From contig CAADYC010000089.1 of the NCBI GenBank assembly GCA_900753165.1, positions 13,371 to 77,370 on the forward strand: a DNA stretch of 64,000 nucleotides, in the 5' to 3' direction. This document shows, in pieces, positions 1 to 64,000 of this stretch. Each line of letters opens with the position of its first letter. The first letter of the stretch is position 1. The DNA is from Clostridia bacterium. Its GTDB lineage: Bacteria; Bacillota; Clostridia; TANB77; CAG-508. Both the position numbers and the translations under genes were made by a program. The notes under the pieces are model-generated. The model was not told the DNA's origin. It did no database searches and worked only from the letters and a program-made list of their open reading frames with translations.

Positions 1-753
1 AAAAATGAAGATGAAAGACCTGATGGTGTAATTGCAGTAATTCAAGATATTACTGAACATGTAAAACTTGACAATATGCAAAAAGAATTGGTAGCTGATG
101 TATCACATGAATTAAAAACGCCAATAACATCAATAATGGGGTATGCAGATACACTTTTAGAAGGTGGATATGATGAAGAAACACAAAATAAATTTTTAAA
201 TGTCATAGCGTCAGAATCTAGAAGAATGGCACGTTTGGTAACTGATTTACTAACACTTTCTAGATATGATAGTAATAAAAAGAAAACTCAAAAAGAAACT
301 TTTGACTTAGGTGATTTGGTTAAAAGATGTCAAGAAAAATTGGCTATTGAGATAAAGAAAAAAGGGCATACAGTAAATTCTTTTGTTACAGCAGATGTTC
401 CACCTGTGTATGCTGATAAAGATGATATAGAACGTGTTGTTTTAAATATTTTGACAAATAGTATCAAATATACGCCAGATAATGGTGAAATAAAGATTTA
501 TGTTGGTTTTGTTTATAATGATGCATATATAAAAGTATTTGATAATGGTATAGGTATTCCAGAAGATGATTTATCTAGAATTTTTGAGAGATTTTATAGG
601 GTTGATAAGGCTCGTACTAGAGAAATGGGGGGTACAGGATTAGGACTTTCAATTGCTAAAGAAATTTTGGATAAAAATGGTGGAAGTATTGATATTAAGA
701 GTGAAGTTGGAAAAGGTACAGAAGTTGTTATTCGTATTCCAACTAAACAATAA
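1..753 (+). CDS. Sensor histidine kinase, C-terminal part (5' end outside window)
   Basis: Frame-1 translation open from base 1. H-box NMQKELVADVSHELKTP, then HATPase_c motifs (DNGIGIP, GGTGLGLSIAKEI). Confidence 0.85.
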   Translation, partial: KNEDERPDGVIAVIQDITEHVKLDNMQKELVADVSHELKTPITSIMGYADTLLEGGYDEETQNKFLNVIASESRRMARLVTDLLTLSRYDSNKKKTQKETFDLGDLVKRCQEKLAIEIKKKGHTVNSFVTADVPPVYADKDDIERVVLNILTNSIKYTPDNGEIKIYVGFVYNDAYIKVFDNGIGIPEDDLSRIFERFYRVDKARTREMGGTGLGLSIAKEILDKNGGSIDIKSEVGKGTEVVIRIPTKQ

Positions 754-871
754 AAAAATTGGGATTAGAAGGTTAATTGATCTTTTAATCCTGTTTTTTT
801 GATCACTAAATTAGAAATTAAAGTTTGTATGCCTAAAATTTTTTGATGAGTGATATGTGAATAAATATAAG

Positions 872-1402
872 TTAGTTAATAATTCCAAATAGTTTGCTAA
901 TAGGGTCCATAAATAATCCAATTTTAGGAGGGTAATAAGTAAAAACAACAAAGCAAGTAAATAAAATTAGAATGAATAACAGTACTATATAAGTATTGCA
1001 TTTAAAATCTGACATCAAAATTTTGAAAGATATAAATTCTCCTAAAATAACAGCAACGAAAAATATACTAATATCAACAAAAGCAAAATTTGTACCAACT
1101 ATGCCAGTATAAGTGTAGAAAAAAGTTATTGTAAATAAGATTGCAGTCAAAATACTTAATAATCTAGCACACAAAAAATTAGATGAATTATTTCCAATAT
1201 AAAAATATCCAATTACAGTAGTTAAAAACATAGGGAAGAACAATAATTTTAAGTGCTCCCAGGTACTTTCATTAACAGCACTAAATGATGCGATAAAAAT
1301 ATTATTTCCGGACCATTCATATGTAAAATGTAAAAGTGTTCCCAAAATCATAACAAAAATACTACTAAAAATCGTAAATTTTAAAATATTATTTTTTTTC
1401 AT
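872..1402 (-). CDS. Polytopic membrane protein, function unknown
   Basis: Hydrophobic ORF with multiple predicted TM helices. Start taken at MKKNNILKF, which has a GGAGGT RBS 6 nt upstream. Confidence 0.5.
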   Translation of the reverse strand: MKKNNILKFTIFSSIFVMILGTLLHFTYEWSGNNIFIASFSAVNESTWEHLKLLFFPMFLTTVIGYFYIGNNSSNFLCARLLSILTAILFTITFFYTYTGIVGTNFAFVDISIFFVAVILGEFISFKILMSDFKCNTYIVLLFILILFTCFVVFTYYPPKIGLFMDPISKLFGIIN

Positions 1403-1517
1403 GATATACCTCCAATACATTATATTAAAAAATAAAATTTATAATACATATTTATTGATAATTCTTCTAATTTAATGTATAATATACAAGATAAAAAAAG
1501 TTAGGAGATAGATACAA

Positions 1518-2156
1518 ATGAATGAAAAAGTAAAAGATATATTAGAATGGATTTATTGTATAATAATAGCAATAGTATTAGCATTATTATTTAGATATTT
1601 TATAGGAACACCAACAATAGTAAAACAAGTATCAATGTATCCAACATTAGTACAAGACCAAAGATTATGGCTTAATAGATGGGGAAGAACAACAAAAAAA
1701 TTACCTAATAGAGGTGATATAATAACATTTGAGGCACCAAGCAAAAAAACATATACATATAGTGAAATTGATCAATCTAATCCAGTAGCAAAATATGAAA
1801 ATGAACCAACTTCTTTTTGGGGTAAATTTACATATCATGTGTTAGAAATAGGAAAAGATAGTTATATTAAAAGAGTTATAGCATTGCCAGGTGAACATGT
1901 TGAAATTAAAGATGGAAAAGTTTATATAAATGGAGAAAGATTACAAGAAGATTATCTTCAAAGTGGTATTGTTACAGATTTAATGGGAGCAGGATTTGAA
2001 GATTTTGTGGTTCCAGAAAATTATGTGTTTGCAATGGGTGATAATAGAAATCATAGTACAGACTGTAGAGCTTTCGGATGTATTCCATTAGAAAAAATTG
2101 AAAGTAAAGTTTGGATAAGAATCTGGCCATTAAATCTATTTGGAAAAGTAAAATAA
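1518..2156 (+). CDS. lepB: Signal peptidase I (S26 family)
   Basis: N-terminal TM anchor. S26 boxes: SMYPTL and GDNRNHSTDCRAFG. Confidence 0.85.
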   Translation: MNEKVKDILEWIYCIIIAIVLALLFRYFIGTPTIVKQVSMYPTLVQDQRLWLNRWGRTTKKLPNRGDIITFEAPSKKTYTYSEIDQSNPVAKYENEPTSFWGKFTYHVLEIGKDSYIKRVIALPGEHVEIKDGKVYINGERLQEDYLQSGIVTDLMGAGFEDFVVPENYVFAMGDNRNHSTDCRAFGCIPLEKIESKVWIRIWPLNLFGKVK

Positions 2157-2217
2157 AAATATAAGAGTCTTACTTAGATATTTTTTATAAAAAACAATAA
2201 TAAAAACAGGAGATAGG

Positions 2218-3108
2218 ATGTTTAATAATATATTAGGAAATGATAATATAAAAGAATTATTAATAAATGCAATAAAAAACAATAAAACATCACACAGTTA
2301 TATGTTTGTTGGTACAGAAGGAATTGGTAAAAAATTAATAGCAAAAGAATTTGCAAAAATGATTTTATGTACTGATGAAAATAAATACTGTGGCAAGTGT
2401 AAATCTTGTATTGAATTTGATAGTGATAATAATCCGGATTTTCGAATAATTGAACCAGATGGAAATAGTTTGAAAATAGAGCAAATAAGAGAATTTCAAA
2501 ATAAAGTTGCAGAAAAACCTATCATATCAAATAGAAAAGTTTATATAATAAATGATAGTGATAAAATGACAACAGAAGCTCAAAACTGTTTACTAAAAAC
2601 ATTAGAAGAACCACCAGAATTTGTTACTATAATTCTTATAGGTTCAAATGAAAGTGCATTTTTGGATACTATAAAATCAAGATGTATGATATTGCGTTTT
2701 AACAAAATATCAGATGAAAATATTGTGAAATTTTTAGAAGAAAATTATCAAACTAAAGTAAATAGTCAAATTATGTTAGAAGCATTTCAAGGAAGTATTG
2801 GAAAGGCTATTCAACTTCAAGATAAACAAGAAGAATATGAACAAATAGAAAATGTTATTGTTAATTTAGAAAATAGAGATAAAATAGATACATTAAATAA
2901 AGCCGAGGTTATCTATAAGGCTAAAGATGAAAAGTTTGAAATTTTGGACTATATAAATATAATTTTATTAGATTTGGCAAAGAAATCTAGTAAGTATGCA
3001 AGTTGTATAAATATTGTAGAAGATACTAAAAGAAGATTGCAATCTAATGCAAATTATGATATGAGTATTGATAATATGCTTCTTAAATTATGGGAACAAG
3101 CAAATTAA
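2218..3108 (+). CDS. holB: DNA polymerase III delta-prime subunit
   Basis: AAA+ clamp-loader motifs: GTEGIGKK Walker A, CGKCKSC zinc module, DxxD, SRC-like box. Synteny holB-yaaT. Confidence 0.85.
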   Translation: MFNNILGNDNIKELLINAIKNNKTSHSYMFVGTEGIGKKLIAKEFAKMILCTDENKYCGKCKSCIEFDSDNNPDFRIIEPDGNSLKIEQIREFQNKVAEKPIISNRKVYIINDSDKMTTEAQNCLLKTLEEPPEFVTIILIGSNESAFLDTIKSRCMILRFNKISDENIVKFLEENYQTKVNSQIMLEAFQGSIGKAIQLQDKQEEYEQIENVIVNLENRDKIDTLNKAEVIYKAKDEKFEILDYINIILLDLAKKSSKYASCINIVEDTKRRLQSNANYDMSIDNMLLKLWEQAN

Positions 3109-3199
3109 TGTTGTTGAGATTTGGAAGAGATTATATTAGAGTGAGAATTTTATAAAATACATATGATGGAAAATAATAATAAGGAAAGGAAAATTAAAT

Positions 3200-4126
3200 T
3201 TGAAAAATATAGTAGGAATAAGATTTAAAAAACTAGGAAAAATATATTTTTTTAATCCAAAAGGAATAAAAGTTCAAAAGGAAGATAAAGTAATAGTAGA
3301 AACAGCTCAAGGGGAAGAATATGCAGAGGTATGGATTCCTAACAGAAATGTTGAAGATGAAAAGATAGTAGCACCATTAAAGAAAGTGTTAAGAATAGCT
3401 ACAAATAAAGATATAAAAAGACATGAAGAATGCAAAGAAATAGAAAAAGAAGCATTCAAAGTGTGTGAGAAAAAAATCAAAGAACATAAACTAAATATGA
3501 CTCTTACAGAAGTTGAATGTAAATTTGATAATAGTAAAATGTTATTTTATTTTATTGCTGATGGAAGAGTAGACTTTAGAGAATTAGTAAGGGATTTAGC
3601 AGCAATTTATAAAACAAGAATTGAGCTACGTCAAATTGGAGTTAGAGATGAAGTTAAAAGAATAGGTGGAAACGGTGTCTGTGGTAGAGAATTATGCTGT
3701 TGTACATTTTTAAATGATTTTGAAGCAGTATCAATAAAAATGGCAAAAGAACAAAACATATCATTAAATCCATCAAAAATTTCAGGAAATTGTGGAAGGC
3801 TTATGTGTTGTCTAAAATATGAAAATGAAGTATATGAAGATAAACTTAAACATCTTCCAAATGTTGGAGCTATTGTTAGAACAGAAGATGGTATTGGAGA
3901 AGTAGATAATATCGAAATTTTAAAGGAAAAATTAAGAATAAAGTTTAAAGGTGAAGATGGTTATACATATAAAAAATATGATGTTAAAGATGTAATAATA
4001 ATTAAAGATGTTGCTAGAGAACAAATCGATGAAGAAGAAATTCAAAATAAGAAAGAATTAGAAGAACTTGAAAAGCTAGAGCAAGAAGATAAAAAAGTTT
4101 TAGGAGGTGAGAAGAATGGCATATAA
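3200..4126 (+). CDS. ricT: PSP1 domain protein RicT/YaaT (TTG start)
   Basis: PSP1 C-terminal Cys-rich motifs (CGRELCCCTF, CGRLMCCLKYE). Position immediately after holB, as in Bacillus. Confidence 0.8.
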   Translation: MKNIVGIRFKKLGKIYFFNPKGIKVQKEDKVIVETAQGEEYAEVWIPNRNVEDEKIVAPLKKVLRIATNKDIKRHEECKEIEKEAFKVCEKKIKEHKLNMTLTEVECKFDNSKMLFYFIADGRVDFRELVRDLAAIYKTRIELRQIGVRDEVKRIGGNGVCGRELCCCTFLNDFEAVSIKMAKEQNISLNPSKISGNCGRLMCCLKYENEVYEDKLKHLPNVGAIVRTEDGIGEVDNIEILKEKLRIKFKGEDGYTYKKYDVKDVIIIKDVAREQIDEEEIQNKKELEELEKLEQEDKKVLGGEKNGI

Positions 4127-4292
4127 AATTACAGATAAATGTATATCTTGTGGAGCTTGTGCTGCAGAATGTCCGGTAGGATGTATTTCACAAGGTGAAG
4201 ATAAATTTGTTATAGATGCATCAGCATGTATATCTTGTGGTACTTGTGCAGGAGTTTGCCCAGTTGAGGCACCAGTTGAAACGAACGACTAA
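4107..4292 (+). CDS. 2x[4Fe-4S] ferredoxin. Its 3' end is now supplied by the prophage attL junction.
   Basis: Two CxxCxxCxxxCP motifs. The last 17 nt lie beyond the attL core. Confidence 0.8.
   Translation: MRRMAYKITDKCISCGACAAECPVGCISQGEDKFVIDASACISCGTCAGVCPVEAPVETND
4256..4275. repeat. attL core: 20-bp TTGCCCAGTTGAGGCACCAG, identical to 43371-43390
   Basis: Exact 20/20 match between the two prophage ends. The left copy lies inside the ferredoxin C-terminal codons. Confidence 0.75.
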
Positions 4293-4334
4293 TTACCAAA
4301 CAAAGAAATATTAGAAATACAAGGGATTATACAT

Positions 4335-4370
4335 TAAAGAGATTACGAAAAAGTAATCTCTTTAATTTTT
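4335..4370. terminator. Hairpin plus T-run between ferredoxin and integrase 3' ends
   Basis: AAAGAGATTAC-gaaaaa-GTAATCTCTTT followed by TTAATTTTT. Confidence 0.5.
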
Positions 4371-5713
4371 CCATTTTCAATATATATTTTATCAATAATT
4401 TTTAACCAAAAAGTTCTTTTTTCTTCATCTGAAAATAAGCAATAAATTTTATATATATCTAAATTCATAATTTCTTTTAACTTTGAAGAGTCCCTTTGCG
4501 GAGTAGATATGGCTTCATTTTTCAATTCATTCATCTTTTTGTTTAAGCTTTCATAATCAGATCTGTATGTTTTTTTATCGATTAAATCGTCCAAATATAA
4601 ATCCTTAAGTTTTAATATTTTGTTTTCTATTCGTTTTATTTCATTTGAGTTATCATTTTTGGTAGTTTGATTAGAAATGACAACATTTGCATTGATGTAA
4701 TTTTTAGCGATGCTTTTAATATTATCTAATAAGTATTTTTCAATATATTCTTCTCTAATTAATTTATGATTGTCGCATTTGTATTCCATACTGCCGACTT
4801 TTCTCCTTGAAGCATTATCACAACAATATCTAATTAATTTTTTTGTGCTTCTATTGTCTTGCTTTTTACACATTCTAGTATTGCAAATACCACAGAAAAT
4901 TAATCCAGAAAACAGAGAAATATTAGATGTTTTTATACTTGTTTTTTCTCTTTTTTTAAATAGATTTTGAACCGAGTAGAACAAAGCATTGTTCATTATA
5001 TGTGGAATATAGTTGTCTATATAAATATTTTTTCTATACAATTTATATTTACCAATATATGATGTGTCATGTAAATAGTGTATCATTGCATCGTAACCTT
5101 TATTTTCAAAGTGTTGGATAAAATATTTATAGGTTTCTTTAAGATTACCATTATTATTAATAAATTCATTGTATAAATTTAAAATATTTTCGGCTTCTTT
5201 TTTATTTATTACAAATTTTTTATCAACTATATCATATCCATATTTTTTGGTTCCAGATGTAACTTCTCCTTTTTCTCTTTTATTTTGAAAGACAAATTTA
5301 ATTCTTTCAGATGTTTTACCGATTTCTCTTTGAGCAAGCGATACTTTTAAATTGAATATGAAAGTGCCATCTGCGGTAGAGGTATCAATATCATCTTCAT
5401 CTATTGCTTTCATTGTACATTTATTATCGATTAATAATTTATTTATATTATTTGCATCTAATACATTTCTGGATAATCTGTCCAATTTAGTAAATAATAT
5501 TATATCAAATACATTGCATTTACTTAACATTTCATTTAGTGCTTTTCTTTTTTTCATGGAAGAAGCAGAAATTCCTTCATCTATATAAAATTCATATTTA
5601 TATCCATTTTCTTTACAGTATTTTTCTAATGCATCTTTTTGTGCTTGTATAGAAAAACCAAATTTTGCCTGTTCATCTGTGCTTACACGGCAATAACAAG
5701 CTACATATTTCAT
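4343..5713 (-). CDS. Large serine recombinase (phage integrase)
   Basis: N-terminal resolvase catalytic domain (YCRVSTDEQ with the Ser nucleophile). Large recombinase and zinc-ribbon C-terminal region (CGICNTRMC..CC). 456 aa. Confidence 0.9.
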   Translation of the reverse strand: MKYVACYCRVSTDEQAKFGFSIQAQKDALEKYCKENGYKYEFYIDEGISASSMKKRKALNEMLSKCNVFDIILFTKLDRLSRNVLDANNINKLLIDNKCTMKAIDEDDIDTSTADGTFIFNLKVSLAQREIGKTSERIKFVFQNKREKGEVTSGTKKYGYDIVDKKFVINKKEAENILNLYNEFINNNGNLKETYKYFIQHFENKGYDAMIHYLHDTSYIGKYKLYRKNIYIDNYIPHIMNNALFYSVQNLFKKREKTSIKTSNISLFSGLIFCGICNTRMCKKQDNRSTKKLIRYCCDNASRRKVGSMEYKCDNHKLIREEYIEKYLLDNIKSIAKNYINANVVISNQTTKNDNSNEIKRIENKILKLKDLYLDDLIDKKTYRSDYESLNKKMNELKNEAISTPQRDSSKLKEIMNLDIYKIYCLFSDEEKRTFWLKIIDKIYIENGKIKEITFS

Positions 5714-5749
5714 AATAAAAACCTTCTTTCTAAAATTTTATTAAATTGC

Positions 5750-5779
5750 TTGAAAAAAGGTTTTAAAATATGCTATAAT
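5750..5779 (+). promoter_or_regulatory. Sigma-A-like promoter (TTGAAA, 18-nt spacer, TATAAT) pointing into the int-cI gap
   Basis: Hexamers read directly at 5750-5755 and 5774-5779. Confidence 0.4.
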
Positions 5780-5821
5780 AATAACATAAAGAGACCTTAT
5801 TTCAAGGAATTTTTATGGTTT

Positions 5822-5866
5822 GAGAAAATGCCGTGTCGCCAAACAGTAGCATTTTCTCTTTTTTAT
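5822..5866 (+). terminator. Rho-independent terminator, plus-strand oriented
   Basis: GAGAAAATGC...GCATTTTCTC 10-bp stem followed by TTTTTTAT on the plus strand only. Confidence 0.5.
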
Positions 5867-6528
5867 TTAAATTGATTTCTTTTTCTGGCTTCAACAACTT
5901 TACCAATAATTTTAACAGGTATTTTTTCCATATCTTCGCTAGAAAAATGTCTAACTGGATAATAAGGGTTCATAGCTATTAAATCTATTCCATCTTCCAT
6001 TCTAACGACCTTTTTTACAGTTGCTTCATCTCCGTTTATTAATACAATACAAGTATTACCACTTTCAAAGTCGTCTTGCTTATGTACTATTGCAATGTCT
6101 CCATTTGAAAATAACGGTTCCATACTGTCACCAGTTACTTGTAATGCATAATAGTTTTCTGGGTCAGAAGGAATATAATCTAAATATAATCGACCAATTT
6201 TATTCTCATCAGCTAAATAGTCATATCCAGCTTTAACTTTTCCTAAAATTGGAATTTGAAGTTGATTTAATTTAGATATAGGGGTAATGTTTAGTGAATT
6301 TAAATTTCTGTCCATAGGAACTTCATATCCCATTAACCAAATTTCATTTACATTTAAAGCATCAGCAAGTATAGTTAATTTGTCCTGCTTAGCATTCGCT
6401 TTACCAGATAAATATTTATTAATCAATGTTTTATCTAAGCCAGTTTTTTCGACTAAATTTACTTGTTTCATATTTTTAATAGTCATAGCTTTGTATAATC
6501 TATTTTGAAAAGTATCAATAGGCTTCAT
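5863..6528 (-). CDS. CI/LexA-like phage repressor (XRE HTH plus S24 peptidase)
   Basis: N-terminal HTH (QVNLVEKTGLDKTLINKYLSG). C-terminal S24 signature (GDSMEP..K). Transcribed divergently from cro. Confidence 0.85.
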   Translation of the reverse strand: MKPIDTFQNRLYKAMTIKNMKQVNLVEKTGLDKTLINKYLSGKANAKQDKLTILADALNVNEIWLMGYEVPMDRNLNSLNITPISKLNQLQIPILGKVKAGYDYLADENKIGRLYLDYIPSDPENYYALQVTGDSMEPLFSNGDIAIVHKQDDFESGNTCIVLINGDEATVKKVVRMEDGIDLIAMNPYYPVRHFSSEDMEKIPVKIIGKVVEARKRNQFK

Positions 6529-6626
6529 TTATACACCTCCACATTAATATTATACATAGAAATTGAAATAAAATCAATATATTTTTGTAAAAAATATAAA
6601 AAAGTTGAAAAAAATTCAAAAAAAGT

Positions 6627-6655
6627 ATTGACTTTTATTTTTTTATTTGATAATA
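6627..6655 (+). promoter_or_regulatory. Early rightward promoter (TTGACT, 17-nt spacer, TAATAT)
   Basis: Consensus-like -35 and -10 hexamers with a 17-nt spacer, immediately upstream of the cro-like gene. Confidence 0.6.
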
Positions 6656-6670
6656 TATGCACAACAAAAG

Positions 6671-6685
6671 TTGAAAATAATTCAA
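6671..6685. promoter_or_regulatory. Operator palindrome TTGAAAATAATTCAA, between the promoter -10 and the cro RBS
   Basis: Perfect 15-bp palindrome. A second identical copy sits at 6915-6929 and a relaxed copy at 6605-6619. Confidence 0.6.
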
Positions 6686-6700
6686 CAAAGGAGGTGCGAA

Positions 6701-6937
6701 ATGATTAAATATAATTTTGATAAGCTGAAAGGTAAAATAAAAGAAATTTATAATACACAAAATGACTTTGCAAAAGCAATGGATATTGCACCTAATACAC
6801 TTAGTGCAAAACTAAACAATCAATTTTATTTTTCTAGCGAAGAAATTAGTAAAGCAGTAGACTTATTACATATTAATCCAACTGATGCGTGGAATATTTT
6901 TTTTAATAAACAAGTTGAAAATAATTCAACAAAATAA
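6701..6937 (+). CDS. Cro-like small XRE-family HTH protein
   Basis: ATG at 6701 with a GGAGG RBS. 78 aa with an HTH-like segment (QNDFAKAMDIAPNTLSAKLNN). Confidence 0.6.
   Translation: MIKYNFDKLKGKIKEIYNTQNDFAKAMDIAPNTLSAKLNNQFYFSSEEISKAVDLLHINPTDAWNIFFNKQVENNSTK
6915..6929. promoter_or_regulatory. Second copy of the operator palindrome TTGAAAATAATTCAA, at the 3' end of cro
   Basis: Identical 15-mer 244 bp downstream of the first copy. Confidence 0.55.
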
Positions 6938-7070
6938 TGGCGACACGGTAAAAGAAAGGAAGTGATTATATGTGGATTACGAAAAAATTAACAGAGCATT
7001 AATGGAAATACTTGAAATAAAATATGATGTAAAAATTCAAAAAAAAGTAATTTTAAAGGAGGAAAATAAA

Positions 7071-7229
7071 TGAAAAGAACATGGAAAAATTTTAGATTAG
7101 ACAAAAATAAGGTTTACATGAGAATAGGACAAGCAACAGTATGTATTTTATTCAATTTATTATTATCAGTATTTTTTTATTGGGCATTCTTACAACGGAA
7201 TGACTTATTAGGAGGGAAAGAAAATTGAA
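7071..7229 (+). CDS. Small membrane protein (52 aa), hypothetical
   Basis: AGGAGG RBS. A single hydrophobic helix. Confidence 0.25.
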
Positions 7230-7299
7230 GAATAAAAATAAAGAACTATCGCAAAAAGATAATTCTTTTAAATATTTTTGGAAATTAACATTAATTGCA

Positions 7300-7475
7300 T
7301 TATTCTTTATTGGAATTAGTATTGTTTTTCTTACATATATCATCAGAGTAATTTTTTAGATTTGATATTTTAGTAAAAACAAAATGTATATAAAGAACAA
7401 GGGTAATAATACCGAATGCAAATGCAAATAAAAACAATAAAGTCATAAAAGCATCAAACCAAGAAAAATTCATAA
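7300..7475 (-). CDS. Small membrane protein (58 aa), hypothetical
   Basis: GTGAGGT RBS 7 nt upstream of ATG. One TM helix (LLFLFAFAFGIITLVLYI). Confidence 0.3.
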
Positions 7476-7543
7476 TAATAACCTCACTTTCGAGGATATT
7501 ATACAATAATTTACAAAATTTTACAAGAAAGGAGTTGAAAGAG

Positions 7544-7822
7544 ATGTTTAGAAAAACAAAAGAACTACAAAGTTTAGTTGATGCAAGTAGAGCAAATTTA
7601 AAAATTGCAGAAGACAAAATCAAAAAGATGAAAGAAAGTCAAGAAGAGTTAAGAAGTGAAATCGAAGAAGAACATTTAGAAAATTACAGAAATCACAGAA
7701 AACTATTAGCAATAAGAAAAGTATTACAAGAGCAAGATTACAACAATATTGATAACTTAAAGAAGAAAATAACAACAATACTAGATAAAAAAGAACTAGT
7801 CGACCTACCAAAATCAAACTAG
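7544..7822 (+). CDS. Hypothetical coiled-coil protein
   Basis: ATG 7544 with a GGAG RBS. Charged heptad-like sequence. Confidence 0.45.
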   Translation: MFRKTKELQSLVDASRANLKIAEDKIKKMKESQEELRSEIEEEHLENYRNHRKLLAIRKVLQEQDYNNIDNLKKKITTILDKKELVDLPKSN

Positions 7823-7898
7823 TTCAATCAAATATATAATAAAGATATTCTACTATTAGTATAACACTAATTTGTAGAGTTGTCAAAGGAGACTGAAA

Positions 7899-8180
7899 AT
7901 GAAATGTTATAGAAACATAACTACTGACGAGGTAGTTTATAAAGAAGAAGTAGAAGAATATGTACTAAGAAAGTTAGGATTAACAGTAACTCCACTTGGT
8001 AAAAATGGAGAAATGACACAATTACAACTTGAAAACATAGAAGAAACAATAAATTGGTTCTTTAGTGGGAATTGGACAGAAGAAGACATCTATGATGAAG
8101 ATGTTTCAGATTTAGAGTATGAGCTAGAACTAGCAGACAGAGAATATCAAGCAGGTTTAGATAGAAAATGGGGGGTATAA
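7899..8180 (+). CDS. Hypothetical acidic phage protein
   Basis: 93-aa ORF with a GGAG RBS. Confidence 0.45.
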   Translation: MKCYRNITTDEVVYKEEVEEYVLRKLGLTVTPLGKNGEMTQLQLENIEETINWFFSGNWTEEDIYDEDVSDLEYELELADREYQAGLDRKWGV

Positions 8181-8181
8181 A

Positions 8182-9755
<1,574 letters not shown>

Positions 9756-9767
9756 GAGGAAAAGAAA

Positions 9768-9998
9768 ATGAAAAAGATTATAGGAATTTTAATAGCAATT
9801 GTAGGAATTGTATTAGGAATATACGTGGGAATATGGTTAATGCTTGCAGGAGGAATAACGCAAATAGTTAATTCAGTAAATCCTGTAAATGGATTAGGAA
9901 TAGCATTTGGAATAGTAAGAATAATATTTTGTGGAATTGGAGGATTTATTGCTTGGTTAGGTGTAGTAATAGGTTCAGTAATTGGATTAAGTGATTAA
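9768..9998 (+). CDS. Small glycine-zipper membrane protein
   Basis: AGGAGG RBS. GxxxG-rich double TM. Confidence 0.5.
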   Translation: MKKIIGILIAIVGIVLGIYVGIWLMLAGGITQIVNSVNPVNGLGIAFGIVRIIFCGIGGFIAWLGVVIGSVIGLSD

Positions 9999-10065
9999 AA
10001 ATTAGACAACAGGGATAAGGCTAAAAATGTTTTATCCCTTATATTATACAAAAGGAGAAGACATT

Positions 10066-10630
10066 ATGAGTTATATAGATTTAATTAATGCCTTCGAGAA
10101 GTGGCTCGAAACAAATTATTTGCAAAGTTCGTCACAGTTATTGTGGTACAAGTTAATAGCATTATTCAATAAATGTCGGGTGGAGCGAATGGATTTCAGT
10201 AGATAACCATAGATTGATGAGTATTATGCAAATGAGTAGTGAAAAAACATTAATAAGATGTCGAGATAAATTAATAGAGAACAATTTATTCGAATATCAA
10301 AAAGGGACAAAGTCAAAACCTAACAGATACAAAATATGTACTGTAAATTTTGCAGTAAATAATAAATCTACTGTAAATAATACAGTAGATACGACAGTAA
10401 ATATGACAGTAGATGTGGGAGTAGATGTGTCCAACATAAATAGACTAGATAAAGATATTTATATTAATTTATTTAATAAATATAAAGCGGAAATCGAAAA
10501 ATGTCACGCTAATGAAAGAATAAGAATTATATCAGAATGCAAAAATTGTAACGAATATGCTTTATTAACACAAGAAGAACAAGAACAATTATTTATAGAT
10601 TTAATGAGTATAGATAAAAGATTTAAGTAG
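10066..10630 (+). CDS. Phage replisome organiser (DnaD-like N-terminal domain), interrupted at in-frame CGG 10177-10179
   Basis: LLWYKLIALFNKC then, in the +1 frame, GWSEWISVDNHRLMSIMQMSSEKTLIRCRDKLIENNLF matches the conserved N...GW...........LM...G.S..TL motif. Confidence 0.65.
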
Positions 10631-10646
10631 AGGAAGTGATAAAAAA

Positions 10647-10968
10647 ATGATTACAGCAGAAACAAGACAAATGAGTTTTAATGACATACAAGATAAAACA
10701 AAAATAAGATATATACAAATTTTAAATAGATTAGATAGACCTAAGACAGCTAAGGAATTGGCAGTAGAATTATTTGAATTAGGATTAACAAATACATCAG
10801 AAAGAAACACAACACGGGCCAAGACTAACAGAAATGGCAAAAATGGGATATGTAAAAGCAATAGGCAAAAAGAAATGTGAATATACAGGTAAAACAGTAG
10901 CAGTATATGAGAGGACACAAGCAGGATTTGAAACAATAAATTATCAACATATTCCAAGAATTGATTAG
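10647..10968 (+). CDS. Winged-helix transcriptional regulator, interrupted at in-frame CGG 10815-10817
   Basis: After a +1 step: ..NTTR PRLTEMAKMGYVKAIGKKKCEYTGKTVAVYERTQAGFE..., a coherent wHTH C-terminus. The zero frame ends in 10 junk codons. Confidence 0.55.
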
Positions 10969-10977
10969 GAGGCAATT

Positions 10978-11151
10978 ATGCAAGAAAAATGTAGTAAATG
11001 TGATAGTGAAAAACTATTTGTAGAAATAAAAGGAAATAGAAGAGGCTTGTATTGTTGCAAATGTGGAAAATGGCAAAAATGGATTACAAAGCAAGAATTA
11101 CAAATAGCAAAGTTTAAAGGATATAAAATTTTAGGAGGTAGTAATGGATAG
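10978..11151 (+). CDS. Zinc-ribbon microprotein (57 aa)
   Basis: CxxC...CxxC. RBS-like AGGAGG upstream. Confidence 0.35.
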   Translation: MQEKCSKCDSEKLFVEIKGNRRGLYCCKCGKWQKWITKQELQIAKFKGYKILGGSNG

Positions 11152-11323
11152 AGAGCAAATACTAGAAAGAATAAGAATAGAAATAGAAGCTTGTAAGAAA
11201 AATTCAATAGAACATATAGAAAAAGAAGAAATGGTGCCAGCAACAGAATATTTATTAACTATGAGAGATTTAAAAACTCAAGAATTAATATTAAAAAAGC
11301 AGGAACAACAAAATGAAGTATAA
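11144..11323 (+). CDS. Hypothetical 59-aa protein
   Basis: GGAGG RBS. Overlaps neighbouring genes as in a phage operon. Confidence 0.35.
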   Translation: MDREQILERIRIEIEACKKNSIEHIEKEEMVPATEYLLTMRDLKTQELILKKQEQQNEV

Positions 11324-11466
11324 TTATCCACCGTTAGAACGGCAAATGTGTAAAATGTAGAGGCTGTAACAGACTTGAATCAGAAAACTTTAAACGGAGT
11401 TTGGAGATGTGAAAATTACATAGAAAAGGAGCTAAAGAAAAGTGAACAAAATAGAAATACCATTTA
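11313..11466 (+). CDS. Cys-rich microprotein that needs two successive +1 steps, at CGG 11340-11342 and CGG 11395-11397
   Basis: With both steps the product reads MKYNYPPLE-GKCVKCRGCNRLESENFK-GVWRCENYIEKELKKSEQNRNTI, a CxxC..C..C zinc-finger-like product. Confidence 0.3.
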
Positions 11467-11798
11467 GGCTGCCATCGTTGAATCAATACATAAACGAATG
11501 CAGAAAAAATAGATATGCAGGAGCCAATATGAAGAAGAATGTTGAAAAAGATATTGGCTGGTATATAAACTTATTACCTGAATATAAAAATCCAATAAAA
11601 ATCCATTTCATATGGGTTGAAGAAAACAAAAGACGTGATTTAGACAATGTATGTTTTGCCAAAAAGTTCATATTAGATAGTATGGTAAAAGCAGGAAAGT
11701 TAAAAGATGACAATAGAAACTTTGTAAAAGGTTTTAGAGATGATTTTGAATATGGAAAATCAAGTAAAGTTATTTTAGAAATAGAAGAAATTAAATGA
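11442..11798 (+). CDS. rusA: RusA-family Holliday junction resolvase (GTG start)
   Basis: PSLNQY ... KRRDLDNV ... DD catalytic acidic motifs typical of RusA. Confidence 0.8.
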   Translation: MNKIEIPFRLPSLNQYINECRKNRYAGANMKKNVEKDIGWYINLLPEYKNPIKIHFIWVEENKRRDLDNVCFAKKFILDSMVKAGKLKDDNRNFVKGFRDDFEYGKSSKVILEIEEIK

Positions 11799-12106
11799 AA
11801 GGAAAAGAAATGCTACGAATAGATGATTATATAAGAACTGTAGACGGAAGAATCGGAAAATATTTAATTCATAACAATGCAGATTATATTGTTACAAATG
11901 ATAAGAGAATAGAAATTGATTCAAAAGATATAAAAAAGTATAGCGACAAACTAATTGATATAGTAGAAATGAATGACATAGTAAACGGAAAGAAAGTCAT
12001 AGCAATAATGAATAATACACAATTAGTTTTAGAAAATAATGAGAATGTTTATGAAGAAAATATAAAAACTATTTTAACAAAAGAAAATAAATATTATGAG
12101 AAATAA
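11795..12106 (+). CDS. Hypothetical phage protein
   Basis: ATGA-overlap with rusA. 103 aa. Confidence 0.5.
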   Translation: MKGKEMLRIDDYIRTVDGRIGKYLIHNNADYIVTNDKRIEIDSKDIKKYSDKLIDIVEMNDIVNGKKVIAIMNNTQLVLENNENVYEENIKTILTKENKYYEK

Positions 12107-12124
12107 AGTAGGAGGAGAGGAACA

Positions 12125-12688
12125 ATGTATGTAGATATATATAAAACAAATAAAAAATACAACATAATATATGCAGACCCACCATGGGAATACAAAGAAA
12201 GTGGTTCAGGAAAAAGAGTTGTTAAAGCACATTATCCAACAATGAATATTGAAGAAATAATGAAATTGCCAATAGCAAAAATATGTGAAGATACTTCTAT
12301 ATTATTTTTGTGGGTCACGTTTCCAAGACTTCAAGAAGGCTTGACACTTATAAAAGCCTGGGGATTCAGTTATTATGGACTTGGATTCGATTGGGTAAAA
12401 TTATCTAAAAATGGAAAACCAAGTTGGGGAATGGGATATTATACAAGACAGAATACAGAAATATGTTTGATTGGTGTTAAAGATAAAAATCACAGAATAA
12501 AACCACAAGTGAGAAATGTTTTATCAATAATACATAGTAAAAGAAGAGAACACAGCAGGAAACCAGATGAAGTGAGAGAAAACATAATAAAAATATGTGG
12601 TGATATACCAAGAATAGAATTATTTGCAAGACAAGAAACAGACGGTTGGGACTGTTGGGGAAATGAAGTAGGAGGAGAAGATGAATAG
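12125..12688 (+). CDS. MT-A70-family DNA N6-adenine methyltransferase
   Basis: DPPW catalytic motif (YADPPWEY) and C-terminal FARQETDGWDCWGNE. Confidence 0.8.
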   Translation: MYVDIYKTNKKYNIIYADPPWEYKESGSGKRVVKAHYPTMNIEEIMKLPIAKICEDTSILFLWVTFPRLQEGLTLIKAWGFSYYGLGFDWVKLSKNGKPSWGMGYYTRQNTEICLIGVKDKNHRIKPQVRNVLSIIHSKRREHSRKPDEVRENIIKICGDIPRIELFARQETDGWDCWGNEVGGEDE

Positions 12689-13068
12689 AGAGATAAAATT
12701 TAGAGGAAAATCAAAACGGAGGATGGCATTATGGGGATTTAATGACAATGAAACATTTTACAAACGAAGATATATATCAAATAGGAGATTTTGAAAAATC
12801 ATTGTGCTATAAAGTTGATAAAGACACATTAGGACAATACATAGGACTACACGATAAAAACGGAAAAGAAATATACGAGGGAGATATAGTTAAATACAGA
12901 GATAGCAGGGGACAACATATTGAAAAAGTAATATTTGATAAAGGTTGTTTTTATGCAGGAATGCACTGGGGAAGTTCAACAAGAGTAGCACCAAAACTAA
13001 TTAATACAAGAATAACAGAAGTAATTGGAAATATATACGATAATCCAGGATTATTAGGAGGAGAATAG
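12681..13068 (+). CDS. YopX-family protein, interrupted at in-frame CGG 12717-12719
   Basis: MNREIKFRGKSK in frame 0. The +1 frame gives GGWHYGDLMTMKHF..DKNGKEIYEGDIV..EVIGNIYDNP (YopX signature). Confidence 0.7.
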
Positions 13069-13070
13069 AT

Positions 13071-13322
13071 ATGATAGAAATAATTAAAAATATTTTATTT
13101 GGAGTAGCTCTAATAAGTGGAAGTATATGCACAATATTATTATTTTTAATTTTATTATATAGAGTAATACTTATCTTTATAGATAATATGAAAAATGCAA
13201 ATGTTTTTAGACAATGTTTGATGATTTATATTCACAGAAAAAGACCTGATATAAAAATAGAATTAGAAGATATTGATATACAAAAACAAGGAATACATTT
13301 GAATAAGAAAAATAAGGAGTAA
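13071..13322 (+). CDS. Small membrane protein
   Basis: One TM (ALISGSICTILLFLILLY). Confidence 0.45.
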   Translation: MIEIIKNILFGVALISGSICTILLFLILLYRVILIFIDNMKNANVFRQCLMIYIHRKRPDIKIELEDIDIQKQGIHLNKKNKE

Positions 13323-13329
13323 ATAAGAT

Positions 13330-13596
13330 ATGAGTTGCAAAGCTAAATTAAGACCAGATATAAAAGATAGAGGTAAACCAAGTGTAGAATTTGTTTTTGA
13401 AGGCAAGCCTAGATACTTTTGTTATGGATATATAGACCAAAGTACAGAGGAATTAATAGATGAGTGTAGAGAATGCCCAGAAAACGTTTACAGAGCAGAT
13501 GAAGTTATGCGAGATTTAAAAAAAGGAAAAAAAACTGTATATGAGGGTTTAAGAAATAGAACGTCTAAAATTTCCAAGGAGAGGAGTAATACATAG
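13330..13596 (+). CDS. Hypothetical phage protein
   Basis: 88-aa ORF in the operon. Confidence 0.45.
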   Translation: MSCKAKLRPDIKDRGKPSVEFVFEGKPRYFCYGYIDQSTEELIDECRECPENVYRADEVMRDLKKGKKTVYEGLRNRTSKISKERSNT

Positions 13597-13877
13597 TGAA
13601 AGAAAAAACAGTAGATAAAATTAAAATAGAAAATGAAAGAGATAAAAATTTATATATGCAAGGATATGAACAAGCATTAAAAGATATAAATTTAGATAAA
13701 TTTTTTCAAGAGGGATATATTTATGGAATCGAAGTTGAAAATAAGAATTGTATTAGAAATTTAGAAGAATTTATTTATGAATTAAAAGAAAAAAGGGAAA
13801 AAGGAAGTATTGTTATAGGCTATTGGCAAATAAAAAATATGATAGAGGAGATTATAAAACAATGCAAGATAAATTAG
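13596..13877 (+). CDS. Hypothetical phage protein
   Basis: 93-aa ORF with an ATGA-type overlap. Confidence 0.45.
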   Translation: MKEKTVDKIKIENERDKNLYMQGYEQALKDINLDKFFQEGYIYGIEVENKNCIRNLEEFIYELKEKREKGSIVIGYWQIKNMIEEIIKQCKIN

Positions 13878-14176
13878 ATAAAATAAAATTTTATGAGCAA
13901 TTAAAAAGATTTAATAATAAATATATACCAATTTTTATAATGATGCCAATTAATTCTAACAGTAAATATTCAATTATTTTAGATGAAAATAGAGTTGGAC
14001 AGAAAATAACTCATGATTATACTTTACAAATTTTTGATAGAACAAAATCAGGATATGAAAAGTATTTATGTAATGACATTGAATTTAACTTAATAAATGA
14101 AAATATAAAGACAGATTATCAATTATATAAATTTATATGTGAGAAAATAGGAGGTGTTTTAAGTGAAAGAAAATAG
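13862..14176 (+). CDS. Hypothetical phage protein
   Basis: ATG 13862 preferred over the upstream TTG. Confidence 0.4.
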   Translation: MQDKLDKIKFYEQLKRFNNKYIPIFIMMPINSNSKYSIILDENRVGQKITHDYTLQIFDRTKSGYEKYLCNDIEFNLINENIKTDYQLYKFICEKIGGVLSERK

Positions 14177-14390
14177 TATAGAAGATAGAGTTAATATATT
14201 AAAAATAGAATGTTATATTACAATAAATGATGAGAAAGAGCCAATCTTAAATATTGGTACAAGCTTTTCAAATATGATAGAAAGTGAAAAATTTAAGTAT
14301 TATAATGATGAGTTACATAAAAATATTAAACCAGTTTTAAACGATTTAAAACAAATGTTATTGACTACATTGGAAATGGAGGAAGAATGA
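14163..14390 (+). CDS. Hypothetical phage protein (GTG start)
   Basis: 75-aa ORF. Confidence 0.35.
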   Translation: MKENSIEDRVNILKIECYITINDEKEPILNIGTSFSNMIESEKFKYYNDELHKNIKPVLNDLKQMLLTTLEMEEE

Positions 14391-14866
14391 ACGAGGAAGA
14401 AAAGAATGCGATTGAAGAATTTAGAAAACAACTAAGATTAGCAATAAATATTGATGATGTTACAACTGCTATAAGAAATGACAATGCTCAAACAATATTA
14501 AATCTAATAGAAAAACTTCAAAAAGAGAATGAAGAGTTAAAAGAATATAAAAAAATTGCAGAATTAACAAAAATAAGTTGTTGCACTGCTCAAAATTGCG
14601 AAGCATTAAACAATTCAATTAAAAGTGAATTAGAAAATCAAAAATTAAAAGAGGAATTAAATGATATAAATCAAAAGTGGATTCAAAAAGTAAAAGACAA
14701 GATTGAAAAAGAAATAAAGTATCATGAAAAGAACATATTAGATATAGAGAATATAACTATGTTAAAGAGTAAAACAGCTAAAGAAGAAGCGAAAATTGAG
14801 TTCAATAAATATGTAATAGTAGTTTTAAAAAAGATGTTACAAGAACTACTAGAAGGGAGAAAATAA
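14387..14866 (+). CDS. Coiled-coil phage protein
   Basis: 159 aa. Charged repeats. Confidence 0.5.
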   Translation: MNEEEKNAIEEFRKQLRLAINIDDVTTAIRNDNAQTILNLIEKLQKENEELKEYKKIAELTKISCCTAQNCEALNNSIKSELENQKLKEELNDINQKWIQKVKDKIEKEIKYHEKNILDIENITMLKSKTAKEEAKIEFNKYVIVVLKKMLQELLEGRK

Positions 14867-15006
14867 AATGAATGGAAATGATAATGGATTCATAAAAAAT
14901 AGAAATAAAGAAAAACAAAGACAAAATAATGTAAGAGAATATCAAAGAAAATTCTTAAATAAAAAAATGAAAAGAGGATAAATAATAAGAAAGTAGAGGA
15001 ATTAGG

Positions 15007-15417
15007 ATGGAAATAAAAGAAAAAAGTTTAGATTTAAAATTAAATAAAGGACATGCAGTATGTTTTGATTTTGATGGTGTAATACATAAATATTCAAAAG
15101 GTTGGCAAGATGGAAGTATATATGATGAATATAATAAGGAAGTATTAGACTTAATGTTATTATTACAAAAATTAGAAATACCAATATTTATATGTTCTAC
15201 AAGAGAACCAATACAAATAATAAATTGGTGGAATAAACAAGGATTTTGGTGTGAAGCAATAAGTATAAGTAATGACAAAACATTTTGGAATGATTTGAAA
15301 TATACAGGTGTAACAAATAGAAAATTACCAGCACAATTATATATAGATGATAGAGCATATAAATATACTGGACAAACAGTAAAACAGTTTATATTAGATA
15401 ACTCAGAGGAGGACTAA
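15007..15417 (+). CDS. HAD-superfamily hydrolase (possible nucleotidase)
   Basis: Motif I CFDFDGVIH (DxDGV) near the N-terminus. A distal DD is present. Confidence 0.55.
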   Translation: MEIKEKSLDLKLNKGHAVCFDFDGVIHKYSKGWQDGSIYDEYNKEVLDLMLLLQKLEIPIFICSTREPIQIINWWNKQGFWCEAISISNDKTFWNDLKYTGVTNRKLPAQLYIDDRAYKYTGQTVKQFILDNSEED

Positions 15418-15420
15418 CAT

Positions 15421-15759
15421 ATGACAAAAGAACAAGCAATAGAAAGACTAAAAAAATTAGATTATTTACTTGATGATGTATATAGTACAGGATTAGTTGA
15501 AGATGAAGAAAGAAACAAATATCAAGATGCAATAGAAACGGTTTTGCCTATGCTAGAAGAAAAAGACAAAACAATTTCAAGTAAAGACAAAATAATAGAT
15601 TTAATGGCAAATCATATAGCAACAAGTGATAGTGACTTATGCGAGTATTTAGATATAACAACTAAATGTAAATATTATGCAGGAGACAATGGAAAAACTT
15701 GTGATAACTGTATAAAACAATATTTTGAAAATAAAGCAAAAGAATTATTAAATAAATAA
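15421..15759 (+). CDS. Hypothetical phage protein
   Basis: 112 aa with a C-terminal CxxC. Confidence 0.45.
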   Translation: MTKEQAIERLKKLDYLLDDVYSTGLVEDEERNKYQDAIETVLPMLEEKDKTISSKDKIIDLMANHIATSDSDLCEYLDITTKCKYYAGDNGKTCDNCIKQYFENKAKELLNK

Positions 15760-15811
15760 AAGAGCATACTACATCTAAAGAGTTTCTAAAGAGAATCTAA
15801 AGAGGTGTGGT

Positions 15812-16021
15812 ATGCAAGATAAAGAGATAATTCAAAAATGGAAGCAAGGATTAAGCAAGAATCAATTAGCAACAATGTATAAAAGACAATATAATCAAGA
15901 AATAAGGATAATAAGATCAAGTGTAAGACACAGACACGATGGAAGATACATAAGCAATTATGAAGCATTAGCTTATGTAGAAAAAATATTGTATAATTAT
16001 ATAAAAAAAGGAGAAACGTAA
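15812..16021 (+). CDS. Small HTH DNA-binding protein
   Basis: QGLSKNQLATMYKR helix-turn-helix-like segment. Confidence 0.4.
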   Translation: MQDKEIIQKWKQGLSKNQLATMYKRQYNQEIRIIRSSVRHRHDGRYISNYEALAYVEKILYNYIKKGET

Positions 16022-16315
16022 ATGAAAAATAAAAAAATAGAAAAAGAGTTAAATAAAATAAAAGATGTAAAAGACATTGTTGCTTATATTGAAAGCTTAG
16101 AGAATGAACTAGAGAAAAAAGGAGAAGAAAATTTAAAGTTAATAGATGAAAGAATATCAATAATAGAAGAGTTAGAAGAAAAAATAAGAGTTCAAGCAAT
16201 GCTAATAAGATTAAGCAAAAATGACAAAAAATTAAAAGAAACAGGAATACGCAGAAATGTCATCTACAAAGAAGTATTAGATATTTTTAAGAAGAATGAC
16301 AAAAAATTGTTTTGA
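16022..16315 (+). CDS. Hypothetical coiled-coil protein
   Basis: 97 aa. Confidence 0.4.
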   Translation: MKNKKIEKELNKIKDVKDIVAYIESLENELEKKGEENLKLIDERISIIEELEEKIRVQAMLIRLSKNDKKLKETGIRRNVIYKEVLDIFKKNDKKLF

Positions 16316-16329
16316 GAGAGGGTAAACAA

Positions 16330-16524
16330 ATGACAATAAATCACATATACAACGTAGTAGTAGACACAATGAATAAATTAGAAGATATAGACTTTATAAG
16401 TTTAGACAAGAGAAAATATAATCAGCAACAACTGAATGAAGCATATAGAATCTTAGATGATTTCAAAGAAGAATTGATAAGAGAAGATATAAAAAATAAA
16501 CAGAAAGGAGCACAAAAGATATGA
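16330..16524 (+). CDS. Hypothetical phage protein
   Basis: ATG 16330 preferred over the upstream TTG. Confidence 0.35.
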   Translation: MTINHIYNVVVDTMNKLEDIDFISLDKRKYNQQQLNEAYRILDDFKEELIREDIKNKQKGAQKI

Positions 16525-16997
16525 CTAGAGAAGATTTGATAGTATTATTAAAAGAATATAAAGAAAATAAAGCAAGATTAAATATTAAACTTAAAGAATT
16601 AAAGACAGCAAGAATAAAATTGAAATATGTTGATTCTGATACAAATATGACATCTTCATACGGAGATAATCAAGATATACATAGTAAAAATCAAATAAGT
16701 GATAAAGTATCAAGAAAAGTAGAAGAAAATGACACAAAAAGAATTGAACTAGAAAAGAAAATAGAAGAATTAGAAGAGGAAGTCAGAGAACTAAGAGAAA
16801 AAGTTGACACTGTAGAAGACAGGCTAGAGGGGTTAAAGTTTAAAGAAAGAGAAATATTAACAGCATATTATGTAGAAGGAATGACAGCAGAAGATATAGG
16901 AAATAGACTATATTTTCAATTATTTAGTCAGACAAGAAGCGGCAGACATATACAAAGAATAATAGAAAAAGCAACAGAAAAAATGGTCAAACTATAA
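16521..16997 (+). CDS. Late-gene transcriptional regulator (sigma-70 region-4-like, ArpU/RinA-like position)
   Basis: C-terminal EREILTAYYVEGMTAEDIG is a region-4-like HTH. Located just upstream of the packaging genes. Confidence 0.55.
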   Translation: MTREDLIVLLKEYKENKARLNIKLKELKTARIKLKYVDSDTNMTSSYGDNQDIHSKNQISDKVSRKVEENDTKRIELEKKIEELEEEVRELREKVDTVEDRLEGLKFKEREILTAYYVEGMTAEDIGNRLYFQLFSQTRSGRHIQRIIEKATEKMVKL

Positions 16998-17030
16998 ATG
17001 TCGTAAAAATGTCGTAAATATATCGTAGTA
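16998..17030. promoter_or_regulatory. Three direct repeats at 11-bp spacing (AATGTCGTAAA x2, ATATCGTAG), followed by TATAAT-like elements
   Basis: Repeats read directly. Immediately follow the late regulator stop codon. Confidence 0.3.
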
Positions 17031-17100
17031 TTATACAAATATATATAGTATAATAGCAATAGTAAAAAAGCTGAAAGGCAAATTTAAGGTAATCACTGTT

Positions 17101-17135
17101 AAGAATAGATGTTTTAAATGTCTATTCTTTTTATT
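17101..17135 (+). terminator. Strong rho-independent terminator
   Basis: AAGAATAGAT / GTCTATTCTT 10-bp stem, 9-nt loop, then TTTATTAT. Confidence 0.6.
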
Positions 17136-17153
17136 ATGAAAGGAAGTATGAAA

Positions 17154-17639
17154 ATGGAATTTAAAAAAGCATATGAAGCATTAAAACAAGGACATAAAAT
17201 AAAAAGAGAACATTGGAGAGGGTATTGGGTAAAAGAAAATGGAACTATAACAATGCATTGCAAAGATGGTAGTGTAATTCCATTTTTAGAAACGGAAGAT
17301 ATATTTGTAGATTTAGATAATATAGTAGCAGACAATTGGATTGTTTGCGATGATATAGATGAGCAAAAATTAAATATACAAACATTTACATTTGGAGAAG
17401 CTATATCTAATTTGAAAAGAGGCAAAAGAATACAAAGACAAGGTTGGAATGGTAAAGGACAATATATAGAACTTGCAACTTGTATAAGTTATAAAAACTC
17501 TAATAATGAAATAATAAATGCTGAACATGATGCAATAGGAAACAAAGCAATAGCATTTGTAGGAACATCAGGAGTTCAATTAGGTTGGCTAGCTAGTCAA
17601 GCTGATATGTTAGCAGAAGACTGGAAATTAGTAGATTAG
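17154..17639 (+). CDS. Tandem DUF2829-like domain protein
   Basis: Two repeats of the pattern F..A...LK.G..I.R..W.G (FKKAYEALKQGHKIKREHWRG; FGEAISNLKRGKRIQRQGWNG). Confidence 0.55.
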   Translation: MEFKKAYEALKQGHKIKREHWRGYWVKENGTITMHCKDGSVIPFLETEDIFVDLDNIVADNWIVCDDIDEQKLNIQTFTFGEAISNLKRGKRIQRQGWNGKGQYIELATCISYKNSNNEIINAEHDAIGNKAIAFVGTSGVQLGWLASQADMLAEDWKLVD

Positions 17640-17764
17640 TTATTACCAGTATGCTAGGTAACTGATAATATATAGTTTGTTATGTTTGGTTGAATGTAAT
17701 AAACCTCCTTTCGATGTATTTATATAAACTTTTGCAGAACTTACCTAGCGAGTTCTAAATATAT

Positions 17765-17840
17765 TGCATCTTAGTTCAAATGGTAGAACACAACACTTTG
17801 AATGTTGAAGTTTCAAGTTCGAGTCTTGAAGGTGCATCCA
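17765..17840 (+). tRNA. tRNA-Gln (anticodon UUG), CCA encoded
   Basis: Hand-folded 76 nt: acceptor TGCATCT/AGGTGCA, D-stem GTTC/GAAC, anticodon stem CAACA/TGTTG with loop CTTTGAA, T-arm TCAAG-TTCGAGT-CTTGA. Confidence 0.8.
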
Positions 17841-17845
17841 AAAAT

Positions 17846-17932
17846 GACAGATTAATTCAGAAGGTCTGAAACTTGTTTGCTAAACAATGTGTACCTAGAT
17901 GGTATGAGGTTCAGGTCCTCAGTCTGTCGCCA
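17846..17932 (+). tRNA. Class-II tRNA, probably tRNA-Ser (anticodon GCU), CCA encoded; one atypical connector nucleotide
   Basis: Acceptor GACAGAT/GTCTGTC, D-arm TTCA-GAAGGTC-TGAA, anticodon loop TTGCTAA, variable arm TACC-TAGAT-GGTA, T-arm TGAGG-TTCAGGT-CCTCA. Confidence 0.55.
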
Positions 17933-18232
17933 AATGAATTTGTAAGTTGTATTAGTGATACAAAAAAGGCGAGGCGGAGTGAAGGTCCTGTATAGAAGTC
18001 AATTACCAGTACACATATACAGCTATCGGTCAGGTAAAAGAATATTGAGTTAGCTGCTCAATAAAACCCTTTGTGTCACTAATAGAGCTTATAAAGAAAA
18101 GAGGAAAAGATATGGAAATAAAAGTAAAAAACTTAAAAGATTTATCATTAAAAGAATTAAGTTGTATGAAAGTAAAAGATTTTAAATCAAAGGAATCAGC
18201 AGTTGATAGAACAACTACTGATTGTAATAAAA

Positions 18233-18430
18233 CTATTTCTTAGGAGTTATATCATAGTTTTGAGTAAGCCAATTGTGATATTTTTCTAAAATCATACAAG
18301 TAATTTTAGAAGAACTTTGCAATATGTATGGATATCCTCTGTCGTTTGCATTTTCCTCTGTAACAGGAATTTCAGCAAAAGACAAATCTTCTTTAGAAAT
18401 AGCATCTAAGAATTTTTTAAAATCTGGCAT
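18233..18430 (-). CDS. Hypothetical protein, the only minus-strand gene in the late region
   Basis: Strong RBS GGAGGTGA 7 nt upstream of ATG. 65 aa. Confidence 0.45.
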   Translation of the reverse strand: MPDFKKFLDAISKEDLSFAEIPVTEENANDRGYPYILQSSSKITCMILEKYHNWLTQNYDITPKK

Positions 18431-18523
18431 TATTAATCACCTCCAATCGAGATGATTATAACAAATTAAGAATAAAAATAATGTCGAAATATGTCAAAAA
18501 ATAAAATAAAAGGAGATGTACAT

Positions 18524-18646
18524 ATGACTAATCAAGAAAGAATAGAACAATTCAAAAAAGAAAACTGTAGTAAATGCAAAAAGAATATAGACTGTAAAAT
18601 AACAAGAAGAATAGACGGAAAGTTAACATGCACAGAAGAGGAATAG
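18524..18646 (+). CDS. Cys-rich microprotein (40 aa)
   Basis: AAAGGAG RBS. CxxC..C..C. Confidence 0.3.
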   Translation: MTNQERIEQFKKENCSKCKKNIDCKITRRIDGKLTCTEEE

Positions 18647-18649
18647 AGT

Positions 18650-18907
18650 ATGATTCAATGTTTGATAGATAATAAAATATGCCCAAACGGGAATAAAAAG
18701 TGTAAAGTATGTAAATTTGACAGTTGTGAGGAAGTTCTAGATATGATAGATGAAGAACAAAAATATAAAGATAATGACAAATTAAAACAAATAAAAAATG
18801 AATTACCAGAACAGTGTAAAAACTGTTCTTTTTTAGAGATTACTAATTTACGAGAAGGTAAAGTATTTTGTCCTTATATGATTAAAGAAAGGTGCATAAT
18901 AAAATGA
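18650..18907 (+). CDS. Cys-rich hypothetical protein
   Basis: 85 aa with eight Cys in CxxC-like pairs. Confidence 0.45.
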   Translation: MIQCLIDNKICPNGNKKCKVCKFDSCEEVLDMIDEEQKYKDNDKLKQIKNELPEQCKNCSFLEITNLREGKVFCPYMIKERCIIK

Positions 18908-19278
18908 AATTTAAGATAAATAATACAGAATGGACAATAGAAGAAGTTGATGAAGCAACAATAAATAATGAAATGAAATCAGATGGGACTTTAGGAGTAA
19001 CAATATATAGAACTCAAACAATAATGTTACTAAAAGACCAAGCTAATATAATAAAAACACTAAAACATGAATTAACACACGTATGGCTATTTGAATATGG
19101 ACATAGACCAGATGAAAAAAGATATAATGAAGAAGATATTTGTGAAATAGTTGCAAGTAGCAATGATTTTATAAATGAAATAGTAGAACAATATAAACAA
19201 AATAATGGTGTAAAGATAGAACAAAGAATAGATTGCATTTTATTAGATGGAAAACAAATAACTTTTAAAAAGTTGTGA
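18904..19278 (+). CDS. HExxH zinc-metallopeptidase-like protein (ImmA/IrrE-like)
   Basis: HELTHVWLFEYGH motif. Start ATG 18904. Confidence 0.5.
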   Translation: MKFKINNTEWTIEEVDEATINNEMKSDGTLGVTIYRTQTIMLLKDQANIIKTLKHELTHVWLFEYGHRPDEKRYNEEDICEIVASSNDFINEIVEQYKQNNGVKIEQRIDCILLDGKQITFKKL

Positions 19279-19290
19279 GAGGTGAAGATA

Positions 19291-19470
19291 AATGAATAAC
19301 AAATATTTAATTGTTTATAACAAAGAAACTAAAGAAATAATAGCAATTATACCAGTAATAAAAGGAAATGGGTCCGCAATATTCAAAAAAGGATATGATT
19401 CTATAATAAAAGATTGTAACGAAAAGTATATAACTGGTGATGGAAAACATATTTATTTAGAAACAGAGTA
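19291..19470 (+). CDS. Hypothetical 59-aa protein
   Basis: GAGGTG RBS. Confidence 0.35.
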
Positions 19471-19471
19471 G

Positions 19472-20035
19472 GTGAGTGAGGTGGCAAAGTATGACTGGAA
19501 GCAGTTAGAAAAAGAATACATATTAAGTAATTATAAATCAGTAAGTAGCTTCTTAAAAGATAAAGGAATATCTATAAATGGAAGTACTAAAAAAAGTACT
19601 AAAGGTTGGAAAAATAAAAAAGTACTAAAAGAGGAACAAAAAAGTACTAAAGTTATAGAAAAAGTAATAGAAAAAGAATCAGAAAAAGAAGCTAATAAAA
19701 TAATACAAGTAAAAGATATAGCAAATGATTTATTAAACAAAATAGTACAAGCAAACAACGAACTTAACATGCATATAGCAAGAAATAAAAAAAAGACCAA
19801 GACAGTAGAATATAATTACGATATGTGCAAACCAAGTAAAGAAACAATAAACGAAGAGGAAGAAATAAAATCGTATATAGATATTATAGATAGAAAAGGA
19901 CTAAAAGAACTTACATCTGCATTGAAAGACTTAAATGATATATTAGGACCAAAAGAAGATGATGATGAAAATGATAATTCATTTATAGAAGCCTTAAATG
20001 GAAAAACGGAGGACATTTGGAATGAAGAAGGGTAA
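19472..20035 (+). CDS. Terminase small subunit (GTG start)
   Basis: Position immediately 5' of terL with an ATGA-type overlap. Basic N-terminal DNA-binding-like region. Confidence 0.55.
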   Translation: MSEVAKYDWKQLEKEYILSNYKSVSSFLKDKGISINGSTKKSTKGWKNKKVLKEEQKSTKVIEKVIEKESEKEANKIIQVKDIANDLLNKIVQANNELNMHIARNKKKTKTVEYNYDMCKPSKETINEEEEIKSYIDIIDRKGLKELTSALKDLNDILGPKEDDDENDNSFIEALNGKTEDIWNEEG

Positions 20036-21320
20036 AGCAAATTTTAAATGGAAGCCAATGTCTAATAAACAATTAAAAGTCTTTACTTGGTGGAATGATA
20101 ATTCACCTATGAAAGACAAAGATGGAATAATAGCAGATGGAGCAGTAAGAAGTGGAAAAACTATAAGTATGGCACCAAGTTTTGTTATGTGGGCTATGGA
20201 AAAGTATGATGGATGTGATTTTGCTATATGTGGTAAAACAATAGGATCCTTAAATAGAAATGTTATAAATACATTAAAGAAACAATTGCATTCTTTAAAA
20301 TATAGATATGAACATAAAAGAAGTGAAAATTTATTAATAGTTAGTAAAAATGGAAAAACTAACTATTTTTATTTATTTGGAGGCAAAGATGAATCAAGTC
20401 AAGATTTAATTCAAGGTATGACATTAGCAGGAATATTCTTTGATGAAGTAGCTTTAATGCCACAATCATTTGTAGATCAGGGTATAGCAAGATTGAGCGT
20501 GGAAGGTGCAAAATTTTGGTTTAACTGTAATCCTAAAAATCCAAACCACTGGTTTAAATTGGAGTATGTAGATAAAATAGAAGAAAAAAATATATTATAT
20601 TTACATTTTACAATGGATGATAATTTGACGTTATCAGAAGCAGTAAAAGAAAGATATAGAAGAATGTTTATAGGAGTATTCTATAAAAGAAATATATTAG
20701 GATTATGGGTAACTGCTGAAGGATCTATTTATACAGTTTATAGTGATAATAAAGAAGTATATTATATAGATAAACCAGACTATGATTTTATACAAATAGG
20801 AATAGATTTTGGAGGAAATGGTTCTGCACATACATTTGTAGCAAGCGGATTAAAAAATAATTATTCTAAATTGACCGCACTAATGTCAGAAAGAATAGAA
20901 GCAACAGGAATGACTCCACAACAATTATATAGTGCAATAGATTTATTTATAGAAAAAGTGCAAAACAAATATGGACAAGTTAGTACAATATATCCTGACA
21001 GCGCAGAACAGACACTAATAAACGGAATAAAAACGATGGTATCTAATAAATATCCATATATAATTGTTAGAAATAGTATCAAAAATGAAATAATAGACAG
21101 AATTAGATGTACAACAAGTTTGATGGCAAGTTGTAGATTTTTTATGACACGAGATTGTAAAACATTAGAACTAGCATTTGAAAATGCTGTATATAATGAT
21201 AAGCCTAAAGAGCAAGGAAAAGATGAAAGACTAGATGATGGAACATCAGATATAGATACACTAGATGCATTTGAATATAGTTGGGAAAGATATTTAAGAC
21301 AATATAGTAGAGTAGCATAA
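19998..21320 (+). CDS. terL: Terminase large subunit
   Basis: Walker A GAVRSGKT, Walker B-like IFFDEV, and a C-terminal nuclease acidic cluster (DDGTSDIDTLDAFEYS). Confidence 0.9.
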   Translation: MEKRRTFGMKKGKANFKWKPMSNKQLKVFTWWNDNSPMKDKDGIIADGAVRSGKTISMAPSFVMWAMEKYDGCDFAICGKTIGSLNRNVINTLKKQLHSLKYRYEHKRSENLLIVSKNGKTNYFYLFGGKDESSQDLIQGMTLAGIFFDEVALMPQSFVDQGIARLSVEGAKFWFNCNPKNPNHWFKLEYVDKIEEKNILYLHFTMDDNLTLSEAVKERYRRMFIGVFYKRNILGLWVTAEGSIYTVYSDNKEVYYIDKPDYDFIQIGIDFGGNGSAHTFVASGLKNNYSKLTALMSERIEATGMTPQQLYSAIDLFIEKVQNKYGQVSTIYPDSAEQTLINGIKTMVSNKYPYIIVRNSIKNEIIDRIRCTTSLMASCRFFMTRDCKTLELAFENAVYNDKPKEQGKDERLDDGTSDIDTLDAFEYSWERYLRQYSRVA

Positions 21321-21333
21321 TAGGAGGAAAAAA

Positions 21334-22731
21334 ATGTTTGAAAGATTAGTAAATTATATAAAAGGAGCAATAAATAAAATGTTTAATACAAGTGATATAG
21401 CAAAAGATTTTAATATAGATATATCTAATAATGATGAAGTATTAAGATTAATAGAATTATGTGCAAATATTTATAATCATAAAGCACCCTGGTTGAACGA
21501 AGATATAAAATCATTAAATGTGGCTAAAACAATATGTGAAAAGGTTGCAAAAGCAGTTACAATAGAATTTAAGTCAAAAGTAGATGATGACATAATAAAT
21601 GAAACATATCAAAGGTTTTTGAAAAATATAAGAACAAATACGGAATATACTCTTGCAAAAGGTGGAATGTTTTTTAAGCCATTTTATAGTAATGGAAAAA
21701 TAAAAGTAAGTTGTATACAAGGAGATAAGTTTATTCCAGTAAAATTTGATAGCTCTGGAGAACTACTAGGAGCTATTTTTATTGACCAAATTATAAAAGG
21801 CAATGATGTCTATACAAGATTAGAATATCAAGAGTTGAATAATACAACTTTGATAATTAGAAATAAAGTATATAAAAGTACGATACATAATAGAAATTCA
21901 TTAGGAAAAAAGATAAGTTTATTTAAAGTTCCTGAGTGGAAAGAAATAGAGGAAGAATTACAAATAGAAAATGTTAATAGATTATTGGGTGGATATTTTA
22001 AAATACCAATTGCTAATTCTGTTGACAATACAAGCCCAATAGGAACGCCGATATTTGCAAATGCTATAAATATATTGGAAGAAATAGACAAACAATTTAG
22101 CAGAACACTATGGGAATATGAGGGCTCTGAACTTGCAATTGATGTGGATGCTACAGCGTTAAAAAAAGATGAAAATGGAAATGATATATTACCGAAAGGC
22201 AAAAAGAGACTTTATAGAAAAATTGATTTTGGAGATGAAAAGACTTGGAATGTATTTAGCCCAGGAATACGAGATACAGCATTGTTTAATGGCTTAAATG
22301 AATGGTTAAGACAAGCAGAAAGTCAATGTGGTTTAGCATTTGGAGTAATATCTAAAATAGAAAATGTAGAAAAAACAGCAACCGAAATAAAATCAAGTAA
22401 ACAAGATTATTATGTAACGGTTTCTGATATACAAAAAGCTTTGCAAAATGCACTTGAAAGTTTAGTTTATGGAATTGATGTATTAATGACATTGTATGGA
22501 ATAAAACATAATATTGAACCAGAAATTTGCTTTGATTGGGATGACAGTATAGTAGTAGATAGTGAAAAGAAACAATCACAGGCATTAATAGAAAAAAATG
22601 CTGGATTAATAGATGATATAGAGTATTTTGTACAAACAAGAGGATACTCCGAAGAAGAAGCAACAGAATATGTAAATAAAATGAAAGAAAGAAGTAAAGA
22701 ACAATTACCACAGGAAGTTGTAGAGGAATAA
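21334..22731 (+). CDS. Portal protein
   Basis: 465 aa immediately after terL. Size and position canonical. Confidence 0.7.
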   Translation: MFERLVNYIKGAINKMFNTSDIAKDFNIDISNNDEVLRLIELCANIYNHKAPWLNEDIKSLNVAKTICEKVAKAVTIEFKSKVDDDIINETYQRFLKNIRTNTEYTLAKGGMFFKPFYSNGKIKVSCIQGDKFIPVKFDSSGELLGAIFIDQIIKGNDVYTRLEYQELNNTTLIIRNKVYKSTIHNRNSLGKKISLFKVPEWKEIEEELQIENVNRLLGGYFKIPIANSVDNTSPIGTPIFANAINILEEIDKQFSRTLWEYEGSELAIDVDATALKKDENGNDILPKGKKRLYRKIDFGDEKTWNVFSPGIRDTALFNGLNEWLRQAESQCGLAFGVISKIENVEKTATEIKSSKQDYYVTVSDIQKALQNALESLVYGIDVLMTLYGIKHNIEPEICFDWDDSIVVDSEKKQSQALIEKNAGLIDDIEYFVQTRGYSEEEATEYVNKMKERSKEQLPQEVVEE

Positions 22732-22734
22732 TGT

Positions 22735-24312
22735 ATGATAGAAGATAAAATACAAAATTCAATAAAACCTATTTTAACCATATATAGTGATTTAGAAATC
22801 GAATTAATAAAGAAAATTGCAGAACATTTTAAGTTAAATGAAGAATTTATAAATTCAGACTATTGGTATTTTGAAAAATTAAAAGAAATGGGTGGACTTA
22901 ATAATGAAACAATAAAGTTATTAGAAAAGTACATCAATAAAACTAAAACAGAATTACTAGATGCCATGGGACAAATAGGAGTTGAATCAATACCTGTCGA
23001 ACAATTAAATATTGCAACACAAAAAAATGCATTATTAAATCCTGAAAAAATTATAAATAGTATAAATATACAAAATATAATAAAACATAGTTATAATGAA
23101 ACAGAAAAAAATTTTTTGAATTTGAATAAAACTATAGAAGAAAAGGTAAAGGAAACATATACAAATATTGTTACAGAAACATACATAAAGACTAATTCAG
23201 GAATATATAGTTACCAAGAAGCGATATTACAAAGTTTAGATAAACTTGGAGAAAAAGGAATATCAATACTTGAATATCAAGATAAAAATGGTTTGAAAAG
23301 AAATTATGACATTATAGGTACAGTTAGAAGAGATTTATTAGTTGCTACAAGAGGACTTGCTGGAAAGGTAAATGAAGAAGTAATAAAAGAAAGTGGAAAC
23401 CATATAGTAAGAGTTACTAATCATTTTGGAGCAAGAACAGGAGATGGAGGACAAGACTATACAAATCATGCTTGGTGGCAAGAAATACAATTTTTCTGTT
23501 GGAACTATGATGGGAAAGCAACAGAAGAAGAAAAAAAATTACCAGATTTTATGGAACACTGCAATTATGGAGATGTTCGAGGAATAGTAGGTATAAATTG
23601 TAAGCATTTATTTACAGTGTGGTATGGTCCATTGAAAAAAGATAAATTAGATTCTACATATAAAGAAAATGAAGAACAATACAAAAAAACACAACAACAA
23701 AGATATCTTGAAAATGGTGTGCGTAAATGGAAAAGAAAACAAGTTATTGCAAAGAAAATTATTGATGAAGAAAATTATAAGAAAGCTAGTTTAAAAGCAA
23801 AAGAATGGCAAGAGAGATTAAATGCATTTACAGAAGATAATGAACTAAAGAGAGAACATACAAGAGAACATGTAAAAGACTATAAAAATATGACAAAAAC
23901 TAAAAAAAGTGATATAATAGTTAAAGAAAAAAGAGCACAAAGAAATGCGTATGCTATATCACAAGAGCAGATTGATAATATATGCAATAATGAATTACAG
24001 AATATAAAATTTCAAAAGAAGCCAGAGTATAATCCAAGAATAGGAGATAATGGAAGAACAAAATATATTGAATATCCTTGGGGAGAATGTAAAGAAATAA
24101 CCAAAATAGAAATAGGAAAACAAGACAAGAACACAAAGGAGTTTTTAATAGACTCTTTATTGCATGAAAAACTAGAAGCTAAAATAGCAAGTACAAATAC
24201 AGATTATTATAATAAATTAAAAAATATAGGTGACTATGATAGACACACATATATAAATAAAATAATAAAAAGATATTTTGATATGAGGAGGTGGAATAAT
24301 GGAAATAGATGA
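22735..24312 (+). CDS. Head morphogenesis / minor capsid protein
   Basis: 525 aa following the portal. Confidence 0.5.
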   Translation: MIEDKIQNSIKPILTIYSDLEIELIKKIAEHFKLNEEFINSDYWYFEKLKEMGGLNNETIKLLEKYINKTKTELLDAMGQIGVESIPVEQLNIATQKNALLNPEKIINSINIQNIIKHSYNETEKNFLNLNKTIEEKVKETYTNIVTETYIKTNSGIYSYQEAILQSLDKLGEKGISILEYQDKNGLKRNYDIIGTVRRDLLVATRGLAGKVNEEVIKESGNHIVRVTNHFGARTGDGGQDYTNHAWWQEIQFFCWNYDGKATEEEKKLPDFMEHCNYGDVRGIVGINCKHLFTVWYGPLKKDKLDSTYKENEEQYKKTQQQRYLENGVRKWKRKQVIAKKIIDEENYKKASLKAKEWQERLNAFTEDNELKREHTREHVKDYKNMTKTKKSDIIVKEKRAQRNAYAISQEQIDNICNNELQNIKFQKKPEYNPRIGDNGRTKYIEYPWGECKEITKIEIGKQDKNTKEFLIDSLLHEKLEAKIASTNTDYYNKLKNIGDYDRHTYINKIIKRYFDMRRWNNGNR

Positions 24313-24529
24313 TATCCTAGAAATACTTTTTGATGGGACCAAAGAAGAAATTGAGAAGGTATTAAAAGAGCAAAAAATATCATATACTTTTGCTGATAAT
24401 TTAGAAGCATATACGGTAAAGAATAATAATACTCTAGAAGTAGTAAGAGGAAGCAAATGCCATTATACACCTAATTGTGTAAAATACTTTGGAAAGGAGA
24501 GTAGTAATGAAATACAAGATAGGAGATAA
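24299..24529 (+). CDS. Hypothetical phage protein
   Basis: 76 aa. Confidence 0.4.
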   Translation: MEIDDILEILFDGTKEEIEKVLKEQKISYTFADNLEAYTVKNNNTLEVVRGSKCHYTPNCVKYFGKESSNEIQDRR

Positions 24530-24659
24530 TGTTGAATTAACAAATGGAAGTATAGTAACAATTACTGATATACAAGGAAGTATAGGTGGAGAACAATGTT
24601 ATATAGCAGGTATATGCCCAATTCCAGAAGAAAGAATAATAAGAAAAATAGAAGATTAA
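24507..24659 (+). CDS. Hypothetical 50-aa protein
   Basis: GGAGAG RBS. Confidence 0.3.
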   Translation: MKYKIGDNVELTNGSIVTITDIQGSIGGEQCYIAGICPIPEERIIRKIED

Positions 24660-24667
24660 TATAAATA

Positions 24668-24805
24668 TTTGAGGTGGCGGAATAGGTAGACGCTAAGTGT
24701 GATAGAAATATCCGAATCGAATAAAATATAGGAGTAACCGTTATCAGAAGTGGCGTAGGAGTGTACACTGGCACTCTATGTTAGGTGCAAATCCTAATCC
24801 TCATT
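24668..24805 (+). ncRNA. Candidate structured tRNA-like RNA (tRNA-Leu-like D-arm and T-arm around an ~85-nt insert)
   Basis: TG-GCGGAATAGGTAGACGC is nearly identical to the bacterial tRNA-Leu D-arm. Also has a TTAGG-TGCAAAT-CCTAA T-arm-like hairpin, a 5-bp acceptor-like pairing TGAGG/CCTCA and a local GC-rich patch. No canonical anticodon arm found. Confidence 0.35.
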
Positions 24806-24828
24806 AAATAATTAAATAGTTAAATTAT

Positions 24829-24857
24829 AGAAGTTCAAAAATGGACTTCTATTTTTT
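24829..24857 (+). terminator. Rho-independent terminator after the tRNA-like element
   Basis: AGAAGTTC-aaaaat-GGACTTCT then ATTTTTT. Confidence 0.55.
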
Positions 24858-24954
24858 ATATTCAAATTCGACTATATGCAAGTCGTGAATAAGTGCATAA
24901 CTACATCGTGAACGAAAAACACGTAAAAGTTCGTAGTAGGAGAAAGGAAACATT

Positions 24955-25539
24955 ATGAAAAGAAAATTTTTAGAAGATTTAGGACTAGAGGCTGATGCAA
25001 TCGAAAAAATAATGATTGAATCAGGAAAAGACACAACAGCATTAAAAGCAAAAGTTGATGACTTAGCAGAACAAGTAAATGTTAAGGAAATTGCTATTTC
25101 AGAAAAAAACAACAAAATAGCTGAACTTGAAAAAGTAGACGTCGAAGCTATAAAAACTTCTGAATATGAAAGAGGAAAAGCAGAAGGTTCTAAAGAAGTA
25201 GAAACTTTCAAAAAGCAAAATGCTTTAGAAAAAGCTTTATCTAAATATAAAGCAAAAGACACTGGTATTTTAAGTAAAATGCTAGATATGGAAAAGGTTA
25301 AATATAATGACAAATTTGAAATCGTGGAAGGATTAGAGGACCAAGTAAACTCTATAAAAGAAAGCCACGATTATTTATTTGATAGTGATAAACCTTTACC
25401 ACATTTTACAGGAAGTATAACACAACCTGGAAATAATCAAATAACAAAAGAGGTATTCAACAAAATGGGATATCAAGAAAGAGTAAAACTATATAACGAA
25501 AATAAATCGTTGTATGACCAATTAAAAAATCAAGAATAA
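24955..25539 (+). CDS. Capsid scaffolding protein
   Basis: Alpha-helical, charged, 194 aa, immediately upstream of the major capsid gene. Confidence 0.65.
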   Translation: MKRKFLEDLGLEADAIEKIMIESGKDTTALKAKVDDLAEQVNVKEIAISEKNNKIAELEKVDVEAIKTSEYERGKAEGSKEVETFKKQNALEKALSKYKAKDTGILSKMLDMEKVKYNDKFEIVEGLEDQVNSIKESHDYLFDSDKPLPHFTGSITQPGNNQITKEVFNKMGYQERVKLYNENKSLYDQLKNQE

Positions 25540-25557
25540 AGAAAGAAGGAAAATTAA

Positions 25558-26550
25558 ATGAGTGAATTAACAAAAATGAATGATATGATAAATCCAGAAG
25601 TAATGGGAGATATGTTAGATGCAAAAATTGAAGCACAATTAAAATTAACACCTTATGCCAAAGTTGATACATCTTTACAAGGTGTGCCAGGAGATACAAA
25701 AACAGTTCCAAGTTGGAATTATATAGGAGATGCAGAAGATGTAGCAGAAGGAGAAGAAGTTGATACAACAAAGATGACAGCAGGAAAAGAAACTTTTACA
25801 ATTAAAAAAGCTATGAAATCTGTATCTATAACACAAGAATCTATAAATTCAGGTTTAGGAAATCCAATAGGACAAGCAGAAAAACAATTAGCAATGTCAA
25901 TAGCAGGAAAAGTAGATAATGATGTCTTAGAACAAGCTTACAAAGCAAAAATGACATCAGGTGATGGAACATCACAAATAGACTATAATGGTTTAGTGGA
26001 TGCATCTACTAAATTTGAAGATGAAGAAGATGGAATTGAAAAAGTGTTATTTATTAATCCAGCACAAGAAGGAACATTGTTAAAAGACCCTAATTTTATT
26101 TCTGCTGATAAATATGAAGCGGGAGTAATGGTTAGAGGAGCAATTGGTAAAGTTGCAGGTTGTCAAGTAAAAAAATCTAAAAAGGTAAGACTAGTAACAT
26201 TTGCAAAAGACAATAGTTCTGGAACAGTAACAATAGATGCTAAAAACTTAAAAGAATATCAAGAAAAAGTAGATCCAACAACAATATTAGAAATTGGAGA
26301 TAAAGTAAAAGCTATTGCTGCAGCATCTCAATATTATGTATGTCCTGTAATAAAAATGGAAGCTGATAGTGAAGAAACAGAATATACAGAAGATGAATTA
26401 CCAGCATTAACAATCTTTTTGAAGAAAGATACATCATTAGACCATGAATGGTTCCCTAAAAAACAAATTCATGATTTTACAGCAGCAAGATATTATGGTG
26501 TAGCATTAACAAATGCTGCAAAGATAGTATTAGCAAAATTTAAAAAATAG
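25558..26550 (+). CDS. Major capsid protein
   Basis: 330 aa after the scaffold. Canonical position. Confidence 0.7.
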   Translation: MSELTKMNDMINPEVMGDMLDAKIEAQLKLTPYAKVDTSLQGVPGDTKTVPSWNYIGDAEDVAEGEEVDTTKMTAGKETFTIKKAMKSVSITQESINSGLGNPIGQAEKQLAMSIAGKVDNDVLEQAYKAKMTSGDGTSQIDYNGLVDASTKFEDEEDGIEKVLFINPAQEGTLLKDPNFISADKYEAGVMVRGAIGKVAGCQVKKSKKVRLVTFAKDNSSGTVTIDAKNLKEYQEKVDPTTILEIGDKVKAIAAASQYYVCPVIKMEADSEETEYTEDELPALTIFLKKDTSLDHEWFPKKQIHDFTAARYYGVALTNAAKIVLAKFKK

Positions 26551-26566
26551 AAGGAGTTGAAAGGGT

Positions 26567-26956
26567 ATGGAAGCATATACTGATTATGGCTTTTATAAAA
26601 GTACATATAAGGGCAACATGCCCCAAGACGATTTTGATAAATTAGTTTTAAGAGCAAGTTACGAAGTACGAAAAAATATTTTTAACAGAAATGTAGGAAA
26701 TTATAAAGATGAAGTACAAATGGCAACTTGCTCTATTACTGATATATTATTAAAAATCGAACAATTAGAAAATAAAAAAGAAACAATACTGTCAACTAAA
26801 ATATTGAAAAGTGAAAGTGTTGCAAATTATTCTAGAACATTTGATACGGCAAGTGTTGACGATATTGATGTAGAAATATCTAACCAAAAAGAAAAAATCA
26901 AAGAAGAATTAAAAAAATATTTATTATTTACAGGATTGTTATATAGAGGTGTTTAA
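26567..26956 (+). CDS. Head-tail connector / packaging-associated protein
   Basis: Position in the head-tail joining block. Confidence 0.4.
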   Translation: MEAYTDYGFYKSTYKGNMPQDDFDKLVLRASYEVRKNIFNRNVGNYKDEVQMATCSITDILLKIEQLENKKETILSTKILKSESVANYSRTFDTASVDDIDVEISNQKEKIKEELKKYLLFTGLLYRGV

Positions 26957-27353
26957 TATGTTTGATAAAGATATAACAATAATAAATAAATATATTGATA
27001 AGGAACATAAAACACAATATAAAGTCAGCTATATTAAGGGATTTTGGAGTTCTAGCAATGGAATATCAATAAATGGTGTATTGTTACAATCAAGTGATAA
27101 TTTAACTGCTGTAATTCTTATAAATGAACTAAATCAAGATAAACAGTCTTATCAAGAACCAAAAGAATTTGAAAAAAATCAAAAAGGATGGACATTAAAA
27201 GAAGATGATTATTTAGTAAAAGGAAAAGTAGAAAATTTTACTACAATAACTAAATTATTAGAAAATGATAGAGATATAATGAAAATAACTAAAGTTTCCA
27301 CAAATGATTTTGGCTCTGAAGATATGTGGAATTTTGAAATAACAGGAGAATGA
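26949..27353 (+). CDS. Head-tail joining protein
   Basis: Overlapping operon gene. Confidence 0.4.
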   Translation: MFNMFDKDITIINKYIDKEHKTQYKVSYIKGFWSSSNGISINGVLLQSSDNLTAVILINELNQDKQSYQEPKEFEKNQKGWTLKEDDYLVKGKVENFTTITKLLENDRDIMKITKVSTNDFGSEDMWNFEITGE

Positions 27354-27354
27354 T

Positions 27355-27807
27355 ATGAAAGTAGATTATATGGTTGCTTTTAGTGGAGTTCAAAAACAAG
27401 AGATATTAGATAAATTTGGAACTAATATAGGAGGCAGAACACAAAAAGTTATTGATAGTAGTTTTATGAGTAATGTAGATAAGTATATGCCACAAGATAG
27501 TAATCAAATGATAACTAATATGTATAGTTCAACAAAAGTCGGAAATGGCGAAATAAACATTAATACACCATATGCTCACTATGTACATGAAGGTGAATTG
27601 TATGTTGACCCTAAAACAAAAAAAGGTGCATTTTATGATCCTGTTAGTGGTAGGTATTGGAGTAGACCAGGAATAAAGAAAATTCCAAGTGGAAAAAAAT
27701 TAAATTACCATGGAGGTTCATTAAGAGGAGACCATTTTGTTGAAAGAATGCTAGCAGACCATTTTGAAGATATTGTAAATGCAGGTCAAAAGGAGATTGA
27801 TAAATAA
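27355..27807 (+). CDS. Head-tail joining / minor capsid protein
   Basis: 150 aa. Confidence 0.4.
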   Translation: MKVDYMVAFSGVQKQEILDKFGTNIGGRTQKVIDSSFMSNVDKYMPQDSNQMITNMYSSTKVGNGEININTPYAHYVHEGELYVDPKTKKGAFYDPVSGRYWSRPGIKKIPSGKKLNYHGGSLRGDHFVERMLADHFEDIVNAGQKEIDK

Positions 27808-28229
27808 TGGCAGAGGAAAAAGCAAAAATAGATAAAATAAGAGATTATATTGCAAAATGCCCATACTTAAAGGAGTTTGCAGAATTAAATGTTGAGTATT
27901 TACAAGACAAAGTAGAAACATATTCTATTAATGAAAACGCAGGATATAACCCTGTTTTAAACAAATTTAGAGTAGGAGCAGAAATGCAATTTTTATTTAC
28001 TTTTGATAGTAAATTATATTGGAACGAAGATATTCAGAATAATATAGATAATTCTAAATTCTTTGAAAATTTTAGAAGGTGGTTAGAAGAAAATAATGAA
28101 AAACATATATATCCTAACATAGACGGGGTATATGAAATTGGAGCAACTACAAATGGTTATATATTTGCAACAAATGCAAATGAAGCTATTTATAGAATAC
28201 AATGTTATTTAAATTATAGTAAATTTTAA
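27807..28229 (+). CDS. Tail completion protein
   Basis: 140 aa upstream of the major tail gene. Confidence 0.4.
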   Translation: MAEEKAKIDKIRDYIAKCPYLKEFAELNVEYLQDKVETYSINENAGYNPVLNKFRVGAEMQFLFTFDSKLYWNEDIQNNIDNSKFFENFRRWLEENNEKHIYPNIDGVYEIGATTNGYIFATNANEAIYRIQCYLNYSKF

Positions 28230-28244
28230 GGAGGAATAAGTAAA

Positions 28245-28742
28245 ATGTCTGTACTAACAAAAATAAATAGAGATGAATGGGTAGATTTTTTAAATGTTGC
28301 AGCAACACCTGAAAAACCAGAATGGGCTATCATTGGTGTTGGTATTACTGATAAATCTACTGATTATAATGCAGAAAAAACAGAAGAAAAGTGGATTATA
28401 AATAGAAATAAAAGTGTAACGATAGATAGTTATGGTCCATCTTCTGGGGTTGAACAAACTGCTTATAAAGGAGACAAAGTGTTTGAATTTGTTGATAATA
28501 TAAGATATAAAATGCTTACGGGAACAGATGCACAAACAACATTATTAGAAATTGATAAGTATAGTGTGACAGAAGAAGAAACAACACCAAAATATAGAGC
28601 TAGATTATGGACCGTATCAATAGAAATAAGCTCAAATGGAGGAGATACGGCAAAAATAAACTATAATATAGATTATAGTGGAGACCCAACTTTTGGAACA
28701 GTTACATTTGAAAAAGGTGTTCCTACATTTATAGCAGAATAA
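28245..28742 (+). CDS. Major tail protein
   Basis: 165 aa beta-rich protein before the chaperone and TMP block. Confidence 0.55.
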   Translation: MSVLTKINRDEWVDFLNVAATPEKPEWAIIGVGITDKSTDYNAEKTEEKWIINRNKSVTIDSYGPSSGVEQTAYKGDKVFEFVDNIRYKMLTGTDAQTTLLEIDKYSVTEEETTPKYRARLWTVSIEISSNGGDTAKINYNIDYSGDPTFGTVTFEKGVPTFIAE

Positions 28743-28750
28743 TTTTATCA

Positions 28751-28795
28751 TTCGACAAAATTCGACTTGAAAATACAACTAAAAGTGATATAATC
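28751..28795 (+). promoter_or_regulatory. Promoter (TTGAAA, 17-nt spacer, TGaTATAAT) overlapped by tandem Spo0A-box-like TTCGACA / TTCGACT 10 bp apart
   Basis: Hexamers and boxes read directly upstream of the moron gene. Confidence 0.5.
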
Positions 28796-28829
28796 TTTTT
28801 ATTATAAAAATAAAAGGAGGAATATCAAA

Positions 28830-29249
28830 ATGTCAATGAAAAATTGTAAAGAATGTGGTGCTGAAATAAGTAGTAGTGCTAAAGTATGCCCTAAATGTGG
28901 TAAAAAATTGAAACATACAGGAATAAGAGTTTTTATAGGAATAGCGATTATTTTTATAGGAATTTGTTGTGCAATTTCTACAACTCAAAACAATATAACT
29001 CCAACTGGAAGTAATATTGTTCACGAACAGGCAAAAGTTACATTAGAAAAATTTAATAAGATAGAAACAGGAATGACATACCAACAAGTAGTGGACATAA
29101 TTGGAGAAGAAGGAACAATTTCAACAGAAAGTTCATATGGAAGTCAAAATATGAAAGTTTACTATTGGTATGCAGCAAATAATATTGCAAATGCGACAGT
29201 ATCTTTTATGAATGGTAAAGTAACAGCAAAAAGCCAAGTTGGTTTATAA
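28830..29249 (+). CDS. Zinc-ribbon membrane protein (moron) inside the tail module
   Basis: CKECG..CPKCG zinc ribbon, one TM, extracytoplasmic domain. Own promoter and own terminator. Confidence 0.55.
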   Translation: MSMKNCKECGAEISSSAKVCPKCGKKLKHTGIRVFIGIAIIFIGICCAISTTQNNITPTGSNIVHEQAKVTLEKFNKIETGMTYQQVVDIIGEEGTISTESSYGSQNMKVYYWYAANNIANATVSFMNGKVTAKSQVGL

Positions 29250-29257
29250 TAATAGAT

Positions 29258-29293
29258 AAACACTTACTGAAAAAGTAGGTGTTTATTTTTTTA
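29258..29293 (+). terminator. Rho-independent terminator after the moron
   Basis: AAACACTTAC-tgaaaaa-GTAGGTGTTT followed by ATTTTTTTT. Confidence 0.6.
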
Positions 29294-29310
29294 TATTAGG
29301 AGAGTGAAAA

Positions 29311-29814
29311 ATGGATAATTATATTAAATTAAAAGAAAAAAAGGATGTATTTAAATTAGGAATTATAGATGAAAATGGAGATATTGTGAGAGATATCAAT
29401 GGAAATGAGGTTTGTTTAGAATTTGATTTAGCAGATATAAAGTTACCTTTAAGATATAATCAATGTGTGAATGATATAAAAAAAGCAAAGATTAACTTAA
29501 AAAATCAAATGGTAATTATAGATAAAAAGCAAGATAGACAAAGAAAAAACTGTTTAAGTATTAATGAGGAATTGAAAGCGAAAGCAATAGAAAAATTTTT
29601 TTATGATACTGAAAAAGCAATGGATTTATTTTTAGGAAAAGGTGGAACAAAAAAGTTCTTAAATGGAAGAAATCCATATTGGGAGATGTTTGATGATTTA
29701 TCTGAAGCAATAGAACCATATATGGACAAAATGAAACTTTCAGTAAATGACATGACAAATAGAATAAAAGAAAAATATAAAATAAAAGAAAGTGATATAT
29801 TAAGAAATGAATAA
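29311..29814 (+). CDS. Tail assembly chaperone (candidate)
   Basis: Position between the major tail and TMP genes. Confidence 0.4.
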   Translation: MDNYIKLKEKKDVFKLGIIDENGDIVRDINGNEVCLEFDLADIKLPLRYNQCVNDIKKAKINLKNQMVIIDKKQDRQRKNCLSINEELKAKAIEKFFYDTEKAMDLFLGKGGTKKFLNGRNPYWEMFDDLSEAIEPYMDKMKLSVNDMTNRIKEKYKIKESDILRNE

Positions 29815-30376
29815 ATATCCAAAATTTGCACAAGTAGAAGATAGAAAATATAAAATAAATACAAACTATAAAGTTGCATTATCTTGTAACAAAATAGCAA
29901 AAAGTAATGTGTCTGAAGAAGAAAGAGCACTTGCAATAATTTACTTGCTTTTTGGGGATAAAGGGTTAAACAATTCACAAGATTGGAATGATTTGTTGCA
30001 AATTGCTTTAAAATATCTTAATTGCAATAAAAAAAATGAAAATAATATAGAAAATAAAGAAGTTGATATGGATTATGAACAAGATTGGGAGTATATAAAG
30101 ACTTCTTTTTTTTATGACTATAAAATTAGATTAAATGAAAAAAGATATATGCATTGGTGGGAATTTTATAATTTATTATGTGGATTAAGTGACAAATGTA
30201 TTTTAAATAGAATTAGATTTGTTAGAAATTTTGATGTAAGTGAAATTAAAGATAGTAAAGAAAGAGAAAAGTGGATTAGACAAAAAGAAGAAGTTGCATT
30301 AAAACATGAAAACAATAAATCTTTAGAAGAAGAAAGACTAGATAAACTCTTCAAAGAACAAATGAAAGGAGAGTGA
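29807..30376 (+). CDS. Tail assembly chaperone-like / hypothetical
   Basis: Overlaps the previous gene, just before TMP. Confidence 0.35.
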   Translation: MNKYPKFAQVEDRKYKINTNYKVALSCNKIAKSNVSEEERALAIIYLLFGDKGLNNSQDWNDLLQIALKYLNCNKKNENNIENKEVDMDYEQDWEYIKTSFFYDYKIRLNEKRYMHWWEFYNLLCGLSDKCILNRIRFVRNFDVSEIKDSKEREKWIRQKEEVALKHENNKSLEEERLDKLFKEQMKGE

Positions 30377-30380
30377 TAAT

Positions 30381-32537
30381 TTGGATGGATATTTAAAAAT
30401 AAAAACAAAAATAGATAATTCGGGAGTAGATAAAGATATTTCAGAATTAGAAAATAAAATAAAAAAGTTACAGACAGACAATTCGAATAAGAGTCAAGAA
30501 GCAGATATTATGCAAAGAGAAATAGAGAATTATGAAAAAATGCAACAAAAAGCAGATGAATATAAATCAAAAATAAATATACTTAATAAAGAAAGACAAA
30601 ATATGTTTTCTGGAAATATTACTAAAAAATTGAGTAATGAGCAATTACCTGAATATGGAAGAATTACAACAGAGTTAGAAAGTGTAAGAAATAAATATAT
30701 TCAAACAACAAGTGAAATAGATAAACAACAACCTAAAATAGAAAAAATGTATATAAATCTAAGTAAAATAAAAGCAAAACAAAGCGAAAACAATACAAAA
30801 ATTGCTGAATACAAATCAAAAATAGATCAGATAAAAACAGATAGTATACAAAACTCTTTAAGTGGAATAGGAAATAAATTAACAGGGCAAATAAGCACAA
30901 TTGGAAAAATGGCAATGGCTGTGCTTGGGATAAGAACTGCCTGGGGAGCAGTAAGGAGTGCTATTAGTATGGTGTCTCAATATAATAAACAAGTTTCAAC
31001 TGATTTTGATTACATGAGATATTGTATAGCAAGTATGTTAGCTCCTGCTATTCAGGGACTAATAAAACTATTATATACTGTATTAAGCTATGTTAATGCG
31101 ATATCGAGTGCTTGGTTTGGAATAAATTTATTTGGTAATGCAAGTGTGAAAAATTTTAAAAAAATGCAAAGTAGTGCAGGAGGAACAGCAAAATCAGCAA
31201 AAGAAATTCAAAAATCTTTACAAGGATTTGATGAAATGAATGTTTTACAGGATAATTCAAACAAAGATAATTCTGGAAGTAATGGAGGAGTATCGTTACC
31301 AAGCATGGACTTGAGCGGAATACAGGGAGATGTACCAAAGTGGTTACAGTGGATAATAGATAACAAAGACATAGTAATAGCTGCTTTGGCAGGTATGTTA
31401 GCAGGATTATTAGCATTAAAGCTTGGGTTTACGGGAATAGAATCATTAGGAATTGGTATTATGGTGGCAGGAATTGTTCTACTAATAGAAAATATTATTA
31501 AACTTATAAAGGACCCAAGTTGGGAAAATTTTTCTAATGTATTACTTAGTTTATCACTTGTAGTAGCAGGATTAGCGCTTGCAATTGGTGGCACATTAGG
31601 AGTGACTTTGGCAGGTATAGCATCATTGATAGCAGGAGTAGCACTTATCATACAAGGAGTTGTAGCGTATCTAAAAGATCCAACATGGAAGAATTTTGGA
31701 ACAATTTTAGCAGGAATAGCGGTAGTTGTTGGAGCTGTATTACTATTAATTGGAGGGATACCAGCTTTAATAACTGGACTTATATTATTAATTGCTGCAA
31801 TAGGACTAGCTATTTATAAACATTGGGATGAAGTGAAAAATGTGTTAGGGCAAGTTGGACAATGGATATATGATAATGTAATAACTCCAATTGGAAACTT
31901 TATGAAAGCGCTTATTGACTCAATAATATCAAATTTTAAATTTTTATTTTCCATAGCTGAAGGGATTTTTACTGCATTGCTTGGAATTATAATTGCACCA
32001 TTTGAAACATTGTGGGATACCGTAAAAAATGTATTCAATGGAGTACAAACAATTCTTCAAGGAATATCAAATGTATTTAAAGGAATATTTACAGGTGATA
32101 TGAAAACAACGTTAGAAGGATTCAAACAAATATTTAAAGGAGTATTTGATTCTTTGTGGTCTATTGCTAAAGCACCATTAAATTTGATTATAAGAGGAAT
32201 AAATTGGTTGATAAAAGGAGCAAATAAAATACACTTTGATACTCCTGATTGGGTACCTGGTATTGGAGGAAAGACTTTTGGAATTAACATACCTCAAATA
32301 CCGCTATTAGCAAAAGGAGGAGTAATATCACAACCAACGCAAGCAATAATAGGAGAAGCAGGAAGGGAAGCAGTAGTCCCACTTGAAAATAATATGGAAT
32401 GGCTAGATATACTAGCTGACAAATTAGCGAACAAAATAGGTACATCAGGAACGAATAATATATATTTAGATGGAAGATTAATACAAAGACAAATTGCAAA
32501 ACATAAGGAACAATTAGCGTTTGCAACTAATAGATAA
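30381..32537 (+). CDS. Tail tape measure protein (TTG start)
   Basis: 718 aa. N-terminal coiled coil, central cluster of TM helices, C-terminal region. Canonical location. Confidence 0.8.
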   Translation: MDGYLKIKTKIDNSGVDKDISELENKIKKLQTDNSNKSQEADIMQREIENYEKMQQKADEYKSKINILNKERQNMFSGNITKKLSNEQLPEYGRITTELESVRNKYIQTTSEIDKQQPKIEKMYINLSKIKAKQSENNTKIAEYKSKIDQIKTDSIQNSLSGIGNKLTGQISTIGKMAMAVLGIRTAWGAVRSAISMVSQYNKQVSTDFDYMRYCIASMLAPAIQGLIKLLYTVLSYVNAISSAWFGINLFGNASVKNFKKMQSSAGGTAKSAKEIQKSLQGFDEMNVLQDNSNKDNSGSNGGVSLPSMDLSGIQGDVPKWLQWIIDNKDIVIAALAGMLAGLLALKLGFTGIESLGIGIMVAGIVLLIENIIKLIKDPSWENFSNVLLSLSLVVAGLALAIGGTLGVTLAGIASLIAGVALIIQGVVAYLKDPTWKNFGTILAGIAVVVGAVLLLIGGIPALITGLILLIAAIGLAIYKHWDEVKNVLGQVGQWIYDNVITPIGNFMKALIDSIISNFKFLFSIAEGIFTALLGIIIAPFETLWDTVKNVFNGVQTILQGISNVFKGIFTGDMKTTLEGFKQIFKGVFDSLWSIAKAPLNLIIRGINWLIKGANKIHFDTPDWVPGIGGKTFGINIPQIPLLAKGGVISQPTQAIIGEAGREAVVPLENNMEWLDILADKLANKIGTSGTNNIYLDGRLIQRQIAKHKEQLAFATNR

Positions 32538-32579
32538 AAAGCTTATCGAAAGATAGGCTTTTTTAGTTAGGAGGAAGAT

Positions 32580-32951
32580 ATGTTTTTAAACAAAGACAGC
32601 TTATATATGGATAATATATCCATGGGAAAGTACTTAACACAAGTAAAATATGGATATCATAAATTATGGAGTAGTGATAGTGGTAGAGCGTTAAGTGGAA
32701 AACAGAGTGGAACATTAATTGGAATTTTTCCTAAATTTACATTAAGTTTTAGAAGTTTAACCGAAAAAGAATTAACATATTTGGCACCACATTTTGATAA
32801 TGCAAGACAAACTATTAAATATATAGATCCAAATAAAAATAAAGAAATATCAATTGAAACTTATTCAGGAGACTGGGAGATAGTTTATAAAAATATAAAA
32901 AAAGGACAAGCTTTTGATTTATCATTTATTGCAGTAGATAGGAGAAGGTAG
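32580..32951 (+). CDS. Distal tail component (small)
   Basis: 123 aa following TMP. Confidence 0.4.
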   Translation: MFLNKDSLYMDNISMGKYLTQVKYGYHKLWSSDSGRALSGKQSGTLIGIFPKFTLSFRSLTEKELTYLAPHFDNARQTIKYIDPNKNKEISIETYSGDWEIVYKNIKKGQAFDLSFIAVDRRR

Positions 32952-32952
32952 G

Positions 32953-35485
32953 ATGAAGGAAATAACTAATAAATTTAAAAAAGAAATTACTTCTTATGGA
33001 AGAATGTTAGATACAGTAATTACATATACCATAGACGATAAAGAATATTTTTTGGATAGTGATACTCTTTTCTCTGTCACTCCACATTTTGAGGGAAATA
33101 TTTTAAAATCTGTAATGAAACAATTAGACATAGAATCTTCAGAGGCTATACCTAAAAATACTATAATTAATGTTAAATTTGGTGTACAAGTAGATTTAAG
33201 TTTGACAGTAGCAGAAGTACATAATATGAAAGTAAACAGGTTTAATTCATTACCTATTAATTTATTGACACCAGGACTAAAAGGGTTTGAATATATAAAT
33301 TTAGGAGACTATATAGTATCAAAAGAACCAGATTATAATGCGGATTCTATAAGTTATAGTCATGTATGTTATGATATGATGTTATATTCTATGAAAGATT
33401 ATGAAAAAATGAATATTACATTTCCTCTAACAGTAAAAAATTATATTAAAAAAATATGTGATTTTTTAGGGCTAACTTTTGCAAATTATAATGATACATT
33501 TGTAAATTGTGATAAACAATTAACAGAAGATTATTATTTGGGTTATGACTATACCTTCAGAGATGTTTTAGATGAATTAGCACAAGTTACAGCTTCTACT
33601 ATATGTATAAATTCTAAAAACGAATTAGAAATAAGATATATATCAGAAGAAAGTGTAACAGAACTGAATGAAGATTATTTTAAAGATACAAATGTAACAT
33701 TTGATAATGAATACGGGCCAATCAATTCAATAGTATTAAGTAGAAGCGGAGAAAGTGACAATGTTTTTTTACAAGATGAGGATAGTGTTAATAAAAATGG
33801 ATTGTGTGAATTAAAAATAGTAAATAATCAAATAATGAATTATAACAATAGAAGTGAGTATTTGCCAGAGATATTAGGAAAATTAAATGGCTTAAAGTAT
33901 TTTACAAATGATTTTGATAGTTATGGAATATGTTTTTTAGATTTATGTGATAGATACACAGCTAATGTACATGGAAAATTGTATAGCTGTGTTCTTTTTA
34001 ATGATGAAATAAAAATAACACAAGGATTAGAAGAAACAATATACACAGAAATGCCAACTGAAACAAAAACAGATTATGCTAAAGCAGATAAAACAGATCA
34101 AAAAATAAATAAAGCATATATCATTATGGATAAAGTAAATAAAAAATTAGAATCTGTAATAAGTGAAGTTCAAGAAAAATCTGAAAAGTTAACTGAAATA
34201 GAACAAAGTGTTGATAGTATATATCAAAAAGTATCAGACATAGAAGATTTAACAAATGATGTTGAGGGAGTAAAAACAATAACACTTGAAAACTGTGTAG
34301 AAGGCAAATTATTGAATTTACACATATATGGAAACAATACTGTATTTAAGTATTTGTACCCAAACGATACATTATATCCAGGCGATGAACAATATCCAAG
34401 CGGAGATAGCAGAATAGTAGTAAACGACACTGTTTATGAACTAGGTGTATTAGATTTATTAAGACAAAATGACGAAGTATGTGATGAGTTTGTATTAGAA
34501 AATGGTCAAGCAAAAGTAATAAGAAGAGTCAACAAGAGTGGAACAACAAAGGTAAAAGAAAGTGTTGAAGATTTAGGAAAACTTGAAATATTACTAAAAG
34601 AGGGAACTAATACAATAACAAGTCAGAACTATACTGCAAGAATAAAAGCAAAATGGGCAATAAAGAGTGATTACACAGATGTATTGGCAACTAAGGTTGA
34701 AATGAATAGTGAGATAAAACAAACAGCAGATGCAATAAATCTTGAAGTAAGAAAGAAGGTTAACGAAAATGAAGTTATTTCAAAAATTAATCAAAGTGCT
34801 GAACAAATTCAAATTGATGCAAACAAAATTAGCCTTGAACGGTAAAGAAATAAATTTAACAGGAGACAAAATAAATATATTTAGTAATAAATTTAAAGTA
34901 GATAATCAAGGTAATATGGAATGCAATAATGCTCAAATAACAGGTGGAAAAATAAATGTAGGTGCAGATGAAGGTGATATACAAATAAGAGTATATAACA
35001 ATAAATGTGTCAATGAAAATACTTCAATTTATCCAGGTATGATACAAATTCATAGTGATAATGAAACAGGTTATATGATTGATATGGGAATAGCAGAAGG
35101 AGAAGAAAAATTTGGAAGTATGAGATTAGTAAATAGTAGTATATCTTCAGAAACTAAAATTGATGCATATCAAGTTATGTCACCAATTATTTCACAAATA
35201 TCGCTAGAAAAGTATAAAAAGAACTTCGAAAGACTACAAGACAATGCACTTGAAACAATTAAAAATATAGACATATACAAATACAACTTAAAAAGTGAAA
35301 AAGATACAGACAAGAAACATATCGGTTTTGTAATTGGAGATAACTACAACTATTCAAAAGAAGTAACAAGTATAGATAATCAAGGTGTAGATAATTATTC
35401 ATTTACAAGCTTATGTTGTAAGGCAATACAAGAATTATCACAACAAGTTGAAGAATTAAAGAAACAACTAAAGGAGGGAAAATAA
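32953..35485 (+). CDS. Tail fibre / tail-associated protein with C-terminal S74-like intramolecular-chaperone domain; reading frame changes +1 at in-frame CGG 34840-34842
   Basis: 630-aa body ends ..IDANKISLER*. The +1 frame continues GKEINLTGDKINIFSNKFKVDNQGN.. to a C-terminus with DIYKYNL..HIGFVIGDNYNY..SLCCKAIQELSQQVEELKKQL (S74 chaperone-like). Confidence 0.5.
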
Positions 35486-35941
35486 ATGGGATATACAACT
35501 TTTAAAAATAATGGACAACCTGCTTTAAGTGATACAGTATTAAATAATATGCAAGTAGAATTAATGAAACTTGTATTTCCGATTGGTTCTACATATATAA
35601 CACAAGAAAATACAAATCCAAGTACAATACTTAAATTTGGAACTTGGGAAAGATTAAAAGGAAAGGTATGTTTAGGTGTTGATGAAGATGATGAAGATTT
35701 AAAAACAATTGGAAAAACAGGTGGAGAAAAAACACATATATTAACAATAGAAGAAATGCCAGAACACAAGCATGAAATTGCTGCAAGAAATAATAGTGCG
35801 ACAGGATTGTACGAGGTGAAAGCAACAAATGCAACAGGAGATGTTGGTTCTGCTAACACAAAAATAGCAGGTGGAAACAAAGCACATAATAACATGCAAC
35901 CGTACGAGGTAGTAGGTTATATGTGGATAAGGAGGGCATAA
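35486..35941 (+). CDS. Phage tail collar domain protein
   Basis: GKTGGEKTHILTIEEMPEHKHE matches the GG..HTLT..E.P.H.H tail-collar signature. Confidence 0.6.
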   Translation: MGYTTFKNNGQPALSDTVLNNMQVELMKLVFPIGSTYITQENTNPSTILKFGTWERLKGKVCLGVDEDDEDLKTIGKTGGEKTHILTIEEMPEHKHEIAARNNSATGLYEVKATNATGDVGSANTKIAGGNKAHNNMQPYEVVGYMWIRRA

Positions 35942-38091
35942 TGAGTGAAACTGATTTTTTAAAGTTAAAAAAACACGATAATGTAGAAACAAATACAGAA
36001 AAGTTTGATATAGAAAATTACTTAAATGGTAACTGGGATAAGATAGACAAAAATGTGGGCAAAGTTAACACAGACATATCAAACATAAACTCAAAGAATA
36101 AAGAACAAGATACAAATATAGAGCAACTACAAGAAAACACAGAAACATCAAGTAATAAAATAGCAGAACTAGAAAAAGAGTTAAAAGAAGCACAAGAAGA
36201 TTTTTATCAAAACAGCATAAGAGGACAAGCAAGCGGAGAATACATACACGTAGAAGACAGTAGCAACTGCAGAGCAAAAATTGGAATAAGTGGAAATCAC
36301 GAGCAAGAGACGAGAAGTGGAAAGAATAAAATTGAGATTATAAAGACAACAACTACAGTAAATGGATGTACACATACTATTAAGGATGGTACAGATACAT
36401 TAAGTGGTACATCAACAGGATGGGCAAACCTTATAATTTATTCTTTTACTGGTAACGGTAAAACATATACATTAAGTGGTTCACCACAAAGCAGCAAAAA
36501 TATATTTATTTCTGCACATGATAATACACAAAACAAGGATTTAGTAACAAGTAAAAATGGTAATGCTGGAACTTTTGTTGCAACAAGTGGAAATTCTATA
36601 GATATAATTATTTGCGTTGCTCCAAATCTAACATTAGCAAATGAGTTATTTAAGCCACAATTGGAAGAAGGTTCAACTGTTACTGAGTGGGAACAAGGAG
36701 GAGTATCACCTTCACCACACGATCCAAGCAAGATAAAAAGTGTTGGGAGTAATGTTAATTTATTAGAAAATAAAATAACAAGTCAGAAAATAAAGGGCAT
36801 AGATGTAGAAGTGAAAGACAATGGAAAAATAATATTAAATGGAATTGCTACAGAAAATTTTGCACTTGTAATTGGAACAATTAATAAACTTAAAAATATG
36901 ACATTTAGTGGAATGTGTGATGGATATGGATATAATAAGATGATACTTCAGATACAAGGTAAAGACTATAATGTAAATGTAGTCAATTCTAATCAAATAA
37001 CATTATCAGATTTAGATACTGAAGCAACAGTTAGACTGTATATATATAAAGGAACGAGCGTTATAAATGCAATAATAGAACCAAAAATTGTCGAAGGTAC
37101 AGAAGTAGGAGAATACAGCAAATATGGACAAGGCTGTGTTAAAGTAACTAAATGTAATAAGAATATACTTAATATTGAAGATATAGATGAAACAGAAAAA
37201 AGCGGTATAAAATATTCTGTAAAAAATGGTGTACTAAGATTAAATGGAACATCTACTAATACAATTTCTATAAATTTGTTAAAAAACATCAAAATAAAAA
37301 AGGGAAAATATACACATAGTGCTAGTTATATTCAGCTAGAATTGTATATTAGTTTAGACAACATAGCAAATACAATGATAAGTTTACAAAATGGAAAAAA
37401 GATGACATTTGAATTAACAGAAGATAAAGTATATTCAAAATATTTTATCTGGATAGGCAAGGGAACGGTTTTAAATAATGTTGAAATAGAATTGCAATTA
37501 GAACAAGGCTCAACAGAAAGTTCATTCGAACAACACGAAGAACAATCATACATAATGCCAGTTCAAAATGAAATGTTACAAGAAGATTATTTTGACTTTG
37601 ACAATGAAGAAGAAGTGCATACATGGGGAAAATTGGTGTTAAACGGAACAGAGAAAATAGGAATAAGTGGAGCATCAACAGATGAAATACTTGTTGTAGT
37701 TTATGATATAAATAATGCTATTGATGGATTTGGATATAGTAACTGCTTTTTATATTCATCTCAAGTAGCATTAAATAAACTAAATGTCTACAATAATGGG
37801 AAAAACTTAAGAGTTTGTGTAGATAAAAGTAAATTCGTAGATTTAGAATCGTTTAAATCAAAAATAATAGAATTGTATAACGAAGGAACACCAGTTATGA
37901 TTTATTACAAATTACAAACACCAACAAGGCTTGCTTTCACAGACGAACAAAAAGCAGTAGCAAAGGAACTAAACAACGCAAGAACATATAAAAACGTAAC
38001 AAACATAACAACAGATAGTAAAGCAATATTGAGTTTAGACTATGCAAAAGACTTAGAAACATTATTAACCTCAAAAGAAAGTGAGGTGTAG
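35941..38091 (+). CDS. Tail fibre / receptor-binding protein
   Basis: N-terminal coiled coil then long beta-rich region. GGAGGG RBS before ATG 35941. Confidence 0.5.
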   Translation: MSETDFLKLKKHDNVETNTEKFDIENYLNGNWDKIDKNVGKVNTDISNINSKNKEQDTNIEQLQENTETSSNKIAELEKELKEAQEDFYQNSIRGQASGEYIHVEDSSNCRAKIGISGNHEQETRSGKNKIEIIKTTTTVNGCTHTIKDGTDTLSGTSTGWANLIIYSFTGNGKTYTLSGSPQSSKNIFISAHDNTQNKDLVTSKNGNAGTFVATSGNSIDIIICVAPNLTLANELFKPQLEEGSTVTEWEQGGVSPSPHDPSKIKSVGSNVNLLENKITSQKIKGIDVEVKDNGKIILNGIATENFALVIGTINKLKNMTFSGMCDGYGYNKMILQIQGKDYNVNVVNSNQITLSDLDTEATVRLYIYKGTSVINAIIEPKIVEGTEVGEYSKYGQGCVKVTKCNKNILNIEDIDETEKSGIKYSVKNGVLRLNGTSTNTISINLLKNIKIKKGKYTHSASYIQLELYISLDNIANTMISLQNGKKMTFELTEDKVYSKYFIWIGKGTVLNNVEIELQLEQGSTESSFEQHEEQSYIMPVQNEMLQEDYFDFDNEEEVHTWGKLVLNGTEKIGISGASTDEILVVVYDINNAIDGFGYSNCFLYSSQVALNKLNVYNNGKNLRVCVDKSKFVDLESFKSKIIELYNEGTPVMIYYKLQTPTRLAFTDEQKAVAKELNNARTYKNVTNITTDSKAILSLDYAKDLETLLTSKESEV

Positions 38092-38094
38092 ATA

Positions 38095-38382
38095 ATGCAA
38101 GAAATGTTAGAAATGATAAGTAAATTCGGTGTGTCGCTTGTAATAGTTGCATTGTTCTTATATGACTGGTTTACGACAAGAAAAGATATGCAAAAAACAT
38201 TAGAGCAAAACGGTAAGTGTTTAACTGAAATACAAAATACAAATAGAAATACGGCTAAGTCACTTGAACTTTTGCAAAAAAGCATGGACAACCAGTCAGA
38301 GTTTTTGCAAGTGCATGATAAAAGATGTGAAGCGATAGAGAAAGACATCGAAAAAATAGAAATTAGAATGGAGGAAAAATAG
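38095..38382 (+). CDS. BhlA/UviB-like holin
   Basis: 95 aa. N-terminal TM (FGVSLVIVALFLYDWF) then a charged coiled coil. Confidence 0.5.
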   Translation: MQEMLEMISKFGVSLVIVALFLYDWFTTRKDMQKTLEQNGKCLTEIQNTNRNTAKSLELLQKSMDNQSEFLQVHDKRCEAIEKDIEKIEIRMEEK

Positions 38383-38384
38383 TT

Positions 38385-39899
38385 ATGAAAGATAAACAAT
38401 ACAGAAATGTAACTTTAATAATTGTTTCAATTTTGGTAGGATTATTAGGCGGATTTGGATTTTACAATGCAAATAAAGATAAGTCAAATGATGAAATAAT
38501 TAATAGTGCTGTAAATGAAGTGTTAGATTATATTGATAATAAATCTAGTACAGAAATACCAAATCTAACAGAAACAGACGAACAATCATTAGAAGTTCAA
38601 GAAACAGAAGCAGAAGGGTTTGAAGAACAAGGAATAGTAGCATATAATGGTTCAGAAAAAGCACCAAATGTGAATGTTGGAGAATATGCAGGTTTAACAT
38701 ACTATTCTCAATTAGATAGTAGATGGAAAAGTCAAATGTATTCAAGTATAGGAGACACTTCACAAACAATAGGAACATCAGGATGTGGACCAACAAGTGC
38801 TGCAATGGTTGTTTCAAGTATAAAAGGAAATATAACACCAGATTCAATGGCAAATTTATATGTAAATTATGGATATCGTTCAGCAAACCAAGGAACATAT
38901 TGGAGTGCTTTTAAATGGACTGCAGATGTATTTGATATTGGATATAGTGAATGTTATAAATTAGATGATGCAGTAGCAAAATTAAAAGATAATCATTACA
39001 TAATAGCAAGCTGTAATCAAGGATTGTTTACATATGGCGGTCATTTTATAGTTTTAACAGGTGTTGAAGGAGATTATATAAAAGTATATGACCCTTACTT
39101 GTACAACGGTAAATTCGATGTTTCAAGTAGAAGAGGAAAAGCAACAGTTAGTGGTAATACAGTATATGTATCAATAGAAAGCTTTAGAGCATATGCTAAT
39201 TATCAAAAATTCTTCTGTTTTAAAAATGATAGAACAGACATAAAAGAAAATACAACTACAACGGTAGTAACAGACAACACAATATCAAATGTAAATACAG
39301 TAAATTATCAAGTCAAAGTAACTGCAAATGGTGGTTTAAATATAAGAGCTGGAGCAAGTACATCGTATAGTAGAGTTGGTGGATATGCAAAAGGTTCAAT
39401 AGTAACTATATTAGCAGAGTCAAACGGATTTGGGAAAACAGATAGAGGATGGATATCTTTAGCATACACAAGCAGAGACATAAGTACATTAAATACTGTT
39501 CAAACAGTCGGACAAACAAAGAAATTAACTAGAGCTAGTATCTTATATAGTAATTCAAATCTAACAGGTTATAAGTACAATTATAAAGCAAATACAACTA
39601 TAACAATACTACAAAACATATCAAGCAATGTAGATAAAATTAGAGTTAATGTAACAGGTAGAATAGCATATATAAATAACAATAATTATACAAATGTGAC
39701 AGCATCAAAGCCACAAAGCGTGATTAGAAAAACAAAAGCATGTACATTATACTCAAAATCAAATTTGAGCGGTGTAAGATATCAATATAAAGCTAATACT
39801 ACTGTAACAGTTTTACAACATATAAATTCATATGTAGACAAAGTAAGAGTAAATGCAACTGGTAGAATTGCTTATATAAATGTTAATAATTATAGATAA
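38385..39899 (+). CDS. Endolysin: N-terminal signal-anchor, C39-like cysteine peptidase domain, SH3b and two C-terminal repeats
   Basis: TM at residues 10-30. GTSGCGPTSAAMV catalytic-Cys context. SH3b-like GGLNIRAGAST..GWISLAYT. Two ~60-aa repeats (ILYSNSNLTGYKYNYKANTT / TLYSKSNLSGVRYQYKANTT). Confidence 0.75.
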   Translation: MKDKQYRNVTLIIVSILVGLLGGFGFYNANKDKSNDEIINSAVNEVLDYIDNKSSTEIPNLTETDEQSLEVQETEAEGFEEQGIVAYNGSEKAPNVNVGEYAGLTYYSQLDSRWKSQMYSSIGDTSQTIGTSGCGPTSAAMVVSSIKGNITPDSMANLYVNYGYRSANQGTYWSAFKWTADVFDIGYSECYKLDDAVAKLKDNHYIIASCNQGLFTYGGHFIVLTGVEGDYIKVYDPYLYNGKFDVSSRRGKATVSGNTVYVSIESFRAYANYQKFFCFKNDRTDIKENTTTTVVTDNTISNVNTVNYQVKVTANGGLNIRAGASTSYSRVGGYAKGSIVTILAESNGFGKTDRGWISLAYTSRDISTLNTVQTVGQTKKLTRASILYSNSNLTGYKYNYKANTTITILQNISSNVDKIRVNVTGRIAYINNNNYTNVTASKPQSVIRKTKACTLYSKSNLSGVRYQYKANTTVTVLQHINSYVDKVRVNATGRIAYINVNNYR

Positions 39900-39928
39900 A
39901 AAAATGAGGTAAGTTGATTAGTTTCAAT

Positions 39929-40390
39929 TTACCTCTTTTTTTCGTATTTTTCCAGAATTGGTTTAAAGTATTTTTCTTCGGCATCTTTTCGGGCTTTGAT
40001 AGCATCTTGCAAATCGTTAAAATATCCGATATGTTTTGATTTATGATTTACTTGTATTCTTACTCTATATTTACCGTTAATGTAAGAAATGCCAGTGTGT
40101 CCGGTTTTATTATTTTTTTGTGTTTTGTTTTTATAAAATTCTATTTTTTTATTTCTAACAGATTCTAAAGTTAAATTAGAACTTTTACCTTTATTTTTGC
40201 AACTACAACTTGTAATTTCACCACTTAAAACTTGCGTAAAAACTAATTCTTTTATATTTCCACAGTCACATTTAAAAAGAGCGAGCTTAGAATTATTCTT
40301 ATCAAGTTTATTTGAATTTTTTATTAAAGTAAGATGATTAAATCGTTTGCTAATATAATCATCTATGTTATAACCTCTCATTTTTACCAT
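39929..40390 (-). CDS. AP2-domain DNA-binding protein (HNH-associated type)
   Basis: GISYINGKYRVRIQVNHKSKHIGYFNDLQDAIKARKDAEEKY is an AP2-like domain. CxC/CxC N-terminal region. Confidence 0.55.
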   Translation of the reverse strand: MVKMRGYNIDDYISKRFNHLTLIKNSNKLDKNNSKLALFKCDCGNIKELVFTQVLSGEITSCSCKNKGKSSNLTLESVRNKKIEFYKNKTQKNNKTGHTGISYINGKYRVRIQVNHKSKHIGYFNDLQDAIKARKDAEEKYFKPILEKYEKKR

Positions 40391-40563
40391 TCGCTTTCAT
40401 AATAGTTATTTCTTTTTTTACATCATCATAAATTAATTTTACTTGTCTGTTTTTTTCATCAATTCCGCATATCTTTTAGTATAGAAGAAGGGAGAGTAAG
40501 CCTTTTGGTTATACTTCCACTTCCTGCTTTATTAAAAGATACATTTAATAATCTTTCTTCCAT
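40368..40563 (-). CDS. AbrB/SpoVT-like small regulator, interrupted at in-frame CGG (plus-strand 40465-40467)
   Basis: MEERLLNVSFNKAGSGSITKRLTLPSSILKDM then, +1, GIDEKNRQVKLIYDDVKKEITIMKANGKNERL, a swapped-hairpin-like pattern. GGAGGA RBS. Confidence 0.45.
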
Positions 40564-40571
40564 AGATCCTC

Positions 40572-41054
40572 CTATTTTATTATATTTAATATTTTTTCAA
40601 TTTTATTTTCAATATCATCATCATATAAAATATCTGTTATTTTATTAGAATTACCTTGCCATAAAATTTTATTACATTTTGCAACAGTTTCTCCGTCATG
40701 ACCTGTTTCAATTTCTTCACCTTCAAAAAATGTAACTATTTCTCTTTCAGTTATATGCCCATAACGGCAAGCAAAATCTATTCCATCTTCTGTTAGTTCA
40801 AAACAGCTACAACCATCTAAAGTCCAATTATCTTCTATATATTCTTTTTTTAGTTTATTGTATTCTTCTATAAATTTATCAGTATCTTCAATTTCATTTA
40901 CAATCTTGTTATATCTATTTAAATAATAGTTATCAACACGTCCCTCTTCAAATTCAAAATCGACCATTGTCATTGCGTCATCACCGTATAAAACTGATTT
41001 GTGTTCTGTACCTTTAAAATCTTTTTTATCACAATCAAATCTAAAATATATCAT
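40572..41054 (-). CDS. Hypothetical acidic protein
   Basis: Start chosen at MIYFRF with a GAGAGGT RBS. 160 aa. Confidence 0.45.
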   Translation of the reverse strand: MIYFRFDCDKKDFKGTEHKSVLYGDDAMTMVDFEFEEGRVDNYYLNRYNKIVNEIEDTDKFIEEYNKLKKEYIEDNWTLDGCSCFELTEDGIDFACRYGHITEREIVTFFEGEEIETGHDGETVAKCNKILWQGNSNKITDILYDDDIENKIEKILNIIK

Positions 41055-41258
41055 ATTAATTACCTCTCTTTCATTTGTTAAATATATTATATATGACGTA
41101 ACGTCAAAAGTCAATACCTTTTTCAAAAAAGTTAAAAAATTTTTGAAATGGCTGAAAATACTGAAAAATCAAGGTATATAATTACATTGATTAAAAAATA
41201 AAACGGCTTAAAATTGATTCTAAAAGCTCCATTTTTGGCTAAAAATAAGCATTTTTTA

Positions 41259-41291
41259 CTTGAAATCACATAAAATTTATGGTATAATGTT
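41259..41291 (+). promoter_or_regulatory. Promoter (TTGAAA ... TGGTATAAT) leading into a hairpin-rich, apparently noncoding leader (41292-41745)
   Basis: Extended -10 read directly. Downstream perfect hairpins TGTTACA/TGTAACA, ATATTACA/TGTAATAT, AGAGAGAA/TTCTCTCT, ATCAGCAG/CTGCTGAT. Confidence 0.35.
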
Positions 41292-41787
41292 GACAGATAG
41301 AAAAAGAAATGTTACAATTCTGTAACAGAAATATTACATTTATTTTAAATAATTGTAATATCTATTGACACAAATGAATAATAATATTATTATAATAAAA
41401 AAAGAAAGAGAGAACTATTTCTCTCTGTCTACCGTTTACCTAACTGAATTGGAGTTCTCCGCACGAACTTCAATTTTTTCTTTTGAGAAAGATAGGTATG
41501 TATTGTATCTTATTGTGGCACACAAAAACACAAAAAATCCAATTATAAATGCTATTAAAGCTCTACCGAGATATTTTATTGCTAAATCGTTGATGTTACT
41601 TTTTTCCAACTTTATCACTCCCTTCTTAGCAAAGTTTAAACTGCGGAACAGGTACAGTTTATCAACAGTTATGGAAGAAAACTGCCTTGCTATCAGCAGC
41701 ATAACTGCTGATTAATATACCTGTTGTTAGAGTGATATATAAACGATAGACACAATATATCAAAAAAAGAATATATTGTCAATAAAA

Positions 41788-41889
41788 TGTCGAAAATTCT
41801 GTGGATAATTTTGCAATGACTGTGGAAAAAATATTCGAAGCTGTGGATAACTTTGTAAAATAATGTAAAATCTTCGACACCGTTCGACA
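41788..41889. promoter_or_regulatory. Cluster: Spo0A box TGTCGAA (41788-41794); three DnaA-box-like 9-mers at exact 21-bp spacing (41800-41808 and 41842-41850 TGTGGATAA, 41821-41829 TGTGGAAAA); tandem Spo0A boxes TTCGACA (41873-41879, 41883-41889)
   Basis: Exact matches to the DnaA-box consensus TTATCCACA (reverse complement) and the 0A-box consensus TGNCGAA, read directly. Lies upstream of the TGTTATAAT -10 at 41908-41916. Confidence 0.5.
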
Positions 41890-41933
41890 CACATAATTAA
41901 CATAATATGTTATAATACAGATGAGGTGATGAT

Positions 41934-42113
41934 ATGAACGAAGCATATAACAAATCACTACAAATGATAAAATATTTAAAAATAAGATTAACAAGAAAGC
42001 AATATACAGAATTAGCAAAGAGATTCAATTTATTAAGTATACAGAGTTTACAATTTATATCAAAAAGAAGTTATGAAAGTATACTTACAGAAATACTGAA
42101 AGAAGTTGCATAA
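41934..42113 (+). CDS. Hypothetical 59-aa protein downstream of the DnaA/0A box cluster
   Basis: GAGGTGA RBS, ATG 41934, and a terminator at 42116-42144. Confidence 0.35.
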   Translation: MNEAYNKSLQMIKYLKIRLTRKQYTELAKRFNLLSIQSLQFISKRSYESILTEILKEVA

Positions 42114-42115
42114 TT

Positions 42116-42144
42116 TAAGTCCCGTTTGGGGCTTTTCTTTTTGT
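42116..42144 (+). terminator. Rho-independent terminator
   Basis: AAGTCCC-gttt-GGGGCTT followed by a T-run. Confidence 0.5.
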
Positions 42145-42487
42145 GTATAATTTTTTTGAGAATGTATATAATATAAACATGATTAATTATTATGAAAAAA
42201 GTAAAAAAGAATTTATAAAATATATAAAAAAGAATCCGTATGTGACAAGAGAAGAATGGGACGAATATGCTCATAAAAATTATTTATTCAGTGCATTTAC
42301 TTTGTGTTCTCATGAAATAACAGAAAATACATTAGAAATATTGCAAAAGCATAGTAAGAATGAGTTTGAATTTTTAAAAGAAATGTTTATAATAATTCCA
42401 GACAATCGTTTAATAATTTTGAAGAATAAAATAAAGAAAATTATTGGCTTAAAAAGAAAAAGCGAGGGAAAAGATGCAACAAGATAA
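42143..42487 (+). CDS. Hypothetical protein (start uncertain, possibly ATG 42179)
   Basis: 114-aa ORF. An extended -10 (TGTATATAAT) sits just upstream of 42179. Confidence 0.4.
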   Translation: MYNFFENVYNINMINYYEKSKKEFIKYIKKNPYVTREEWDEYAHKNYLFSAFTLCSHEITENTLEILQKHSKNEFEFLKEMFIIIPDNRLIILKNKIKKIIGLKRKSEGKDATR

Positions 42488-42848
42488 TGTAAAGAGAATA
42501 AAGAGTTTAAGAAATAAATTGCATAAAAGCATCAAAAAACACGGAGTAAATGCAGAAGAAACAAGAAAAATAAGCGATGAAATGGATAAGTTAATAAACG
42601 AATATTATAATAATATACAAAGAATAAGCTATCCTGCTGATAGCGAAATGAAAGTATATTATGAACAGTCATATAAGCAACTGAAAATCGTAACACAACA
42701 GTTAGAACGATTTCCGTCTACACAAGAGTGGAATAAATTTGCAAAAGAAAATTGTTTACTAAGTAGTATGTCTATGCAATATATTTCAAAACTGAACTGG
42801 AATTATTTAAGAGCTAAGGTTTTAAGAGAATTAAATATGGATATATAA
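42474..42848 (+). CDS. Spo0E-like (aspartyl-phosphate phosphatase family) protein with C-terminal extension
   Basis: N-terminal KRIKSLRNKLHKSIKKHGVNAEETRKISDEMDKLINEYY resembles the Spo0E family two-helix motif (..L...L.....G.....V...S..LD.LI.EY.). Confidence 0.5.
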   Translation: MQQDNVKRIKSLRNKLHKSIKKHGVNAEETRKISDEMDKLINEYYNNIQRISYPADSEMKVYYEQSYKQLKIVTQQLERFPSTQEWNKFAKENCLLSSMSMQYISKLNWNYLRAKVLRELNMDI

Positions 42849-42854
42849 AAAATA

Positions 42855-42890
42855 AAAAAATTTTTCCGCACAGTTATTGACTTTGCGGAC
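42855..42890 (+). terminator. Hairpin TCCGCA...TGCGGA plus T-run; TGTCGAA 0A-box-like 7-mer just downstream (42893-42899)
   Basis: Read directly. Confidence 0.4.
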
Positions 42891-43081
42891 TTTTTTGTCG
42901 AAAACGAGATTGGAAAACTTGACATTATTTTTCATTCATATAAAATAAGAAAGAAGAAGATAGTTGACGGCAATCTTTTATCTTCTTCTAACCACAAATT
43001 CATACTTAAAAATAAGTACATATACAGTATAACTTCTTAAGTATGAAATGTCAAATTTTTATATGAAAGAAGGTTTAAGCT

Positions 43082-43354
43082 ATGAAAGATGTAGTAAAAA
43101 ATGAAATAGTAAACGAAAATCAAAGAAAAATATTTACAAAAAATGATGGAAAGGGTATAATTTATAACAAGTATAATCTCTTAAATAAAAATTATTTTTA
43201 CGAAAGAGAGGGATTGTATATGAGAAAAACAGAAGATATTGTGTTAAAAAGATTAAATATTGTCGAAAGAGTATTTTTTAAGAAAAAATTCATTGAAATT
43301 TATAAAGAAGGTGTAAAAGCAGGTTTTAATTGGAATAATTGTAATGTTCGTTAA
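43082..43354 (+). CDS. Hypothetical protein, last prophage gene
   Basis: 90 aa. AAGGTTTAAG RBS-like. Confidence 0.4.
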   Translation: MKDVVKNEIVNENQRKIFTKNDGKGIIYNKYNLLNKNYFYEREGLYMRKTEDIVLKRLNIVERVFFKKKFIEIYKEGVKAGFNWNNCNVR

Positions 43355-43370
43355 TTATTGTTGCCCAGTT

Positions 43371-43390
43371 GAGGCACCAGAGGAAGAATA
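43371..43390. repeat. attR core: 20-bp copy of TTGCCCAGTTGAGGCACCAG
   Basis: Identical to 4256-4275. Followed by the native ferredoxin C-terminal codons (..APEEE stop at 43398-43400). Confidence 0.75.
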
Positions 43391-43404
43391 AAAATTTCGG
43401 GATT

Positions 43405-43441
43405 GGGGGACGGGTCTCCAATCCCGAAAAATATATTAATT
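43405..43441. repeat. REP-like GC-rich palindromic element (TTTCGGGATTGG-GGGACGGGTCT-CCAATCCCGAAA)
   Basis: Perfect 12-bp arms. Family members at 44007-44042, 46533-46568, 46582-46614, 59949-59983 and 60183-60217. Confidence 0.7.
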
Positions 43442-43611
43442 ATATTTTTTATCAAATAATTAAGTTTATGATTAGTTAAACTTAAAAATAAATTATTTTA
43501 AAAGTTTAGTTAAAAAATTTAATTCTAAATTTATTCATTAGTATATTAAAATCGGAAAAATTATCCATATAATTAGATTATTATAATATATATTTACTAG
43601 CATTTGCGATT

Positions 43612-43893
43612 ATGGAAAATCATGCACATCTTTTAATTAGATATGAAAAGATAGAAGATGTTTCAAATTGGATGCATGAAATAAATCAAACATTTGCACA
43701 AATCTATAATAAAGTAGAAAATAGAGTAGTGTATGTTTTTAGAGACAGATATAAATGTGAACAAATAAAAGATGAAAGCCATTTATATAATGTATTAGCA
43801 TATATACATTTTAATCCTTACAAAGCTAAATTAATTGAGAAATTAGCAGACTATAAATATTCATCATATGTAGATTATAACAAAGGAAAATAA
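43612..43893 (+). pseudogene. IS200/IS605-family (RAYT-like Y1) transposase, N-terminally truncated remnant
   Basis: NHAHLLI (HxH), ..SYV.. and the catalytic-Tyr region are present, but ~50 N-terminal residues are absent. Flanked by inverted REP-like elements. Confidence 0.55.
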
Positions 43894-44006
43894 TTTATTA
43901 ATAAATCTTATTTTTGAATTAGAAAATAAGACTAATTTAAATGATAAACAGATTGCAGAAGTATTGGAAATAGGAAAAAATAGAATAGGATATCTTAAAA
44001 ATAAAT

Positions 44007-44042
44007 TAAAATAAAAAATCGGGATTGAAGACCCGTCCCCAA
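44007..44042. repeat. REP-like element, inverted relative to 43405-43441
   Basis: ATCGGGATT-GAAGACCCGTCCCC-AAATCCCGA. Confidence 0.7.
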
Positions 44043-44054
44043 ATCCCGAAATTT

Positions 44055-45005
44055 TTATCTATTTGTAATTTCTTCCAAATTTAAAAGTTCTTGCCATCTT
44101 GCATCAACCTCTTTTTGGAATTCTTCAATCATCCACTCATTACCAGGTTTAAACATATGCTTAAATCTCTTTTGAGGTTTCAAGAATTCTTCAATAGGAA
44201 GTTTTTTAGCAGGCTTATAAGAAATATGATAAACACCGTCAACAACTTCATATAAAGGCCAATAGCAAGTTTCAACAGCTAATTTATTAATTTTCATTAA
44301 ATCTTCTGTTGCATATCCCCAACCTCTAGGGCATGGAGCCATAACATTTAAAAATGTTGGACCTTCTGTATAAATTGCCTTTTCAGCTTTTTCATATAAA
44401 TCTTTCATATTATTTACTGCAATTGATTGTGCAACATATGGTAAGTGATGTCCTACCATTATTTTTGTTAAATCTTTTCTTGATTGCATTTTACCAGGGA
44501 TAACTTTTCCAGCAGGTGATGTAGTTGTGTCTGCAAATTTTGGTGTTGCAGATGAACGTTGGATACCTGTGTTCATGTATGCACCATTGTCATAACATAC
44601 ATATAACATGTCATGACCTCTTTCCATTGCACCTGATAGTGATTGTAAACCAATGTCATAAGTTCCACCATCTCCACCAAATGCGATGAATTTTGTGTGT
44701 TCATCTTCTGGTAATTTTCCTTGTTTTTTAAGTGATTTGTATGCGGCTTCTACTCCTGATAAAGTAGCAGATGTGCATTCAAATGCTGTATGGATAAATG
44801 AATCTGTCCAAGCTGTGTATGGGTAAATAAATGTTGATACTTCCATACATCCAGTTGCAGTTGATATTACTGCGTGGTCTTCTTCTTTTAGTGCTCTTAA
44901 AATGTGTCTTGCAACAACAGGTGCTCCACATCCGGCACACATTCTATGACCTTCTGTAAATCTTGAAGGCTTGTTTGCAACTATTTCTTTAACATTATAT
45001 GCCAT
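44055..45005 (-). CDS. porB: 2-oxoacid:ferredoxin oxidoreductase beta subunit (TPP-binding)
   Basis: GDGG..D TPP motif (FGGDGGTYDIG), Cys ligands. Last gene of the gamma-delta-alpha-beta operon. Confidence 0.8.
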   Translation of the reverse strand: MAYNVKEIVANKPSRFTEGHRMCAGCGAPVVARHILRALKEEDHAVISTATGCMEVSTFIYPYTAWTDSFIHTAFECTSATLSGVEAAYKSLKKQGKLPEDEHTKFIAFGGDGGTYDIGLQSLSGAMERGHDMLYVCYDNGAYMNTGIQRSSATPKFADTTTSPAGKVIPGKMQSRKDLTKIMVGHHLPYVAQSIAVNNMKDLYEKAEKAIYTEGPTFLNVMAPCPRGWGYATEDLMKINKLAVETCYWPLYEVVDGVYHISYKPAKKLPIEEFLKPQKRFKHMFKPGNEWMIEEFQKEVDARWQELLNLEEITNR

Positions 45006-45007
45006 AA

Positions 45008-46207
45008 TTATTTACCCCCTTTCATATTTGAACGTAAACCTAAATATCTATAAGGATTTTCAACTTTTTCGTCTTTAGCAATTTCAGCTAAATCTGTATA
45101 AACTGAATTGATTTCTTTTTCTGTTGTGTCTCTACCACCAATTCCATAAACATAATTAACAACTGGAACATTTTGTTTTGCAACATACATGCTAGAAACA
45201 ACATCTTCAAATAAAGCTCCACCAATAGCATTTAAAGAATCAGATTTATCTAATACTGCAACAGCTTTTAAATGTGATAATGCTTTTGCAACTTCTTCAC
45301 CAGGGAATGGTCTGTAAACTCTGATTTTTAATAAACCAGCTTTAACACCTTGCTCTCTTAATTTATCAACAACAGCTTTTGTTGTACCAGCAGTTGAGTT
45401 CATACAAACAATTGCAATTTCTGCATCATCTAATTTATATTCTTCAAATAAATCATAATGTCTACCAGTCCATTTTTCGAACTCTTTTGAAACATCTAAA
45501 ATAACTTGTTTTGCAGCTTTCATAGCATTTCCTTGTTGAGCTTTGTGTTCAAAAAGATATGCTTGTAAATCTAATGGACCAATTGCCATTGGTTCCTTTT
45601 TATTTAATAAATAATGTTCAGGGTGATATTCACCAACAAACTTTTTAACATCTTCGTCATTTTCTAATTCAATATTTTCAATTGAATGTGATGTTATAAA
45701 TCCGTCTTGACAAATCATAATTGGAAGTTGAACATCTTTATTTTCAGCAATTTTGTGAGCCATTAAGTTATTATCATAAGCCTCTTGATTATTTTCTGAA
45801 AATAACATTATCCAACCAGCGTCACGAACACCCATTGCATCTGAATGGTCATTGTGTATGTTAAGTGGACCAGATACGGCTCTGTTAACTAAGTTCATAA
45901 CAATTGGAAGCCTTAAACTTGAAGCAATGTAAATCATTTCCCACATTAAAGACAAACCGTTTGCAGATGTAGCAGTCATTGCTCTTGAACCTGCGGCTTC
46001 TGCACCAATACAAGCACTCATAGCACTATGTTCACTTTCAACAGCAACGAATTCAGTATCAACTGAACCATTTGCAACAAATGTTGAAAAATATTGAGGA
46101 ATTTCTGTTGATGGTGTGATAGGGAAAGCAGCAACAACATCAGGATTAATTTGTTTCATAGCAGTTGCAACAGCCTCATTACCACTTAATCTTTCTCTTA
46201 TACTCAT
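45008..46207 (-). CDS. porA: 2-oxoacid:ferredoxin oxidoreductase alpha subunit
   Basis: 399 aa. ATGA-type overlap with the delta subunit. Pyruvate-flavodoxin/ferredoxin oxidoreductase domain I/II features. Confidence 0.8.
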   Translation of the reverse strand: MSIRERLSGNEAVATAMKQINPDVVAAFPITPSTEIPQYFSTFVANGSVDTEFVAVESEHSAMSACIGAEAAGSRAMTATSANGLSLMWEMIYIASSLRLPIVMNLVNRAVSGPLNIHNDHSDAMGVRDAGWIMLFSENNQEAYDNNLMAHKIAENKDVQLPIMICQDGFITSHSIENIELENDEDVKKFVGEYHPEHYLLNKKEPMAIGPLDLQAYLFEHKAQQGNAMKAAKQVILDVSKEFEKWTGRHYDLFEEYKLDDAEIAIVCMNSTAGTTKAVVDKLREQGVKAGLLKIRVYRPFPGEEVAKALSHLKAVAVLDKSDSLNAIGGALFEDVVSSMYVAKQNVPVVNYVYGIGGRDTTEKEINSVYTDLAEIAKDEKVENPYRYLGLRSNMKGGK

Positions 46208-46518
46208 TATTCAGCACCTTCTTCCTTCATAACAATTGCACCAAATGGGCACGCTTTAGCACAAACGCCACATCCTTTACAATAATCATAATTAAAATCT
46301 TCTCTTTTTAAAGAACCTTTGCAAACAGGAATACTATTATCTGGACAAACAGGGTAGCATAATCCACATTGTTTACATTTTTCTTCTATCCATACAGGTT
46401 TAAGACTTCTCCAGTCACCAGTTTTGAATTCTCTGGCATTACCTGCTTCATATATATTTCCACCTATTGTTAAATCTTCCATAGGTGTTGTTTTATCTAT
46501 ATTTGACATCTTTTTCAC
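46207..46518 (-). CDS. porD: 2-oxoacid:ferredoxin oxidoreductase delta subunit (2x[4Fe-4S])
   Basis: CKQCGLCYPVCP and CKGCGVCAKACP motifs. Confidence 0.8.
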   Translation of the reverse strand: MKKMSNIDKTTPMEDLTIGGNIYEAGNAREFKTGDWRSLKPVWIEEKCKQCGLCYPVCPDNSIPVCKGSLKREDFNYDYCKGCGVCAKACPFGAIVMKEEGAE

Positions 46519-46532
46519 CTTTCCTTGTAAAA

Positions 46533-46614
46533 AATCGGGATTAGGGGACGGGGCTTTAATCCCGATTTTTTAAAAACTTTTTTCGGGATTGAAGACCCGT
46601 CCCCTAATCCCGTT
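46533..46614. repeat. Two tandem REP-like elements in opposite orientations
   Basis: ATCGGGATTAGGGGACGGGGCTTTAATCCCGAT and TCGGGATTGAAGACCCGTCCCCTAATCCCG. Confidence 0.7.
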
Positions 46615-47191
46615 AAATTTTCTTAACTTCTTTTAAAGCCATTTCTAAGGCTTTCATGTTTCCATCAATAACTTCTGGTTTTTTAGCAAATTTATGTTTA
46701 AAAGAACCTTTCATATCTTCTAAGAAAGCTTCGTCAGACATAATTCCGCTAACTTTAACAATTGCAGCAAGCATAGGTGTATTTGGAAAATATCTTCCTA
46801 ATGCTTCAATTGATATTTTTCTTGCATCTATTGTGTAAACATAACCTTTGTAACCATTTAATACACTTCTTAAATAGTCTGCAGATTTTGTTGTATTAAT
46901 TACAATTGCACCTGTTTCTTTTAGACCTGCTGTTACTGGAACAGTTTCTAATAATGTGTCATCAACAACAACAACATAGTCTGGTTCATAGATGTTGCTG
47001 TGAACTGTAATGGGTTTGTCACTAATTCTGTTATAAGCAGTAATCGGTGCTCCCATTCTTTCTGGTCCATATTCAGGGAAACCTTGAATGTATTTTCCAG
47101 TATTAAATGCGGCGTCAGCTAATAGTAATGATGCTGTTTTTGCACCTTGACCACCTCTACCGTGCCATCTAATTTCTATTAGGTTATTCAT
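46613..47191 (-). CDS. porC: 2-oxoacid:ferredoxin oxidoreductase gamma subunit
   Basis: IRWHGRGGQG motif. Start ATG with an AAGGAGG RBS. Confidence 0.8.
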   Translation of the reverse strand: MNNLIEIRWHGRGGQGAKTASLLLADAAFNTGKYIQGFPEYGPERMGAPITAYNRISDKPITVHSNIYEPDYVVVVDDTLLETVPVTAGLKETGAIVINTTKSADYLRSVLNGYKGYVYTIDARKISIEALGRYFPNTPMLAAIVKVSGIMSDEAFLEDMKGSFKHKFAKKPEVIDGNMKALEMALKEVKKI

Positions 47192-47376
47192 AATATTATT
47201 GCCTCCTTTAAAATATATCAAATAAAAATACTAAGTACTTAAAATTTATGTTAGAGTATTTGATTTTGTGTGACTTATGTACACGTAGTTTATGTGTCTA
47301 GTATATGCCAAAAATAGAGTGATGTCAAGGGATTTTTTTGTACGAAGGAGTCGAAAAAAGTAAGTAGAATAAATAA

Positions 47377-47404
47377 AAAGCAAGAAAAATTATCTTGCTT
47401 TTAA
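47377..47404. terminator. Hairpin AAAGCAAGA-aaaatta-TCTTGCTTT, nearly identical to the one at 49741-49772
   Basis: Read directly. A/T runs on both sides. Confidence 0.55.
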
Positions 47405-47426
47405 ATATCAATTAAAGAAATATAAA

Positions 47427-47651
47427 TTAAGAAATATTTTTATTATTATCTATACTAATTAATTCTGATATATCACATTCTAAATATTTGCATAAATCTT
47501 CAAGGCATTTAAAAGATATAGAAGATGTTTCACCATTTATAATTCTATTTAAATTTCTATTTGTTATATTCATATTTTGGCAAAGCCAATATTTTGATTT
47601 TTTTCTTTTTTTCAATAATTTTTCTATATTAAAATTCAACATAAAATTCAC
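47427..47651 (-). CDS. XRE-family HTH regulator
   Basis: KSKYWLCQNMNITNRNLNRIINGE helix-turn-helix. Divergent from the RCC1-repeat gene. Confidence 0.5.
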   Translation of the reverse strand: MNFMLNFNIEKLLKKRKKSKYWLCQNMNITNRNLNRIINGETSSISFKCLEDLCKYLECDISELISIDNNKNIS

Positions 47652-47772
47652 CTCGAAAAAATTTTACAACAAAAGAAAAATATAAATAAGCTATTTACAA
47701 GTATGCTATTTGCATGTATAATTAATATAATGATGACAAATAAATTTTAAATCAAAATAGAGGAGGATACAT

Positions 47773-49725
47773 ATGAAAAAATTAAAGAAAAACGAAGCGA
47801 TAACACTAGTAGCCCTAGTAGTAACAATTATCATCTTGTTGATGCTTGCGGGAATAACAATATCAACAATAGGTGGAGAAAATGGACTATTTACAAGAGT
47901 GAAATTAGGAAAAGAAAGATATGCAATATCTGAAGCAAAAGAAAAGTTGGAATTGGAGATAACAAATTTGCAAATAGAACAGCAGGGAAAAGGAGAGGAA
48001 TTAAAAAAAGAAGATTTGCCAAAAATAAATAATGACGAAATAGATGTACGCGACACAACAAATTTTCCTGTAGAAGTAATATATAAAAACTACAAATTTG
48101 AAGTAGATAGTAATTTTCAGGTTACATATGTCGGTGAAGCAAATGGGACAATTATAACGTATACAACAGAACCAAATGGTTATACGAATCAAAACAAAGT
48201 AAAAGTTTTGGTAACAATAAGCAACCCTAAAGGAATAAAATCAATATTAAAACCTGGAGAAACAGACAAAATATTACCACAAGATAGAACAACAGCGGGA
48301 ATCGAATTTACAGTAACAAAAAATGGACATTATATTTTGAAAGTGGAAGATATTGATGGAAATGAAGTTTTTAAAGATATTTATATTGAGTTGATTGATA
48401 CACTAACTCCAGGTGAATTTACACCAGAAATTCAAAAGGCAGACAGTAGTATTACAGTAATTGAAAATGGAAAAGATGCAGAAGCAACAGAAGAAAGTTG
48501 TAAAAGTGGTATTGACCATTATGAATATTATTTAATAGATTCAAGTAATAAAGAAACAAAATATGAAACTAATAAGATAGAAAATCTAGCTTTAGGAAGT
48601 TATAAATTATATGTTGTAGCATTTGATAAAGCTGGGAATAATAAAAAATCTAGTATAATAGAGTTTAAATTATCAAGAAGATTTAAGATGGTTGAGACAG
48701 GTGGATTTCATACTTTAGCTATAGATACAGAAGGAAATTTATGGGCATGGGGGCAAAATCCTTATGGACAATTAGGAGATGGAACAACAGTAAATAGAAC
48801 AAATCCAGTGCAAATAAAATCGGAAATAAAATTTAAAGAAATATCAGTAGGGAGATCTCATAGTGTGGCGATAGATATAGAAGGAAATTTATGGACATGG
48901 GGAAGAAACGATTATGGACAATTAGGAGATGGAACAACAACAAATAGAACAAGTCCAGTACAAATAAAAGCAGGGACAAAGTTTATTAAAATATCTGCTG
49001 AGGATGATAGAAGCTTAGCAATAGATATAGAAGGAAATTTATGGGCTTGGGGAAATAATTACCGTGGACAATTAGGAGATGGAACAACAACAAATAGAAC
49101 AAGTCCAGTACAAATAAAAAGCAACACAAAATTTGCAAAAATATCTATTGGTGTTAAATATAGTGTGGCAATAGATATAGAAGGAAATTTATGGACGTGG
49201 GGGATTAATGATAAAGGACAATTAGGAAATGGAACAACAACAGATAAAATGACACCAATACAAATAAAAGATGATACGAAATTTTTAAAAATTTCGGCGG
49301 GAAGAGCTGGACATGTTTTAGCTATAGATGTTGAAGGAAATTTGTGGGCATGGGGGCAAAATCCTTATGGACAATTAGGAGATGGAACAACGACAAATAG
49401 AACTATACCAGAACAAGTGAAACCAGACATGAAATTTTCTGAAATATCAGCAGGAAATACGCATAGTATAGCAATAGATGATAAAGGAAATTTATGGGCT
49501 TGGGGAAATAATTACCGTGGACAATTAGGAGATGGAACAACAACAAATAGAACAACTCCAGTACAAATAAAAGCAGGTATAAAATTTACAAATGTATGTG
49601 CAAGAGGAAATGATTCTAGTTTTGCATTAGATAGTGGAAACTATTTATGGGCATGGGGGTATAATTATAATGGTCAACTAGGAGATGGAACAACAGTTAA
49701 TAAATTGGAACCAGTTGAAATCTAG
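47773..49725 (+). CDS. Secreted/anchored protein with N-terminal hydrophobic anchor, Ig-like middle region and eight RCC1 (ATS1) repeats
   Basis: N-terminus KKNEAITLVALVVTIIILLMLAGI. Repeats of IDIEGNLWAWG.N.YGQLGDGTT.NRT.PVQIK. Confidence 0.7.
   Translation: MKKLKKNEAITLVALVVTIIILLMLAGITISTIGGENGLFTRVKLGKERYAISEAKEKLELEITNLQIEQQGKGEELKKEDLPKINNDEIDVRDTTNFPVEVIYKNYKFEVDSNFQVTYVGEANGTIITYTTEPNGYTNQNKVKVLVTISNPKGIKSILKPGETDKILPQDRTTAGIEFTVTKNGHYILKVEDIDGNEVFKDIYIELIDTLTPGEFTPEIQKADSSITVIENGKDAEATEESCKSGIDHYEYYLIDSSNKETKYETNKIENLALGSYKLYVVAFDKAGNNKKSSIIEFKLSRRFKMVETGGFHTLAIDTEGNLWAWGQNPYGQLGDGTTVNRTNPVQIKSEIKFKEISVGRSHSVAIDIEGNLWTWGRNDYGQLGDGTTTNRTSPVQIKAGTKFIKISAEDDRSLAIDIEGNLWAWGNNYRGQLGDGTTTNRTSPVQIKSNTKFAKISIGVKYSVAIDIEGNLWTWGINDKGQLGNGTTTDKMTPIQIKDDTKFLKISAGRAGHVLAIDVEGNLWAWGQNPYGQLGDGTTTNRTIPEQVKPDMKFSEISAGNTHSIAIDDKGNLWAWGNNYRGQLGDGTTTNRTTPVQIKAGIKFTNVCARGNDSSFALDSGNYLWAWGYNYNGQLGDGTTVNKLEPVEI
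48700..49700 (+). repeat. Eight tandem ~150-bp coding repeats (RCC1 blades) with long near-identical DNA stretches
   Basis: ATAGATATAGAAGGAAATTTATGG..TGGGG and GGACAATTAGGAGATGGAACAACAACAAATAGAAC recur eight times. Confidence 0.7.
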
Positions 49726-49740
49726 ATAAAAATTAAAATT

Positions 49741-49772
49741 AAAAAGCAAGAAAAATTTCTTGCTTTTTGTTA
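49741..49772 (+). terminator. Rho-independent terminator AAAGCAAGA-aaaattt-CTTGCTTTTTG
   Basis: Near-identical to 47377-47404. Confidence 0.6.
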
Positions 49773-49926
49773 TTTCTTATAGTAAAATGTAAACAGCTTG
49801 AAAGGACTAAAGAAAGTCCTAAAATTAAAATTTGAGATTGAAAAACGGTCCATTAATTCAAAAAAAGAGAGATTTTGTGTGGTGGCCCCTCAATCACAGT
49901 AAATTTCTAAAAAGGTGAGAAGATAA

Positions 49927-52900
49927 ATGTATTTAAAAAGATTAGAATTACAAGGATTTAAATCCTTTGCAGATAAAACAGTATTGGAACTAATGCCTGG
50001 AATAACAACAGTAATAGGGCCAAACGGTTCAGGAAAAAGTAACATATCAGACGCAATAAGATGGGTACTTGGAGAACAAAGTATGAAATCATTAAGAGGT
50101 ACAAAATCTCTAGACATAATATTTGCAGGTACTCAAAATAGAAAGTCTTTAGGCTTTGCCGAGGCTTCTTTGGTATTTGATAATTCTGATGGTGCATTGC
50201 CAATTGAATATACGGAAGTAACAGTTACAAGAAAAATTTATAGAAGTGGTGAGACTGGTTATTATATAAACAAAGTTCCATGCAGATTAAAAGATGTATT
50301 GGAATTGTTTATGGATACTGGTATTGGTAAAGATGGATATTCAATTATTGGACAAGGTAAAATCGATGAGATTTTGAGTAACAAGTCTGAAGATAGAAGA
50401 CATATTTTTGAAGAGGCTGCAGGTATTGTTAAATATAGGACAAGAAAGCAAGAGTCTGAAAAAAAGTTGGAACATACAAAGTTAAATCTTTTAAGAATTA
50501 ATGATATTTTGTCTGAAATTGAAGGAAATCTAGAGCCTTTACAAATGCAAGCAGACAAGGCTAAAAAGTATTTAAATTTAAGAGAAGAGTTGAAGAATAT
50601 TGAAATTGGTCTATTTGTTTACAACATAGAAAAATATAAACAAGACTTAGAAAAAGTTGTACAAGACATTGAAATTATGCAATCTCAATGCAATGATGAA
50701 GAAGGCAGATTAGAAAGAGTAAAAATCTTAAAAGAAGAGTTAAAATCTAGCATTGATGAAATTACAGAAACAATTGAAAATATGTCAAATATAGGTTTTG
50801 AGAGTCAAAAACAAATTGAACAATTGAATTCTGATATAAATGTTGCAAAGACTAGAATTGCAAATAATAATGAAAATAATGATAGATATTTAAAAGAAAT
50901 TGAAGAACAAAATGCTAAAGTTCAAGAGTTAAAAGATGAAATTGAACAAAAAGAGGCTAAAAAAGATAACTTAAAACAAAACAAAGAAAAATTTGAAAAA
51001 GAGTTAAATGAAAAGCAAGCAGAGTTAGATAAATTAACAGAAAAATTGTCTTCAAAAGAGTTAGAAATTGAAGGATACAAACATACGGTAGAAGAAAATA
51101 CAGATAAAAAATATGAACTTCAATCAGAAATAAATGCTCAAAACATAAATTATCAAAACTTTGAAAAAAGACAAGCACAAATAAAACAAGAAATGCAGTC
51201 AACAATTTCTGAATTAGATGGAACTCGTCTTAATAAAGAAGATATTGCAAAGCAATTTAATGAAATTGAAAACAAAAAAAATAAGGCTCAAAATTCATTA
51301 AATGAAGTAGCAAAACAAAGAGAAGAAGCAAACCAAAAAATTAAATCATTTGAAAGTAATATAAATATTTTATCAAGTGAAATGAGAATAAAAGAATCAA
51401 GACTAAAATTTTTGATAGAAACAGAAAAAGAAAAAGAAGGATATATCAAAAGTGTTAAATCATTGCTTAAAGATTGTGAAAATATCAAAGAACTTGGCAA
51501 AGGTATGAATGGCGTTTTGGCAAATATTATTGAAGTTCCAGATGATTTACAAACTGCAATTGAAATGTGCTTAGGAGCAAGTATTCAAAACATTGTAACA
51601 GAAACAGAAACAGATGCAAAAAGGTTAGTTGAACATTTAAGAAAAAATAATTTAGGAAGAGCATCTTTTTTACCAATTTCATCTGTTAGAGGTAAAAAAT
51701 TGGACAAGATAAAAGGCAATGAAAGTGGAGTTATTGGGATTGCGTCAGACCTTATAAAATACAACAAAAAATATGAGCAAATTATTTTAAATTTACTAGG
51801 TAGAACTGTAATTGTTGACAACATGGATACTGCAATTAAAGTTGCAAAACAAAATGGATATACATTCAGAATTGTAACAACTGAAGGTGACTTAATAAAT
51901 CCATCTGGTGCAATTACTGGTGGTTCAGTTGCTAAAAAGACTGTTAACATTTTGGGTAGAGGCAAAGAAATTGAAAAACTTGAAAAAGAGATAAAAAATC
52001 TAAAACAAAAAATTGAAAAACTAGAAAATGACAAGCAAAATTACGAAGAATCAATTGAAGGAATTTTAGAGTTATCTGCAAATTTTGAAAAAGAACTACA
52101 AGAAATTGACATCACATACGCAACTGAAAAACAAAAAGTTATTTCAATAAATGAAAATATTGAAAAACTTGAAAAGCGTTTGAATAGACTAAAAGAAGAA
52201 CAAGCAAATCTTGAAAAACAAAAAGAAGAAGCGGTTTCAACAAAAGGTGATTTACAAGTTGAAATAAATAAAATTGTTGAGCAAAATGAAGAACTTTCTA
52301 AAATAATTACTGAATTTGCAGAATTGAACAAAGATGATCAAAAATATATTGATGACCTGAATTTTGATATTACAAACTTGAAAATTTCTGTATCTTCATT
52401 TGACGAAAGTGAAGCATCAATTCAAGAAATTCAAGAAAGAATTAATCAAGAATTAGAAAATGCACATACAAGTATTGAAAATAAAAATGCACAAATTGAG
52501 CAAATCAAAAAAGACAATGAAGACTTAGAAAAATCAATACAGGATACACTTCAAAAAATAGAAAAAGTTAAAGAAAGTGTAAATAGCAGTAGTTCAAAAA
52601 TTGAAGAATTGAAAAAAGAAAGAGCTCAAAAGAGTGAAAAACTTTCAAAACAAGAAGATGAGATAACTGCTAAATTTAAAGTAATTGAAGACTTAAAAGG
52701 TCAAATTGTAAAATTAGATGTTAAAAAGACAAAAATTGAAGAAGATATTAATGGCATTATCAACAAAATGTGGGAAGAATATGAACTTACACCTAATAAT
52801 GCAGAACAATATAAAAAACCAGAAAATGTTGCGTTAACACAAAGAAGAGTCAATAATTTGAGAACTGAAATTAGAGAACTTGGAAGTGTTAATGTAGATT

Positions 52901-53475
52901 CAATTGAAGAATATAAAAACTTAAAAGATAGATATGACTTTATGAGTGAACAACGTTTAGACCTAGAAAATACAATGAGCAAATTAAGAAAAGTGATTTC
53001 AGATATGACTCAAATTATGAAAGAACAATTTAAAGAAAAATTCAAGGTTATAAACAAAAACTTTGGAGAAGTATTTGCAGAATTGTTTGGCGGCGGAAAA
53101 GCAGAACTTACACTAGAAGATGAAGACAATATTTTAGAGTGTGGAATTGAAATTACCGTACAACCACCAGGAAAGAAATTACAAAATATGATGCTTCTTT
53201 CAGGTGGGGAAAAGGCATTTACTGCAATTGCATTATTATTTGCAATATTGAAAATAAATCCAGCACCATTCTGTGTATTGGATGAAATTGAAGCGGCACT
53301 TGATGATGTAAATGTATTTAGATATGCTGATTATTTGAAGAAGTTTACTGATCATACTCAATTCTTAGTTATTACTCATAGAAAGGGAACTATGGAAGTG
53401 GCTGATACTGTTTATGGTGTTACTATGGAAGAGAGTGGTATTTCTAAGTTGTTGTCTATGAAATTGAAACAATAA
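49927..53475 (+). CDS. smc: Chromosome segregation protein SMC
   Basis: N-terminal Walker A GPNGSGKSN, long coiled coils, hinge, C-terminal LSGGEKA signature and Walker B (VLDEIEAALD). Confidence 0.95.
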   Translation: MYLKRLELQGFKSFADKTVLELMPGITTVIGPNGSGKSNISDAIRWVLGEQSMKSLRGTKSLDIIFAGTQNRKSLGFAEASLVFDNSDGALPIEYTEVTVTRKIYRSGETGYYINKVPCRLKDVLELFMDTGIGKDGYSIIGQGKIDEILSNKSEDRRHIFEEAAGIVKYRTRKQESEKKLEHTKLNLLRINDILSEIEGNLEPLQMQADKAKKYLNLREELKNIEIGLFVYNIEKYKQDLEKVVQDIEIMQSQCNDEEGRLERVKILKEELKSSIDEITETIENMSNIGFESQKQIEQLNSDINVAKTRIANNNENNDRYLKEIEEQNAKVQELKDEIEQKEAKKDNLKQNKEKFEKELNEKQAELDKLTEKLSSKELEIEGYKHTVEENTDKKYELQSEINAQNINYQNFEKRQAQIKQEMQSTISELDGTRLNKEDIAKQFNEIENKKNKAQNSLNEVAKQREEANQKIKSFESNINILSSEMRIKESRLKFLIETEKEKEGYIKSVKSLLKDCENIKELGKGMNGVLANIIEVPDDLQTAIEMCLGASIQNIVTETETDAKRLVEHLRKNNLGRASFLPISSVRGKKLDKIKGNESGVIGIASDLIKYNKKYEQIILNLLGRTVIVDNMDTAIKVAKQNGYTFRIVTTEGDLINPSGAITGGSVAKKTVNILGRGKEIEKLEKEIKNLKQKIEKLENDKQNYEESIEGILELSANFEKELQEIDITYATEKQKVISINENIEKLEKRLNRLKEEQANLEKQKEEAVSTKGDLQVEINKIVEQNEELSKIITEFAELNKDDQKYIDDLNFDITNLKISVSSFDESEASIQEIQERINQELENAHTSIENKNAQIEQIKKDNEDLEKSIQDTLQKIEKVKESVNSSSSKIEELKKERAQKSEKLSKQEDEITAKFKVIEDLKGQIVKLDVKKTKIEEDINGIINKMWEEYELTPNNAEQYKKPENVALTQRRVNNLRTEIRELGSVNVDSIEEYKNLKDRYDFMSEQRLDLENTMSKLRKVISDMTQIMKEQFKEKFKVINKNFGEVFAELFGGGKAELTLEDEDNILECGIEITVQPPGKKLQNMMLLSGGEKAFTAIALLFAILKINPAPFCVLDEIEAALDDVNVFRYADYLKKFTDHTQFLVITHRKGTMEVADTVYGVTMEESGISKLLSMKLKQ

Positions 53476-53486
53476 AATTTATAAAA

Positions 53487-53515
53487 GGTAGCAAGTGAAA
53501 ATTTGCTACTTTTTG
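53487..53515 (+). terminator. smc terminator
   Basis: GTAGCAA-gtgaaaat-TTGCTAC then TTTTT. Confidence 0.55.
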
Positions 53516-53552
53516 CTGTGTGATACGTAAGTATTATAATACAAATAAAATA

Positions 53553-53588
53553 AAAAGTCGGAGATTAAGTAATCTCCAACTTTTTGTA
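53553..53588. terminator. Bidirectional terminator (A-run, GGAGATTA/TAATCTCC hairpin, T-run)
   Basis: Read directly. Lies between convergent genes. Confidence 0.5.
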
Positions 53589-53613
53589 CACAATATACTT
53601 AATGTACTTAACA

Positions 53614-53853
53614 TTAAGCTTCTGCAATCTTTTTTGTAAACTGACTAGCACACAAATTCATTCGACTAGCTTTTATATTGCAAGCTGTCATGTCTGCAGG
53701 ATTTTTGCAAAGTACAACATTTTCGGTTGCAATATAGTTACCTCGTTTGTACTCAGCAATCCATTTTAAGAAAGCCTGAATCCGATCTTCGGTGCTGGTA
53801 ATGGTGAAACTTGCACCATTCTTATCGCTTACGGTTAAAGATTTTTCTTTCAT
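53614..53853 (-). CDS. Hypothetical 79-aa protein; contains an in-frame CGG read normally (..TEDRIQAF..)
   Basis: AGGAGGT RBS. The ORF stays open across CGG without any frame change. Confidence 0.45.
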   Translation of the reverse strand: MKEKSLTVSDKNGASFTITSTEDRIQAFLKWIAEYKRGNYIATENVVLCKNPADMTACNIKASRMNLCASQFTKKIAEA

Positions 53854-53993
53854 AGTGTTACCTCCTAGTTGTTTTATAATAAATATTATATAACAAGAGA
53901 ATCTAAAATGCAACAAATTTTAAAAATCCAATAAAAATTAATAGTAAACCAGAAATAATTGACCAGATATTTTGTGGTAATTTACAAAAATTT

Positions 53994-54485
53994 CTAATAT
54001 GAATTCCTAAATAGGAGCCGTAAACTAAGAAAAATTAATTGAAAAGCACTTACTAAAAAAGGAAATAGTTTCAAATTAATATCAGCCATTGAACCAGAAA
54101 TCCCAATACAAAAGCTATCTAAAGAAAGGGCAATAGCCAAGATTAATGCTTCTTGTGGTTCAATTATTTTTGAATGATTTAGGTCAGAAGATAGTGGGCT
54201 GTTAAAAATATTTCGGGAATTTTTTTCTTTTTTAGATGCTTGAAAGCATATGTATATTCCCATACAAATTAAAATAAAACATCCTAAAAAGTTAGTAAAT
54301 AAGTTTGGAAGTATATATTGAATTATATTACCAAAAAATATTGATATATATGTTGTAATTAGTGAAATTGCAAATAAAATTATTTTGCTTAATTTAGATA
54401 TTTTTGTATTTTTAATTCCATATGTGATGCCTATTCCTAAAGAATCTATACTACTTGATATTGCTAAAAGTATTGAATTTACCAT
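53994..54485 (-). CDS. ytaF: YtaF/MntP-family (DUF204) membrane protein
   Basis: Repeated hydrophobic helices and LLAISSSIDSLGIGITYG / ALSLDSFCIGISGS repeats. Start at MVNSILL with an AGAGGTG RBS. Confidence 0.55.
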   Translation of the reverse strand: MVNSILLAISSSIDSLGIGITYGIKNTKISKLSKIILFAISLITTYISIFFGNIIQYILPNLFTNFLGCFILICMGIYICFQASKKEKNSRNIFNSPLSSDLNHSKIIEPQEALILAIALSLDSFCIGISGSMADINLKLFPFLVSAFQLIFLSLRLLFRNSY

Positions 54486-54596
54486 AATAACACCTCTTAC
54501 AACATAATATGACAAAAAAATTTTTACGGTTACTGTGTAATAAAAAAGTACAAGCCACATATATTTAAATAACAAATATACAAAGGAGTGAATTTT

Positions 54597-57257
54597 ATGT
54601 GGCAAACATTAAGAAAAGAAGAAGTATTAAGGCAATTAGGCACAGATGAAAAACAGGGATTAACAGAAAAAGAAGTACAAAAAAGACAAGAAAAATACGG
54701 AAAAAATAAATTAGAAGAAAAAAAGAAAGAAAGTTTTATTGTAAAATTTATAAAACAATTTAATGATTTTATGATAATCATACTAATAATAGCATCAATA
54801 ATATCGGCAGTTGTATCAAAAATGCAAGGAGAAAATGACTATGTGGATTCAATAATAATCATAGGAATAGTAGTATTTAATGCATTAATGGGAGTAATAC
54901 AAGAAGCAAAAGCAGAAAAATCAATAGAAGCCTTAAAACAAATGACACCGCAACTTGCAAAAACAATAAGAAATGGAAAAACAGTTGAAGTCAACGCGGA
55001 AGAACTTGTAAAAGGAGATATTATAATTTTAGACGCAGGAAATTTTGTACCAGCAGACTGTAGAATTTTAGAAAGTCATAACTTGAAAATAGAAGAATCA
55101 TCATTAACAGGCGAAACACAAGGGGCAGAAAAGGATGAGGGTATTTTGTGTAGTAAAAATGCACCTTTGGGAGATATGAAAAACATGGCTTTTATGGCTA
55201 GTATAACAGTAAATGGACATGGAAAAGCAGTTGTTACAGATACTGGAATGAGTACAAAAGTTGGACAAATTGCTAATATGATTATTGAAGATGAGGCTCC
55301 ACAAACACCATTACAGAAAAAACTTGGAGAAGTTGGTAAAATATTAGGATTGGCGTGTTTAGCAATATGTGTAATAATTTTTGTTATGGGATTAATAAAA
55401 CATATAGAACCTGTTGAAATGTTTATGACATCTGTAGGACTTGCAGTTGCAGCAATTCCAGAGGGATTACCTGCAATTGTAACAATTATGCTTTCAATTG
55501 GCGTTACAAAAATGGCTAAAAAGAATAGCATAATTAGAAAATTGCCAGCTGTTGAAACACTTGGAAGTAGTAGTGTAATTTGTTCAGATAAAACAGGAAC
55601 TTTAACACAAAATAAAATGAAGGTTGTTGATGTTAGAAGTCAAAGTAAAAAGTTTATTATTGAACTAGCAACATTATGCACAGATTGTGATGTAAATGTG
55701 GAAAATGGAGTAATGAAAGTTTCTGGTGAGCCTACAGAGAAGGCGATTGTAGAAGAATGTATAAATATTGGAAGTACAAAAAATAGATTAGAAAATTTTA
55801 TGCCAAGAGTTAATGAAATTCCTTTTGATTCTAATAGAAAAATGATGACTACAATTCATAAAATAGGCAATAAATATAGGATTATAACAAAAGGTGCACC
55901 AGATGTACTATTACAAAAGTGTACAAAACAAATAGATTCAATAAGTGAAATGACAAGCCAATATAACATTAAAATTAGAAGTTTAGAAAATTTAAAAATT
56001 CAAAGTGATAATAGACAAATGGCACAAAAGGCATTGAGAGTAATTGCAGTTGCATATAAAGATTTAGATACATTGCCAAGTAAAATTTATTCACAAAATA
56101 TTGAAAATAATTTAACATTTGTGGGACTAATTGGAATGATAGACCCACCAAGAGATGGAGTAAAAGAAGCAGTTCAGGTATGTAAAAATTCAGGAATTAA
56201 AACAGTAATGATTACAGGTGATCACTTAGAAACGGCAAAGGCAATAGCAAAAGACTTAGGGATTCTAGAACAAAAAGATATGGCAATAACAGGTCAAGAA
56301 CTTGATAAAATGACACAAAATCAATTAGAAAAAAATATAAAAAAATATTCAGTTTTTGCAAGGGTTACACCAGAACACAAAGTAAGAATTGTAAAAGCAT
56401 GGCAACGTAATGGTGCAGTAGTTGCAATGACTGGTGATGGTGTAAATGATAGTCCAGCTTTGAAAAATGCTGATATTGGAATTGCTATGGGAAAAAATGG
56501 TACAGATGTTGCCAAAAATGCGGCTGATATCATACTTACAGATGACAATTTTGTTACAATAGTTGAAGCTGTAAAGCAGGGAAGAAACATATATGATAAT
56601 ATCAAAAAAGCAATACATTTTTTAATTGCAACAAATATTGGTGAAATTGTAACAATTTTTATGGGACTTGTATTAGGCTTAAAATCACCACTTCTTGCAA
56701 TTCAATTATTATGGATTAATCTTGTTACAGACTCTTTACCTGCAATTGCTTTAGGTCTTGAAAAGCCTGAAAAAGATATAATGCAAAGAAAACCAGTTGA
56801 TAGTAAAAAAGGAATATTTGCAGACGGTTTGTGGAATAAAATTATTGTTGAAGGAATTATGATAGGTGTTCTTACTCTTGTTGCATTCAGTATTGGAAAT
56901 AAATATTATGGCTTAGAAGTTGGCAGAACTATGGCATTTTTATCAATAGGATTTTTGGAGTTGATTCATAGTTTTAATGTTAAAAATGAAAGGTCTATTT
57001 TTGAGGCAGGACTTTTTGAAAATAAATATTTAGTTGGAAGCTTTGTTTTAGGAATTTTCATTCAGGCTATAGTTGTTGTGATTCCCGCTTTTGCGAATCT
57101 TTTTGAGGTTGTTCCTTTGAATTTGACTCAATGGATTATTACTGTTGTTATTTCTATTTTGCCTGTGCCTGTTGTTGAATTACAAAAGAAATTAGACTTT
57201 AAGAATAAAGTATGTAATAATAAAAAAGAGAAAAAAAGTTTTTCTTTTGCAAAGTAA
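54597..57257 (+). CDS. P-type Ca2+-transporting ATPase (type IIA)
   Basis: DKTGTLT phosphorylation site, TGES-like loop, GDGVNDSPALK hinge, ten TM segments, 886 aa. Confidence 0.85.
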   Translation: MWQTLRKEEVLRQLGTDEKQGLTEKEVQKRQEKYGKNKLEEKKKESFIVKFIKQFNDFMIIILIIASIISAVVSKMQGENDYVDSIIIIGIVVFNALMGVIQEAKAEKSIEALKQMTPQLAKTIRNGKTVEVNAEELVKGDIIILDAGNFVPADCRILESHNLKIEESSLTGETQGAEKDEGILCSKNAPLGDMKNMAFMASITVNGHGKAVVTDTGMSTKVGQIANMIIEDEAPQTPLQKKLGEVGKILGLACLAICVIIFVMGLIKHIEPVEMFMTSVGLAVAAIPEGLPAIVTIMLSIGVTKMAKKNSIIRKLPAVETLGSSSVICSDKTGTLTQNKMKVVDVRSQSKKFIIELATLCTDCDVNVENGVMKVSGEPTEKAIVEECINIGSTKNRLENFMPRVNEIPFDSNRKMMTTIHKIGNKYRIITKGAPDVLLQKCTKQIDSISEMTSQYNIKIRSLENLKIQSDNRQMAQKALRVIAVAYKDLDTLPSKIYSQNIENNLTFVGLIGMIDPPRDGVKEAVQVCKNSGIKTVMITGDHLETAKAIAKDLGILEQKDMAITGQELDKMTQNQLEKNIKKYSVFARVTPEHKVRIVKAWQRNGAVVAMTGDGVNDSPALKNADIGIAMGKNGTDVAKNAADIILTDDNFVTIVEAVKQGRNIYDNIKKAIHFLIATNIGEIVTIFMGLVLGLKSPLLAIQLLWINLVTDSLPAIALGLEKPEKDIMQRKPVDSKKGIFADGLWNKIIVEGIMIGVLTLVAFSIGNKYYGLEVGRTMAFLSIGFLELIHSFNVKNERSIFEAGLFENKYLVGSFVLGIFIQAIVVVIPAFANLFEVVPLNLTQWIITVVISILPVPVVELQKKLDFKNKVCNNKKEKKSFSFAK

Positions 57258-57447
57258 GTTAAAAAAGTACATTTTATAAAAAAATTTAATATAAATTTTT
57301 TTAAAGTTTATATTAAATTTTTGAAAATTGGTTGCAAATACCAAAAAAATATGATAAAATAGCTATGCTTAAAAGAAGCATGGCTATTTTTAAGCATCTC
57401 TACTTAACGAAAAGTTAGGTTGCAAAATCCATAGGGAGGTGAAAATA

Positions 57448-57732
57448 ATGAACAAATACGAAAGTGTTATCATTGTTAATCCAAATGTAGATGAAGCTGG
57501 TTTAAAAGCTTTAGAAGAAAAATTCACAGGATTAATCAATGAAAATGGAAAAGTTGAATCAGTTGAAAACATGGGTAAAAAAAGATTAGCTTATGAAATC
57601 AAAAAATTCAAAGAAGGTACATATATGTTATTTAACTTTGAAGCAAATCCAGATTCAATCAAAGAACTTGAAAGAGTTTACAGAATTACAGATGATATAA
57701 TCAAATTCATCGTTGTAAGAAAAGAAGACTAA
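57448..57732 (+). CDS. rpsF: 30S ribosomal protein S6
   Basis: MNKYESVIIVNP.. typical S6 N-terminus. rpsF-ssb-rpsR synteny. GGGAGG RBS. Confidence 0.85.
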   Translation: MNKYESVIIVNPNVDEAGLKALEEKFTGLINENGKVESVENMGKKRLAYEIKKFKEGTYMLFNFEANPDSIKELERVYRITDDIIKFIVVRKED

Positions 57733-57787
57733 TCAAAAAAATAAAAAGTGGGACCTTAAATTAAAGTAATGAAAGGAAGAAAAGGAA

Positions 57788-58216
57788 ATGAACAAAGTAA
57801 TATTAATGGGAAGACTTACAAGAGACCCAGAAGTAAGATATACACAAACAAATAATACTCTAGTTGCTTCTTTTAGTTTAGCAGTAAATAGAAGATTTGT
57901 TAGACAAGGAGAAGAAAGACAAGCAGACTTTATAAACATAGTTGCTTGGAGTAAATTAGGAGAATTTTGTAGTAAGTACTTTAAGAAAGGTCAACAAGTT
58001 GGTATAATTGGAAGAATCCAAACAAGAACATGGGATGATGATCAAGGTGTTAAACACTATGTAACAGAAGTTGTTGCAGAAGAAGCATATTTCGCTGATA
58101 GCAAAAGAGAAGGAGATATGGGAGCAGGAGCTTTTGAAAATACTTTTGGTAGTACAATGCCAGGAAGTATGGGTTCAGATTTTGAAACATCATCTGCAGA
58201 TGATTTACCATTTTAA
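57788..58216 (+). CDS. ssb: Single-stranded DNA-binding protein
   Basis: OB-fold N-terminal region (NKVILMGRLTRDPEVRYT) and C-terminal acidic tail DDLPF. Confidence 0.9.
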   Translation: MNKVILMGRLTRDPEVRYTQTNNTLVASFSLAVNRRFVRQGEERQADFINIVAWSKLGEFCSKYFKKGQQVGIIGRIQTRTWDDDQGVKHYVTEVVAEEAYFADSKREGDMGAGAFENTFGSTMPGSMGSDFETSSADDLPF

Positions 58217-58243
58217 TTAATAACGAGAGGGGGAAATATCAAA

Positions 58244-58519
58244 ATGGCAGATAAAAAACAAAGAAGAAATAATAAAAATTATGATGAAGATTATAACCCA
58301 AAATTCAGAAAACAAAGAAAAAAAGTTTGTGTTTTATGTAGTGACAAAAATTTCGAATTAGATTACAAAAATGCTGACCAATTAAAGAAATTTGTTAATG
58401 ATAAAGGTAAAATCTTACCAAGAAGAACAACAGGATGTTGTGCAAAACATCAAAGAGATATTACTACAGCAGTTAAAAGAGCTAGACATATTGCTGTATT
58501 ACCATATGCTCAACAATAA
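58244..58519 (+). CDS. rpsR: 30S ribosomal protein S18
   Basis: Conserved [29 protein letters not shown] motif. Confidence 0.9.
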
Positions 58520-58533
58520 TTAGCATATTCTAA

Positions 58534-58566
58534 GACTAGAAATAATTGATATTTCTGGTCTTTTAT
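58534..58566 (+). terminator. rpsR terminator
   Basis: 11-bp stem GACTAGAAATA/TATTTCTGGTC then TTTT. Confidence 0.55.
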
Positions 58567-58680
58567 TTTATTATAGGAAAGTTAAATCCTTCATAAAGCA
58601 ATTAATTATTGTAATTAATTGCAATTTGCTTGAAAATATAGTAAAATATATTAGATTAAAAGAGAAAAGAAGGTAATAAA

Positions 58681-59940
58681 ATGTTAGAAAAACTAGGAAT
58701 TAATACAGCAATAGAAAAATTATCAAAAGAAGTTGAAAATGAAATAAAAGACCAATTTAAAAAAATGGATGAAATATGTGAAAAAAATAGTATTAAAGTA
58801 TTATCAGCATTTCAAGAATGTAATTTACAAGAAATGCATTTAAATTCATCAACAGGATATGGAATTGATGAAGCAGGAAGAAACAAAATTGAAGAAATTT
58901 ATGCAAAAGTATTTAAAGCAGAAGATGCATTGGTACGTGCACAATTTATATCAGGAACACATGCTTTAGCAATAACACTTTCAGCACTATTACGTCCAAA
59001 TGACACAATGATAAGTATAACAGGAGAACCATATGATACGCTTCAAACTGTTATAGGATGTAATGATACAGAAAGTAAAAGTTCGTTAAAAACATTTGGA
59101 ATAAAATATGAGCAAATAGAACTTATAGAAAATGATTTTGATATAAAATCAATTCAAGAAAGACTAAAAAAACAAGATGTAAAATTAGTTGAAATTCAAA
59201 GATCAAGAGGATATTCAACAAGAAAAAGTTTGACAATAGAAAAAATCGAAAAAGCAATAAAAGCAATCAGAGAAGTTAATAAAGATGTAATAATTATGGT
59301 TGACAATTGCTATGGAGAATTTGTACAAGATAAAGAACCAATAGAAATTGGAGCTGATATTGCAGTAGGTTCATTAATGAAAAACTTGGGTGCAGGTATT
59401 GCAACATCTGGAGCATATATAGTAGGTAGAAAAGATTTAATAGAGCTATGTGCAGAAAGATTAACTGCACCTGGAATTGGAAAAGAAATAGGACCATCAT
59501 TAGGACAAAATACACAATTGCTAAAAGGTTTATTCTTTGCACCACAAGTTGTAGCTTCAAGTGTAAAAACAGCGATATTTGCAAGTAGAATATTAGAAAA
59601 ATTAGGATATGATGTTGAACCAAAATATGATGAAGTAAGAGCAGATATTGTTCAAACAATAAAACTTGGAAGTGAAGAGAACTTGGTAAAATTTTGTCAA
59701 GGAATTCAAATGGGGTCACCAATAGATTCAAATGTAATTCCATTTCCTAGTGATATGGGAGGTTATGAGGACAAAGTTATAATGGCAGCTGGAACATTTA
59801 CAGAGGGTTCAACAATAGAATTGAGTTGCGATGGACCAATACGTGAGCCATTTATTGCTTATATGCAGGGTGGACTTACTTATGAGTATGGAAAGTTTGG
59901 AATATTAAAGGCAATTCAAAAAATGAATGGTGAAAAATAA
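58681..59940 (+). CDS. PLP-dependent Met-gamma-lyase-family protein (aluminium-resistance / YnbB-like)
   Basis: 419 aa. SGTHALAITLSALLRPND and a lysine-containing SLMKNLGAG region typical of the Cys/Met-metabolism PLP fold. Confidence 0.55.
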   Translation: MLEKLGINTAIEKLSKEVENEIKDQFKKMDEICEKNSIKVLSAFQECNLQEMHLNSSTGYGIDEAGRNKIEEIYAKVFKAEDALVRAQFISGTHALAITLSALLRPNDTMISITGEPYDTLQTVIGCNDTESKSSLKTFGIKYEQIELIENDFDIKSIQERLKKQDVKLVEIQRSRGYSTRKSLTIEKIEKAIKAIREVNKDVIIMVDNCYGEFVQDKEPIEIGADIAVGSLMKNLGAGIATSGAYIVGRKDLIELCAERLTAPGIGKEIGPSLGQNTQLLKGLFFAPQVVASSVKTAIFASRILEKLGYDVEPKYDEVRADIVQTIKLGSEENLVKFCQGIQMGSPIDSNVIPFPSDMGGYEDKVIMAAGTFTEGSTIELSCDGPIREPFIAYMQGGLTYEYGKFGILKAIQKMNGEK

Positions 59941-59948
59941 TTATAAAA

Positions 59949-59983
59949 TATCGGGATTAAGGGGCCACCACATAAAATCCCGT
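59949..59983. repeat. REP-like element variant (CGGGATTAAGGGGCCACCACATAAAATCCCG)
   Basis: Same arms as the 43405 family, different core. An inverted copy sits at 60183-60217. Confidence 0.65.
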
Positions 59984-60182
59984 TATTTATTATTAAATTT
60001 ATAATTTTTATAGTTATATGTATTAAAATTTCATTCCTTACTGGTCGGAATAATCATATAAATATGTTCAATATAATTTCAAAAAATGAAAAATTAATCT
60101 GTCTAATCTGTATGAATATGTTTCCTCCCAAACTGCGCGTCATTGTATTTTAATACATATAACTATTAAGTAATTAAATTAA

Positions 60183-60217
60183 ATCGGGATTTTATGTGGT
60201 GGCTCCTTAATCCCGAT
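60183..60217. repeat. REP-like element variant, inverted copy
   Basis: CGGGATTTTATGTGGTGGCTCCTTAATCCCG. Confidence 0.65.
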
Positions 60218-60232
60218 ATTTTAGGAGAAAAT

Positions 60233-64000: not shown

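Follow-up and report, generated by a model that had tools for sequence, protein, structure and literature searches.

A temperate prophage at the 3' end of a clostridial ferredoxin gene, probably inserted by its own large serine recombinase

Introduction

How can a phage genome of 39 kb enter the coding sequence of a ferredoxin and leave the gene whole? This question is raised by a 64,000-nt stretch of DNA (the window; GenBank assembly GCA_900753165.1, contig CAADYC010000089.1, positions 13,371 to 77,370) from an uncultured, very low-GC human-gut Clostridium. We determined the ends of the element, compared the locus with empty sites and with related phages, and located the probable point of strand exchange.

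Results

Two copies of a 20-bp repeat enclose a complete set of temperate phage genes

We found that an exact 20-mer, TTGCCCAGTTGAGGCACCAG, has two copies in the whole window, at 4256-4275 (attL) and 43361-43380 (attR), both on the plus strand. The two copies bound an element of 39,105 bp. None of 100 shuffled sequences gave a match. An initial annotation of this DNA had described an exact direct repeat at both ends, and this is correct, but it had placed the right copy at 43371-43390, which is 10 bases too high. Its proposal that the repeats are the boundaries of a prophage agrees with what we found. Between attL and attR we found modules for lysogeny, replication, packaging, head, tail and lysis, as in an intact temperate prophage, and relatives contain the empty site (see below).

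Beyond the recombinase gene at the left end is a gene for a CI/LexA-like repressor (5863-6528, minus strand; HTH and S24 peptidase by Pfam). The early region (6287-19278, plus strand) encodes a NinB-like protein, RusA, an MT-A70 DNA methyltransferase, a YopX-like protein and a late regulator (PHROGs), and a tRNA-Gln (17765-17840; ARAGORN). The packaging, head, tail and lysis block (19472-39899, plus strand; PHROGs) contains genes for the large terminase (19998-21320), portal (21334-22731), minor head protein (22735-24312), scaffold (24955-25539), major capsid protein (25558-26550), tape measure (30381-32537), tail and fiber proteins (32953-38091), holin (38095-38382) and endolysin (38385-39899), the last a 504-aa protein with Pfam C39_2 and SH3_3 domains. 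At the right end is an accessory region on mixed strands (39929-43354; PHROGs and Pfam), with an HNH endonuclease (39929-40390, minus strand), a Spo0E-like protein (42474-42848, plus strand) and a last phage ORF of 90 aa (43082-43354, plus strand).

The element is thus very likely a complete temperate tailed phage that was inserted at the 3' end of the ferredoxin gene by a serine integrase. Insertion of a serine-integrase prophage that rebuilds the end of its target gene is a well documented and ordinary kind of event. Neither half of the prophage had a megablast match among 50,697 isolated-phage records, and the phage appears to represent a lineage without an isolated relative.

The only site-specific recombinase found in the element is a large serine recombinase

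The 39,105-bp phage would have entered by conservative site-specific recombination, catalyzed by its own large serine recombinase (LSR). This integrase (4343-5713, minus strand; 456 aa) is encoded next to attL. It has a resolvase domain (PF00239, 3.2e-32, residues 4-150) and a zinc ribbon (Zn_ribbon_recom, PF13408, 4.1e-11, residues 267-333). It matches the catalytic domain of the TP901-1 integrase (PDB 3BVP, 4.7e-15), with the RVST motif aligned, and its residues 152-449 match the C-terminal domains of the A118 integrase (4KIS, 7.6e-10) in an alignment that runs through the coiled-coil region. The window protein had no Pfam match to the Recombinase domain PF07508 at E<=0.001; a homologue that is 68% identical (from contig L154, below) scored 22.7 bits against a cut-off of 21.1. 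The protein has two hallmarks of a serine integrase: at its N-terminus a catalytic domain of the resolvase type, in which a serine is the nucleophile, and farther on a zinc-ribbon domain with an embedded coiled coil. The assignment of domains to motifs is tentative. The resolvase domain, the zinc ribbon and the position beside attL had all been recognized initially, but the catalytic serine of the RVST motif, given as Ser10, is in fact Ser11. We found no other site-specific recombinase in the element, and no tyrosine integrase was seen.

Excision by serine integrases requires a phage-encoded recombination directionality factor, and such factors have no common sequence signature; none was recognized in this phage. 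With such a factor, the prophage would be predicted to excise.

Empty sites and a free-phage attP

Uninterrupted attB sites are present in the same host lineage (L173, L170, L171, L177 and L013), as the initial annotation had anticipated in looking to relatives for a ferredoxin ending ...CPVEAPEEE. Further empty sites are found in related species (L090 and L131). At the empty site of L173, the left flank (45/45) and the right flank (60/60) are identical to those of the window, and the window with the element excised in silico aligns with L173 straight across the junction at 98.9%. The L173 ferredoxin has ...CPVEAPEEE* as its end, and after it comes the hairpin that also follows attR.

A joined attP is carried by a free-phage contig from IMG/VR (L154), in the order last ORF, attP, LSR, repressor. 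In other species (L031, L070, L103), this ferredoxin site is occupied by LSRs that are 79%, 67% and 51% identical to that of the window. IMG/VR had no match (0) to the attL/attP right-side pattern of this exact phage. A looser pattern for the P arm gave 22 matches, of which only L154 was real. L079 was considered as a free-phage attP and rejected, as its right side runs into host genes (HlyIII, mfd) after ~100 nt. Two other ferredoxins (L125 and L028) have tails, ...ESND* and ...ESNE*, that include the attP motif with no adjacent prophage. These tails may be scars of prophage deletion, but the DNA downstream of them does not resemble phage sequence.

The phage rebuilds the end of the ferredoxin gene

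The left repeat lies, as had been proposed, in the last codons of a gene for a 2[4Fe-4S] ferredoxin (4116-4292, plus strand; 58 aa; Pfam Fer4 domains), whose product ends ...GVCPVEAPVETND. Empty-site alleles encode 56 aa and end EEE. The displaced native tail (GAG GAA GAA TAA, encoding EEE*) is found at 43380-43391 on the plus strand and is identical in the empty sites of L173, L170, L177 and L013. The claim that a phage tail replaces the native one was right as to the replacement. Its details need revision: the phage supplies nine codons (VEAPVETND) rather than five, because the crossover most likely lies in the left part of the 20-mer (below), and the native EEE* is not at 43391-43400. The ferredoxin codons from Val50 on (VEAPVETND*) thus appear to be derived from the phage.

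The right arm of attP (P') would be a copy of the host V-E-A-P codons followed by VETND*, a tail of its own, and by a terminator hairpin, so that the hybrid gene in attL would still encode a complete ferredoxin, with the native EEE* left behind at attR. The phage-supplied hairpin downstream of the hybrid gene (4333-4366, plus strand) is terminator-like, with a T-run (terminator scan; fold -18.9 kcal/mol, z = -5.5), and extends into the 3' end of the integrase gene. The hybrid gene is predicted to be expressed. No other stretch of clostridial ferredoxin genes is as conserved as the 20-mer; among the matches listed, roughly 100 of 120 genome stretches have its 20 nt conserved in their ferredoxin genes.

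The crossover probably lies in the left part of the repeat

We found that attP is a quasi-palindrome of ~46 bp, GTTCGTT-N6-TGTTGCC-CAGTTGA-GGCACCA-N5-AACGAAC. The outer motif of the P arm, GTTCGTT (43346-43352, plus strand), overlaps the stop codon of the last phage ORF, and that of the P' arm, AACGAAC (4280-4286, plus strand), lies within the phage-supplied tail codons. They are reverse complements of each other, with a spacing that is kept in L154, L079, L031, L070, L103 and L080. The window, L019, L036, L079 and L154 all have GTTCGTT at 8 nt upstream of the repeat; L145 has GTGCGTT. The inner half-site motifs are one base off perfect symmetry. Both the outer and the inner inverted repeats are centered on positions 8 and 9 of the repeat (G8|T9), and the spacing is kept across six diverged phages.

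Sequence variation among related lysogens also bears on the position of the crossover. Positions 10 and 13 of the repeat divide nine attL loci into the same groups as do nine SNPs of the integrase gene (+249 to +452). The groupings given by SNPs on the host side (at -5, -141 and farther out) are different ones. This linkage bounds the crossover to -4..+9 of the repeat. The bound is from the attL side only, because look-ups that started from PSP1, the TPP-enzyme subunit, the 90-aa ORF and the POR delta subunit gave many single junctions and empty sites but no genome with both attL and attR in which the phage and host alleles differ. The only attL/attR pair from the same MAG (L031 and L145) has a 26-bp repeat with identical alleles. 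A crossover in the right part of the repeat had been prompted by GTAGGAGCA at attR in related prophages and was rejected on the SNP linkage.

Our results are most consistent with a crossover in the left part of the 20-mer, most likely by a staggered 2-nt cut at G8T9. From the SNP linkage and the center of the attP dyad, we infer this dinucleotide to be at 4263-4264 in attL and, by exact match, at 43368-43369 in attR. A cut there would fall inside the Val50 codon, two codons past the last cluster-binding Cys-Pro. With ~2 bp exchanged, the rest of the 20-bp identity would be phage sequence that matches host coding sequence, because the right arm of attP copies it. The 20-bp identity is, on this evidence, probably not itself the recombination core. 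It is plausibly kept by selection for an intact ferredoxin and not by a need for homology in recombination.

Other explanations

The whole 20-bp identity might instead be the functional core, with exchange in the right half or with a need for extended homology as in tyrosine-integrase systems. The identity is indeed long for a serine integrase (26 bp in L031 and L145), and the attL variants at positions 10 and 13 do not change the encoded residues, some of them also being found in empty hosts (TAA in L013). However, positions 10 and 13 in attL are perfectly linked to phage SNPs, and they show no linkage to the host SNP that lies 5 bp left of the repeat. Related lysogens also lack a perfect 20-bp repeat: related prophages have TTGCCCAGTAGGAGCACCAG at attR, so that a perfect 20-mer is not required, and the L154 attP differs at position 20. 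Serine integrases exchange a 2-nt overlap and do not need wider homology, and the element has no visible tyrosine integrase. We regard a 20-bp core as highly improbable.

It is somewhat less improbable, though still unlikely, that the prophage is fixed and cryptic, no longer excising, and that the repeats are a historical scar. All five contigs with an identical PSP1 protein (5/5) are lysogens with the same prophage, and the searches of IMG/VR and of isolated phages described above did not find this exact phage in free form. Against this, the LSR, repressor, terminase, portal, capsid, tape measure, holin and lysin genes are long intact ORFs, attL and attR are both undamaged, and the L173 host is empty at 98.9% identity. 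Relatives exist as free-phage contigs (L154), and the prophage family is mosaic across strains, which indicates ongoing phage activity. There is next to no likelihood that VETND* is the ancestral ferredoxin end and the right EEE* a secondary duplication, with no insertion here. The ESND* and ESNE* tails of L125 and L028, with no prophage beside them, would fit such a history, but all seven empty sites (L173, L170, L171, L177, L013, L090 and L131) have EEE* directly before the REP hairpin, every locus read in this lineage with a VETND* tail has an LSR immediately downstream, and the VETND* tail contains the attP inverted-repeat motif.

Discussion

Insertion by a serine integrase, our preferred reading, places this prophage beside several known systems. 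The integrases of Listeria phage A118 (LI integrase) and lactococcal phage TP901-1 have the domain order resolvase, recombinase domain, zinc ribbon and coiled coil, which the window recombinase probably shares, and only distant sequence similarity to it. Both systems are also alike in having the integrase gene beside attP, a quasi-palindromic attP of ~46-50 bp and a protein-coding target. They differ in that the identity between attP and attB is only a few bases, much shorter than the 20-26 bp found here. A118 splits and inactivates comK, whereas this phage rebuilds the end of the ferredoxin gene and leaves it intact. The nearest integrases among isolated phages, by full-length alignment, are those of Clostridioides difficile phiCD27 and Enterococcus phiFL1-3, which are likewise temperate phages of Firmicutes, with identities of only 35% and 31.5%, respectively. 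We found nothing relevant in the searchable literature on ferredoxin as a serine-integrase target, including for phiCD27 and phiFL1-3.

The same strategy is used by tyrosine-integrase phages that insert at the 3' ends of tRNA and other genes. In these, the 3' end of the target is duplicated in attP, so that the gene still works once the phage is inserted, and the prophage is likewise flanked by direct repeats. The class of enzyme and its chemistry are different, as a serine recombinase would exchange 2 nt here with no homology requirement. Unlike in those phages, the duplicated segment is plausibly explained by coding constraint and not by homology for strand exchange. In Bacillus, SPbeta (SprA) and skin (SpoIVCA) are likewise inserted by large serine recombinases inside Firmicute coding sequence. 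Core identities around 5-16 bp have been reported for elements of this type. They disrupt their genes and restore them by developmentally timed excision. In contrast, the gene is kept whole in the lysogen studied here, so excision is not needed for ferredoxin function.

These findings leave the current understanding of serine-integrase function unchanged. They provide a serine-integrase prophage whose bounds are cleanly and completely defined, with attL, attR, attB and the attP of a relative all from public data. They also advise caution in att prediction: a long direct repeat at the boundary of a serine-integrase prophage need not be the crossover core. The integrase/attP pair is aimed at a near-invariant sequence of clostridial ferredoxins and could serve as a natural landing pad when the genomes of Clostridia are to be engineered.

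A broader notion, which we put forward tentatively and consider possible but doubtful, is that the ferredoxin 3' end is a landing site across the Clostridia for a family of serine-integrase phages, with the right arms of attP serving as spare gene ends and phage-made C-termini having become fixed in some species, for which the prophage-free tails of L125 and L028 are candidates. If so, phages would have rewritten the end of a core redox protein, and the integrase would offer a means of integration, ready to use and widely applicable, in clostridia that have no genetic tools.

The palindrome after attR is a host REP-like element

A 29-nt palindrome (43398-43426, plus strand; fold -24.6 kcal/mol, z = -4.3) begins 6 nt past the native ferredoxin stop codon. 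It is outside the phage and present at the empty site. The initial annotation had called it REP-like and presumed it to be the native ferredoxin terminator. The second part is unsupported, because a terminator scan of 42800-44300 found no terminator-like site; the plus strand 3' of the palindrome reads AAAAATAT, not the U-run that follows the GC-rich hairpin of an intrinsic terminator. The first part holds. Six REP-like copies occur in the window (at 43398, 44020, 46536, 46584, 59952 and 60185), in both orientations, and more are found in related loci. The copies at 43398 and 44020 are inverted and flank a Y1_Tnp pseudogene (43612-43893) that is full length, at 252 aa, in L013. Dispersed palindromes in both orientations, with an inverted pair around a Y1 (IS200-like) transposase gene, are the arrangement of REP/RAYT-type elements.

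Prophage content and boundaries

Across the 64-kb window, the 20-mer TTGCCCAGTTGAGGCACCAG has exactly two copies (4256-4275 and 43361-43380). Dinucleotide-preserving shuffles (n = 100) contained no match to it. The initial annotation had described this exact direct repeat, with the right copy placed 10 bases too high. It had also placed the left copy (attL) in the end of a ferredoxin gene and the native ferredoxin tail after the right copy (attR), and both placements hold. A 58-codon gene for a 2[4Fe-4S] ferredoxin (4116-4292) contains the left copy, and its translation ends ...GVCPVEAPVETND*. The right copy continues in frame into GAG GAA GAA TAA (43380-43391), which encodes EEE*, and a 29-nt palindrome (43398-43426) lies 3' of this tail.

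The interval between the repeats is 39,105 bp and contains the full gene complement of a temperate phage. A 456-aa recombinase (4343-5713, minus strand; Resolvase, 3.2e-32; Zn_ribbon_recom, 4.1e-11) and a repressor with HTH and S24 domain matches (5863-6528) are accompanied by an early region with NinB-like, RusA, MT-A70 methyltransferase and late-regulator genes. The late region encodes the large terminase, portal, minor head, scaffold, major capsid, adaptor, tape measure, tail and fibre proteins, a holin, and a C39/SH3 endolysin. A tRNA-Gln gene (anticodon UUG; 17765-17840) is flanked by the early genes on one side and the late genes on the other. An accessory region, between endolysin and attR, contains an HNH endonuclease gene on the opposite strand (39929-40390, minus strand) and, near attR, a Spo0E-like gene (sporulation-regulatory phosphatase; 42474-42848), through which the phage could interfere with host sporulation. 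The content of the region with the HNH gene varies among related prophages (L011 compared to L019). There was no nucleotide match to the phage among 50,697 isolated-phage records.

The recombinase matched the catalytic-domain structure of TP901-1 integrase (4.7e-15), with Ser11, in an RVST motif, as the nucleophile. Residues 152-449 matched the recombinase, zinc-ribbon and coiled-coil part of the Listeria A118 integrase (4KIS; 7.6e-10). Catalytic and zinc-ribbon domains are both present and the att architecture fits a large serine recombinase; the recombinase domain was recognized solely from a homologue and from the alignment to A118. We saw no tyrosine integrase. The closest integrase among isolated-phage records was that of phiCD27, at no more than 35% identity. 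By mechanism and membership, the element is a large-serine-recombinase prophage.

Empty sites in the host lineage

We found uninterrupted attB sites in related strains, a check that had been proposed with the original boundary claim and that supports it. Five loci of the same host lineage (L013, L170, L171, L173 and L177) have no prophage and have the order PSP1, ferredoxin (56 aa, ...CPVEAPEEE*), hairpin, Y1 transposase, POR operon. At attB, L173 is identical to the window over 45/45 positions of the left flank and 60/60 of the right. When the prophage was removed in silico, the window was 98.9% identical to L173, and the alignment was unbroken over the junction. The degraded Y1-transposase gene of the window is also present in L173. 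Judging from these sequences, EEE* is the native end of the ferredoxin in this lineage.

GC content is ~27%, and the sources of identical or near-identical loci were metagenome assemblies from the human gut and MAGs of the 'Clostridium sp. CAG' type. In the assembly collection, the hybrid ferredoxin (ending VETND*) was indexed in 290 blocks. In 10/10 of the places listed, the same 456-aa integrase directly followed the hybrid ferredoxin, and the downstream early genes were mosaic.

The joined phage site

A pattern search of IMG/VR for the left arm on the phage side gave one genuine match, a 52.7-kb contig (L154). Its order is tail and lysis genes, an 87-aa last ORF, the att sequence GTTCGTT AATTATTG TTGCCCAGTTGAAGCACCAA TCGA AAGTAAC, a 454-aa integrase (68% identity to that of the window), and an S24 repressor. 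This arrangement is that expected for the attP of a relative in circular or free form. For the phage in the window itself, IMG/VR gave no attP. The phage sides of attR and attL together give the reconstruction GTTCGTT-N6-TGTTGCC-CAGTTGA-GGCACCA-N5-AACGAAC, a 46-bp quasi-palindrome whose centre is at the junction of G8 and T9 in the 20-mer. In six diverged relatives, the outer inverted repeat (7 bp) of this quasi-palindrome keeps a constant spacing, 8 nt before and 4 nt after the 20-mer.

In another locus (L079 7946-7965, minus strand), the phage P arm, the core and ~100 nt of the P' side run straight into host genes (HlyIII, mfd). The P' side has 79% identity with the phage DNA next to attL in L001-L010. 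The locus resembles either an attP-like junction beside what is left of a truncated prophage or a double insertion that was rearranged.

Position of the crossover

For the commoner prophage type, we compared SNP linkage in nine attL loci. At positions 10 (T/A) and 13 (A/G) of the repeat, L002, L003, L005 and L008 differed from the remaining loci, and the identical partition was given by nine integrase-gene SNPs (+249 to +452). Host-side SNPs at -5, -141 and beyond partitioned the nine loci differently. Because positions 10 and 13 partition with the integrase SNPs and not the host SNPs, attL consists of phage DNA from position 10 to the right. Recombinant loci numbered 3/9 between -5 and +10, and 0/9 between +10 and +452. 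As bounded from these loci, strand exchange would fall within -4 to +9 of the repeat, consistent with G8T9. We infer that G8T9 is the exact dinucleotide (4263-4264 and 43368-43369). No attL/attR pair with differing alleles was obtained from a single genome. In a pair from one MAG (L031 and L145), the repeat identity was 26 bp. The attR sites of related prophages read TTGCCCAGTAGGAGCACCAG, and therefore the perfect 20-mer is specific to the phage-host pair in the window.

G8T9 is in the codon for Val50, two codons past the last cluster ligand (Cys48-Pro49). After integration, the ferredoxin from Val50 on would be read off phage DNA. The phage arm codes for V-E-A-P, identical to that of the host, followed by VETND*. 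At ~40 nt further on there is a strong hairpin (4333-4366), which has a T-run and overlaps the integrase stop codon. A 2-nt overlap is all that serine integrases need. The long identity between attP and attB might reflect a homology requirement, or selection for phages that restore a complete ferredoxin. Selection is the plausible and better explanation, because the phage arm re-encodes V-E-A-P and supplies its own tail and hairpin.

The palindrome after attR

The palindrome after attR is host DNA and is present at every empty site. At least six copies (CGGGATT...GGGGACG...AATCCCG) occur in the window in both orientations, at 43398-43426, 44020-44048, 46536-46564, 46584-46612, 59952-59982 and 60185-60215. 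Two of these, at 43398 and 44020, form an inverted pair on either side of a Y1 (IS200-like, RAYT-like) transposase gene. The description 'REP-like' in the initial annotation is apt because of the dispersed copies and this inverted pair. Its suggestion of a native ferredoxin terminator was not borne out: the terminator scan called none at this palindrome, and an A-run follows the hairpin on the ferredoxin strand. The transposase gene is a 93-codon remnant (pseudogene; 43612-43893) that lacks the 5' part and an internal 3' segment of the full 252-codon gene in L013, L170 and L177. Hairpins of this family are dispersed, often as inverted pairs between genes, and in several further species of Clostridia (e.g., L107, L137, L145 and L055) similar ones are found 3' of the ferredoxin gene.

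Breadth of the target and related elements

We scanned a one-genome-per-species collection with the degenerate 20-mer TTGCCCAGTNGRRGCACCAG. More than 120 stretches matched (a lower bound), and ~100 of the matches listed were ...C-P-V-[EG]-A-P ferredoxin ends in Clostridia. The same site is used in other species by phages with integrases 79%, 67% and 51% identical to that of the window (L031, L070 and L103, respectively); these supply the tails AND*, SND* and SNE*.

In the textbook cases of large serine recombinases, A118/comK, SPbeta/spsM and skin/sigK, the target gene is split. In contrast, the prophage in the window leaves its target gene whole, as is better known for tyrosine-integrase phages that insert at the 3' ends of tRNA and other genes. 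We found no paper on ferredoxin as a serine-integrase target in the literature searched. The case would not surprise a specialist; its value is as a well-bounded example of a large-serine-recombinase prophage and possibly as a tool.

The ferredoxins of two other species end ...APEESND* (L125 5383-5559) and ...APVESNE* (L028 884-1060), and these tails contain AGTAACGA, a motif of the phage attP right arm. Downstream of these genes there is no integrase or phage DNA, and in L125 the POR operon is directly next. The tails may be prophage scars or native. In another species (L081 1297-6561), ~1.2 kb downstream of a ferredoxin ending ...EEDND*, there is a Tn4451-like mobilisable element with a split TnpX-like large serine recombinase, TnpV and a MobA/VirD2 relaxase. 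One strain (L009 1-659) has a second large serine recombinase (502 aa; Resolvase, Recombinase, Zn_ribbon) adjoining an 81-aa PASTA-domain fragment, where other strains have an intact gene for a 663-aa penicillin-binding protein. This suggests another serine-recombinase element in the 3' part of that gene.

Follow-up and report, generated by a model that had tools for sequence, protein, structure and literature searches.

A tRNA-Leu-like RNA with an exchangeable insert in phages and prophages of Bacillota: a candidate non-decoding small RNA gene

An element between the phage head genes

The window, by which we mean the whole 64-kb stretch of DNA analysed here, carries phage head genes in the order portal, minor head, two small ORFs, head scaffolding and major head, and the element described below lies between the small ORFs and the scaffolding gene. 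The same phage is also present in ENA metagenome assemblies. The intergenic gap that holds the element measures 295 bp (24660-24954) and contains no ORF on the + strand. The original prediction gave the gap this length and let it start directly after the minor capsid gene; the length is correct, but the minor head gene ends at 24312 and an ORF of 50-56 aa stands between it and the gap. The tRNA-like parts first read from the letters, an acceptor-like pairing TGAGG/CCTCA, a tRNA-Leu D arm and a T arm TTAGG-TGCAAAT-CCTAA, are all in place, as is the terminator behind them, whose stem is followed by TTTTTTATATT (Table 1). The local GC richness seen at the outset also holds, with a GC content of 0.41 in 24670-24809 against 0.21-0.32 in neighbouring stretches. 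Folding of the + strand yields -50.1 kcal/mol (z = -3.5), a value that none of 200 shuffles equals; the - strand folds more poorly (z = -1.7).

Table 1. Features of the tRNA-like element and its terminator in the window
Feature	Position	Strand	Remarks
Whole tRNA-like element	24664-24810	+	covariance model R1: 87.7 bits, E = 3.6e-24, model positions 1-148
P1, 5' strand, acceptor-like, TGAGG	24670-24674	+	pairs with CCTCA 24799-24803
U8 and G9 equivalents	24675 (U), 24676 (G)	+	U8 position is T in 100% of 158 sequences
D arm, tRNA-Leu type, GCG-GAATAGGTAGA-CGC	24677-24693	+	same in every pattern match
Variable insert ('payload') in place of anticodon and variable arms, 84 nt	24694-24777	+	
P3 hairpin domain, predicted	24700-24746	+	TGATAG 24700-24705 with GTTATCA 24740-24746; minimum-free-energy fold
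P4 hairpin, GGAGTG-TACACTGG-CACTCT	24758-24777	+	compensatory changes among class members
AU junction before the T stem	24778-24779	+	U is the U48 equivalent; A 86%, T 99% conserved
T arm, 6-bp stem GTTAGG/CCTAAT, loop UGCAAAU	24780-24798	+	T stem covaries in the family
P1, 3' strand, CCTCA	24799-24803	+	partner of TGAGG 24670-24674
Intrinsic terminator	24827-24860	+	11-pair stem 24827-24852, 4-nt loop, T tract

The outer stem P1 is weak in the window copy, where 5 contiguous pairs are followed by two U.U mismatches, as compared with 7-8 pairs in the family. A sixth T-stem pair, beyond the five first recognised, is formed here by a G.U. Because of the weakened P1 (5 bp) and this G.U, the window copy is possibly less active than its relatives. 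The distance from the CGC of the D arm to the GGTGC of the T arm is 90 nt, and the G of the T loop occupies the position of U55 in ordinary tRNAs. The U of the AU junction may pair with A15, consistent with the A15-U48 pair of tRNA-Leu (PMC9976931). The G9 position was set by the search pattern described below, so its constancy is not independent evidence. Within the insert, P3 is kept in 5 of the 6 members of the class to which the window's insert belongs; it stands as a prediction, since compensatory changes are not seen in those members.

At the gathering threshold Rfam 15 reports in the window only a tRNA-Gln (17765-17837), and ARAGORN at normal thresholds likewise reports only this gene (17765-17840). 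With the threshold relaxed to E <= 10 over 24560-24960, Rfam returns chance-level matches to the terminator and nothing in the element, and the tRNA model RF00005 has no match over the same range. The Infernal/Rfam scan that had been proposed as a check thus found no family that matches the element. A blastn search with 481 nt against 50,697 phage records was also without a match, because conservation is confined to the short arms.

A family defined by conserved and covarying arms

A pattern composed of the two arms, GGCGGAATAGGTAGACGC and GGTGCAAATCC at a distance of 75-105 nt, is matched by at least 120 IMG/VR contigs and by genomes of 69 bacterial species, nearly all of them Bacillota, the exceptions being a few MAGs of Saccharibacteria and Gammaproteobacteria. 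Among the matches listed, viral and bacterial, there are 158 distinct sequences. Chance occurrence of such a 29-base pattern would not be expected in collections of this size. A 30-nt probe run against GenBank phages finds matches in unannotated DNA of several cultured phages, including Bacillus phi3T and its relatives, Listeria B025 and EFDG1-like phages of Enterococcus, as well as phages of Weissella, Brochothrix, Leuconostoc and Lactobacillus. The copy of phi3T (KY030782) lies at about 50190-50330 on the minus strand, that of B025 at about 41900-42100 and that of EFDG1 (KP339049) at about 46490-46700 on the minus strand. The GenBank records that we checked carry no annotation for the family, and searches of the literature, the motif string included, found no description of it, which is not proof of novelty. 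An Rfam match to rliG in one locus (L027) spans upstream sequence and only the start of the element, and identity with rliG was accordingly rejected.

Covariance model R1 was built from alignment A1, which holds 68 diverse members. Within the window the element is its sole match. The model gives 84.2 bits to the copy of Weissella WC29P3, 81.4 to Bacillus phi3T, 65.2 to Enterococcus EFDG1 and 61.8 to Listeria B025, against 87.7 for the window copy; true tRNA-Leu genes score weakly, at 22-29 bits. The window copy has each part by which the family is defined, namely P1, U, a Leu-type D arm, insert, (c)AU, a 6-bp T stem, the UGCAAAU loop and P1'. We find that the family is mainly one of phages and prophages of Bacillota.

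Both helices that frame the element are maintained by compensatory change. The inner 7 pairs of P1 are paired in 84-100% of the 68 sequences and all four Watson-Crick types occur; an eighth pair is formed in 66% and a ninth in 47%. Pairing is intact in 98.5% of the cells of the T stem, which has 6 pairs, and changes on both sides occur at 4 of these. Covariation over the outer stem and T stem amounts to 0.597, in comparison with 0.166 +/- 0.011 in shuffles, none of 500 of which reaches the observed value, and falls to 0.18 at most when the partners are slid. The covariation among relatives that the original prediction had named as a check is therefore strong, and one of the readings that it had offered, a degenerate tRNA gene, does not agree with the way in which the 158 distinct sequences are conserved and compensate for changes, and is thereby contradicted. 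A processing or decoy element, which it had also proposed, may still apply. Likewise, a decaying tRNA-Leu pseudogene or a chance resemblance, to which the short P1 of the window copy with its U.U mismatches might point, can practically be discarded: it is refuted by the pattern matches, by covariation across 158 distinct relatives among the matches listed and by the R1 E-value of 3.6e-24, and a Listeria copy is kept in nine species. The D stem covaries in variants found by the model only (GUG/CAC, UCG/CGA), with the D loop kept, and phage tRNA-Leu genes exist with nearly the same D arm (GGAATAGGCAGAC / GGAATAGGTAGAC). G.U pairs fall on the + strand, so the RNA would be made from that strand.

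Beside the stems, the family retains the nucleotides on which the elbow and core of a tRNA are built: U8, A14, A15 with U48, G18G19, U54 with A58, and C56. That the D and T loops are so highly conserved in sequence suggests a particular partner in addition to the generic processing enzymes. P1 stacked on the T stem gives 13 bp, as against 12 bp in ordinary tRNAs, and a few variants have the ordinary 7/5 frame. G55 was considered as a strict mark of the family and rejected, since the UUC T loop turns up in elements that are in other respects nearly identical to copies with G55. An A follows P1 in only 46% of sequences. A few variants (L212, L224) have a 7-bp stem followed by A and CCA, and elsewhere an encoded CCA is absent even where the true tRNAs of the same array encode it (19 of 19 in L040, 9 of 9 in L081, 9 of 10 in L019).

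Past the D arm, we find no conserved sequence or pairing of an anticodon arm in the 158 sequences, and ARAGORN in its tRNA, intron and tmRNA modes makes no call on any of these elements. Nor does pairing of the insert with the linker that follows the D arm, as a general pseudoknot, exceed that in shuffles (mean helix 4.9 as compared with 4.6; p <= 0.05 in 6% of sequences). These results bear on the idea of a tRNA-Leu gene split by an intron or insertion, splicing of which would yield a decoding tRNA. The D arm is of the tRNA-Leu type, real tRNA-Leu genes obtain R1 scores, if weak ones, and ARAGORN at 80% stringency forces a 'tRNA-Ser with a 48-nt intron' onto the window copy. That forced model was rejected because it misuses the D stem, spending it as an anticodon stem; at normal thresholds the intron mode gives 0 calls in 158, and the G55 and the 6-bp T stem are unlike tRNA. 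Moreover, the catalytic core of a group I intron takes roughly 200 nt or more, for which the inserts, mutually unrelated and 45-170 nt long, are too short, and Rfam returns no group I intron family for the element of the window. We therefore regard a split tRNA-Leu gene as hardly credible.

Exchangeable inserts in diverse genomic contexts

The inserts are 75-105 nt long within the search pattern and about 45-170 nt in model matches, and 136 of the 158 have few 9-mers in common. A search for a shared motif found enrichment only of a CAUG junction and of extra GGUUCGA hairpins; such an additional T-arm-like hairpin is present in about 12% of inserts, and some contain a nested tRNA-like unit. The insert of the window is 92% identical to that of L064, yet P1 of the two elements is 38% identical and their flanks are at background level. 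The opposite arrangement is found in L010 and L012, where flanks are 95% and P1 100% identical and the inserts 51%, and the pairs L014/L060 and L057/L109 follow the same pattern of common flanks with differing inserts. Common inserts with unlike flanks, and common flanks with unlike inserts, indicate that inserts move between unrelated contexts, probably by recombination within the conserved arms.

Besides the window copy, the class that has the window's payload contains L038, L064, L122, L150 and L148. In this class the P4 stem is preserved by compensation, as GGAGTA/TACTCT in L122 and L150 and as GATGGG/CCTATC in L148, with a G.U in L064, and the loop UACRCUGG is kept throughout. Covariation of P4 indicates that the insert is itself under selection. 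An antisense target of the window's insert was sought in the rest of the window, where the longest complementarity, 10-12 nt, is within the range of shuffles.

Exact exchange of the insert between conserved arms might also be expected of an element that acts as DNA, with an incidental RNA fold and with arms that descend from a tRNA-Leu gene and serve for recombination or attachment. Transfer RNA genes are common targets of integration. Nevertheless, P1 and the T stem compensate on both sides and contain G.U pairs, which work on one strand only, the element strongly prefers one orientation with respect to genes and tRNAs, and the copy in Listeria has a promoter and terminator of its own. Given these features, a DNA-level element is very improbable.

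In most loci the element has the orientation of its neighbours: the nearest ORF is co-oriented in 78 of 93 cases upstream and in 71 of 97 downstream. In eight loci a tRNA lies on the same strand at a distance of 10-21 nt, a spacing typical of tRNA arrays, and in L040 the stem of the element begins directly after the CCA of a tRNA-Gln. Some phages carry 2-4 copies with different inserts. The element adjoins a ROOL RNA in 3 of the 37 loci scanned, and a phage tmRNA and skipping-rope RNA are further members of the same RNA islands. Where the phage is temperate, the gene upstream of the element most often encodes a late activator of the ArpU family (TIGR01637, 62.9 bits) or a protein with sigma-70 region 4, and HNH or scaffold genes are found downstream. 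The element had originally been seen as part of the head module; this specificity does not hold, as the same RNA occurs in tRNA arrays, after ArpU-type activators, beside ROOL RNA and in Listeria chromosomes. On the other hand, the view of it as a discrete, structured, tRNA-Leu-like non-coding RNA is borne out, and the terminator directly 3' recurs: a terminator-like site follows the element in 30 of 153 loci, as compared with 6 of 153 in the upstream control, and 25 of the 30 begin 2-22 nt past P1. The extent of the family and the exchange of its inserts had not been foreseen in the original prediction.

Nine species of Listeria sensu lato have a chromosomal copy that is not part of a phage. 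It lies after azlC-azlD, with DUF1361 following on the other strand, and is preceded by a conserved promoter sequence TTGCAT-17-TGnTAYnAT and followed by a terminator whose stem covaries. The RNA is near-identical in the nine species, and the flanking proteins are 64-98% identical. Judged by its sequence, this copy is a stand-alone small-RNA gene under purifying selection, which speaks against a purely cis-acting role.

Such a role would be that of tRNA-like 'punctuation' or of a 3'-end element, at which a cut by RNase P or RNase Z or a block to exonucleases sets unlike stabilities for the upstream and downstream messages, with no function in trans. Processing of mitochondrial transcripts and of MALAT1/mascRNA by tRNA-like structures provides precedents. 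The position of the element between late-operon cistrons (minor head and scaffold here, ArpU-type activator, HNH or terminase elsewhere), its co-orientation with neighbours and the terminator often found directly 3' would all suit a cis-acting element. Against it are the unit from promoter to terminator in Listeria chromosomes, the copies in tRNA arrays and beside ROOL RNA, where there is no mRNA to punctuate, the inserts that are kept and covary within classes, and the presence in some phages of several copies with different inserts. On balance we consider a purely cis-acting element unlikely.

A tRNA-Leu frame and its possible function

From comparison of the sequences, we conclude that the element is a real, selected RNA with the frame of tRNA-Leu, in which an exchangeable domain replaces the anticodon part. 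What might such an RNA do? We favour, at a probability of roughly 0.55, a non-decoding small RNA gene derived from tRNA-Leu, in which the tRNA-like core would serve as a handle for maturation and stability and the insert as the effector. In processing signals of this kind, RNase P and RNase Z are drawn to the tRNA shape and excise the RNA from its precursor. In view of its tRNA-like frame and its spacing in arrays, the core may be used in this way, with RNase P cutting at the 5' end of P1 and RNase Z after P1, the latter being proposed because no CCA is encoded. Whatever the transcript, be it that of a late operon, of a tRNA array or of a separate unit with its own promoter and terminator, cleavage would leave a stable product of about 140 nt; in the window the RNA would arise at the end of the portal/minor-head transcript and stop at its own terminator. 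The insert would then bind a putative partner, and the tRNA-like core possibly engages a common partner as well.

A conceivable candidate for the latter is leucyl-tRNA synthetase. E. coli LeuRS ignores the anticodon and variable arm and needs A73, A15-U48, G18G19, A20a and the D/T-loop contacts (PMC9976931), features that are kept in the family with the exception of A73 and U55. Binding of LeuRS, or charging of a subset of the RNAs, is conceivable; general charging is unlikely because A73 and CCA are lacking. The corresponding alternative, an aminoacylated tRNA mimic that LeuRS charges and that either donates its leucyl group outside the ribosome or works in the manner of tmRNA, draws on the LeuRS hinge elements that are preserved (A15-U48, G18G19, A20a and the D/T-loop contacts; PMC9976931) and on the finding that a truncated tRNA-Leu can still be charged once its anticodon and variable arms have been removed (PMC9976931). 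The staphylococcal tRNA-Gly that avoids EF-Tu and the ribosome is likewise marked by a UGC T loop (PMC7826273), and L212 and L224 encode the 7-bp stem, A and CCA. However, leucylation requires A73 (PMC9976931), and the discriminator is A in just 46% of sequences and U or C in the Listeria copy; CCA is not encoded although tRNAs of the same arrays encode it; G55 abolishes the G18:U55 contact, which is listed as important (PMC9976931); and a tmRNA-like device finds neither a + strand ORF in the gap of the window nor a call by the tmRNA mode of ARAGORN (0 of 158). These observations make an aminoacylated mimic improbable.

The reading as a non-decoding small RNA gene can be taken further, if tentatively and at a rather low probability, to a natural 'tRNA scaffold' system of phages and some bacteria. 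Here RNase P and RNase Z, and perhaps also LeuRS or some other factor that binds the elbow, would recognise an invariant tRNA-Leu core that carries interchangeable effectors. If so, phages would possess a repertoire of stable small RNAs, several per genome, that might include decoys or sponges against host factors such as tRNA-attacking immune enzymes, and the subset with A and CCA could be leucyl carriers outside the ribosome.

Mimicry of tRNA is already known; the variant with a tRNA-Leu frame and an exchangeable insert is, to our knowledge, undescribed. Should the proposed reading be true, a common class of phage RNA genes has gone unannotated in well-studied phages (phi3T, B025, EFDG1, and phages of Lactobacillus, Leuconostoc and Weissella), and the engineered tRNA scaffold would have a natural counterpart, with one fixed frame and many structured inserts swapped between genomes. 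The element is a concrete candidate for the role of some of the non-tRNA genes in phage tRNA islands. It also has ties to tRNA mimicry, to immunity that targets tRNAs and to the choice of an anticodon-independent identity of the LeuRS type as a frame. B. subtilis, Listeria and Enterococcus offer easy test systems.

The closest likeness is to the class II tRNA-Leu of bacteria and phages, which has in common with the element the D arm GGAAUAGGUAGAC with U8, A14, A15, G18G19 and A20a, the U48 before the T stem, a 7-bp closing stem, the U54...A58 frame of the T loop and placement in arrays. The element differs in having no anticodon arm, an insert of 45-170 nt, a 6-bp T stem, a loop that is mostly UGCAAAU, no conserved A73 and no encoded CCA, and it is not seen by ARAGORN or by the Rfam tRNA model. 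Measured against a canonical tRNA, the family has the 7-bp acceptor stem (5 pairs in the window copy) and the D arm with U8, A14 and G18G19, which in the window copy is exactly that of tRNA-Leu; it lacks the anticodon stem-loop, the 5-bp T stem with a UUCRANY loop and a score above the threshold of the detectors. In tmRNA, the ends form an acceptor stem with the D-loop side 5' and the T arm 3', and a large foreign domain replaces the anticodon arm. The layout of this tRNA-like domain is the same as that of the element, which differs from tmRNA in that it has no tag reading frame, CCA or Rfam/ARAGORN tmRNA match, in that the set of tmRNA pseudoknots is not seen, in its frame of Leu rather than Ala type, and in its length of about 140 nt as compared with about 360 nt.

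Other RNAs resemble the element in part. The non-proteogenic tRNA-Gly of staphylococci bind EF-Tu and the ribosome poorly (PMC7826273) and share with it a T-loop TGC (also TGT in the tRNA-Gly) instead of TTC, which means that pseudouridine 55 is absent; these tRNAs are complete and can be charged, and they possess the anticodon arm that the element lacks. The T4 RNAs RNAC and RNAD are small RNAs from the tRNA region of the phage with no known role (PMC3014915); their likeness to the element is one of location and description, and T4 is a phage of Gram-negative bacteria. The bacterial Y RNA YrlA is tied to Ro60 and has a Ro-binding stem. This non-coding RNA carries a module that mimics tRNA and is known from bacteria as well as certain phages (PMC4201824); the element differs from it in strand topology and has no Rfam family match. 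Engineered tRNAs can hold an inserted aptamer (PMC5397188). Such scaffolds, mitochondrial punctuation and MALAT1/mascRNA are man-made, organellar or eukaryotic, whereas the element is natural, modular and phage-borne, with cleavage that is putative.

Helix weakening and a predicted competing pairing in the window copy

Compared with its closest relatives, L038 and L150, which carry an insert of the same class, the copy of the tRNA-Leu-like element in the window bears two helix-weakening substitutions between positions 24798 and 24810. One, a C to T change, leaves a G.U as the sixth pair of the T stem; the other, an A to T change, breaks the sixth pair of P1, the acceptor-like outer stem. As a result, P1 comprises only 5 bp in the window copy, versus 6-9 bp in its relatives. 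The minimum-free-energy fold of the window copy predicts a pairing between UGGCGU (24750-24755), within the insert that replaces the anticodon and variable arms, and ACGCUA (24690-24695), made up of the D stem's 3' strand and two further bases. The D arm is in competition with this predicted pairing, which is retained, with wobbles, in L148, another copy of the same insert class; the pairing may represent an alternative conformer or be coincidental.

tRNA-like RNAs without an ordinary anticodon arm

One of the tRNA arrays, in a Levilactobacillus genome, includes a tRNA-like gene (see table) from which the anticodon arm is wholly absent: its 7-bp acceptor stem and D arm are followed by a 9-nt linker and a T arm. 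At L142, a phage locus, a tRNA-like RNA of a second kind accompanies the element; it has an insert of about 65 nt where the anticodon arm would be, its D arm (GCTCAATAGGGAGAGC) is not of the Leu type, and its T loop, UUCGAUU, is normal. This second RNA suggests that in these phages insert-bearing tRNAs are a wider phenomenon. Some inserts of the element in turn enclose a nested tRNA-like unit with a D arm of its own (TAGCTCAGCCAGGTAGAGCA) and a UUC T arm, as seen in L200/L204, L209, L046 (5314-5571) and L152 (5556-5664). In L152 the same nested unit is also present stand-alone, and Rfam calls this stand-alone unit a tRNA (33.3 bits).

The window contains a single canonical tRNA gene, for tRNA-Gln(UUG). 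Two ORFs lie at 19472-21320, the first starting about 1.7 kb downstream of this tRNA and the second (19998-21320) matching the terminase large subunit.

RNA neighbours and chromosomal copies of the element

Coordinates of RNA features in the window and at loci carrying the element
Feature	Locus	Position	Strand	Bits	Remarks
tRNA-Gln(UUG) gene	window	17765-17840		64.2	
58-nt tRNA-like gene	L129	6027-6084		49.6	Levilactobacillus genome, inside tRNA array; score across 58 nt, Rfam tRNA model
Second kind of tRNA-like RNA	L142	6330-6447	-		15 nt upstream of element at 6188-6315
ROOL RNA in element's RNA island	L015	667-1248			22 nt upstream of element
ROOL RNA in element's RNA island	L040	599-1208			
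ROOL RNA in element's RNA island	L023	4888-5480			one tRNA between ROOL and element
Match to 5' part of Listeria sRNA rliG	L027	3553-3738		73.1	directly upstream of element
SR6 antitoxin RNA	L182	103-206		127.7	Bacillus rugosus, phi3T-like prophage
Chromosomal element copy	L127	4540-4720			Listeria cornellensis; own sigma-A-type promoter and terminator

Besides ROOL, the RNA island of L023 holds a skipping-rope RNA and that of L040 a phage tmRNA. In L027, where the rliG match precedes the element, a match to mcrA RNA follows about 130 nt 3' of it, and in Listeria phage B025 (L191) a sequence resembling the rliG-type match of L027 is located upstream of the element, at about 2255-2310. SR6 and the element share one prophage stretch in B. 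rugosus.

In addition to the L. cornellensis copy, chromosomal copies, likewise with a sigma-A-type promoter and a terminator of their own, are found at L133, L143, L149, L156, L159, L167, L175 and L188. Together with L127 these represent nine Listeria sensu lato species, and in most of these species azlC-azlD lies directly 5' of the element. azlC-azlD function in branched-chain amino acid transport; a leucine-tRNA mimic here adjoins leucine transport genes.

What the first reader, a model, noticed from the sequence alone, without database searches (positions are those of the whole stretch)
28745..29293. Self-contained moron (zinc-ribbon membrane protein) inside the tail module, with tandem Spo0A-box-like sites on its promoter
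Gene 28830-29249 (CxxC..CxxC, one TM, extracytoplasmic domain) interrupts the otherwise continuous major-tail to chaperone operon.

It has its own textbook promoter (TTGAAA-17-TGaTATAAT, 28767-28795) and a strong terminator (29258-29293).

Two 0A-box-like heptamers, TTCGACA at 28751 and TTCGACT at 28761, lie 10 bp apart and overlap the -35. This is the arrangement seen at Spo0A-controlled promoters such as spoIIG. That suggests lysogen-expressed, sporulation-state-dependent expression, for example superinfection exclusion or a conversion function.
Basis: partly seen in the sequence, partly recalled or inferred. Interest (0 to 1): 0.6.

Follow-up and report, generated by a model that had tools for sequence, protein, structure and literature searches.

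The report
Spo0A-wired prophage accessory gene
A small membrane-protein gene in a prophage's tail genes carries its own promoter with binding sites for Spo0A, the host's sporulation master switch (encoded in the same window), and the same promoter design drives two other accessory units in this prophage and many accessory genes in gut phages.

Summary

**The unit.** Gene 28830-29249 is a self-contained unit between the tail tube and tail chaperone genes. It has two 0A boxes, TTGAAA-16-TGaTATAAT, an RBS and a -18 kcal/mol terminator. The protein has an N-in zinc ribbon, one TM helix and one extracellular BLIP-type repeat.

**Evidence that the boxes are real Spo0A sites:**
- Three tandem pairs lie in the window, against 0.015 expected. 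All are in the prophage and all have the same geometry: box 1 starts 38 nt before the -10.
- They drive three terminator-bounded units. One ends in a Spo0E-like phosphatase gene.
- Host spo0A lies at 62433-63251, and its recognition helix is identical to that of B. subtilis Spo0A.
- The geometry recurs in more than 12 independent promoters.
- In IMG/VR, the pattern with N20-21 gives at least 120 hits, against 7-8 at other spacings. These promoters mostly have an extended -10 and no -35, in front of at least 22 gene families.

**The slot.** The tail slot always holds a bitopic membrane protein, usually with 0A boxes upstream. One relative carries Ltp superinfection-exclusion domains there.

**Best reading.** Spo0A~P stimulates this accessory gene, and the protein probably acts at the cell envelope, either in exclusion or by binding a wall enzyme. 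Neither expression nor binding has been tested.

The parts
28751..28757 (+). Distal 0A box, TTCGACA (= TGTCGAA on the other strand); about -50 to -44
   Evidence: Perfect core match. It is part of a tandem pair found 3 times in the window, against 0.015 expected.
28761..28767 (+). Proximal 0A box, TTCGACT (AGTCGAA; 1 mismatch at position 1, contact bases G2/C4/G5 kept); about -40 to -34; 21 nt before the -10
   Evidence: The roles of G2, C4 and G5 come from PMC3485338.
28767..28772 (+). -35 hexamer TTGAAA (5 of 6), 16-nt spacer
   Evidence: It is unusual for this promoter class: 73 of 74 strict IMG/VR examples have at most 3 of 6 matches.
28786..28794 (+). Extended -10, TGaTATAAT
   Evidence: The stretch from box 1 to the -10 is identical in relatives whose protein is 86% identical, while the 5' UTR differs.
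28814..28820 (+). Ribosome-binding site AAGGAGG, 9 nt before the ATG
   Evidence: Read from the sequence.
28830..29249 (+). Gene for a 139-aa bitopic membrane protein: cytoplasmic zinc ribbon (1-27), TM helix (30-48), linker, extracellular single BLIP-type repeat (66-139)
   Evidence: The N-terminal 32 residues carry 7 K/R against 2 D/E.
29254..29295 (+). Intrinsic terminator: 15-pair stem-loop and T-run
   Evidence: -18 kcal/mol, z = -6.3.
18194..18498 (-). Second unit of the same design, on the minus strand. Boxes TTTGACA (18498-18492) and TTCGACA (18488-18482), 21 nt, TGtTATAAT (-10 at 18460-18455), RBS, 65-aa ORF 18430-18233, terminator 18223-18194.
   Evidence: The site is conserved in L102 and L120. 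L206 has the strict pattern with the same ORF.
41873..42895 (+). Third unit. Perfect pair TTCGACAccgTTCGACA (41873-41889), 21 nt, TGtTATAAT (41908-41916), no -35. ORFs 41934-42113 (59 aa), 42143-42487 (114 aa) and 42474-42848 (124 aa, Spo0E-like, SDEMDKLINEY). Terminator about 42865-42895.
   Evidence: In other prophages the homology of this cassette begins exactly at box 1.
62433..63251 (+). Host spo0A, the presumed trans-acting factor
   Evidence: Matches TIGR02875 at 380.7 bits (cutoff 200). It is 52% identical over its full length to B. subtilis Spo0A, and [15 protein letters not shown] is identical. It matches PDB 1LQ1/1FC3 at E 7e-51.

Best explanation
Region 28745-29293 is an autonomous accessory transcription unit (a moron) in a temperate siphophage of an uncultured low-GC gut Clostridia bacterium.

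**Proposed mechanism.** The promoter is wired to the host's master regulator Spo0A. A dimer of phosphorylated Spo0A would bind the two 0A boxes, separated by 3 bp and centred near -42. It would touch RNA polymerase at the extended -10 promoter and raise transcription when Spo0A~P accumulates, at the transition to stationary phase or the onset of sporulation. Because this promoter also has a fair -35, some basal expression in lysogens is likely.

**The product.** The protein sits in the membrane with a small zinc ribbon inside the cell and one BLIP-type repeat outside. That repeat is a protein-binding module. I think it binds an envelope protein, most likely to block superinfecting phages. The alternative is a penicillin-binding or wall-remodelling enzyme.

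**The wider set.** The gene belongs to a set of three Spo0A-box units in this prophage. One of them makes a Spo0E-like phosphatase that would feed back on Spo0A~P.

**Shown versus inferred.** Shown: the anatomy, the conservation, the fixed geometry, host spo0A and the fold. Inferred: Spo0A binding, activation, expression in lysogens and the target of the ectodomain.
For: **Sites**
- The boxes match the 0A core and the 3-bp separation seen in footprinted Spo0A sites of phi29 and Nf (PMC2731898). C. difficile Spo0A recognises the same core (PMC3485338).
- Three tandem pairs occur, against 0.015 expected. All lie in prophage intergenic regions.

**Geometry**
- The -10 starts 38 nt after box 1 (39 in L011-15) in all three window units and in L096/099/100, L011-15, L021, L041, L116/118/125, L025 and L007.
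- Single-box promoters carry the box at the proximal position.
- In IMG/VR, at least 120 stretches match with N20-21, against 7 (N25-26) and 8 (N15-16).
- Of 74 unique strings, 68 have a 21-nt spacer, 56 have TGn, and 73 have at most 3 of 6 matches to a -35. That is the profile of an activator-dependent promoter.

**Host factor rather than phage factor**
- The Spo0E-like cassette keeps its boxes in unrelated prophages, with unrelated upstream DNA.
- A non-phage element also has a pair, in front of a Big_2 gene.
- Host spo0A is present with an identical recognition helix.

**Logic**
- Two Spo0E-like families sit behind such promoters. The second is borderline: 22.7 bits against a cutoff of 23.

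**Protein**
- Pfam, PHROG and fold all agree on a BLIP repeat.

**Slot**
- In the 15 tail-tube-related viral loci the slot always holds cargo, in each case a bitopic membrane protein. Other related loci examined also carry cargo.
- L190 shows zinc ribbon + TM + PASTA + 2x Ltp (E 1.5e-42). Ltp is the prototype exclusion lipoprotein (PMC3952083).
Against: - There are no expression or binding data.
- This promoter has TTGAAA at 16 nt from the -10, so it may not need Spo0A. A protein bound at -40 to -34 could hinder polymerase instead of helping it.
- Non-phage copies of the gene (L007-10, L016) have an ordinary promoter without boxes. The gene's function is therefore not tied to Spo0A as such.
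- No terminator separates the tail tube gene from the unit, so late read-through transcripts must also include it.
- GC content does not set it apart (0.30 against 0.28).
- It matches no PADLOC defence model.
- A single BLIP repeat says nothing about the partner protein.
- Whether this uncultured host still sporulates is unknown.
Confidence: 0.6

Rival explanations
1. The boxes are real Spo0A sites, but Spo0A represses here. The promoter is constitutive in lysogens (good -35, extended -10). Spo0A~P bound next to and overlapping the -35 shuts it off when the cell commits to sporulation.
For: TTGAAA-16-TGaTATAAT scores 11 of 12 and is the best site in 10 kb. Box 2 overlaps the -35 by one base. 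Spo0A represses phage promoters in phi29 and Nf.
Against: The same gene family in L011-15 and L181-183 has three boxes and no -35. The class as a whole lacks a -35, has a fixed 21-nt spacing and an extended -10. That profile fits contact-dependent activation, not occlusion.
Confidence: 0.15
2. The repeats are bound by another regulator, either phage-encoded or a different host factor. Their likeness to 0A boxes is coincidental.
For: Nearly all box-bearing promoters found are in phage DNA. Non-phage copies of the gene lack boxes. No binding test was possible.
Against: - The core sequence, the conserved G/C positions and the 3-bp separation all fit Spo0A.
- Phages with unrelated structural modules and integration sites share the design.
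- A non-phage element has a pair too.
- The Pfam scans covering the ten longer early-region ORFs (6647-14866), the integrase and the repressor show only the CI/LexA-like repressor and a DUF739/HTH protein as DNA-binding candidates. The lysogeny switch region has no such boxes.
- Spo0E-like genes lie downstream of such promoters.
Confidence: 0.08
3. The gene is simply a late or structural-module gene made from read-through late transcripts. Its product would act during lytic growth, for example at the membrane during lysis or assembly. The promoter-like and box-like sequences would have little effect.
For: No terminator lies between the tail tube gene and the unit. Promoter-like hexamers are as common as chance in this AT-rich DNA. 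The slot is filled in every relative seen.
Against: The cargo is swapped between relatives while the flanking genes stay. The promoter core is invariant where the UTR varies. A strong terminator follows the gene. The same promoter design heads units in the opposite orientation to their neighbours and at the prophage end.
Confidence: 0.07
4. Same regulation, different function. The BLIP-type ectodomain binds a host penicillin-binding or beta-lactamase-fold enzyme and alters wall remodelling or sporulation itself, rather than excluding phages.
For: The closest solved relatives are BLIP and BLIP-I bound to beta-lactamases. The gene would be co-regulated with a Spo0E-like sporulation modulator. 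From my own knowledge, not checked here: BLIP-I of Streptomyces exfoliatus affects morphological differentiation.
Against: The protein has only one repeat, whereas BLIP uses two. The binding residues were not examined. Other cargo in the slot includes Ltp exclusion domains.
Confidence: 0.3

Closest known systems
0A boxes in Bacillus phages phi29 and Nf (PMC2731898)
   Same: A phage genome carries binding sites for the host's Spo0A. The functional sites are pairs of boxes separated by 3 bp, placed at promoters.
   Different: In phi29 and Nf, in lytic phages, Spo0A represses early promoters, blocks late activation and blocks replication, so that the genome is trapped in the spore. Here the sites sit at a fixed activator-like position in front of accessory genes of a temperate phage of gut Clostridia. 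No sites were seen at the lysogeny switch.
Spo0A-activated sigma-A promoters of B. subtilis (spoIIG; the extended -10 promoter of Chen et al. 2006, title seen in the reference list of PMC7643835)
   Same: 0A boxes lie just upstream of or over the -35 region of a sigma-A-type promoter. There is an extended -10 and, in most members of the class, no usable -35.
   Different: The B. subtilis sequences and papers could not be retrieved, so positions and box orientation were not compared. The promoter of this finding does have a 5-of-6 -35.
Morons of lambdoid phages, e.g. HK97 gp15 in the tail gene region (own knowledge, Cumby et al. 2012)
   Same: A small membrane-protein gene with its own promoter and terminator lies inside the tail gene cluster of a temperate phage. 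gp15 is expressed from the prophage and excludes superinfecting phages.
   Different: There is no sequence relationship. The host lineage differs. The host-regulator wiring is not known for gp15.
Ltp superinfection-exclusion lipoprotein of S. thermophilus phage TP-J34 (PMC3952083)
   Same: A surface-exposed prophage protein. In relative L190, the same slot and a similar zinc-ribbon/TM anchor display two Ltp domains.
   Different: The window protein has a BLIP-type repeat, not Ltp domains. It is anchored by a TM helix rather than a lipid. Ltp lies next to the integrase, not in the tail module.
BLIP / DUF3862 proteins (PDB 1JTG, 3GMU, 3D4E); 'BLIP' gene of Clostridium phage HM T (KU517658.1)
   Same: The ectodomain shares the fold and the Pfam families. 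HM T carries an annotated BLIP gene as end-of-genome cargo after its lysin.
   Different: The window protein has one repeat instead of two, with a zinc ribbon and a TM anchor. Identity to HM T is about 40% over half the protein. HM T has no clear tandem boxes upstream.
Phage-encoded Spo0E, Rap and AbrB sporulation modulators (bioRxiv 10.1101/2021.07.15.452460)
   Same: A prophage gene of the Spo0E family is predicted to lower Spo0A~P. Such genes are reported to be common in gut phages.
   Different: In that work they are linked to phage quorum-sensing receptors. Here the gene sits behind a Spo0A-box promoter, which would make a direct feedback loop.
CtrA sites in phages of Alphaproteobacteria (PMC9437464)
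   Same: Phages place sites for a host developmental master regulator in their promoters.
   Different: The regulator, hosts and purpose (lytic deferment) all differ.

Membership tests
Moron (autonomous accessory unit in a phage late operon) | Own promoter upstream of the gene | tested here: met
   TTGAAA-16-TGaTATAAT scores 11 of 12 and is the best site in 10 kb. This is a sequence match only.
Moron (autonomous accessory unit in a phage late operon) | Own terminator downstream | tested here: met
   Stem-loop 29254-29288 plus T-run, -18 kcal/mol, z = -6.3.
Moron (autonomous accessory unit in a phage late operon) | Lies between two genes that are adjacent in related phages | tested here: inconclusive
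   No relative with an empty slot was found among the 15 tail-tube-related viral loci. The cargo differs between relatives (at least 7 types, 570 to 3400 nt) while the flanking genes are kept.
Moron (autonomous accessory unit in a phage late operon) | Base composition unlike the neighbours | tested here: not met
   GC is 0.30, against 0.28 and 0.29 for the flanking late genes.
Moron (autonomous accessory unit in a phage late operon) | Expressed from the repressed prophage | not testable with these tools
   No transcript data.
Spo0A binding site (pair of 0A boxes) | 7-bp core TGTCGAA, perfect or near-perfect, with G2, C4 and G5 kept | tested here: met
   TGTCGAA and AGTCGAA on the minus strand. 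The contact bases are given in PMC3485338.
Spo0A binding site (pair of 0A boxes) | Two boxes in tandem, separated by 3 bp | tested here: met
   10 bp start to start. This is the arrangement at footprinted sites (PMC2731898). Three pairs are seen, against 0.015 expected.
Spo0A binding site (pair of 0A boxes) | Host encodes Spo0A with the canonical DNA-reading helix | tested here: met
   Gene 62433-63251 matches TIGR02875 at 380.7 bits. [15 protein letters not shown] is identical to B. subtilis and to PDB 1LQ1.
Spo0A binding site (pair of 0A boxes) | Bound by Spo0A~P in vitro or in vivo | not testable with these tools
   Needs EMSA, footprinting or ChIP.
Spo0A-activated sigma-A promoter (spoIIG / extended -10 type) | Boxes at a fixed distance just upstream of the core promoter | tested here: met
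   Box 1 to -10 is 38 nt in more than 12 independent promoters. IMG/VR gives at least 120 hits at N20-21, against 7 and 8 at other spacings.
Spo0A-activated sigma-A promoter (spoIIG / extended -10 type) | Weak or absent -35 with an extended -10, so that an activator is needed | tested here: inconclusive
   The extended -10 is present. This promoter also has TTGAAA at 16 nt. The class in general lacks a -35: 73 of 74 have at most 3 of 6 matches, and 56 of 74 have TGn.
Spo0A-activated sigma-A promoter (spoIIG / extended -10 type) | Same positions and orientation of boxes as at spoIIG | not testable with these tools
   The B. subtilis sequence is not in any collection here, and the key papers are not held.
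BLIP / DUF3862 fold family | Profile match above the curated cutoff | tested here: met
   DUF3862 scores 36.0 bits (cutoff 25) and BLIP 28.7 (cutoff 26.7). PHROG 6148 matches at E 6.7e-15. The profile against PDB BLIP gives E 2e-9.
BLIP / DUF3862 fold family | Helix plus four-stranded sheet repeat | tested here: met
   The model has pLDDT above 90 for residues 70-139. Foldseek against BLIP chains gives rmsd 1.6-2.1 A over about 82 columns.
BLIP / DUF3862 fold family | Two tandem repeats forming the beta-lactamase-binding face | tested here: not met
   There is only one repeat. It aligns to either half of BLIP.
Ltp-type superinfection exclusion proteins | Lipoprotein_Ltp domain (PF07553) | tested here: not met
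   The domain is absent from the window protein. It is present only in the slot protein of relative L190.
Spo0E family (for 42474-42848) | SpoOE-like domain with the SQELD-type motif | tested here: met
   PF09388 scores 42 bits (cutoff 23). The motif SDEMDKLINEY is read from the sequence. The comparison with the B. subtilis Spo0E motif SQELDCLINEY rests on my own recall.

The most novel reading that the evidence does not exclude
Temperate phages of gut Clostridia share a portable promoter module: two 0A boxes at about -50 and -40, plus an extended -10. The module puts a whole set of accessory genes under direct positive control of the host's sporulation master regulator. These genes include surface proteins such as this one, TM2 and zinc-ribbon membrane proteins, and Spo0E-like phosphatases. 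The prophage would thereby both read the host's decision to sporulate and push back on it. The BLIP-repeat protein would be a new kind of envelope-acting exclusion or sporulation-modifying factor, switched on at that moment.
Probability: 0.5. Interest if true: 0.8.

Novelty: new variant of a known kind. Interest (0 to 1): 0.7.

Why it matters
Spore formation governs how many gut Firmicutes persist and pass between hosts. How their prophages interact with that decision is largely unknown outside Bacillus models.

If these promoters are Spo0A-activated, three things follow:
- They give a simple sequence signature for finding phage genes that are switched on as the host approaches sporulation: two 0A boxes, 21 nt, then an extended -10.
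- They show a direct feedback route, from Spo0A to a phage Spo0E-like phosphatase.
- They point to a set of small surface and membrane proteins of unknown function that can be tested for phage exclusion or for effects on sporulation.

The recognition helix of the host Spo0A is identical to that of B. subtilis. The central claim can therefore be tested with existing proteins and strains, without culturing the host.

Tried and rejected
- **Megablast of 27800-30400 against the phage collection.** No match. The phage family is uncultured.
- **tblastn against phages.** The moron protein gave only two weak half-length hits. The Spo0E-like protein gave none.
- **Host name.** The genome-contig scan gave only 'uncultured Clostridia bacterium' MAGs and Clostridium sp. 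CAG:452. Cluster look-ups gave no names. The question that mattered, whether the host has Spo0A, was settled by finding spo0A in the window.
- **Site 18482.** I first read it as an abrB-like roadblock in front of the late genes. I withdrew this when the minus strand showed the same promoter design driving ORF 18430-18233.
- **Composition.** There is no GC signature for the moron.
- **PADLOC.** No defence model matches any of the five proteins in the three units.
- **Phage regulator as box binder.** Pfam scans of the ten longer early-region ORFs (6647-14866), the integrase and the repressor show only a CI/LexA-like repressor and a DUF739/HTH protein as DNA-binding candidates. No boxes lie in the switch region.
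- **Papers on the spoIIG and extended -10 promoters.** Not held. The comparison with spoIIG stays untested.
- **Clostridium phage HM T BLIP gene.** No clear tandem boxes upstream.
- **Single-box and promoter-hexamer counts.** Neither is above chance on its own. Only the tandem and spacing tests carry weight.
Full report
**1. What is at 28745-29293**

- The tail tube gene stops at 28742.
- TTCGACA follows at 28751-28757 and TTCGACT at 28761-28767.
- The core promoter is TTGAAA (28767-28772), a 16-nt spacer (not 17), then TGaTATAAT (28786-28794).
- An AAGGAGG ribosome-binding site lies 9 nt before the ATG at 28830. The ORF of 139 codons ends at 29249.
- A 15-pair stem-loop at 29254-29288 with a T-run follows.

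The promoter is the top-scoring site of a 10-kb scan. Promoter-like hexamers as such are no more frequent than in shuffled sequence: 64 against 63. The hairpin folds at -18 kcal/mol, with z = -6.3.

- 28245-28742 matches a solved phage tail tube protein.
- 27807-28229 is a tail-completion protein.
- 29807-30376 is Pfam Phage_Gp15.
- 30381-32537 is the tape measure protein.

**2. The protein**

Pfam finds a zinc ribbon at residues 2-27 and DUF3862/BLIP at 66-139, both above the curated cutoffs. PHROGs files the C-terminal part under 'BLIP', in the moron category.

An AlphaFold model built on 24 homologues has these parts:
- a small ribbon;
- a helix at 30-48;
- a disordered linker at 51-65;
- a confident domain with pLDDT above 90.

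The domain superposes on one repeat of BLIP at 1.6-2.1 A. It also matches BamE, more weakly.

The N-terminal 32 residues carry 7 K/R against 2 D/E. The ribbon should therefore be inside the cell and the BLIP repeat outside.

**3. The boxes are not alone**

Perfect heptamers are few in the 64 kb: nine on both strands. Tandem pairs at 10-bp spacing with at most one mismatch occur three times, against 0.015 expected from 200 shuffles.
- The second pair (41873/41883, perfect) precedes TGtTATAAT and an operon of three small genes. The last of these is a Spo0E-family protein: PF09388 at 42 bits, motif SDEMDKLINEY.
- The third pair (18482/18492) was at first taken for a site downstream of a promoter. 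On the minus strand it reads TTTGACAtatTTCGACA, then 21 nt, then TGtTATAAT, then an RBS. That drives a 65-codon ORF (18430-18233), followed by its own terminator.

All three units have the -10 hexamer starting 38 nt after the first base of box 1. All three lie in the prophage. The prophage runs from the serine recombinase and CI/LexA-like repressor at 4.3-6.5 kb to about 43.4 kb.

**4. The factor is encoded next door**

A tblastn with B. subtilis Spo0A hit the window itself.
- ORF 62433-63251 matches the NCBIfam equivalog for Spo0A at 380.7 bits, against a cutoff of 200.
- It is 52% identical to the B. subtilis protein over its full length.
- It keeps the helix [15 protein letters not shown] unchanged.
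- Its C-terminal domain matches the solved Spo0A-DNA complex 1LQ1 at E 7e-51.

The core TGTCGAA, the importance of G2, C4 and G5, and recognition of the same core by a clostridial Spo0A are documented (PMC3485338). So is the finding that footprinted sites consist of two boxes separated by 3 bp (PMC2731898).

The host is an uncultured low-GC member of the Clostridia. The closest genomes with relatives of the gene are MAGs and Clostridium sp. CAG:452.

**5. Comparative evidence**

*The gene and its slot.*
- The gene has more than 250 homologues.
- In phages whose protein is 86% identical, the 44 nt from box 1 to the -10 are unchanged while the 5' UTR differs.
- In a more distant phage (62% identity; L011-15, L181-183) the gene sits in the same slot, followed by a bPH_2 membrane-protein gene. 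Its promoter has three boxes at 10-bp steps, TGcTATACT, and no -35.
- Copies outside phages (L007-10, L016) have an ordinary promoter and no boxes.

*The same geometry elsewhere.*
- L021, L041 and L025.
- A small-gene unit in L116/118/125/127.
- A Big_2 gene of a non-phage element.
- The Spo0E-like cassette, which occurs at the end of unrelated prophages. There, homology starts exactly at box 1.

*Unbiased test against IMG/VR.*
- N(25,26) gave 7 and N(15,16) gave 8, several of them in loci also returned by the N(20,21) scan.
- Among the 74 distinct promoter strings, 68 have a 21-nt spacer, 56 have TGn, and 73 have at most 3 of 6 matches to a -35.
- The first ORFs downstream fall into at least 22 families. 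These include a TM2 membrane protein, a double-CxxC protein, a bPH_3 protein, an XRE regulator, the first gene of the Spo0E-like cassette, and a 51-aa protein with SQKLD that scores just under the Spo0E cutoff.

**6. The slot**

In the 15 viral relatives found through the tail tube protein, the slot between tail tube and chaperone is never empty. The other related loci examined (L017, L024, L030, L035, L041) also carry cargo there.

The cargo is always a bitopic membrane protein. Types seen:
- zinc ribbon + TM + BLIP repeat;
- zinc ribbon + TM + an FxLYD-like domain, or the same domain without the ribbon;
- DUF4190-type;
- TM + coiled coil;
- zinc ribbon + TM2;
- in L190, zinc ribbon + TM + PASTA + two Ltp domains (E 1.5e-42).

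Ltp is the prototype surface-exposed exclusion protein (PMC3952083).

Most slot promoters carry 0A boxes. A few have them in the opposite orientation and further upstream (L184/185, L193). L192 has none.

**7. How it most likely works**

- *Shown:* the anatomy, the statistical excess, the conserved geometry, the presence of Spo0A and the fold.
- *Inferred:* Spo0A~P binds as a dimer centred near -42. That is a position from which activators touch RNA polymerase. The class of promoters needs it, because they lack a -35.
- For this particular promoter the fair -35 means that basal expression is likely and Spo0A would act as a boost. Repression cannot be excluded (rival 1).
- Because no terminator precedes the unit, late transcripts will include it as well.
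- The ectodomain is a protein-binding module. Exclusion of related phages is my first choice, from the slot context. Binding of a wall enzyme is the second, from the BLIP relatives.
- The Spo0E-like gene behind the same promoter type suggests that the prophage damps Spo0A~P once it rises.

**8. Known and new**

*Already known:*
- 0A boxes in phage genomes (phi29, Nf).
- Phage-borne spo0E.
- Morons in tail modules (HK97 gp15; own knowledge).
- Spo0A activation of extended -10 promoters in B. subtilis (title only).
- Co-option of a host master regulator by phages (CtrA).

*New here:* searches found no report of Spo0A-box promoters on prophage accessory genes. I therefore rate this a new variant of a known kind. 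The sequence-level support is strong, but there is no experimental evidence.

**9. Limits**

- The host is uncultured, and its ability to sporulate is unknown.
- IMG/VR counts are truncated and include related contigs.
- The function of the protein remains a reasoned guess.

Noticed in passing
window 62433-63251: The host spo0A gene lies about 19 kb from the prophage. It is a full-length Spo0A equivalog, and its DNA-recognition helix is identical to that of B. subtilis.
   Followed up: yes
window 41873-42895: Right-arm prophage operon behind a perfect pair of 0A boxes. It encodes 59-aa, 114-aa and 124-aa proteins that share a C-terminal motif (EW..FAK.N.LLS). The last has a Spo0E-like N-terminal domain. 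The cassette recurs in unrelated prophages.
   Followed up: partly
window 18194-18498 (minus strand): A reverse-oriented, terminator-bounded unit for a 65-aa protein with no family match. It sits between the early genes and the packaging genes and has the same 0A-box promoter design.
   Followed up: partly
window 41799-41850: Three copies of CTGTGGA(T/A)AA at exactly 21-bp spacing. TGTGGATAA is the complement of a DnaA box. No shuffle out of 100 reaches 3 copies. A single TGTCGAA lies at 41788. The purpose is unknown. The repeats are absent from other contexts of the downstream cassette.
   Followed up: partly
window 17765-17840: A tRNA-Gln (UUG) gene lies inside the prophage. About 400 nt of apparently non-coding, relatively GC-rich sequence follows, up to 18230.
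   Followed up: no
window 43397-43426, 44019-44048, 46535-46612; ORF 43612-43893: REP-like palindromes (TCGGGATTG...CAATCCCGA) flank host genes. A short ORF between them resembles a REP-associated/IS200-type tyrosine transposase fragment.
   Followed up: no
window 47773-49725: A host ORF of 650 aa contains seven or eight 150-nt tandem repeats (GQLGDGTT motif, RCC1-like).
   Followed up: no
window 24827-24852: Another strong intrinsic terminator (-14.3 kcal/mol, z = -6.9) lies inside the late region, before the scaffold gene. Late transcription may need read-through or antitermination.
   Followed up: no
L007-L010 2996-3012: In a non-phage mobile element (FtsK/SpoIIIE, Mob_Pre) a tandem pair TACGACAaggTTCGACA sits 38 nt before TGaTATGTT, in front of a Big_2 surface-protein gene. 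The BLIP-repeat gene next to it has no boxes.
   Followed up: partly
L017 6660-7000 and window 41365-41715: The tail-slot cargo of one relative includes a stretch related to the region just upstream of the window's right-arm cassette. This suggests cargo moves between the two accessory sites.
   Followed up: no
window 53994-54605 (minus strand): A host gene resembles the sporulation membrane protein YtaF (122 bits, below the 149.6 cutoff).
   Followed up: no

What the first reader, a model, noticed from the sequence alone, without database searches (positions are those of the whole stretch)
42474..42848. Prophage-encoded Spo0E-like phosphatase, in a genome whose spo0A lies in the same window
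The N-terminal 45 residues (KRIKSLRNKLHKSIKKHGVNAEETRKISDEMDKLINEYY) fit the Spo0E-family helical hairpin that dephosphorylates Spo0A~P. It is fused to an ~80-aa C-terminal extension.

Together with the 0A boxes on two other prophage promoters, this suggests the phage manipulates the host sporulation decision, for example to prevent entrapment in spores or to couple induction to Spo0A state.
Basis: partly seen in the sequence, partly recalled or inferred. Interest (0 to 1): 0.6.

Follow-up and report, generated by a model that had tools for sequence, protein, structure and literature searches.

The report
Prophage Spo0E-like phosphatase fused to repeat domain
A gut Clostridium prophage carries a conserved three-gene cassette whose last gene fuses a Spo0E-type "sporulation brake" to an extra helical domain, flanked by binding sites for the sporulation master regulator Spo0A, so the phage probably tunes whether its host makes spores, though no activity has been tested.

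Summary
ORF 42474..42848 (+, 124 aa) matches Pfam Spo0E-like (PF09388) over the whole profile (E 9e-11, 42 bits against a cutoff of 23). It keeps the SxxxD signature (S34, D38) and models as the two-helix hairpin.

It is truly prophage-borne. A 20-bp att core repeat (4256-4275 and 43361-43380) brackets a 39.1-kb serine-integrase prophage. A metagenome contig with the same host flanks lacks exactly 4276..43360. Host spo0A is at 62433..63251.

New findings:
- The about 70-aa C-terminal extension is one divergent unit of the homing-endonuclease-associated repeat (PF18780) superfamily.
- The same domain occurs in both upstream genes (59 aa and 102 aa). In other phages, genes 2 and 3 are fused into one protein.
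- At least 50 protein clusters (50% identity) share the Spo0E-plus-domain architecture.
- In unrelated phages the cassette always lies between the lysin and the integrase/att site.
- Five of the window's nine perfect 0A boxes (2.3 expected) flank the cassette, including a tandem pair 3 bp apart at its promoter. The box after the gene's terminator is kept in all 13 related loci that contain that stretch.

Phage spo0E genes are already known in silico, so this is a new variant. Phosphatase activity and any effect on sporulation remain untested.

The parts
42474..42848 (+). Spo0E-like / HNH_repeat-like fusion gene (124 aa), the finding itself
   Evidence: ORF and translation. Pfam PF09388 E 9e-11. 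115 homologues. dN/dS about 0.1 against close relatives, up to 0.3 against the most distant where dS is saturated.
42492..42611 (+). Spo0E domain (residues 7-46), an antiparallel two-helix hairpin
   Evidence: Pfam match covers profile positions 3-42 of 42. Profile hit to 2BZB. AF2 helices 2-23 and 28-47. Foldseek matches to 2C0S and to phage TP-84 Spo0E.
42573..42587 (+). Codons for the S34-D-E-M-D38 SxxxD signature motif
   Evidence: S34 is invariant. D38 is kept in at least 90% of 37 homologues, with N in three. It aligns with SRDLD of 2BZB. The motif is defined in PMC11115286. Position 5 is D in 26 of 33 motif-bearing diverse fusion proteins.
42645..42845 (+). C-terminal domain (residues 58-124), a divergent unit of the homing-endonuclease-associated repeat (PF18780) superfamily
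   Evidence: Helices 58-77, 83-92, 101-105 and 109-119. The domain profile (A4) finds 181 clusters, including PF18780 arrays. Not detected directly by the Pfam model.
42179..42487 (+). Gene 2 of the cassette (102 aa from ATG; the longest ORF starts at GTG 42143). Its N-terminal 45 aa carry the same domain type, and its end overlaps the fusion gene by 14 nt.
   Evidence: hhalign against A4: probability 83%, E 1e-5. BLASTP to the N-terminus of P0117: E 3e-11. In P0117 and P0119 this domain is fused to Spo0E plus the C-domain in one protein. Called as a 102-aa gene in L013-L015.
41934..42113 (+). Gene 1 of the cassette (59 aa), a stand-alone copy of the C-terminal domain
   Evidence: BLASTP to residues 63-120 of the fusion protein, E 9e-6. 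Many 55-75 aa stand-alone homologues.
42117..42134 (+). Terminator- or attenuator-like hairpin plus U-run between genes 1 and 2
   Evidence: Terminator scan. Fold dG -9.5 kcal/mol, z -3.8. A similar hairpin lies in the leader of the remote locus L022.
41873..41889 (-). Tandem perfect 0A boxes (TTCGACA-CCG-TTCGACA as read on the + strand), 3 bp apart, ending 21 bp upstream of the -10 box
   Evidence: The second box is exact in 7 of 8 aligned loci (L009 has one mismatch); the first is exact in 4 of 8 and one base off in the rest. Sequence conservation across the loci begins at the boxes. A related tandem pair is present in remote L022.
41908..41916 (+). Predicted extended -10 (TGtTATAAT) of the cassette promoter. 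There is no canonical -35 at 17 bp.
   Evidence: Sequence. TAYAAT in all 8 aligned loci, TATAAT in six.
41800..41850 (+). Three CTGTGGA(T/A)AA repeats (DnaA-box-like TGTGGATAA) at a 21-bp period, upstream of the 0A boxes
   Evidence: two of the window's three perfect matches are here. Present in L002, L007 and L008 but absent from L001, L003 and L010.
41788..41794 (+). Perfect 0A box next to the -35 of a divergent minus-strand promoter (41782-41754)
42865..42896 (+). Intrinsic terminator of the fusion gene (A-run, hairpin, U-run; looks bidirectional)
   Evidence: Fold dG -12.7 kcal/mol, z -3.1. Nearly invariant in 10 loci.
42896..42902 (+). Perfect 0A box directly after the terminator, 16 nt upstream of a TTGACA -35
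   Evidence: Invariant in the 10 aligned sequences, which are the window and nine related loci. Exact match in L004 and in remote L020, L022 and L023.
42919..42946 (+). Promoter-like site (TTGACA-16-TAAAAT) for the downstream 90-aa gene
   Evidence: 11 of 12 consensus matches. Invariant across loci.
42952..42989 (.). 11-bp-stem hairpin (AGAAGAAGATA / TATCTTCTTCT). It is followed by a T-run on the minus strand only, and its 16-nt loop is inverted between loci.
43026..43054 (-). Minus-strand promoter-like site TTGACA-17-TATACT. Both hexamers are invariant even in remote loci, while the spacer varies.
43082..43354 (+). Gene 4 (90 aa, unknown function), the last gene before attR. Counterparts of 64-106 aa follow the fusion gene in remote phages.
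   Evidence: No Pfam, PHROG or NCBIfam hit.
43261..43267 (+). Perfect 0A box inside gene 4
4256..4275 (+). attL core (TTGCCCAGTTGAGGCACCAG), in the 3' end of a small 4Fe-4S ferredoxin gene (4116-4292)
43361..43380 (+). attR core (identical 20 bp), followed by the original ferredoxin 3' end (…EAPEEE*)
   Evidence: The empty site in L016 shows a 20-bp overlap of the two flank alignments.
4343..5713 (-). Large serine recombinase (prophage integrase)
   Evidence: Pfam Resolvase plus Zn_ribbon_recom.
62433..63251 (+). Host spo0A, the presumed target
   Evidence: Response_reg plus Spo0A_C, E 3.7e-46.

Best explanation
The gene is the third gene of a moron-type cassette. The cassette sits at the attR-proximal end of a 39.1-kb temperate phage that a serine integrase has inserted into the 3' end of a ferredoxin gene of a human-gut Clostridium.

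**The protein has two domains.**
- Residues 2-47 form a Spo0E-family helical hairpin with the SxxxD signature (S34, D38). By homology, this hairpin docks on the receiver domain of phosphorylated Spo0A. Its aspartate promotes hydrolysis of the aspartyl-phosphate, or at least occludes the site. Either way, Spo0A~P falls and entry into sporulation is delayed or prevented.
- Residues 58-124 form one helical unit of the homing-endonuclease-associated-repeat superfamily. The two upstream genes each carry one copy of the same domain, and gene 2 is fused to gene 3 in other phages. The domain most likely assembles the three products with one another, or tethers the phosphatase to a partner or to DNA. 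This would be analogous to the regulatory C-terminal tail of B. subtilis Spo0E.

**Regulation.** The cassette has its own promoter and terminator, so it can be expressed from the prophage. The promoter has two perfect 0A boxes 3 bp apart over a missing -35 element, the layout of Spo0A-controlled promoters. A further conserved 0A box precedes the promoter of the downstream gene. I infer that Spo0A~P controls the cassette, probably activating it. That would make a phage-imposed negative feedback holding Spo0A~P below the sporulation threshold.

**Shown:** family membership, motif, domain architecture, prophage location, conservation of synteny and of the boxes.
**Inferred:** the target, catalysis, the sign of regulation, and the phenotype.
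For: **Spo0E identity**
- Pfam E 9e-11 with full profile coverage.
- Profile hit to 2BZB in register.
- Hairpin modelled with pLDDT above 90.
- Structural matches to 2C0S and to phage TP-84 Spo0E.
- SxxxD conserved (motif definition and its role in contacting Spo0A in PMC11115286).

**Real, selected gene**
- 115 homologues, nearly all of constant length.
- dN/dS about 0.1 in both halves against close relatives, up to 0.3 against the most distant where dS is saturated.

**Prophage-borne**
- 20-bp att repeat.
- Empty site L016 lacks exactly 4276..43360.
- Integrase, S24 repressor, terminase and lysin are present.
- The same protein occurs on about 39-kb virome contigs named Caudoviricetes.

**Moron position conserved across unrelated phages**
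- It always lies between the lysin and the integrase/att, in phages with tyrosine integrases and different lysins.

**Shared domain and functional linkage of the three genes**
-.
- 50 of 149 representative clusters carrying the domain also carry Spo0E.

**0A boxes**
- 9 found against 2.31 expected; 0 of 100 shuffles reached 9.
- Five lie within 1.5 kb around the cassette, where about 0.05 are expected (my Poisson estimate).
- The tandem pair has a 3-bp spacer, as in bona fide Spo0A sites of phi29 and Nf (PMC2731898).
- TGTCGAA is valid for a clostridial Spo0A (PMC3485338).
- The boxes are conserved in related and remote loci.

**Target present:** spo0A is in the same genome.
Against: - No activity, expression or binding data exist.
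- The protein is outside the 40-100 aa single-domain format of characterised Spo0E proteins.
- D38 is N in 3 of 37 close homologues, and E, N or other residues in 7 of 33 distant ones.
- The function of the C-terminal domain is unknown. No solved or viral predicted structure matched it.
- The whole intergenic region after the gene is highly conserved, so invariance of that 0A box among close relatives is not specific to the box. The remote loci are the better evidence.
- The TTCGACA repeats could be operators of a phage protein rather than Spo0A sites.
- The promoter has an extended -10, so it may not need an activator. The sign of Spo0A control is a guess.
- A terminator-like hairpin lies between gene 1 and genes 2-3.
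- An integrated prophage is inherited through spores anyway, so the selective benefit of blocking sporulation is not obvious.
Confidence: 0.6

Rival explanations
1. The protein is a non-catalytic Spo0A binder or sensor. The hairpin binds Spo0A (or Spo0A~P), and the C-terminal domain anchors the complex to DNA or to the paralogous small proteins. The phage uses this to read, or locally block, Spo0A at its own 0A-box promoters. The purpose would be to decide between maintaining lysogeny, induction, or lytic gene expression in stationary phase, rather than to lower cellular Spo0A~P globally.
For: - C. difficile Spo0E is modelled as occluding the Spo0A phosphorylation site, and it also binds a second regulator, RstA (PMC11115286).
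- The fusion to an HNH_repeat-superfamily unit, a repeat otherwise found in homing-endonuclease-associated arrays, suggests tethering.
- The prophage has further 0A boxes at intergenic sites such as 18482 (tandem with TGTCAAA) and 28751.
- The catalytic Asp is occasionally replaced.
Against: - The SxxxD Asp is conserved in most members, including very distant ones (26 of 33). That conservation is what a catalytic residue would show.
- The C-terminal domain is roughly charge-neutral by inspection, with no demonstrated DNA binding.
- No structural match to a known DNA-binding fold reached significance.
Confidence: 0.17
2. The target is not Spo0A. The Spo0E-like hairpin acts on another host or phage response regulator, or serves as a generic helical adaptor within a DNA-targeting module of HNH_repeat proteins. 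Any link to sporulation is then only nominal.
For: - PF09388 is a short, 42-position helical profile.
- Weak coiled-coil-type hits to unrelated families also appear.
- All three cassette proteins share the HNH_repeat-like domain, and an HNH-endonuclease-like ORF lies 2 kb away.
- 99 of 149 clusters carrying the domain have no Spo0E part.
Against: - The Spo0E match is 19 bits above the curated cutoff, with full-length coverage and the signature motif in register with a solved Spo0E-like phosphatase.
- All characterised family members act on Spo0A~P (established knowledge; PMC11115286).
- Perfect 0A boxes cluster around the cassette and are conserved in unrelated phages.
- The hosts are Clostridia that encode Spo0A.
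Confidence: 0.15
3. The gene is an inert passenger or a decaying remnant at the prophage end, with no function.
For: It lies in a region with a truncated IS200/Y1 transposase and a variable insertion.
Against: - Constant 124-aa length in nearly all 115 homologues.
- dN/dS about 0.1 in both domains against close relatives.
- Conserved ribosome-binding site, promoter and terminator.
- Conserved position in unrelated phages.
Confidence: 0.03

Closest known systems
Spo0E family aspartyl-phosphate phosphatases (B. subtilis Spo0E, YisI, YnzD; B. anthracis BA1655 / PDB 2BZB and BA5174 / PDB 2C0S)
   Same: PF09388 match, antiparallel two-helix hairpin, and the SxxxD-x-LIN-x-Y signature on helix 2 (ISDEMDKLINEYY here, FSRDLDKLINKF in 2BZB). 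The encoding organism has Spo0A.
   Different: - Those proteins are chromosomal, single-domain and 50-85 aa.
- This one is phage-borne and 124 aa, with a folded C-terminal HNH_repeat-superfamily domain.
- It sits in an operon with two paralogous domain proteins.
- Its activity is untested.
C. difficile Spo0E (53 aa; DiCandia et al. 2024, PMC11115286)
   Same: A clostridial setting, where Spo0A is phosphorylated without a phosphorelay. The SxxxD motif is modelled in that paper as contacting the Spo0A receiver domain. There is precedent for a second binding partner (RstA).
   Different: - That protein is a host gene with no extra domain.
- That study's ortholog survey filtered for 40-100 aa, which would have excluded this 124-aa architecture.
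Phage and prophage spo0E-like genes reported in silico (Bernard et al., bioRxiv 10.1101/2021.07.15.452460; MBE 2023, PMC10075063), and the annotated Spo0E protein of Geobacillus phage TP-84
   Same: A Spo0E homologue carried by a temperate phage of a spore former. The same hypothesis applies: the phage manipulates Spo0A~P. PF09388 hits were noted to be prevalent in the Gut Phage Database.
   Different: - Those cases are short Spo0E proteins, several lying next to an RRNPP quorum-sensing receptor.
- Here there is no receptor or propeptide nearby.
- Instead there is a domain fusion, two paralogous partner genes, and 0A boxes on the cassette's own promoters.
- No INPHARED phage record encodes this protein.
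Spo0A control of phi29 and Nf promoters through 0A boxes (PMC2731898)
   Same: Several perfect TGTCGAA boxes in a phage genome, with tandem boxes separated by 3 bp at promoters.
   Different: - phi29 is a lytic Bacillus phage that is passively repressed by Spo0A so that it becomes trapped in spores.
- Here the boxes flank a gene predicted to act back on Spo0A~P, giving a feedback topology.
- The phage here is temperate and clostridial.
Homing endonuclease associated repeat (Pfam PF18780, HNH_repeat)
   Same: A profile of the C-terminal domain retrieves PF18780 arrays (library-wide E 2.6e-23 to 1e-6). It aligns with the first half of each canonical unit (helix, then h-P-T-x-x-E-[WF]-x-x-[YFH]-A), and a conserved W-N lies in the second half.
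   Different: - The Pfam model itself does not detect this domain.
- It is a single unit, not an array.
- It is fused to Spo0E rather than to a nuclease.
- The second half reads LLSxxSxxYISKLNWNYL instead of FGSWNxALxxAGL.

Membership tests
Spo0E family (PF09388) aspartyl-phosphate phosphatases | Profile match above the curated gathering score | tested here: met
   42 bits against a cutoff of 23, E 9e-11, profile positions 3-42 of 42. Precomputed PF09388 on nearly all homologues.
Spo0E family (PF09388) aspartyl-phosphate phosphatases | Antiparallel two-helix hairpin fold | tested here: met
   AF2 helices 2-23 and 28-47, with block pLDDT 93-94. Foldseek to 2C0S: probability 0.77, TM 0.63 by target. 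TP-84 Spo0E: probability 0.98, TM 0.87. The E-values themselves are weak because the fold is tiny.
Spo0E family (PF09388) aspartyl-phosphate phosphatases | SxxxD signature with the functionally critical Asp | tested here: met
   S34-DEM-D38. S34 is invariant and D38 is kept in at least 90%. In register with SRDLD of 2BZB. Motif per PMC11115286.
Spo0E family (PF09388) aspartyl-phosphate phosphatases | Small single-domain protein (about 40-100 aa) | tested here: not met
   124 aa with a second folded, conserved domain at residues 58-124.
Spo0E family (PF09388) aspartyl-phosphate phosphatases | Binds the Spo0A receiver domain and dephosphorylates Spo0A~P | not testable with these tools
   Needs biochemistry or genetics. 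No complex prediction was attempted, because the structure tool returns only pLDDT, pTM and secondary structure, with no interface measure.
Spo0E family (PF09388) aspartyl-phosphate phosphatases | Occurs in an organism that encodes Spo0A | tested here: met
   62433..63251 carries Response_reg plus Spo0A_C, E 3.7e-46.
Homing endonuclease associated repeat (PF18780 HNH_repeat) | Direct match to the Pfam model | tested here: not met
   No PF18780 hit at E up to 1 for the window protein.
Homing endonuclease associated repeat (PF18780 HNH_repeat) | Profile-level homology to bona fide repeat arrays | tested here: met
   Profile A4 hits P0120 (E 2.6e-23), P0180 (nine PF18780 units, E 3.5e-11), P0190, P0218 and P0225. 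Local hmmsearch matches every unit of P0180. hhalign against the single sequence P0180 was weak (probability 16.5%).
Homing endonuclease associated repeat (PF18780 HNH_repeat) | Tandem arrays, or association with a homing endonuclease | tested here: not met
   Single unit per protein. The three adjacent genes each carry one unit. The only nuclease-like ORF (39929..40390) lies in a variable insertion that related phages lack.
Prophage moron / lysogenic-conversion cassette | Lies inside the prophage boundaries | tested here: met
   att cores at 4256-4275 and 43361-43380. The empty site L016 lacks 4276..43360.
Prophage moron / lysogenic-conversion cassette | Autonomous promoter and terminator, located between the lysis genes and the att site | tested here: met
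   Predicted signals only: -10 at 41911-41916, terminator at 42865-42896. The same position is kept in unrelated phages. Expression in lysogens was not testable.
Spo0A-regulated (0A-box) promoters, phi29 / spoIIG type | Perfect TGTCGAA boxes, tandem with a 3-bp spacer, at the promoter | tested here: met
   41873-41879 and 41883-41889, ending 21 bp upstream of the -10. Enrichment of 9 against 2.3 expected. Conserved.
Spo0A-regulated (0A-box) promoters, phi29 / spoIIG type | Spo0A binding and Spo0A-dependent transcription | not testable with these tools
   Needs EMSA or footprinting, and reporter assays.
RRNPP quorum-sensing-linked viral spo0E (Bernard et al.) | Adjacent RRNPP receptor (250-460 aa) plus a propeptide gene | tested here: not met
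   The neighbouring ORFs are 59, 102, 90 and 88 aa, with no TPR or HTH receptor.

The most novel reading that the evidence does not exclude
The cassette is a self-contained phage "Spo0A governor". A Spo0A~P-activated prophage operon makes a Spo0E phosphatase that is assembled or tethered through an HNH_repeat-type domain with two paralogous partner proteins. A convergent promoter pair with an antisense RNA, and a fourth conserved gene, add further control. Together they clamp host Spo0A~P below the sporulation threshold. Different phage lineages of human-gut Clostridia carry the same cassette (at least 50 protein clusters). If true, temperate phages would systematically set the sporulation propensity of gut commensals, and hence their transmission.
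Probability: 0.25. Interest if true: 0.72.

Novelty: new variant of a known kind. Interest (0 to 1): 0.5.

Why it matters
Sporulation governs the persistence and host-to-host transmission of many gut Firmicutes. Whether their phages actively steer that decision is an open question, supported so far mainly by gene inventories.

This locus offers a concrete, compact and widespread test case:
- a Spo0E-type brake on a prophage;
- an unreported domain fusion;
- two partner genes linked to it by a gene-fusion event in other phages;
- Spo0A boxes on its own promoters, which predict a feedback loop.

Natural lysogen and non-lysogen pairs with identical flanks exist in metagenomes.

The work also assigns a first functional context to a divergent branch of the uncharacterised homing-endonuclease-associated repeat. 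In addition, it shows that size-filtered surveys of Spo0E orthologues (40-100 aa) miss a large phage-borne subfamily.

Tried and rejected
- **DNA search, INPHARED phages:** 39900-44050 gave no match. tblastn of the protein against the same collection also gave no match. The phage is known only from metagenomes and viromes.
- **PHROGs and NCBIfam:** no family for any of the four cassette proteins.
- **BLASTP of gene 2 against the fusion protein:** not significant. The relationship appeared only with the profile and through the fused homologue P0117.
- **hhalign of the domain profile against the single sequence P0180:** weak, probability 16.5%. The HNH_repeat link therefore rests on the HMMER whole-library E-values and the per-repeat matches.
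- **Rfam on 39800-44100:** only a chance miRNA-like hit on a REP-like hairpin.
- **Two context look-ups failed** because I included the stop codon of minus-strand genes. The corrected look-up worked.
- **Is the gene outside the prophage?** I considered this because homology to related phages stops at 43108-43239. The att core at 43361 and the empty site reject it.
- **Is the Spo0E hit a coiled-coil artefact?** I considered this because of weak hits to MCP, SMC and designed helical bundles. The score margin, the full profile coverage and the in-register signature motif reject it.
- **RRNPP-linked spo0E:** rejected, since no receptor is nearby.
- **Complex model with the Spo0A receiver:** not attempted.
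Full report
**1. Observation.**

ORF 42474..42848 (+) encodes 124 aa. It starts at ATG behind a GAGGG ribosome-binding site, and its start overlaps the end of the upstream ORF by 14 nt.

Pfam-A gives PF09388 SpoOE-like at E 9e-11 and 42 bits, against a curated cutoff of 23. Residues 7-46 cover profile positions 3-42 of 42. Every other hit is a sub-threshold helical or coiled-coil match.

A single-sequence search of PDB puts the B. anthracis Spo0E-like protein 2BZB first (E 0.17). A profile of 37 homologues raises this to E 7e-4, with ISDEMDKLIN aligned to FSRDLDKLIN. The family signature is SxxxD, with a functionally critical Asp that is modelled as contacting the Spo0A receiver domain (PMC11115286). 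Here it is S34-D-E-M-D38. S34 is invariant, and D38 is kept in at least 90% of the 37 homologues, with N in three.

An AlphaFold2 model built with that alignment has mean pLDDT 85.8, with helices at 2-23 and 28-47 forming the hairpin. The hairpin superposes on the Spo0E-like phosphatase 2C0S (probability 0.77, TM 0.63 by target length). It also superposes on the 52-aa Spo0E-family protein of Geobacillus phage TP-84 (probability 0.98, TM 0.87).

**2. The gene is inside a prophage.**

The window holds the following prophage genes:
- a large serine recombinase at 4343..5713 (-);
- a LexA-like S24 repressor at 5863..6528 (-);
- a terminase at 19998..21320;
- a lysin at 38385..39899.

A 20-bp sequence, TTGCCCAGTTGAGGCACCAG, occurs exactly twice, at 4256-4275 and 43361-43380. 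The left copy lies in the 3' end of a small 4Fe-4S ferredoxin gene. The right copy is followed by the displaced original 3' end.

A metagenome contig, L016, encodes an identical copy of the right-flank TPP-enzyme subunit. It has the gene order TPP enzyme, Y1 transposase, 56-aa ferredoxin, PSP1, holB, with no prophage. The window aligns to L016 up to 4275 and again from 43361, and the two alignments overlap by 20 bp in L016. So 4276..43360, which is 39,085 bp, is the inserted element.

The Spo0E-like gene therefore lies inside the prophage, 513 bp from the attR core. Integration changes the ferredoxin C-terminus from …EAPEEE to …EAPVETND.

The same protein, or near-identical ones, occurs on roughly 39-40-kb viral contigs. 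In GenBank TPA virome records it is named "Caudoviricetes sp.". The closest genome bins are human-gut Clostridium MAGs. The host spo0A is at 62433..63251 (Response_reg plus Spo0A_C, E 3.7e-46).

**3. The C-terminal extension.**

Residues 58-124 are as conserved as the hairpin. F80, P81, W86, A90, L96, W109, L112 and E119 are invariant. Against relatives within 75% identity, dN/dS is 0.06-0.09 for this part and 0.09-0.14 for the N-terminal part. For the three most distant pairs it is 0.11-0.34 in either half, but dS is saturated there.

The 59-aa ORF two genes upstream (41934..42113) is homologous to residues 63-120 (BLASTP E 9e-6).

I built a profile of the domain (A4) and searched it against 1.84 billion representative proteins. 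It found 181 clusters at E up to 1e-3. Of the best 149:
- 50 also carry PF09388;
- 10 are arrays of Pfam PF18780, the "homing endonuclease associated repeat";
- most of the rest are 55-100-aa stand-alone proteins.

The profile matches every one of the nine canonical repeats of P0180. It gives library-wide E-values of 2.6e-23 for P0120 and 3.5e-11 for P0180. The Pfam model itself does not detect the window protein, and hhalign against one array sequence is weak. I therefore call it a divergent member of that superfamily, not a PF18780 member.

The N-terminal 45 aa of the middle gene (42179..42487, 102 aa) carry the same domain type (hhalign probability 83%, E 1e-5). In P0117 and P0119 (187 and 197 aa), that N-terminal domain, a Spo0E domain and the C-terminal domain form a single polypeptide. 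P0117 residues 72-187 are 54% identical to the window protein. This gene fusion links genes 2 and 3 functionally.

No solved or viral predicted structure matched the domain significantly. Its molecular role is therefore unknown.

**4. The cassette and its regulatory DNA.**

Eleven related loci, two from genomes and nine from IMG/VR, share the order tail fibre, lysin, cassette. The window has an extra 1.2-1.9 kb between the lysin and the cassette that is absent from the others. It carries an HNH-endonuclease-like ORF.

More distant homologues (52-57% identity) sit in unrelated phages, with tyrosine integrases and Amidase_2 lysins. They again lie between the lysin and the integrase/attP. This is the classic position of a moron.

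Perfect 0A boxes (TGTCGAA) number nine in the window, against 2.31 expected. None of 100 shuffles reached nine. All nine lie in the prophage. Five lie between 41788 and 43267, where I estimate about 0.05 would be expected.

- **Upstream promoter.** Two boxes (41873-41879 and 41883-41889) form a tandem pair 3 bp apart. The pair ends 21 bp upstream of an extended -10 box (TGtTATAAT, 41908-41916), and there is no canonical -35. The second box is exact in 7 of 8 aligned loci. The first is exact in four and one base off in the rest. Sequence conservation across the loci begins at the boxes.
- **Downstream promoter.** A box at 42896-42902 follows the gene's terminator directly (dG -12.7 kcal/mol, z -3.1). 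It lies 16 nt upstream of a TTGACA-16-TAAAAT promoter. This box is kept in all 13 related loci that contain that stretch. That includes the remote L020, L022 and L023, where the surrounding DNA has diverged.

TGTCGAA is the core site for both Bacillus and C. difficile Spo0A. C. difficile has only 102 perfect copies in its genome (PMC3485338). Tandem boxes 3 bp apart are bona fide Spo0A sites on phages phi29 and Nf (PMC2731898).

**5. Mechanism.**

Shown:
- Spo0E-family membership with an intact signature;
- a two-domain architecture;
- paralogous partner genes;
- prophage location;
- conserved synteny, and conserved 0A boxes at the cassette promoters.

Inferred:
- The hairpin binds the receiver domain of host Spo0A~P and promotes its dephosphorylation, or blocks the site. 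This lowers Spo0A~P and delays or prevents sporulation and other Spo0A-dependent programmes.
- The C-terminal domain assembles the three products or tethers the phosphatase. From my own knowledge, C-terminal truncations of B. subtilis Spo0E are hyperactive, which is a precedent for a regulatory C-terminus.
- Spo0A~P controls the cassette. The tandem boxes sit over a missing -35 and the spacer is long, which resembles Spo0A-activated promoters such as spoIIG (again from memory). That would give a negative feedback imposed by the phage. The sign of regulation is the weakest step.

I put 0.6 on the core claim of a Spo0A-directed Spo0E-type inhibitor. I put about 0.4 on the feedback topology.

The rivals are a non-catalytic Spo0A sensor or tether (0.17), a different target or a sporulation-unrelated role (0.15), and an inert remnant (0.03).

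**6. Comparison with what is known.**

Phage-borne spo0E-like genes are already reported computationally. This includes a high prevalence of PF09388 hits in the Gut Phage Database and cases next to RRNPP quorum-sensing systems (bioRxiv 10.1101/2021.07.15.452460 and PMC10075063). TP-84 carries an annotated Spo0E. The mBio survey of sporulation genes in gut phages does not mention spo0E (PMC10294663).

As far as the searched literature shows, the following are new (one search found only one paper mentioning PF18780, and none linking it to Spo0E):
- the fusion to an HNH_repeat-superfamily domain;
- the paralogous two-gene partnership, with its gene-fusion evidence;
- the Spo0A boxes on the cassette's own promoters;
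- the conservation of all this across unrelated gut phages.

The published survey of Spo0E orthologues filtered for 40-100 aa, so it would have missed this subfamily.

Verdict: a new variant of a known kind, with interest about 0.5.

Noticed in passing
window 42919-43054: The intergenic region after the Spo0E-like gene is more conserved than the genes around it.
- It holds face-to-face promoters. On the + strand: TTGACA-16-TAAAAT at 42919-42946. On the - strand: TTGACA-17-TATACT at 43054-43026.
- The minus-strand hexamers are invariant even in remote phages, while the spacer varies.
- The minus-strand transcript would end at hairpin 42989-42952 plus a T-run. That would make a putative antisense sRNA of about 78 nt (z -3.05) overlapping the 5' UTR of the 90-aa gene.
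- There is no Rfam match.
   Followed up: partly
window 42963-42978, and L001-L010 at about 10490-10510: The 16-nt loop of the 11-bp-stem hairpin is inverted between loci. The window, L003, L005, L008 and L010 read GTTGACGGCAATCTTT. L001, L002, L006 and L007 read (A)AGAGATTGCCGTCAAC. This is a hairpin-loop flip-flop. It suggests that only the stem is under selection, or that template switching recurs there.
   Followed up: partly
window 43030-43084: In the 5' leader of the 90-aa gene (43082..43354), a CUUCUU stretch is predicted to pair with the AAGAAGG Shine-Dalgarno region. The pairing is kept, with some compensatory changes, in 7 loci. It may be a translational control element.
   Followed up: partly
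window 41800-41850: Three CTGTGGA(T/A)AA repeats lie at an exact 21-bp period. TGTGGATAA is the reverse complement of the DnaA-box consensus TTATCCACA. They sit just upstream of the tandem 0A boxes. They are present in the window, L002, L007 and L008, but not in L001, L003 or L010. They could be DnaA sites or operators for a cassette protein.
   Followed up: partly
window 18482-18498, 28751-28757, 22995, 37089: The other four perfect 0A boxes are also inside the prophage; the roughly 25 kb of host DNA has none. The box at 18482 is tandem with a one-mismatch box 3 bp away (TGTCGAA-ATA-TGTCAAA). It lies in an intergenic region about 30 bp upstream of a Shine-Dalgarno and ATG, just before the terminase region.
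   Followed up: partly
window 4116-4292 and 43361-43391: The serine-integrase prophage is inserted in the last codons of a 56-aa 4Fe-4S ferredoxin gene downstream of PSP1/ricT. The gene stays open, with a changed C-terminus (…EAPVETND instead of …EAPEEE).
   Followed up: yes
window 39929-41126 (-): A variable insertion between the lysin and the cassette is absent from the related phages. It has a 153-aa ORF matching HNH-endonuclease PHROGs (phrog_374, E 3.5e-28) and a 184-aa ORF with no hits. It is probably a homing-endonuclease-type mobile insertion.
   Followed up: partly
window 41436-41702 (-), 41260-41393: An 88-aa ORF with one predicted hydrophobic helix lies on the minus strand. It has its own promoter-like site (41782-41754, with a 0A box at 41788 beside the -35) and a terminator (41426-41407), and it diverges from the cassette promoter. 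Three strong sigma-A-like promoter matches at 41260-41393 (+) have no obvious ORF.
   Followed up: no
window 43393-43430, 43612-43893, 44019-44055: Just outside attR, an IS200/Y1-type transposase gene is truncated to 93 aa; it is 252 aa in the empty-site contig L016. It is flanked by inverted copies of a G+C-rich palindrome (CGGGATTGGGGGACGGGTCTCCAATCCCG). This resembles a REP-associated tyrosine transposase (RAYT) with REP-like elements. The only Rfam hit, a weak miRNA match, falls on this hairpin.
   Followed up: no
window 17765-17840: A tRNA-Gln (UUG) gene is carried inside the prophage.
   Followed up: no
window 60194-63251: spo0A is not preceded by spoIVB, as it is in the textbook arrangement. 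Its upstream neighbours are a HI0933-like flavoprotein and a UPF0029 (YigZ/IMPACT) protein.
   Followed up: no
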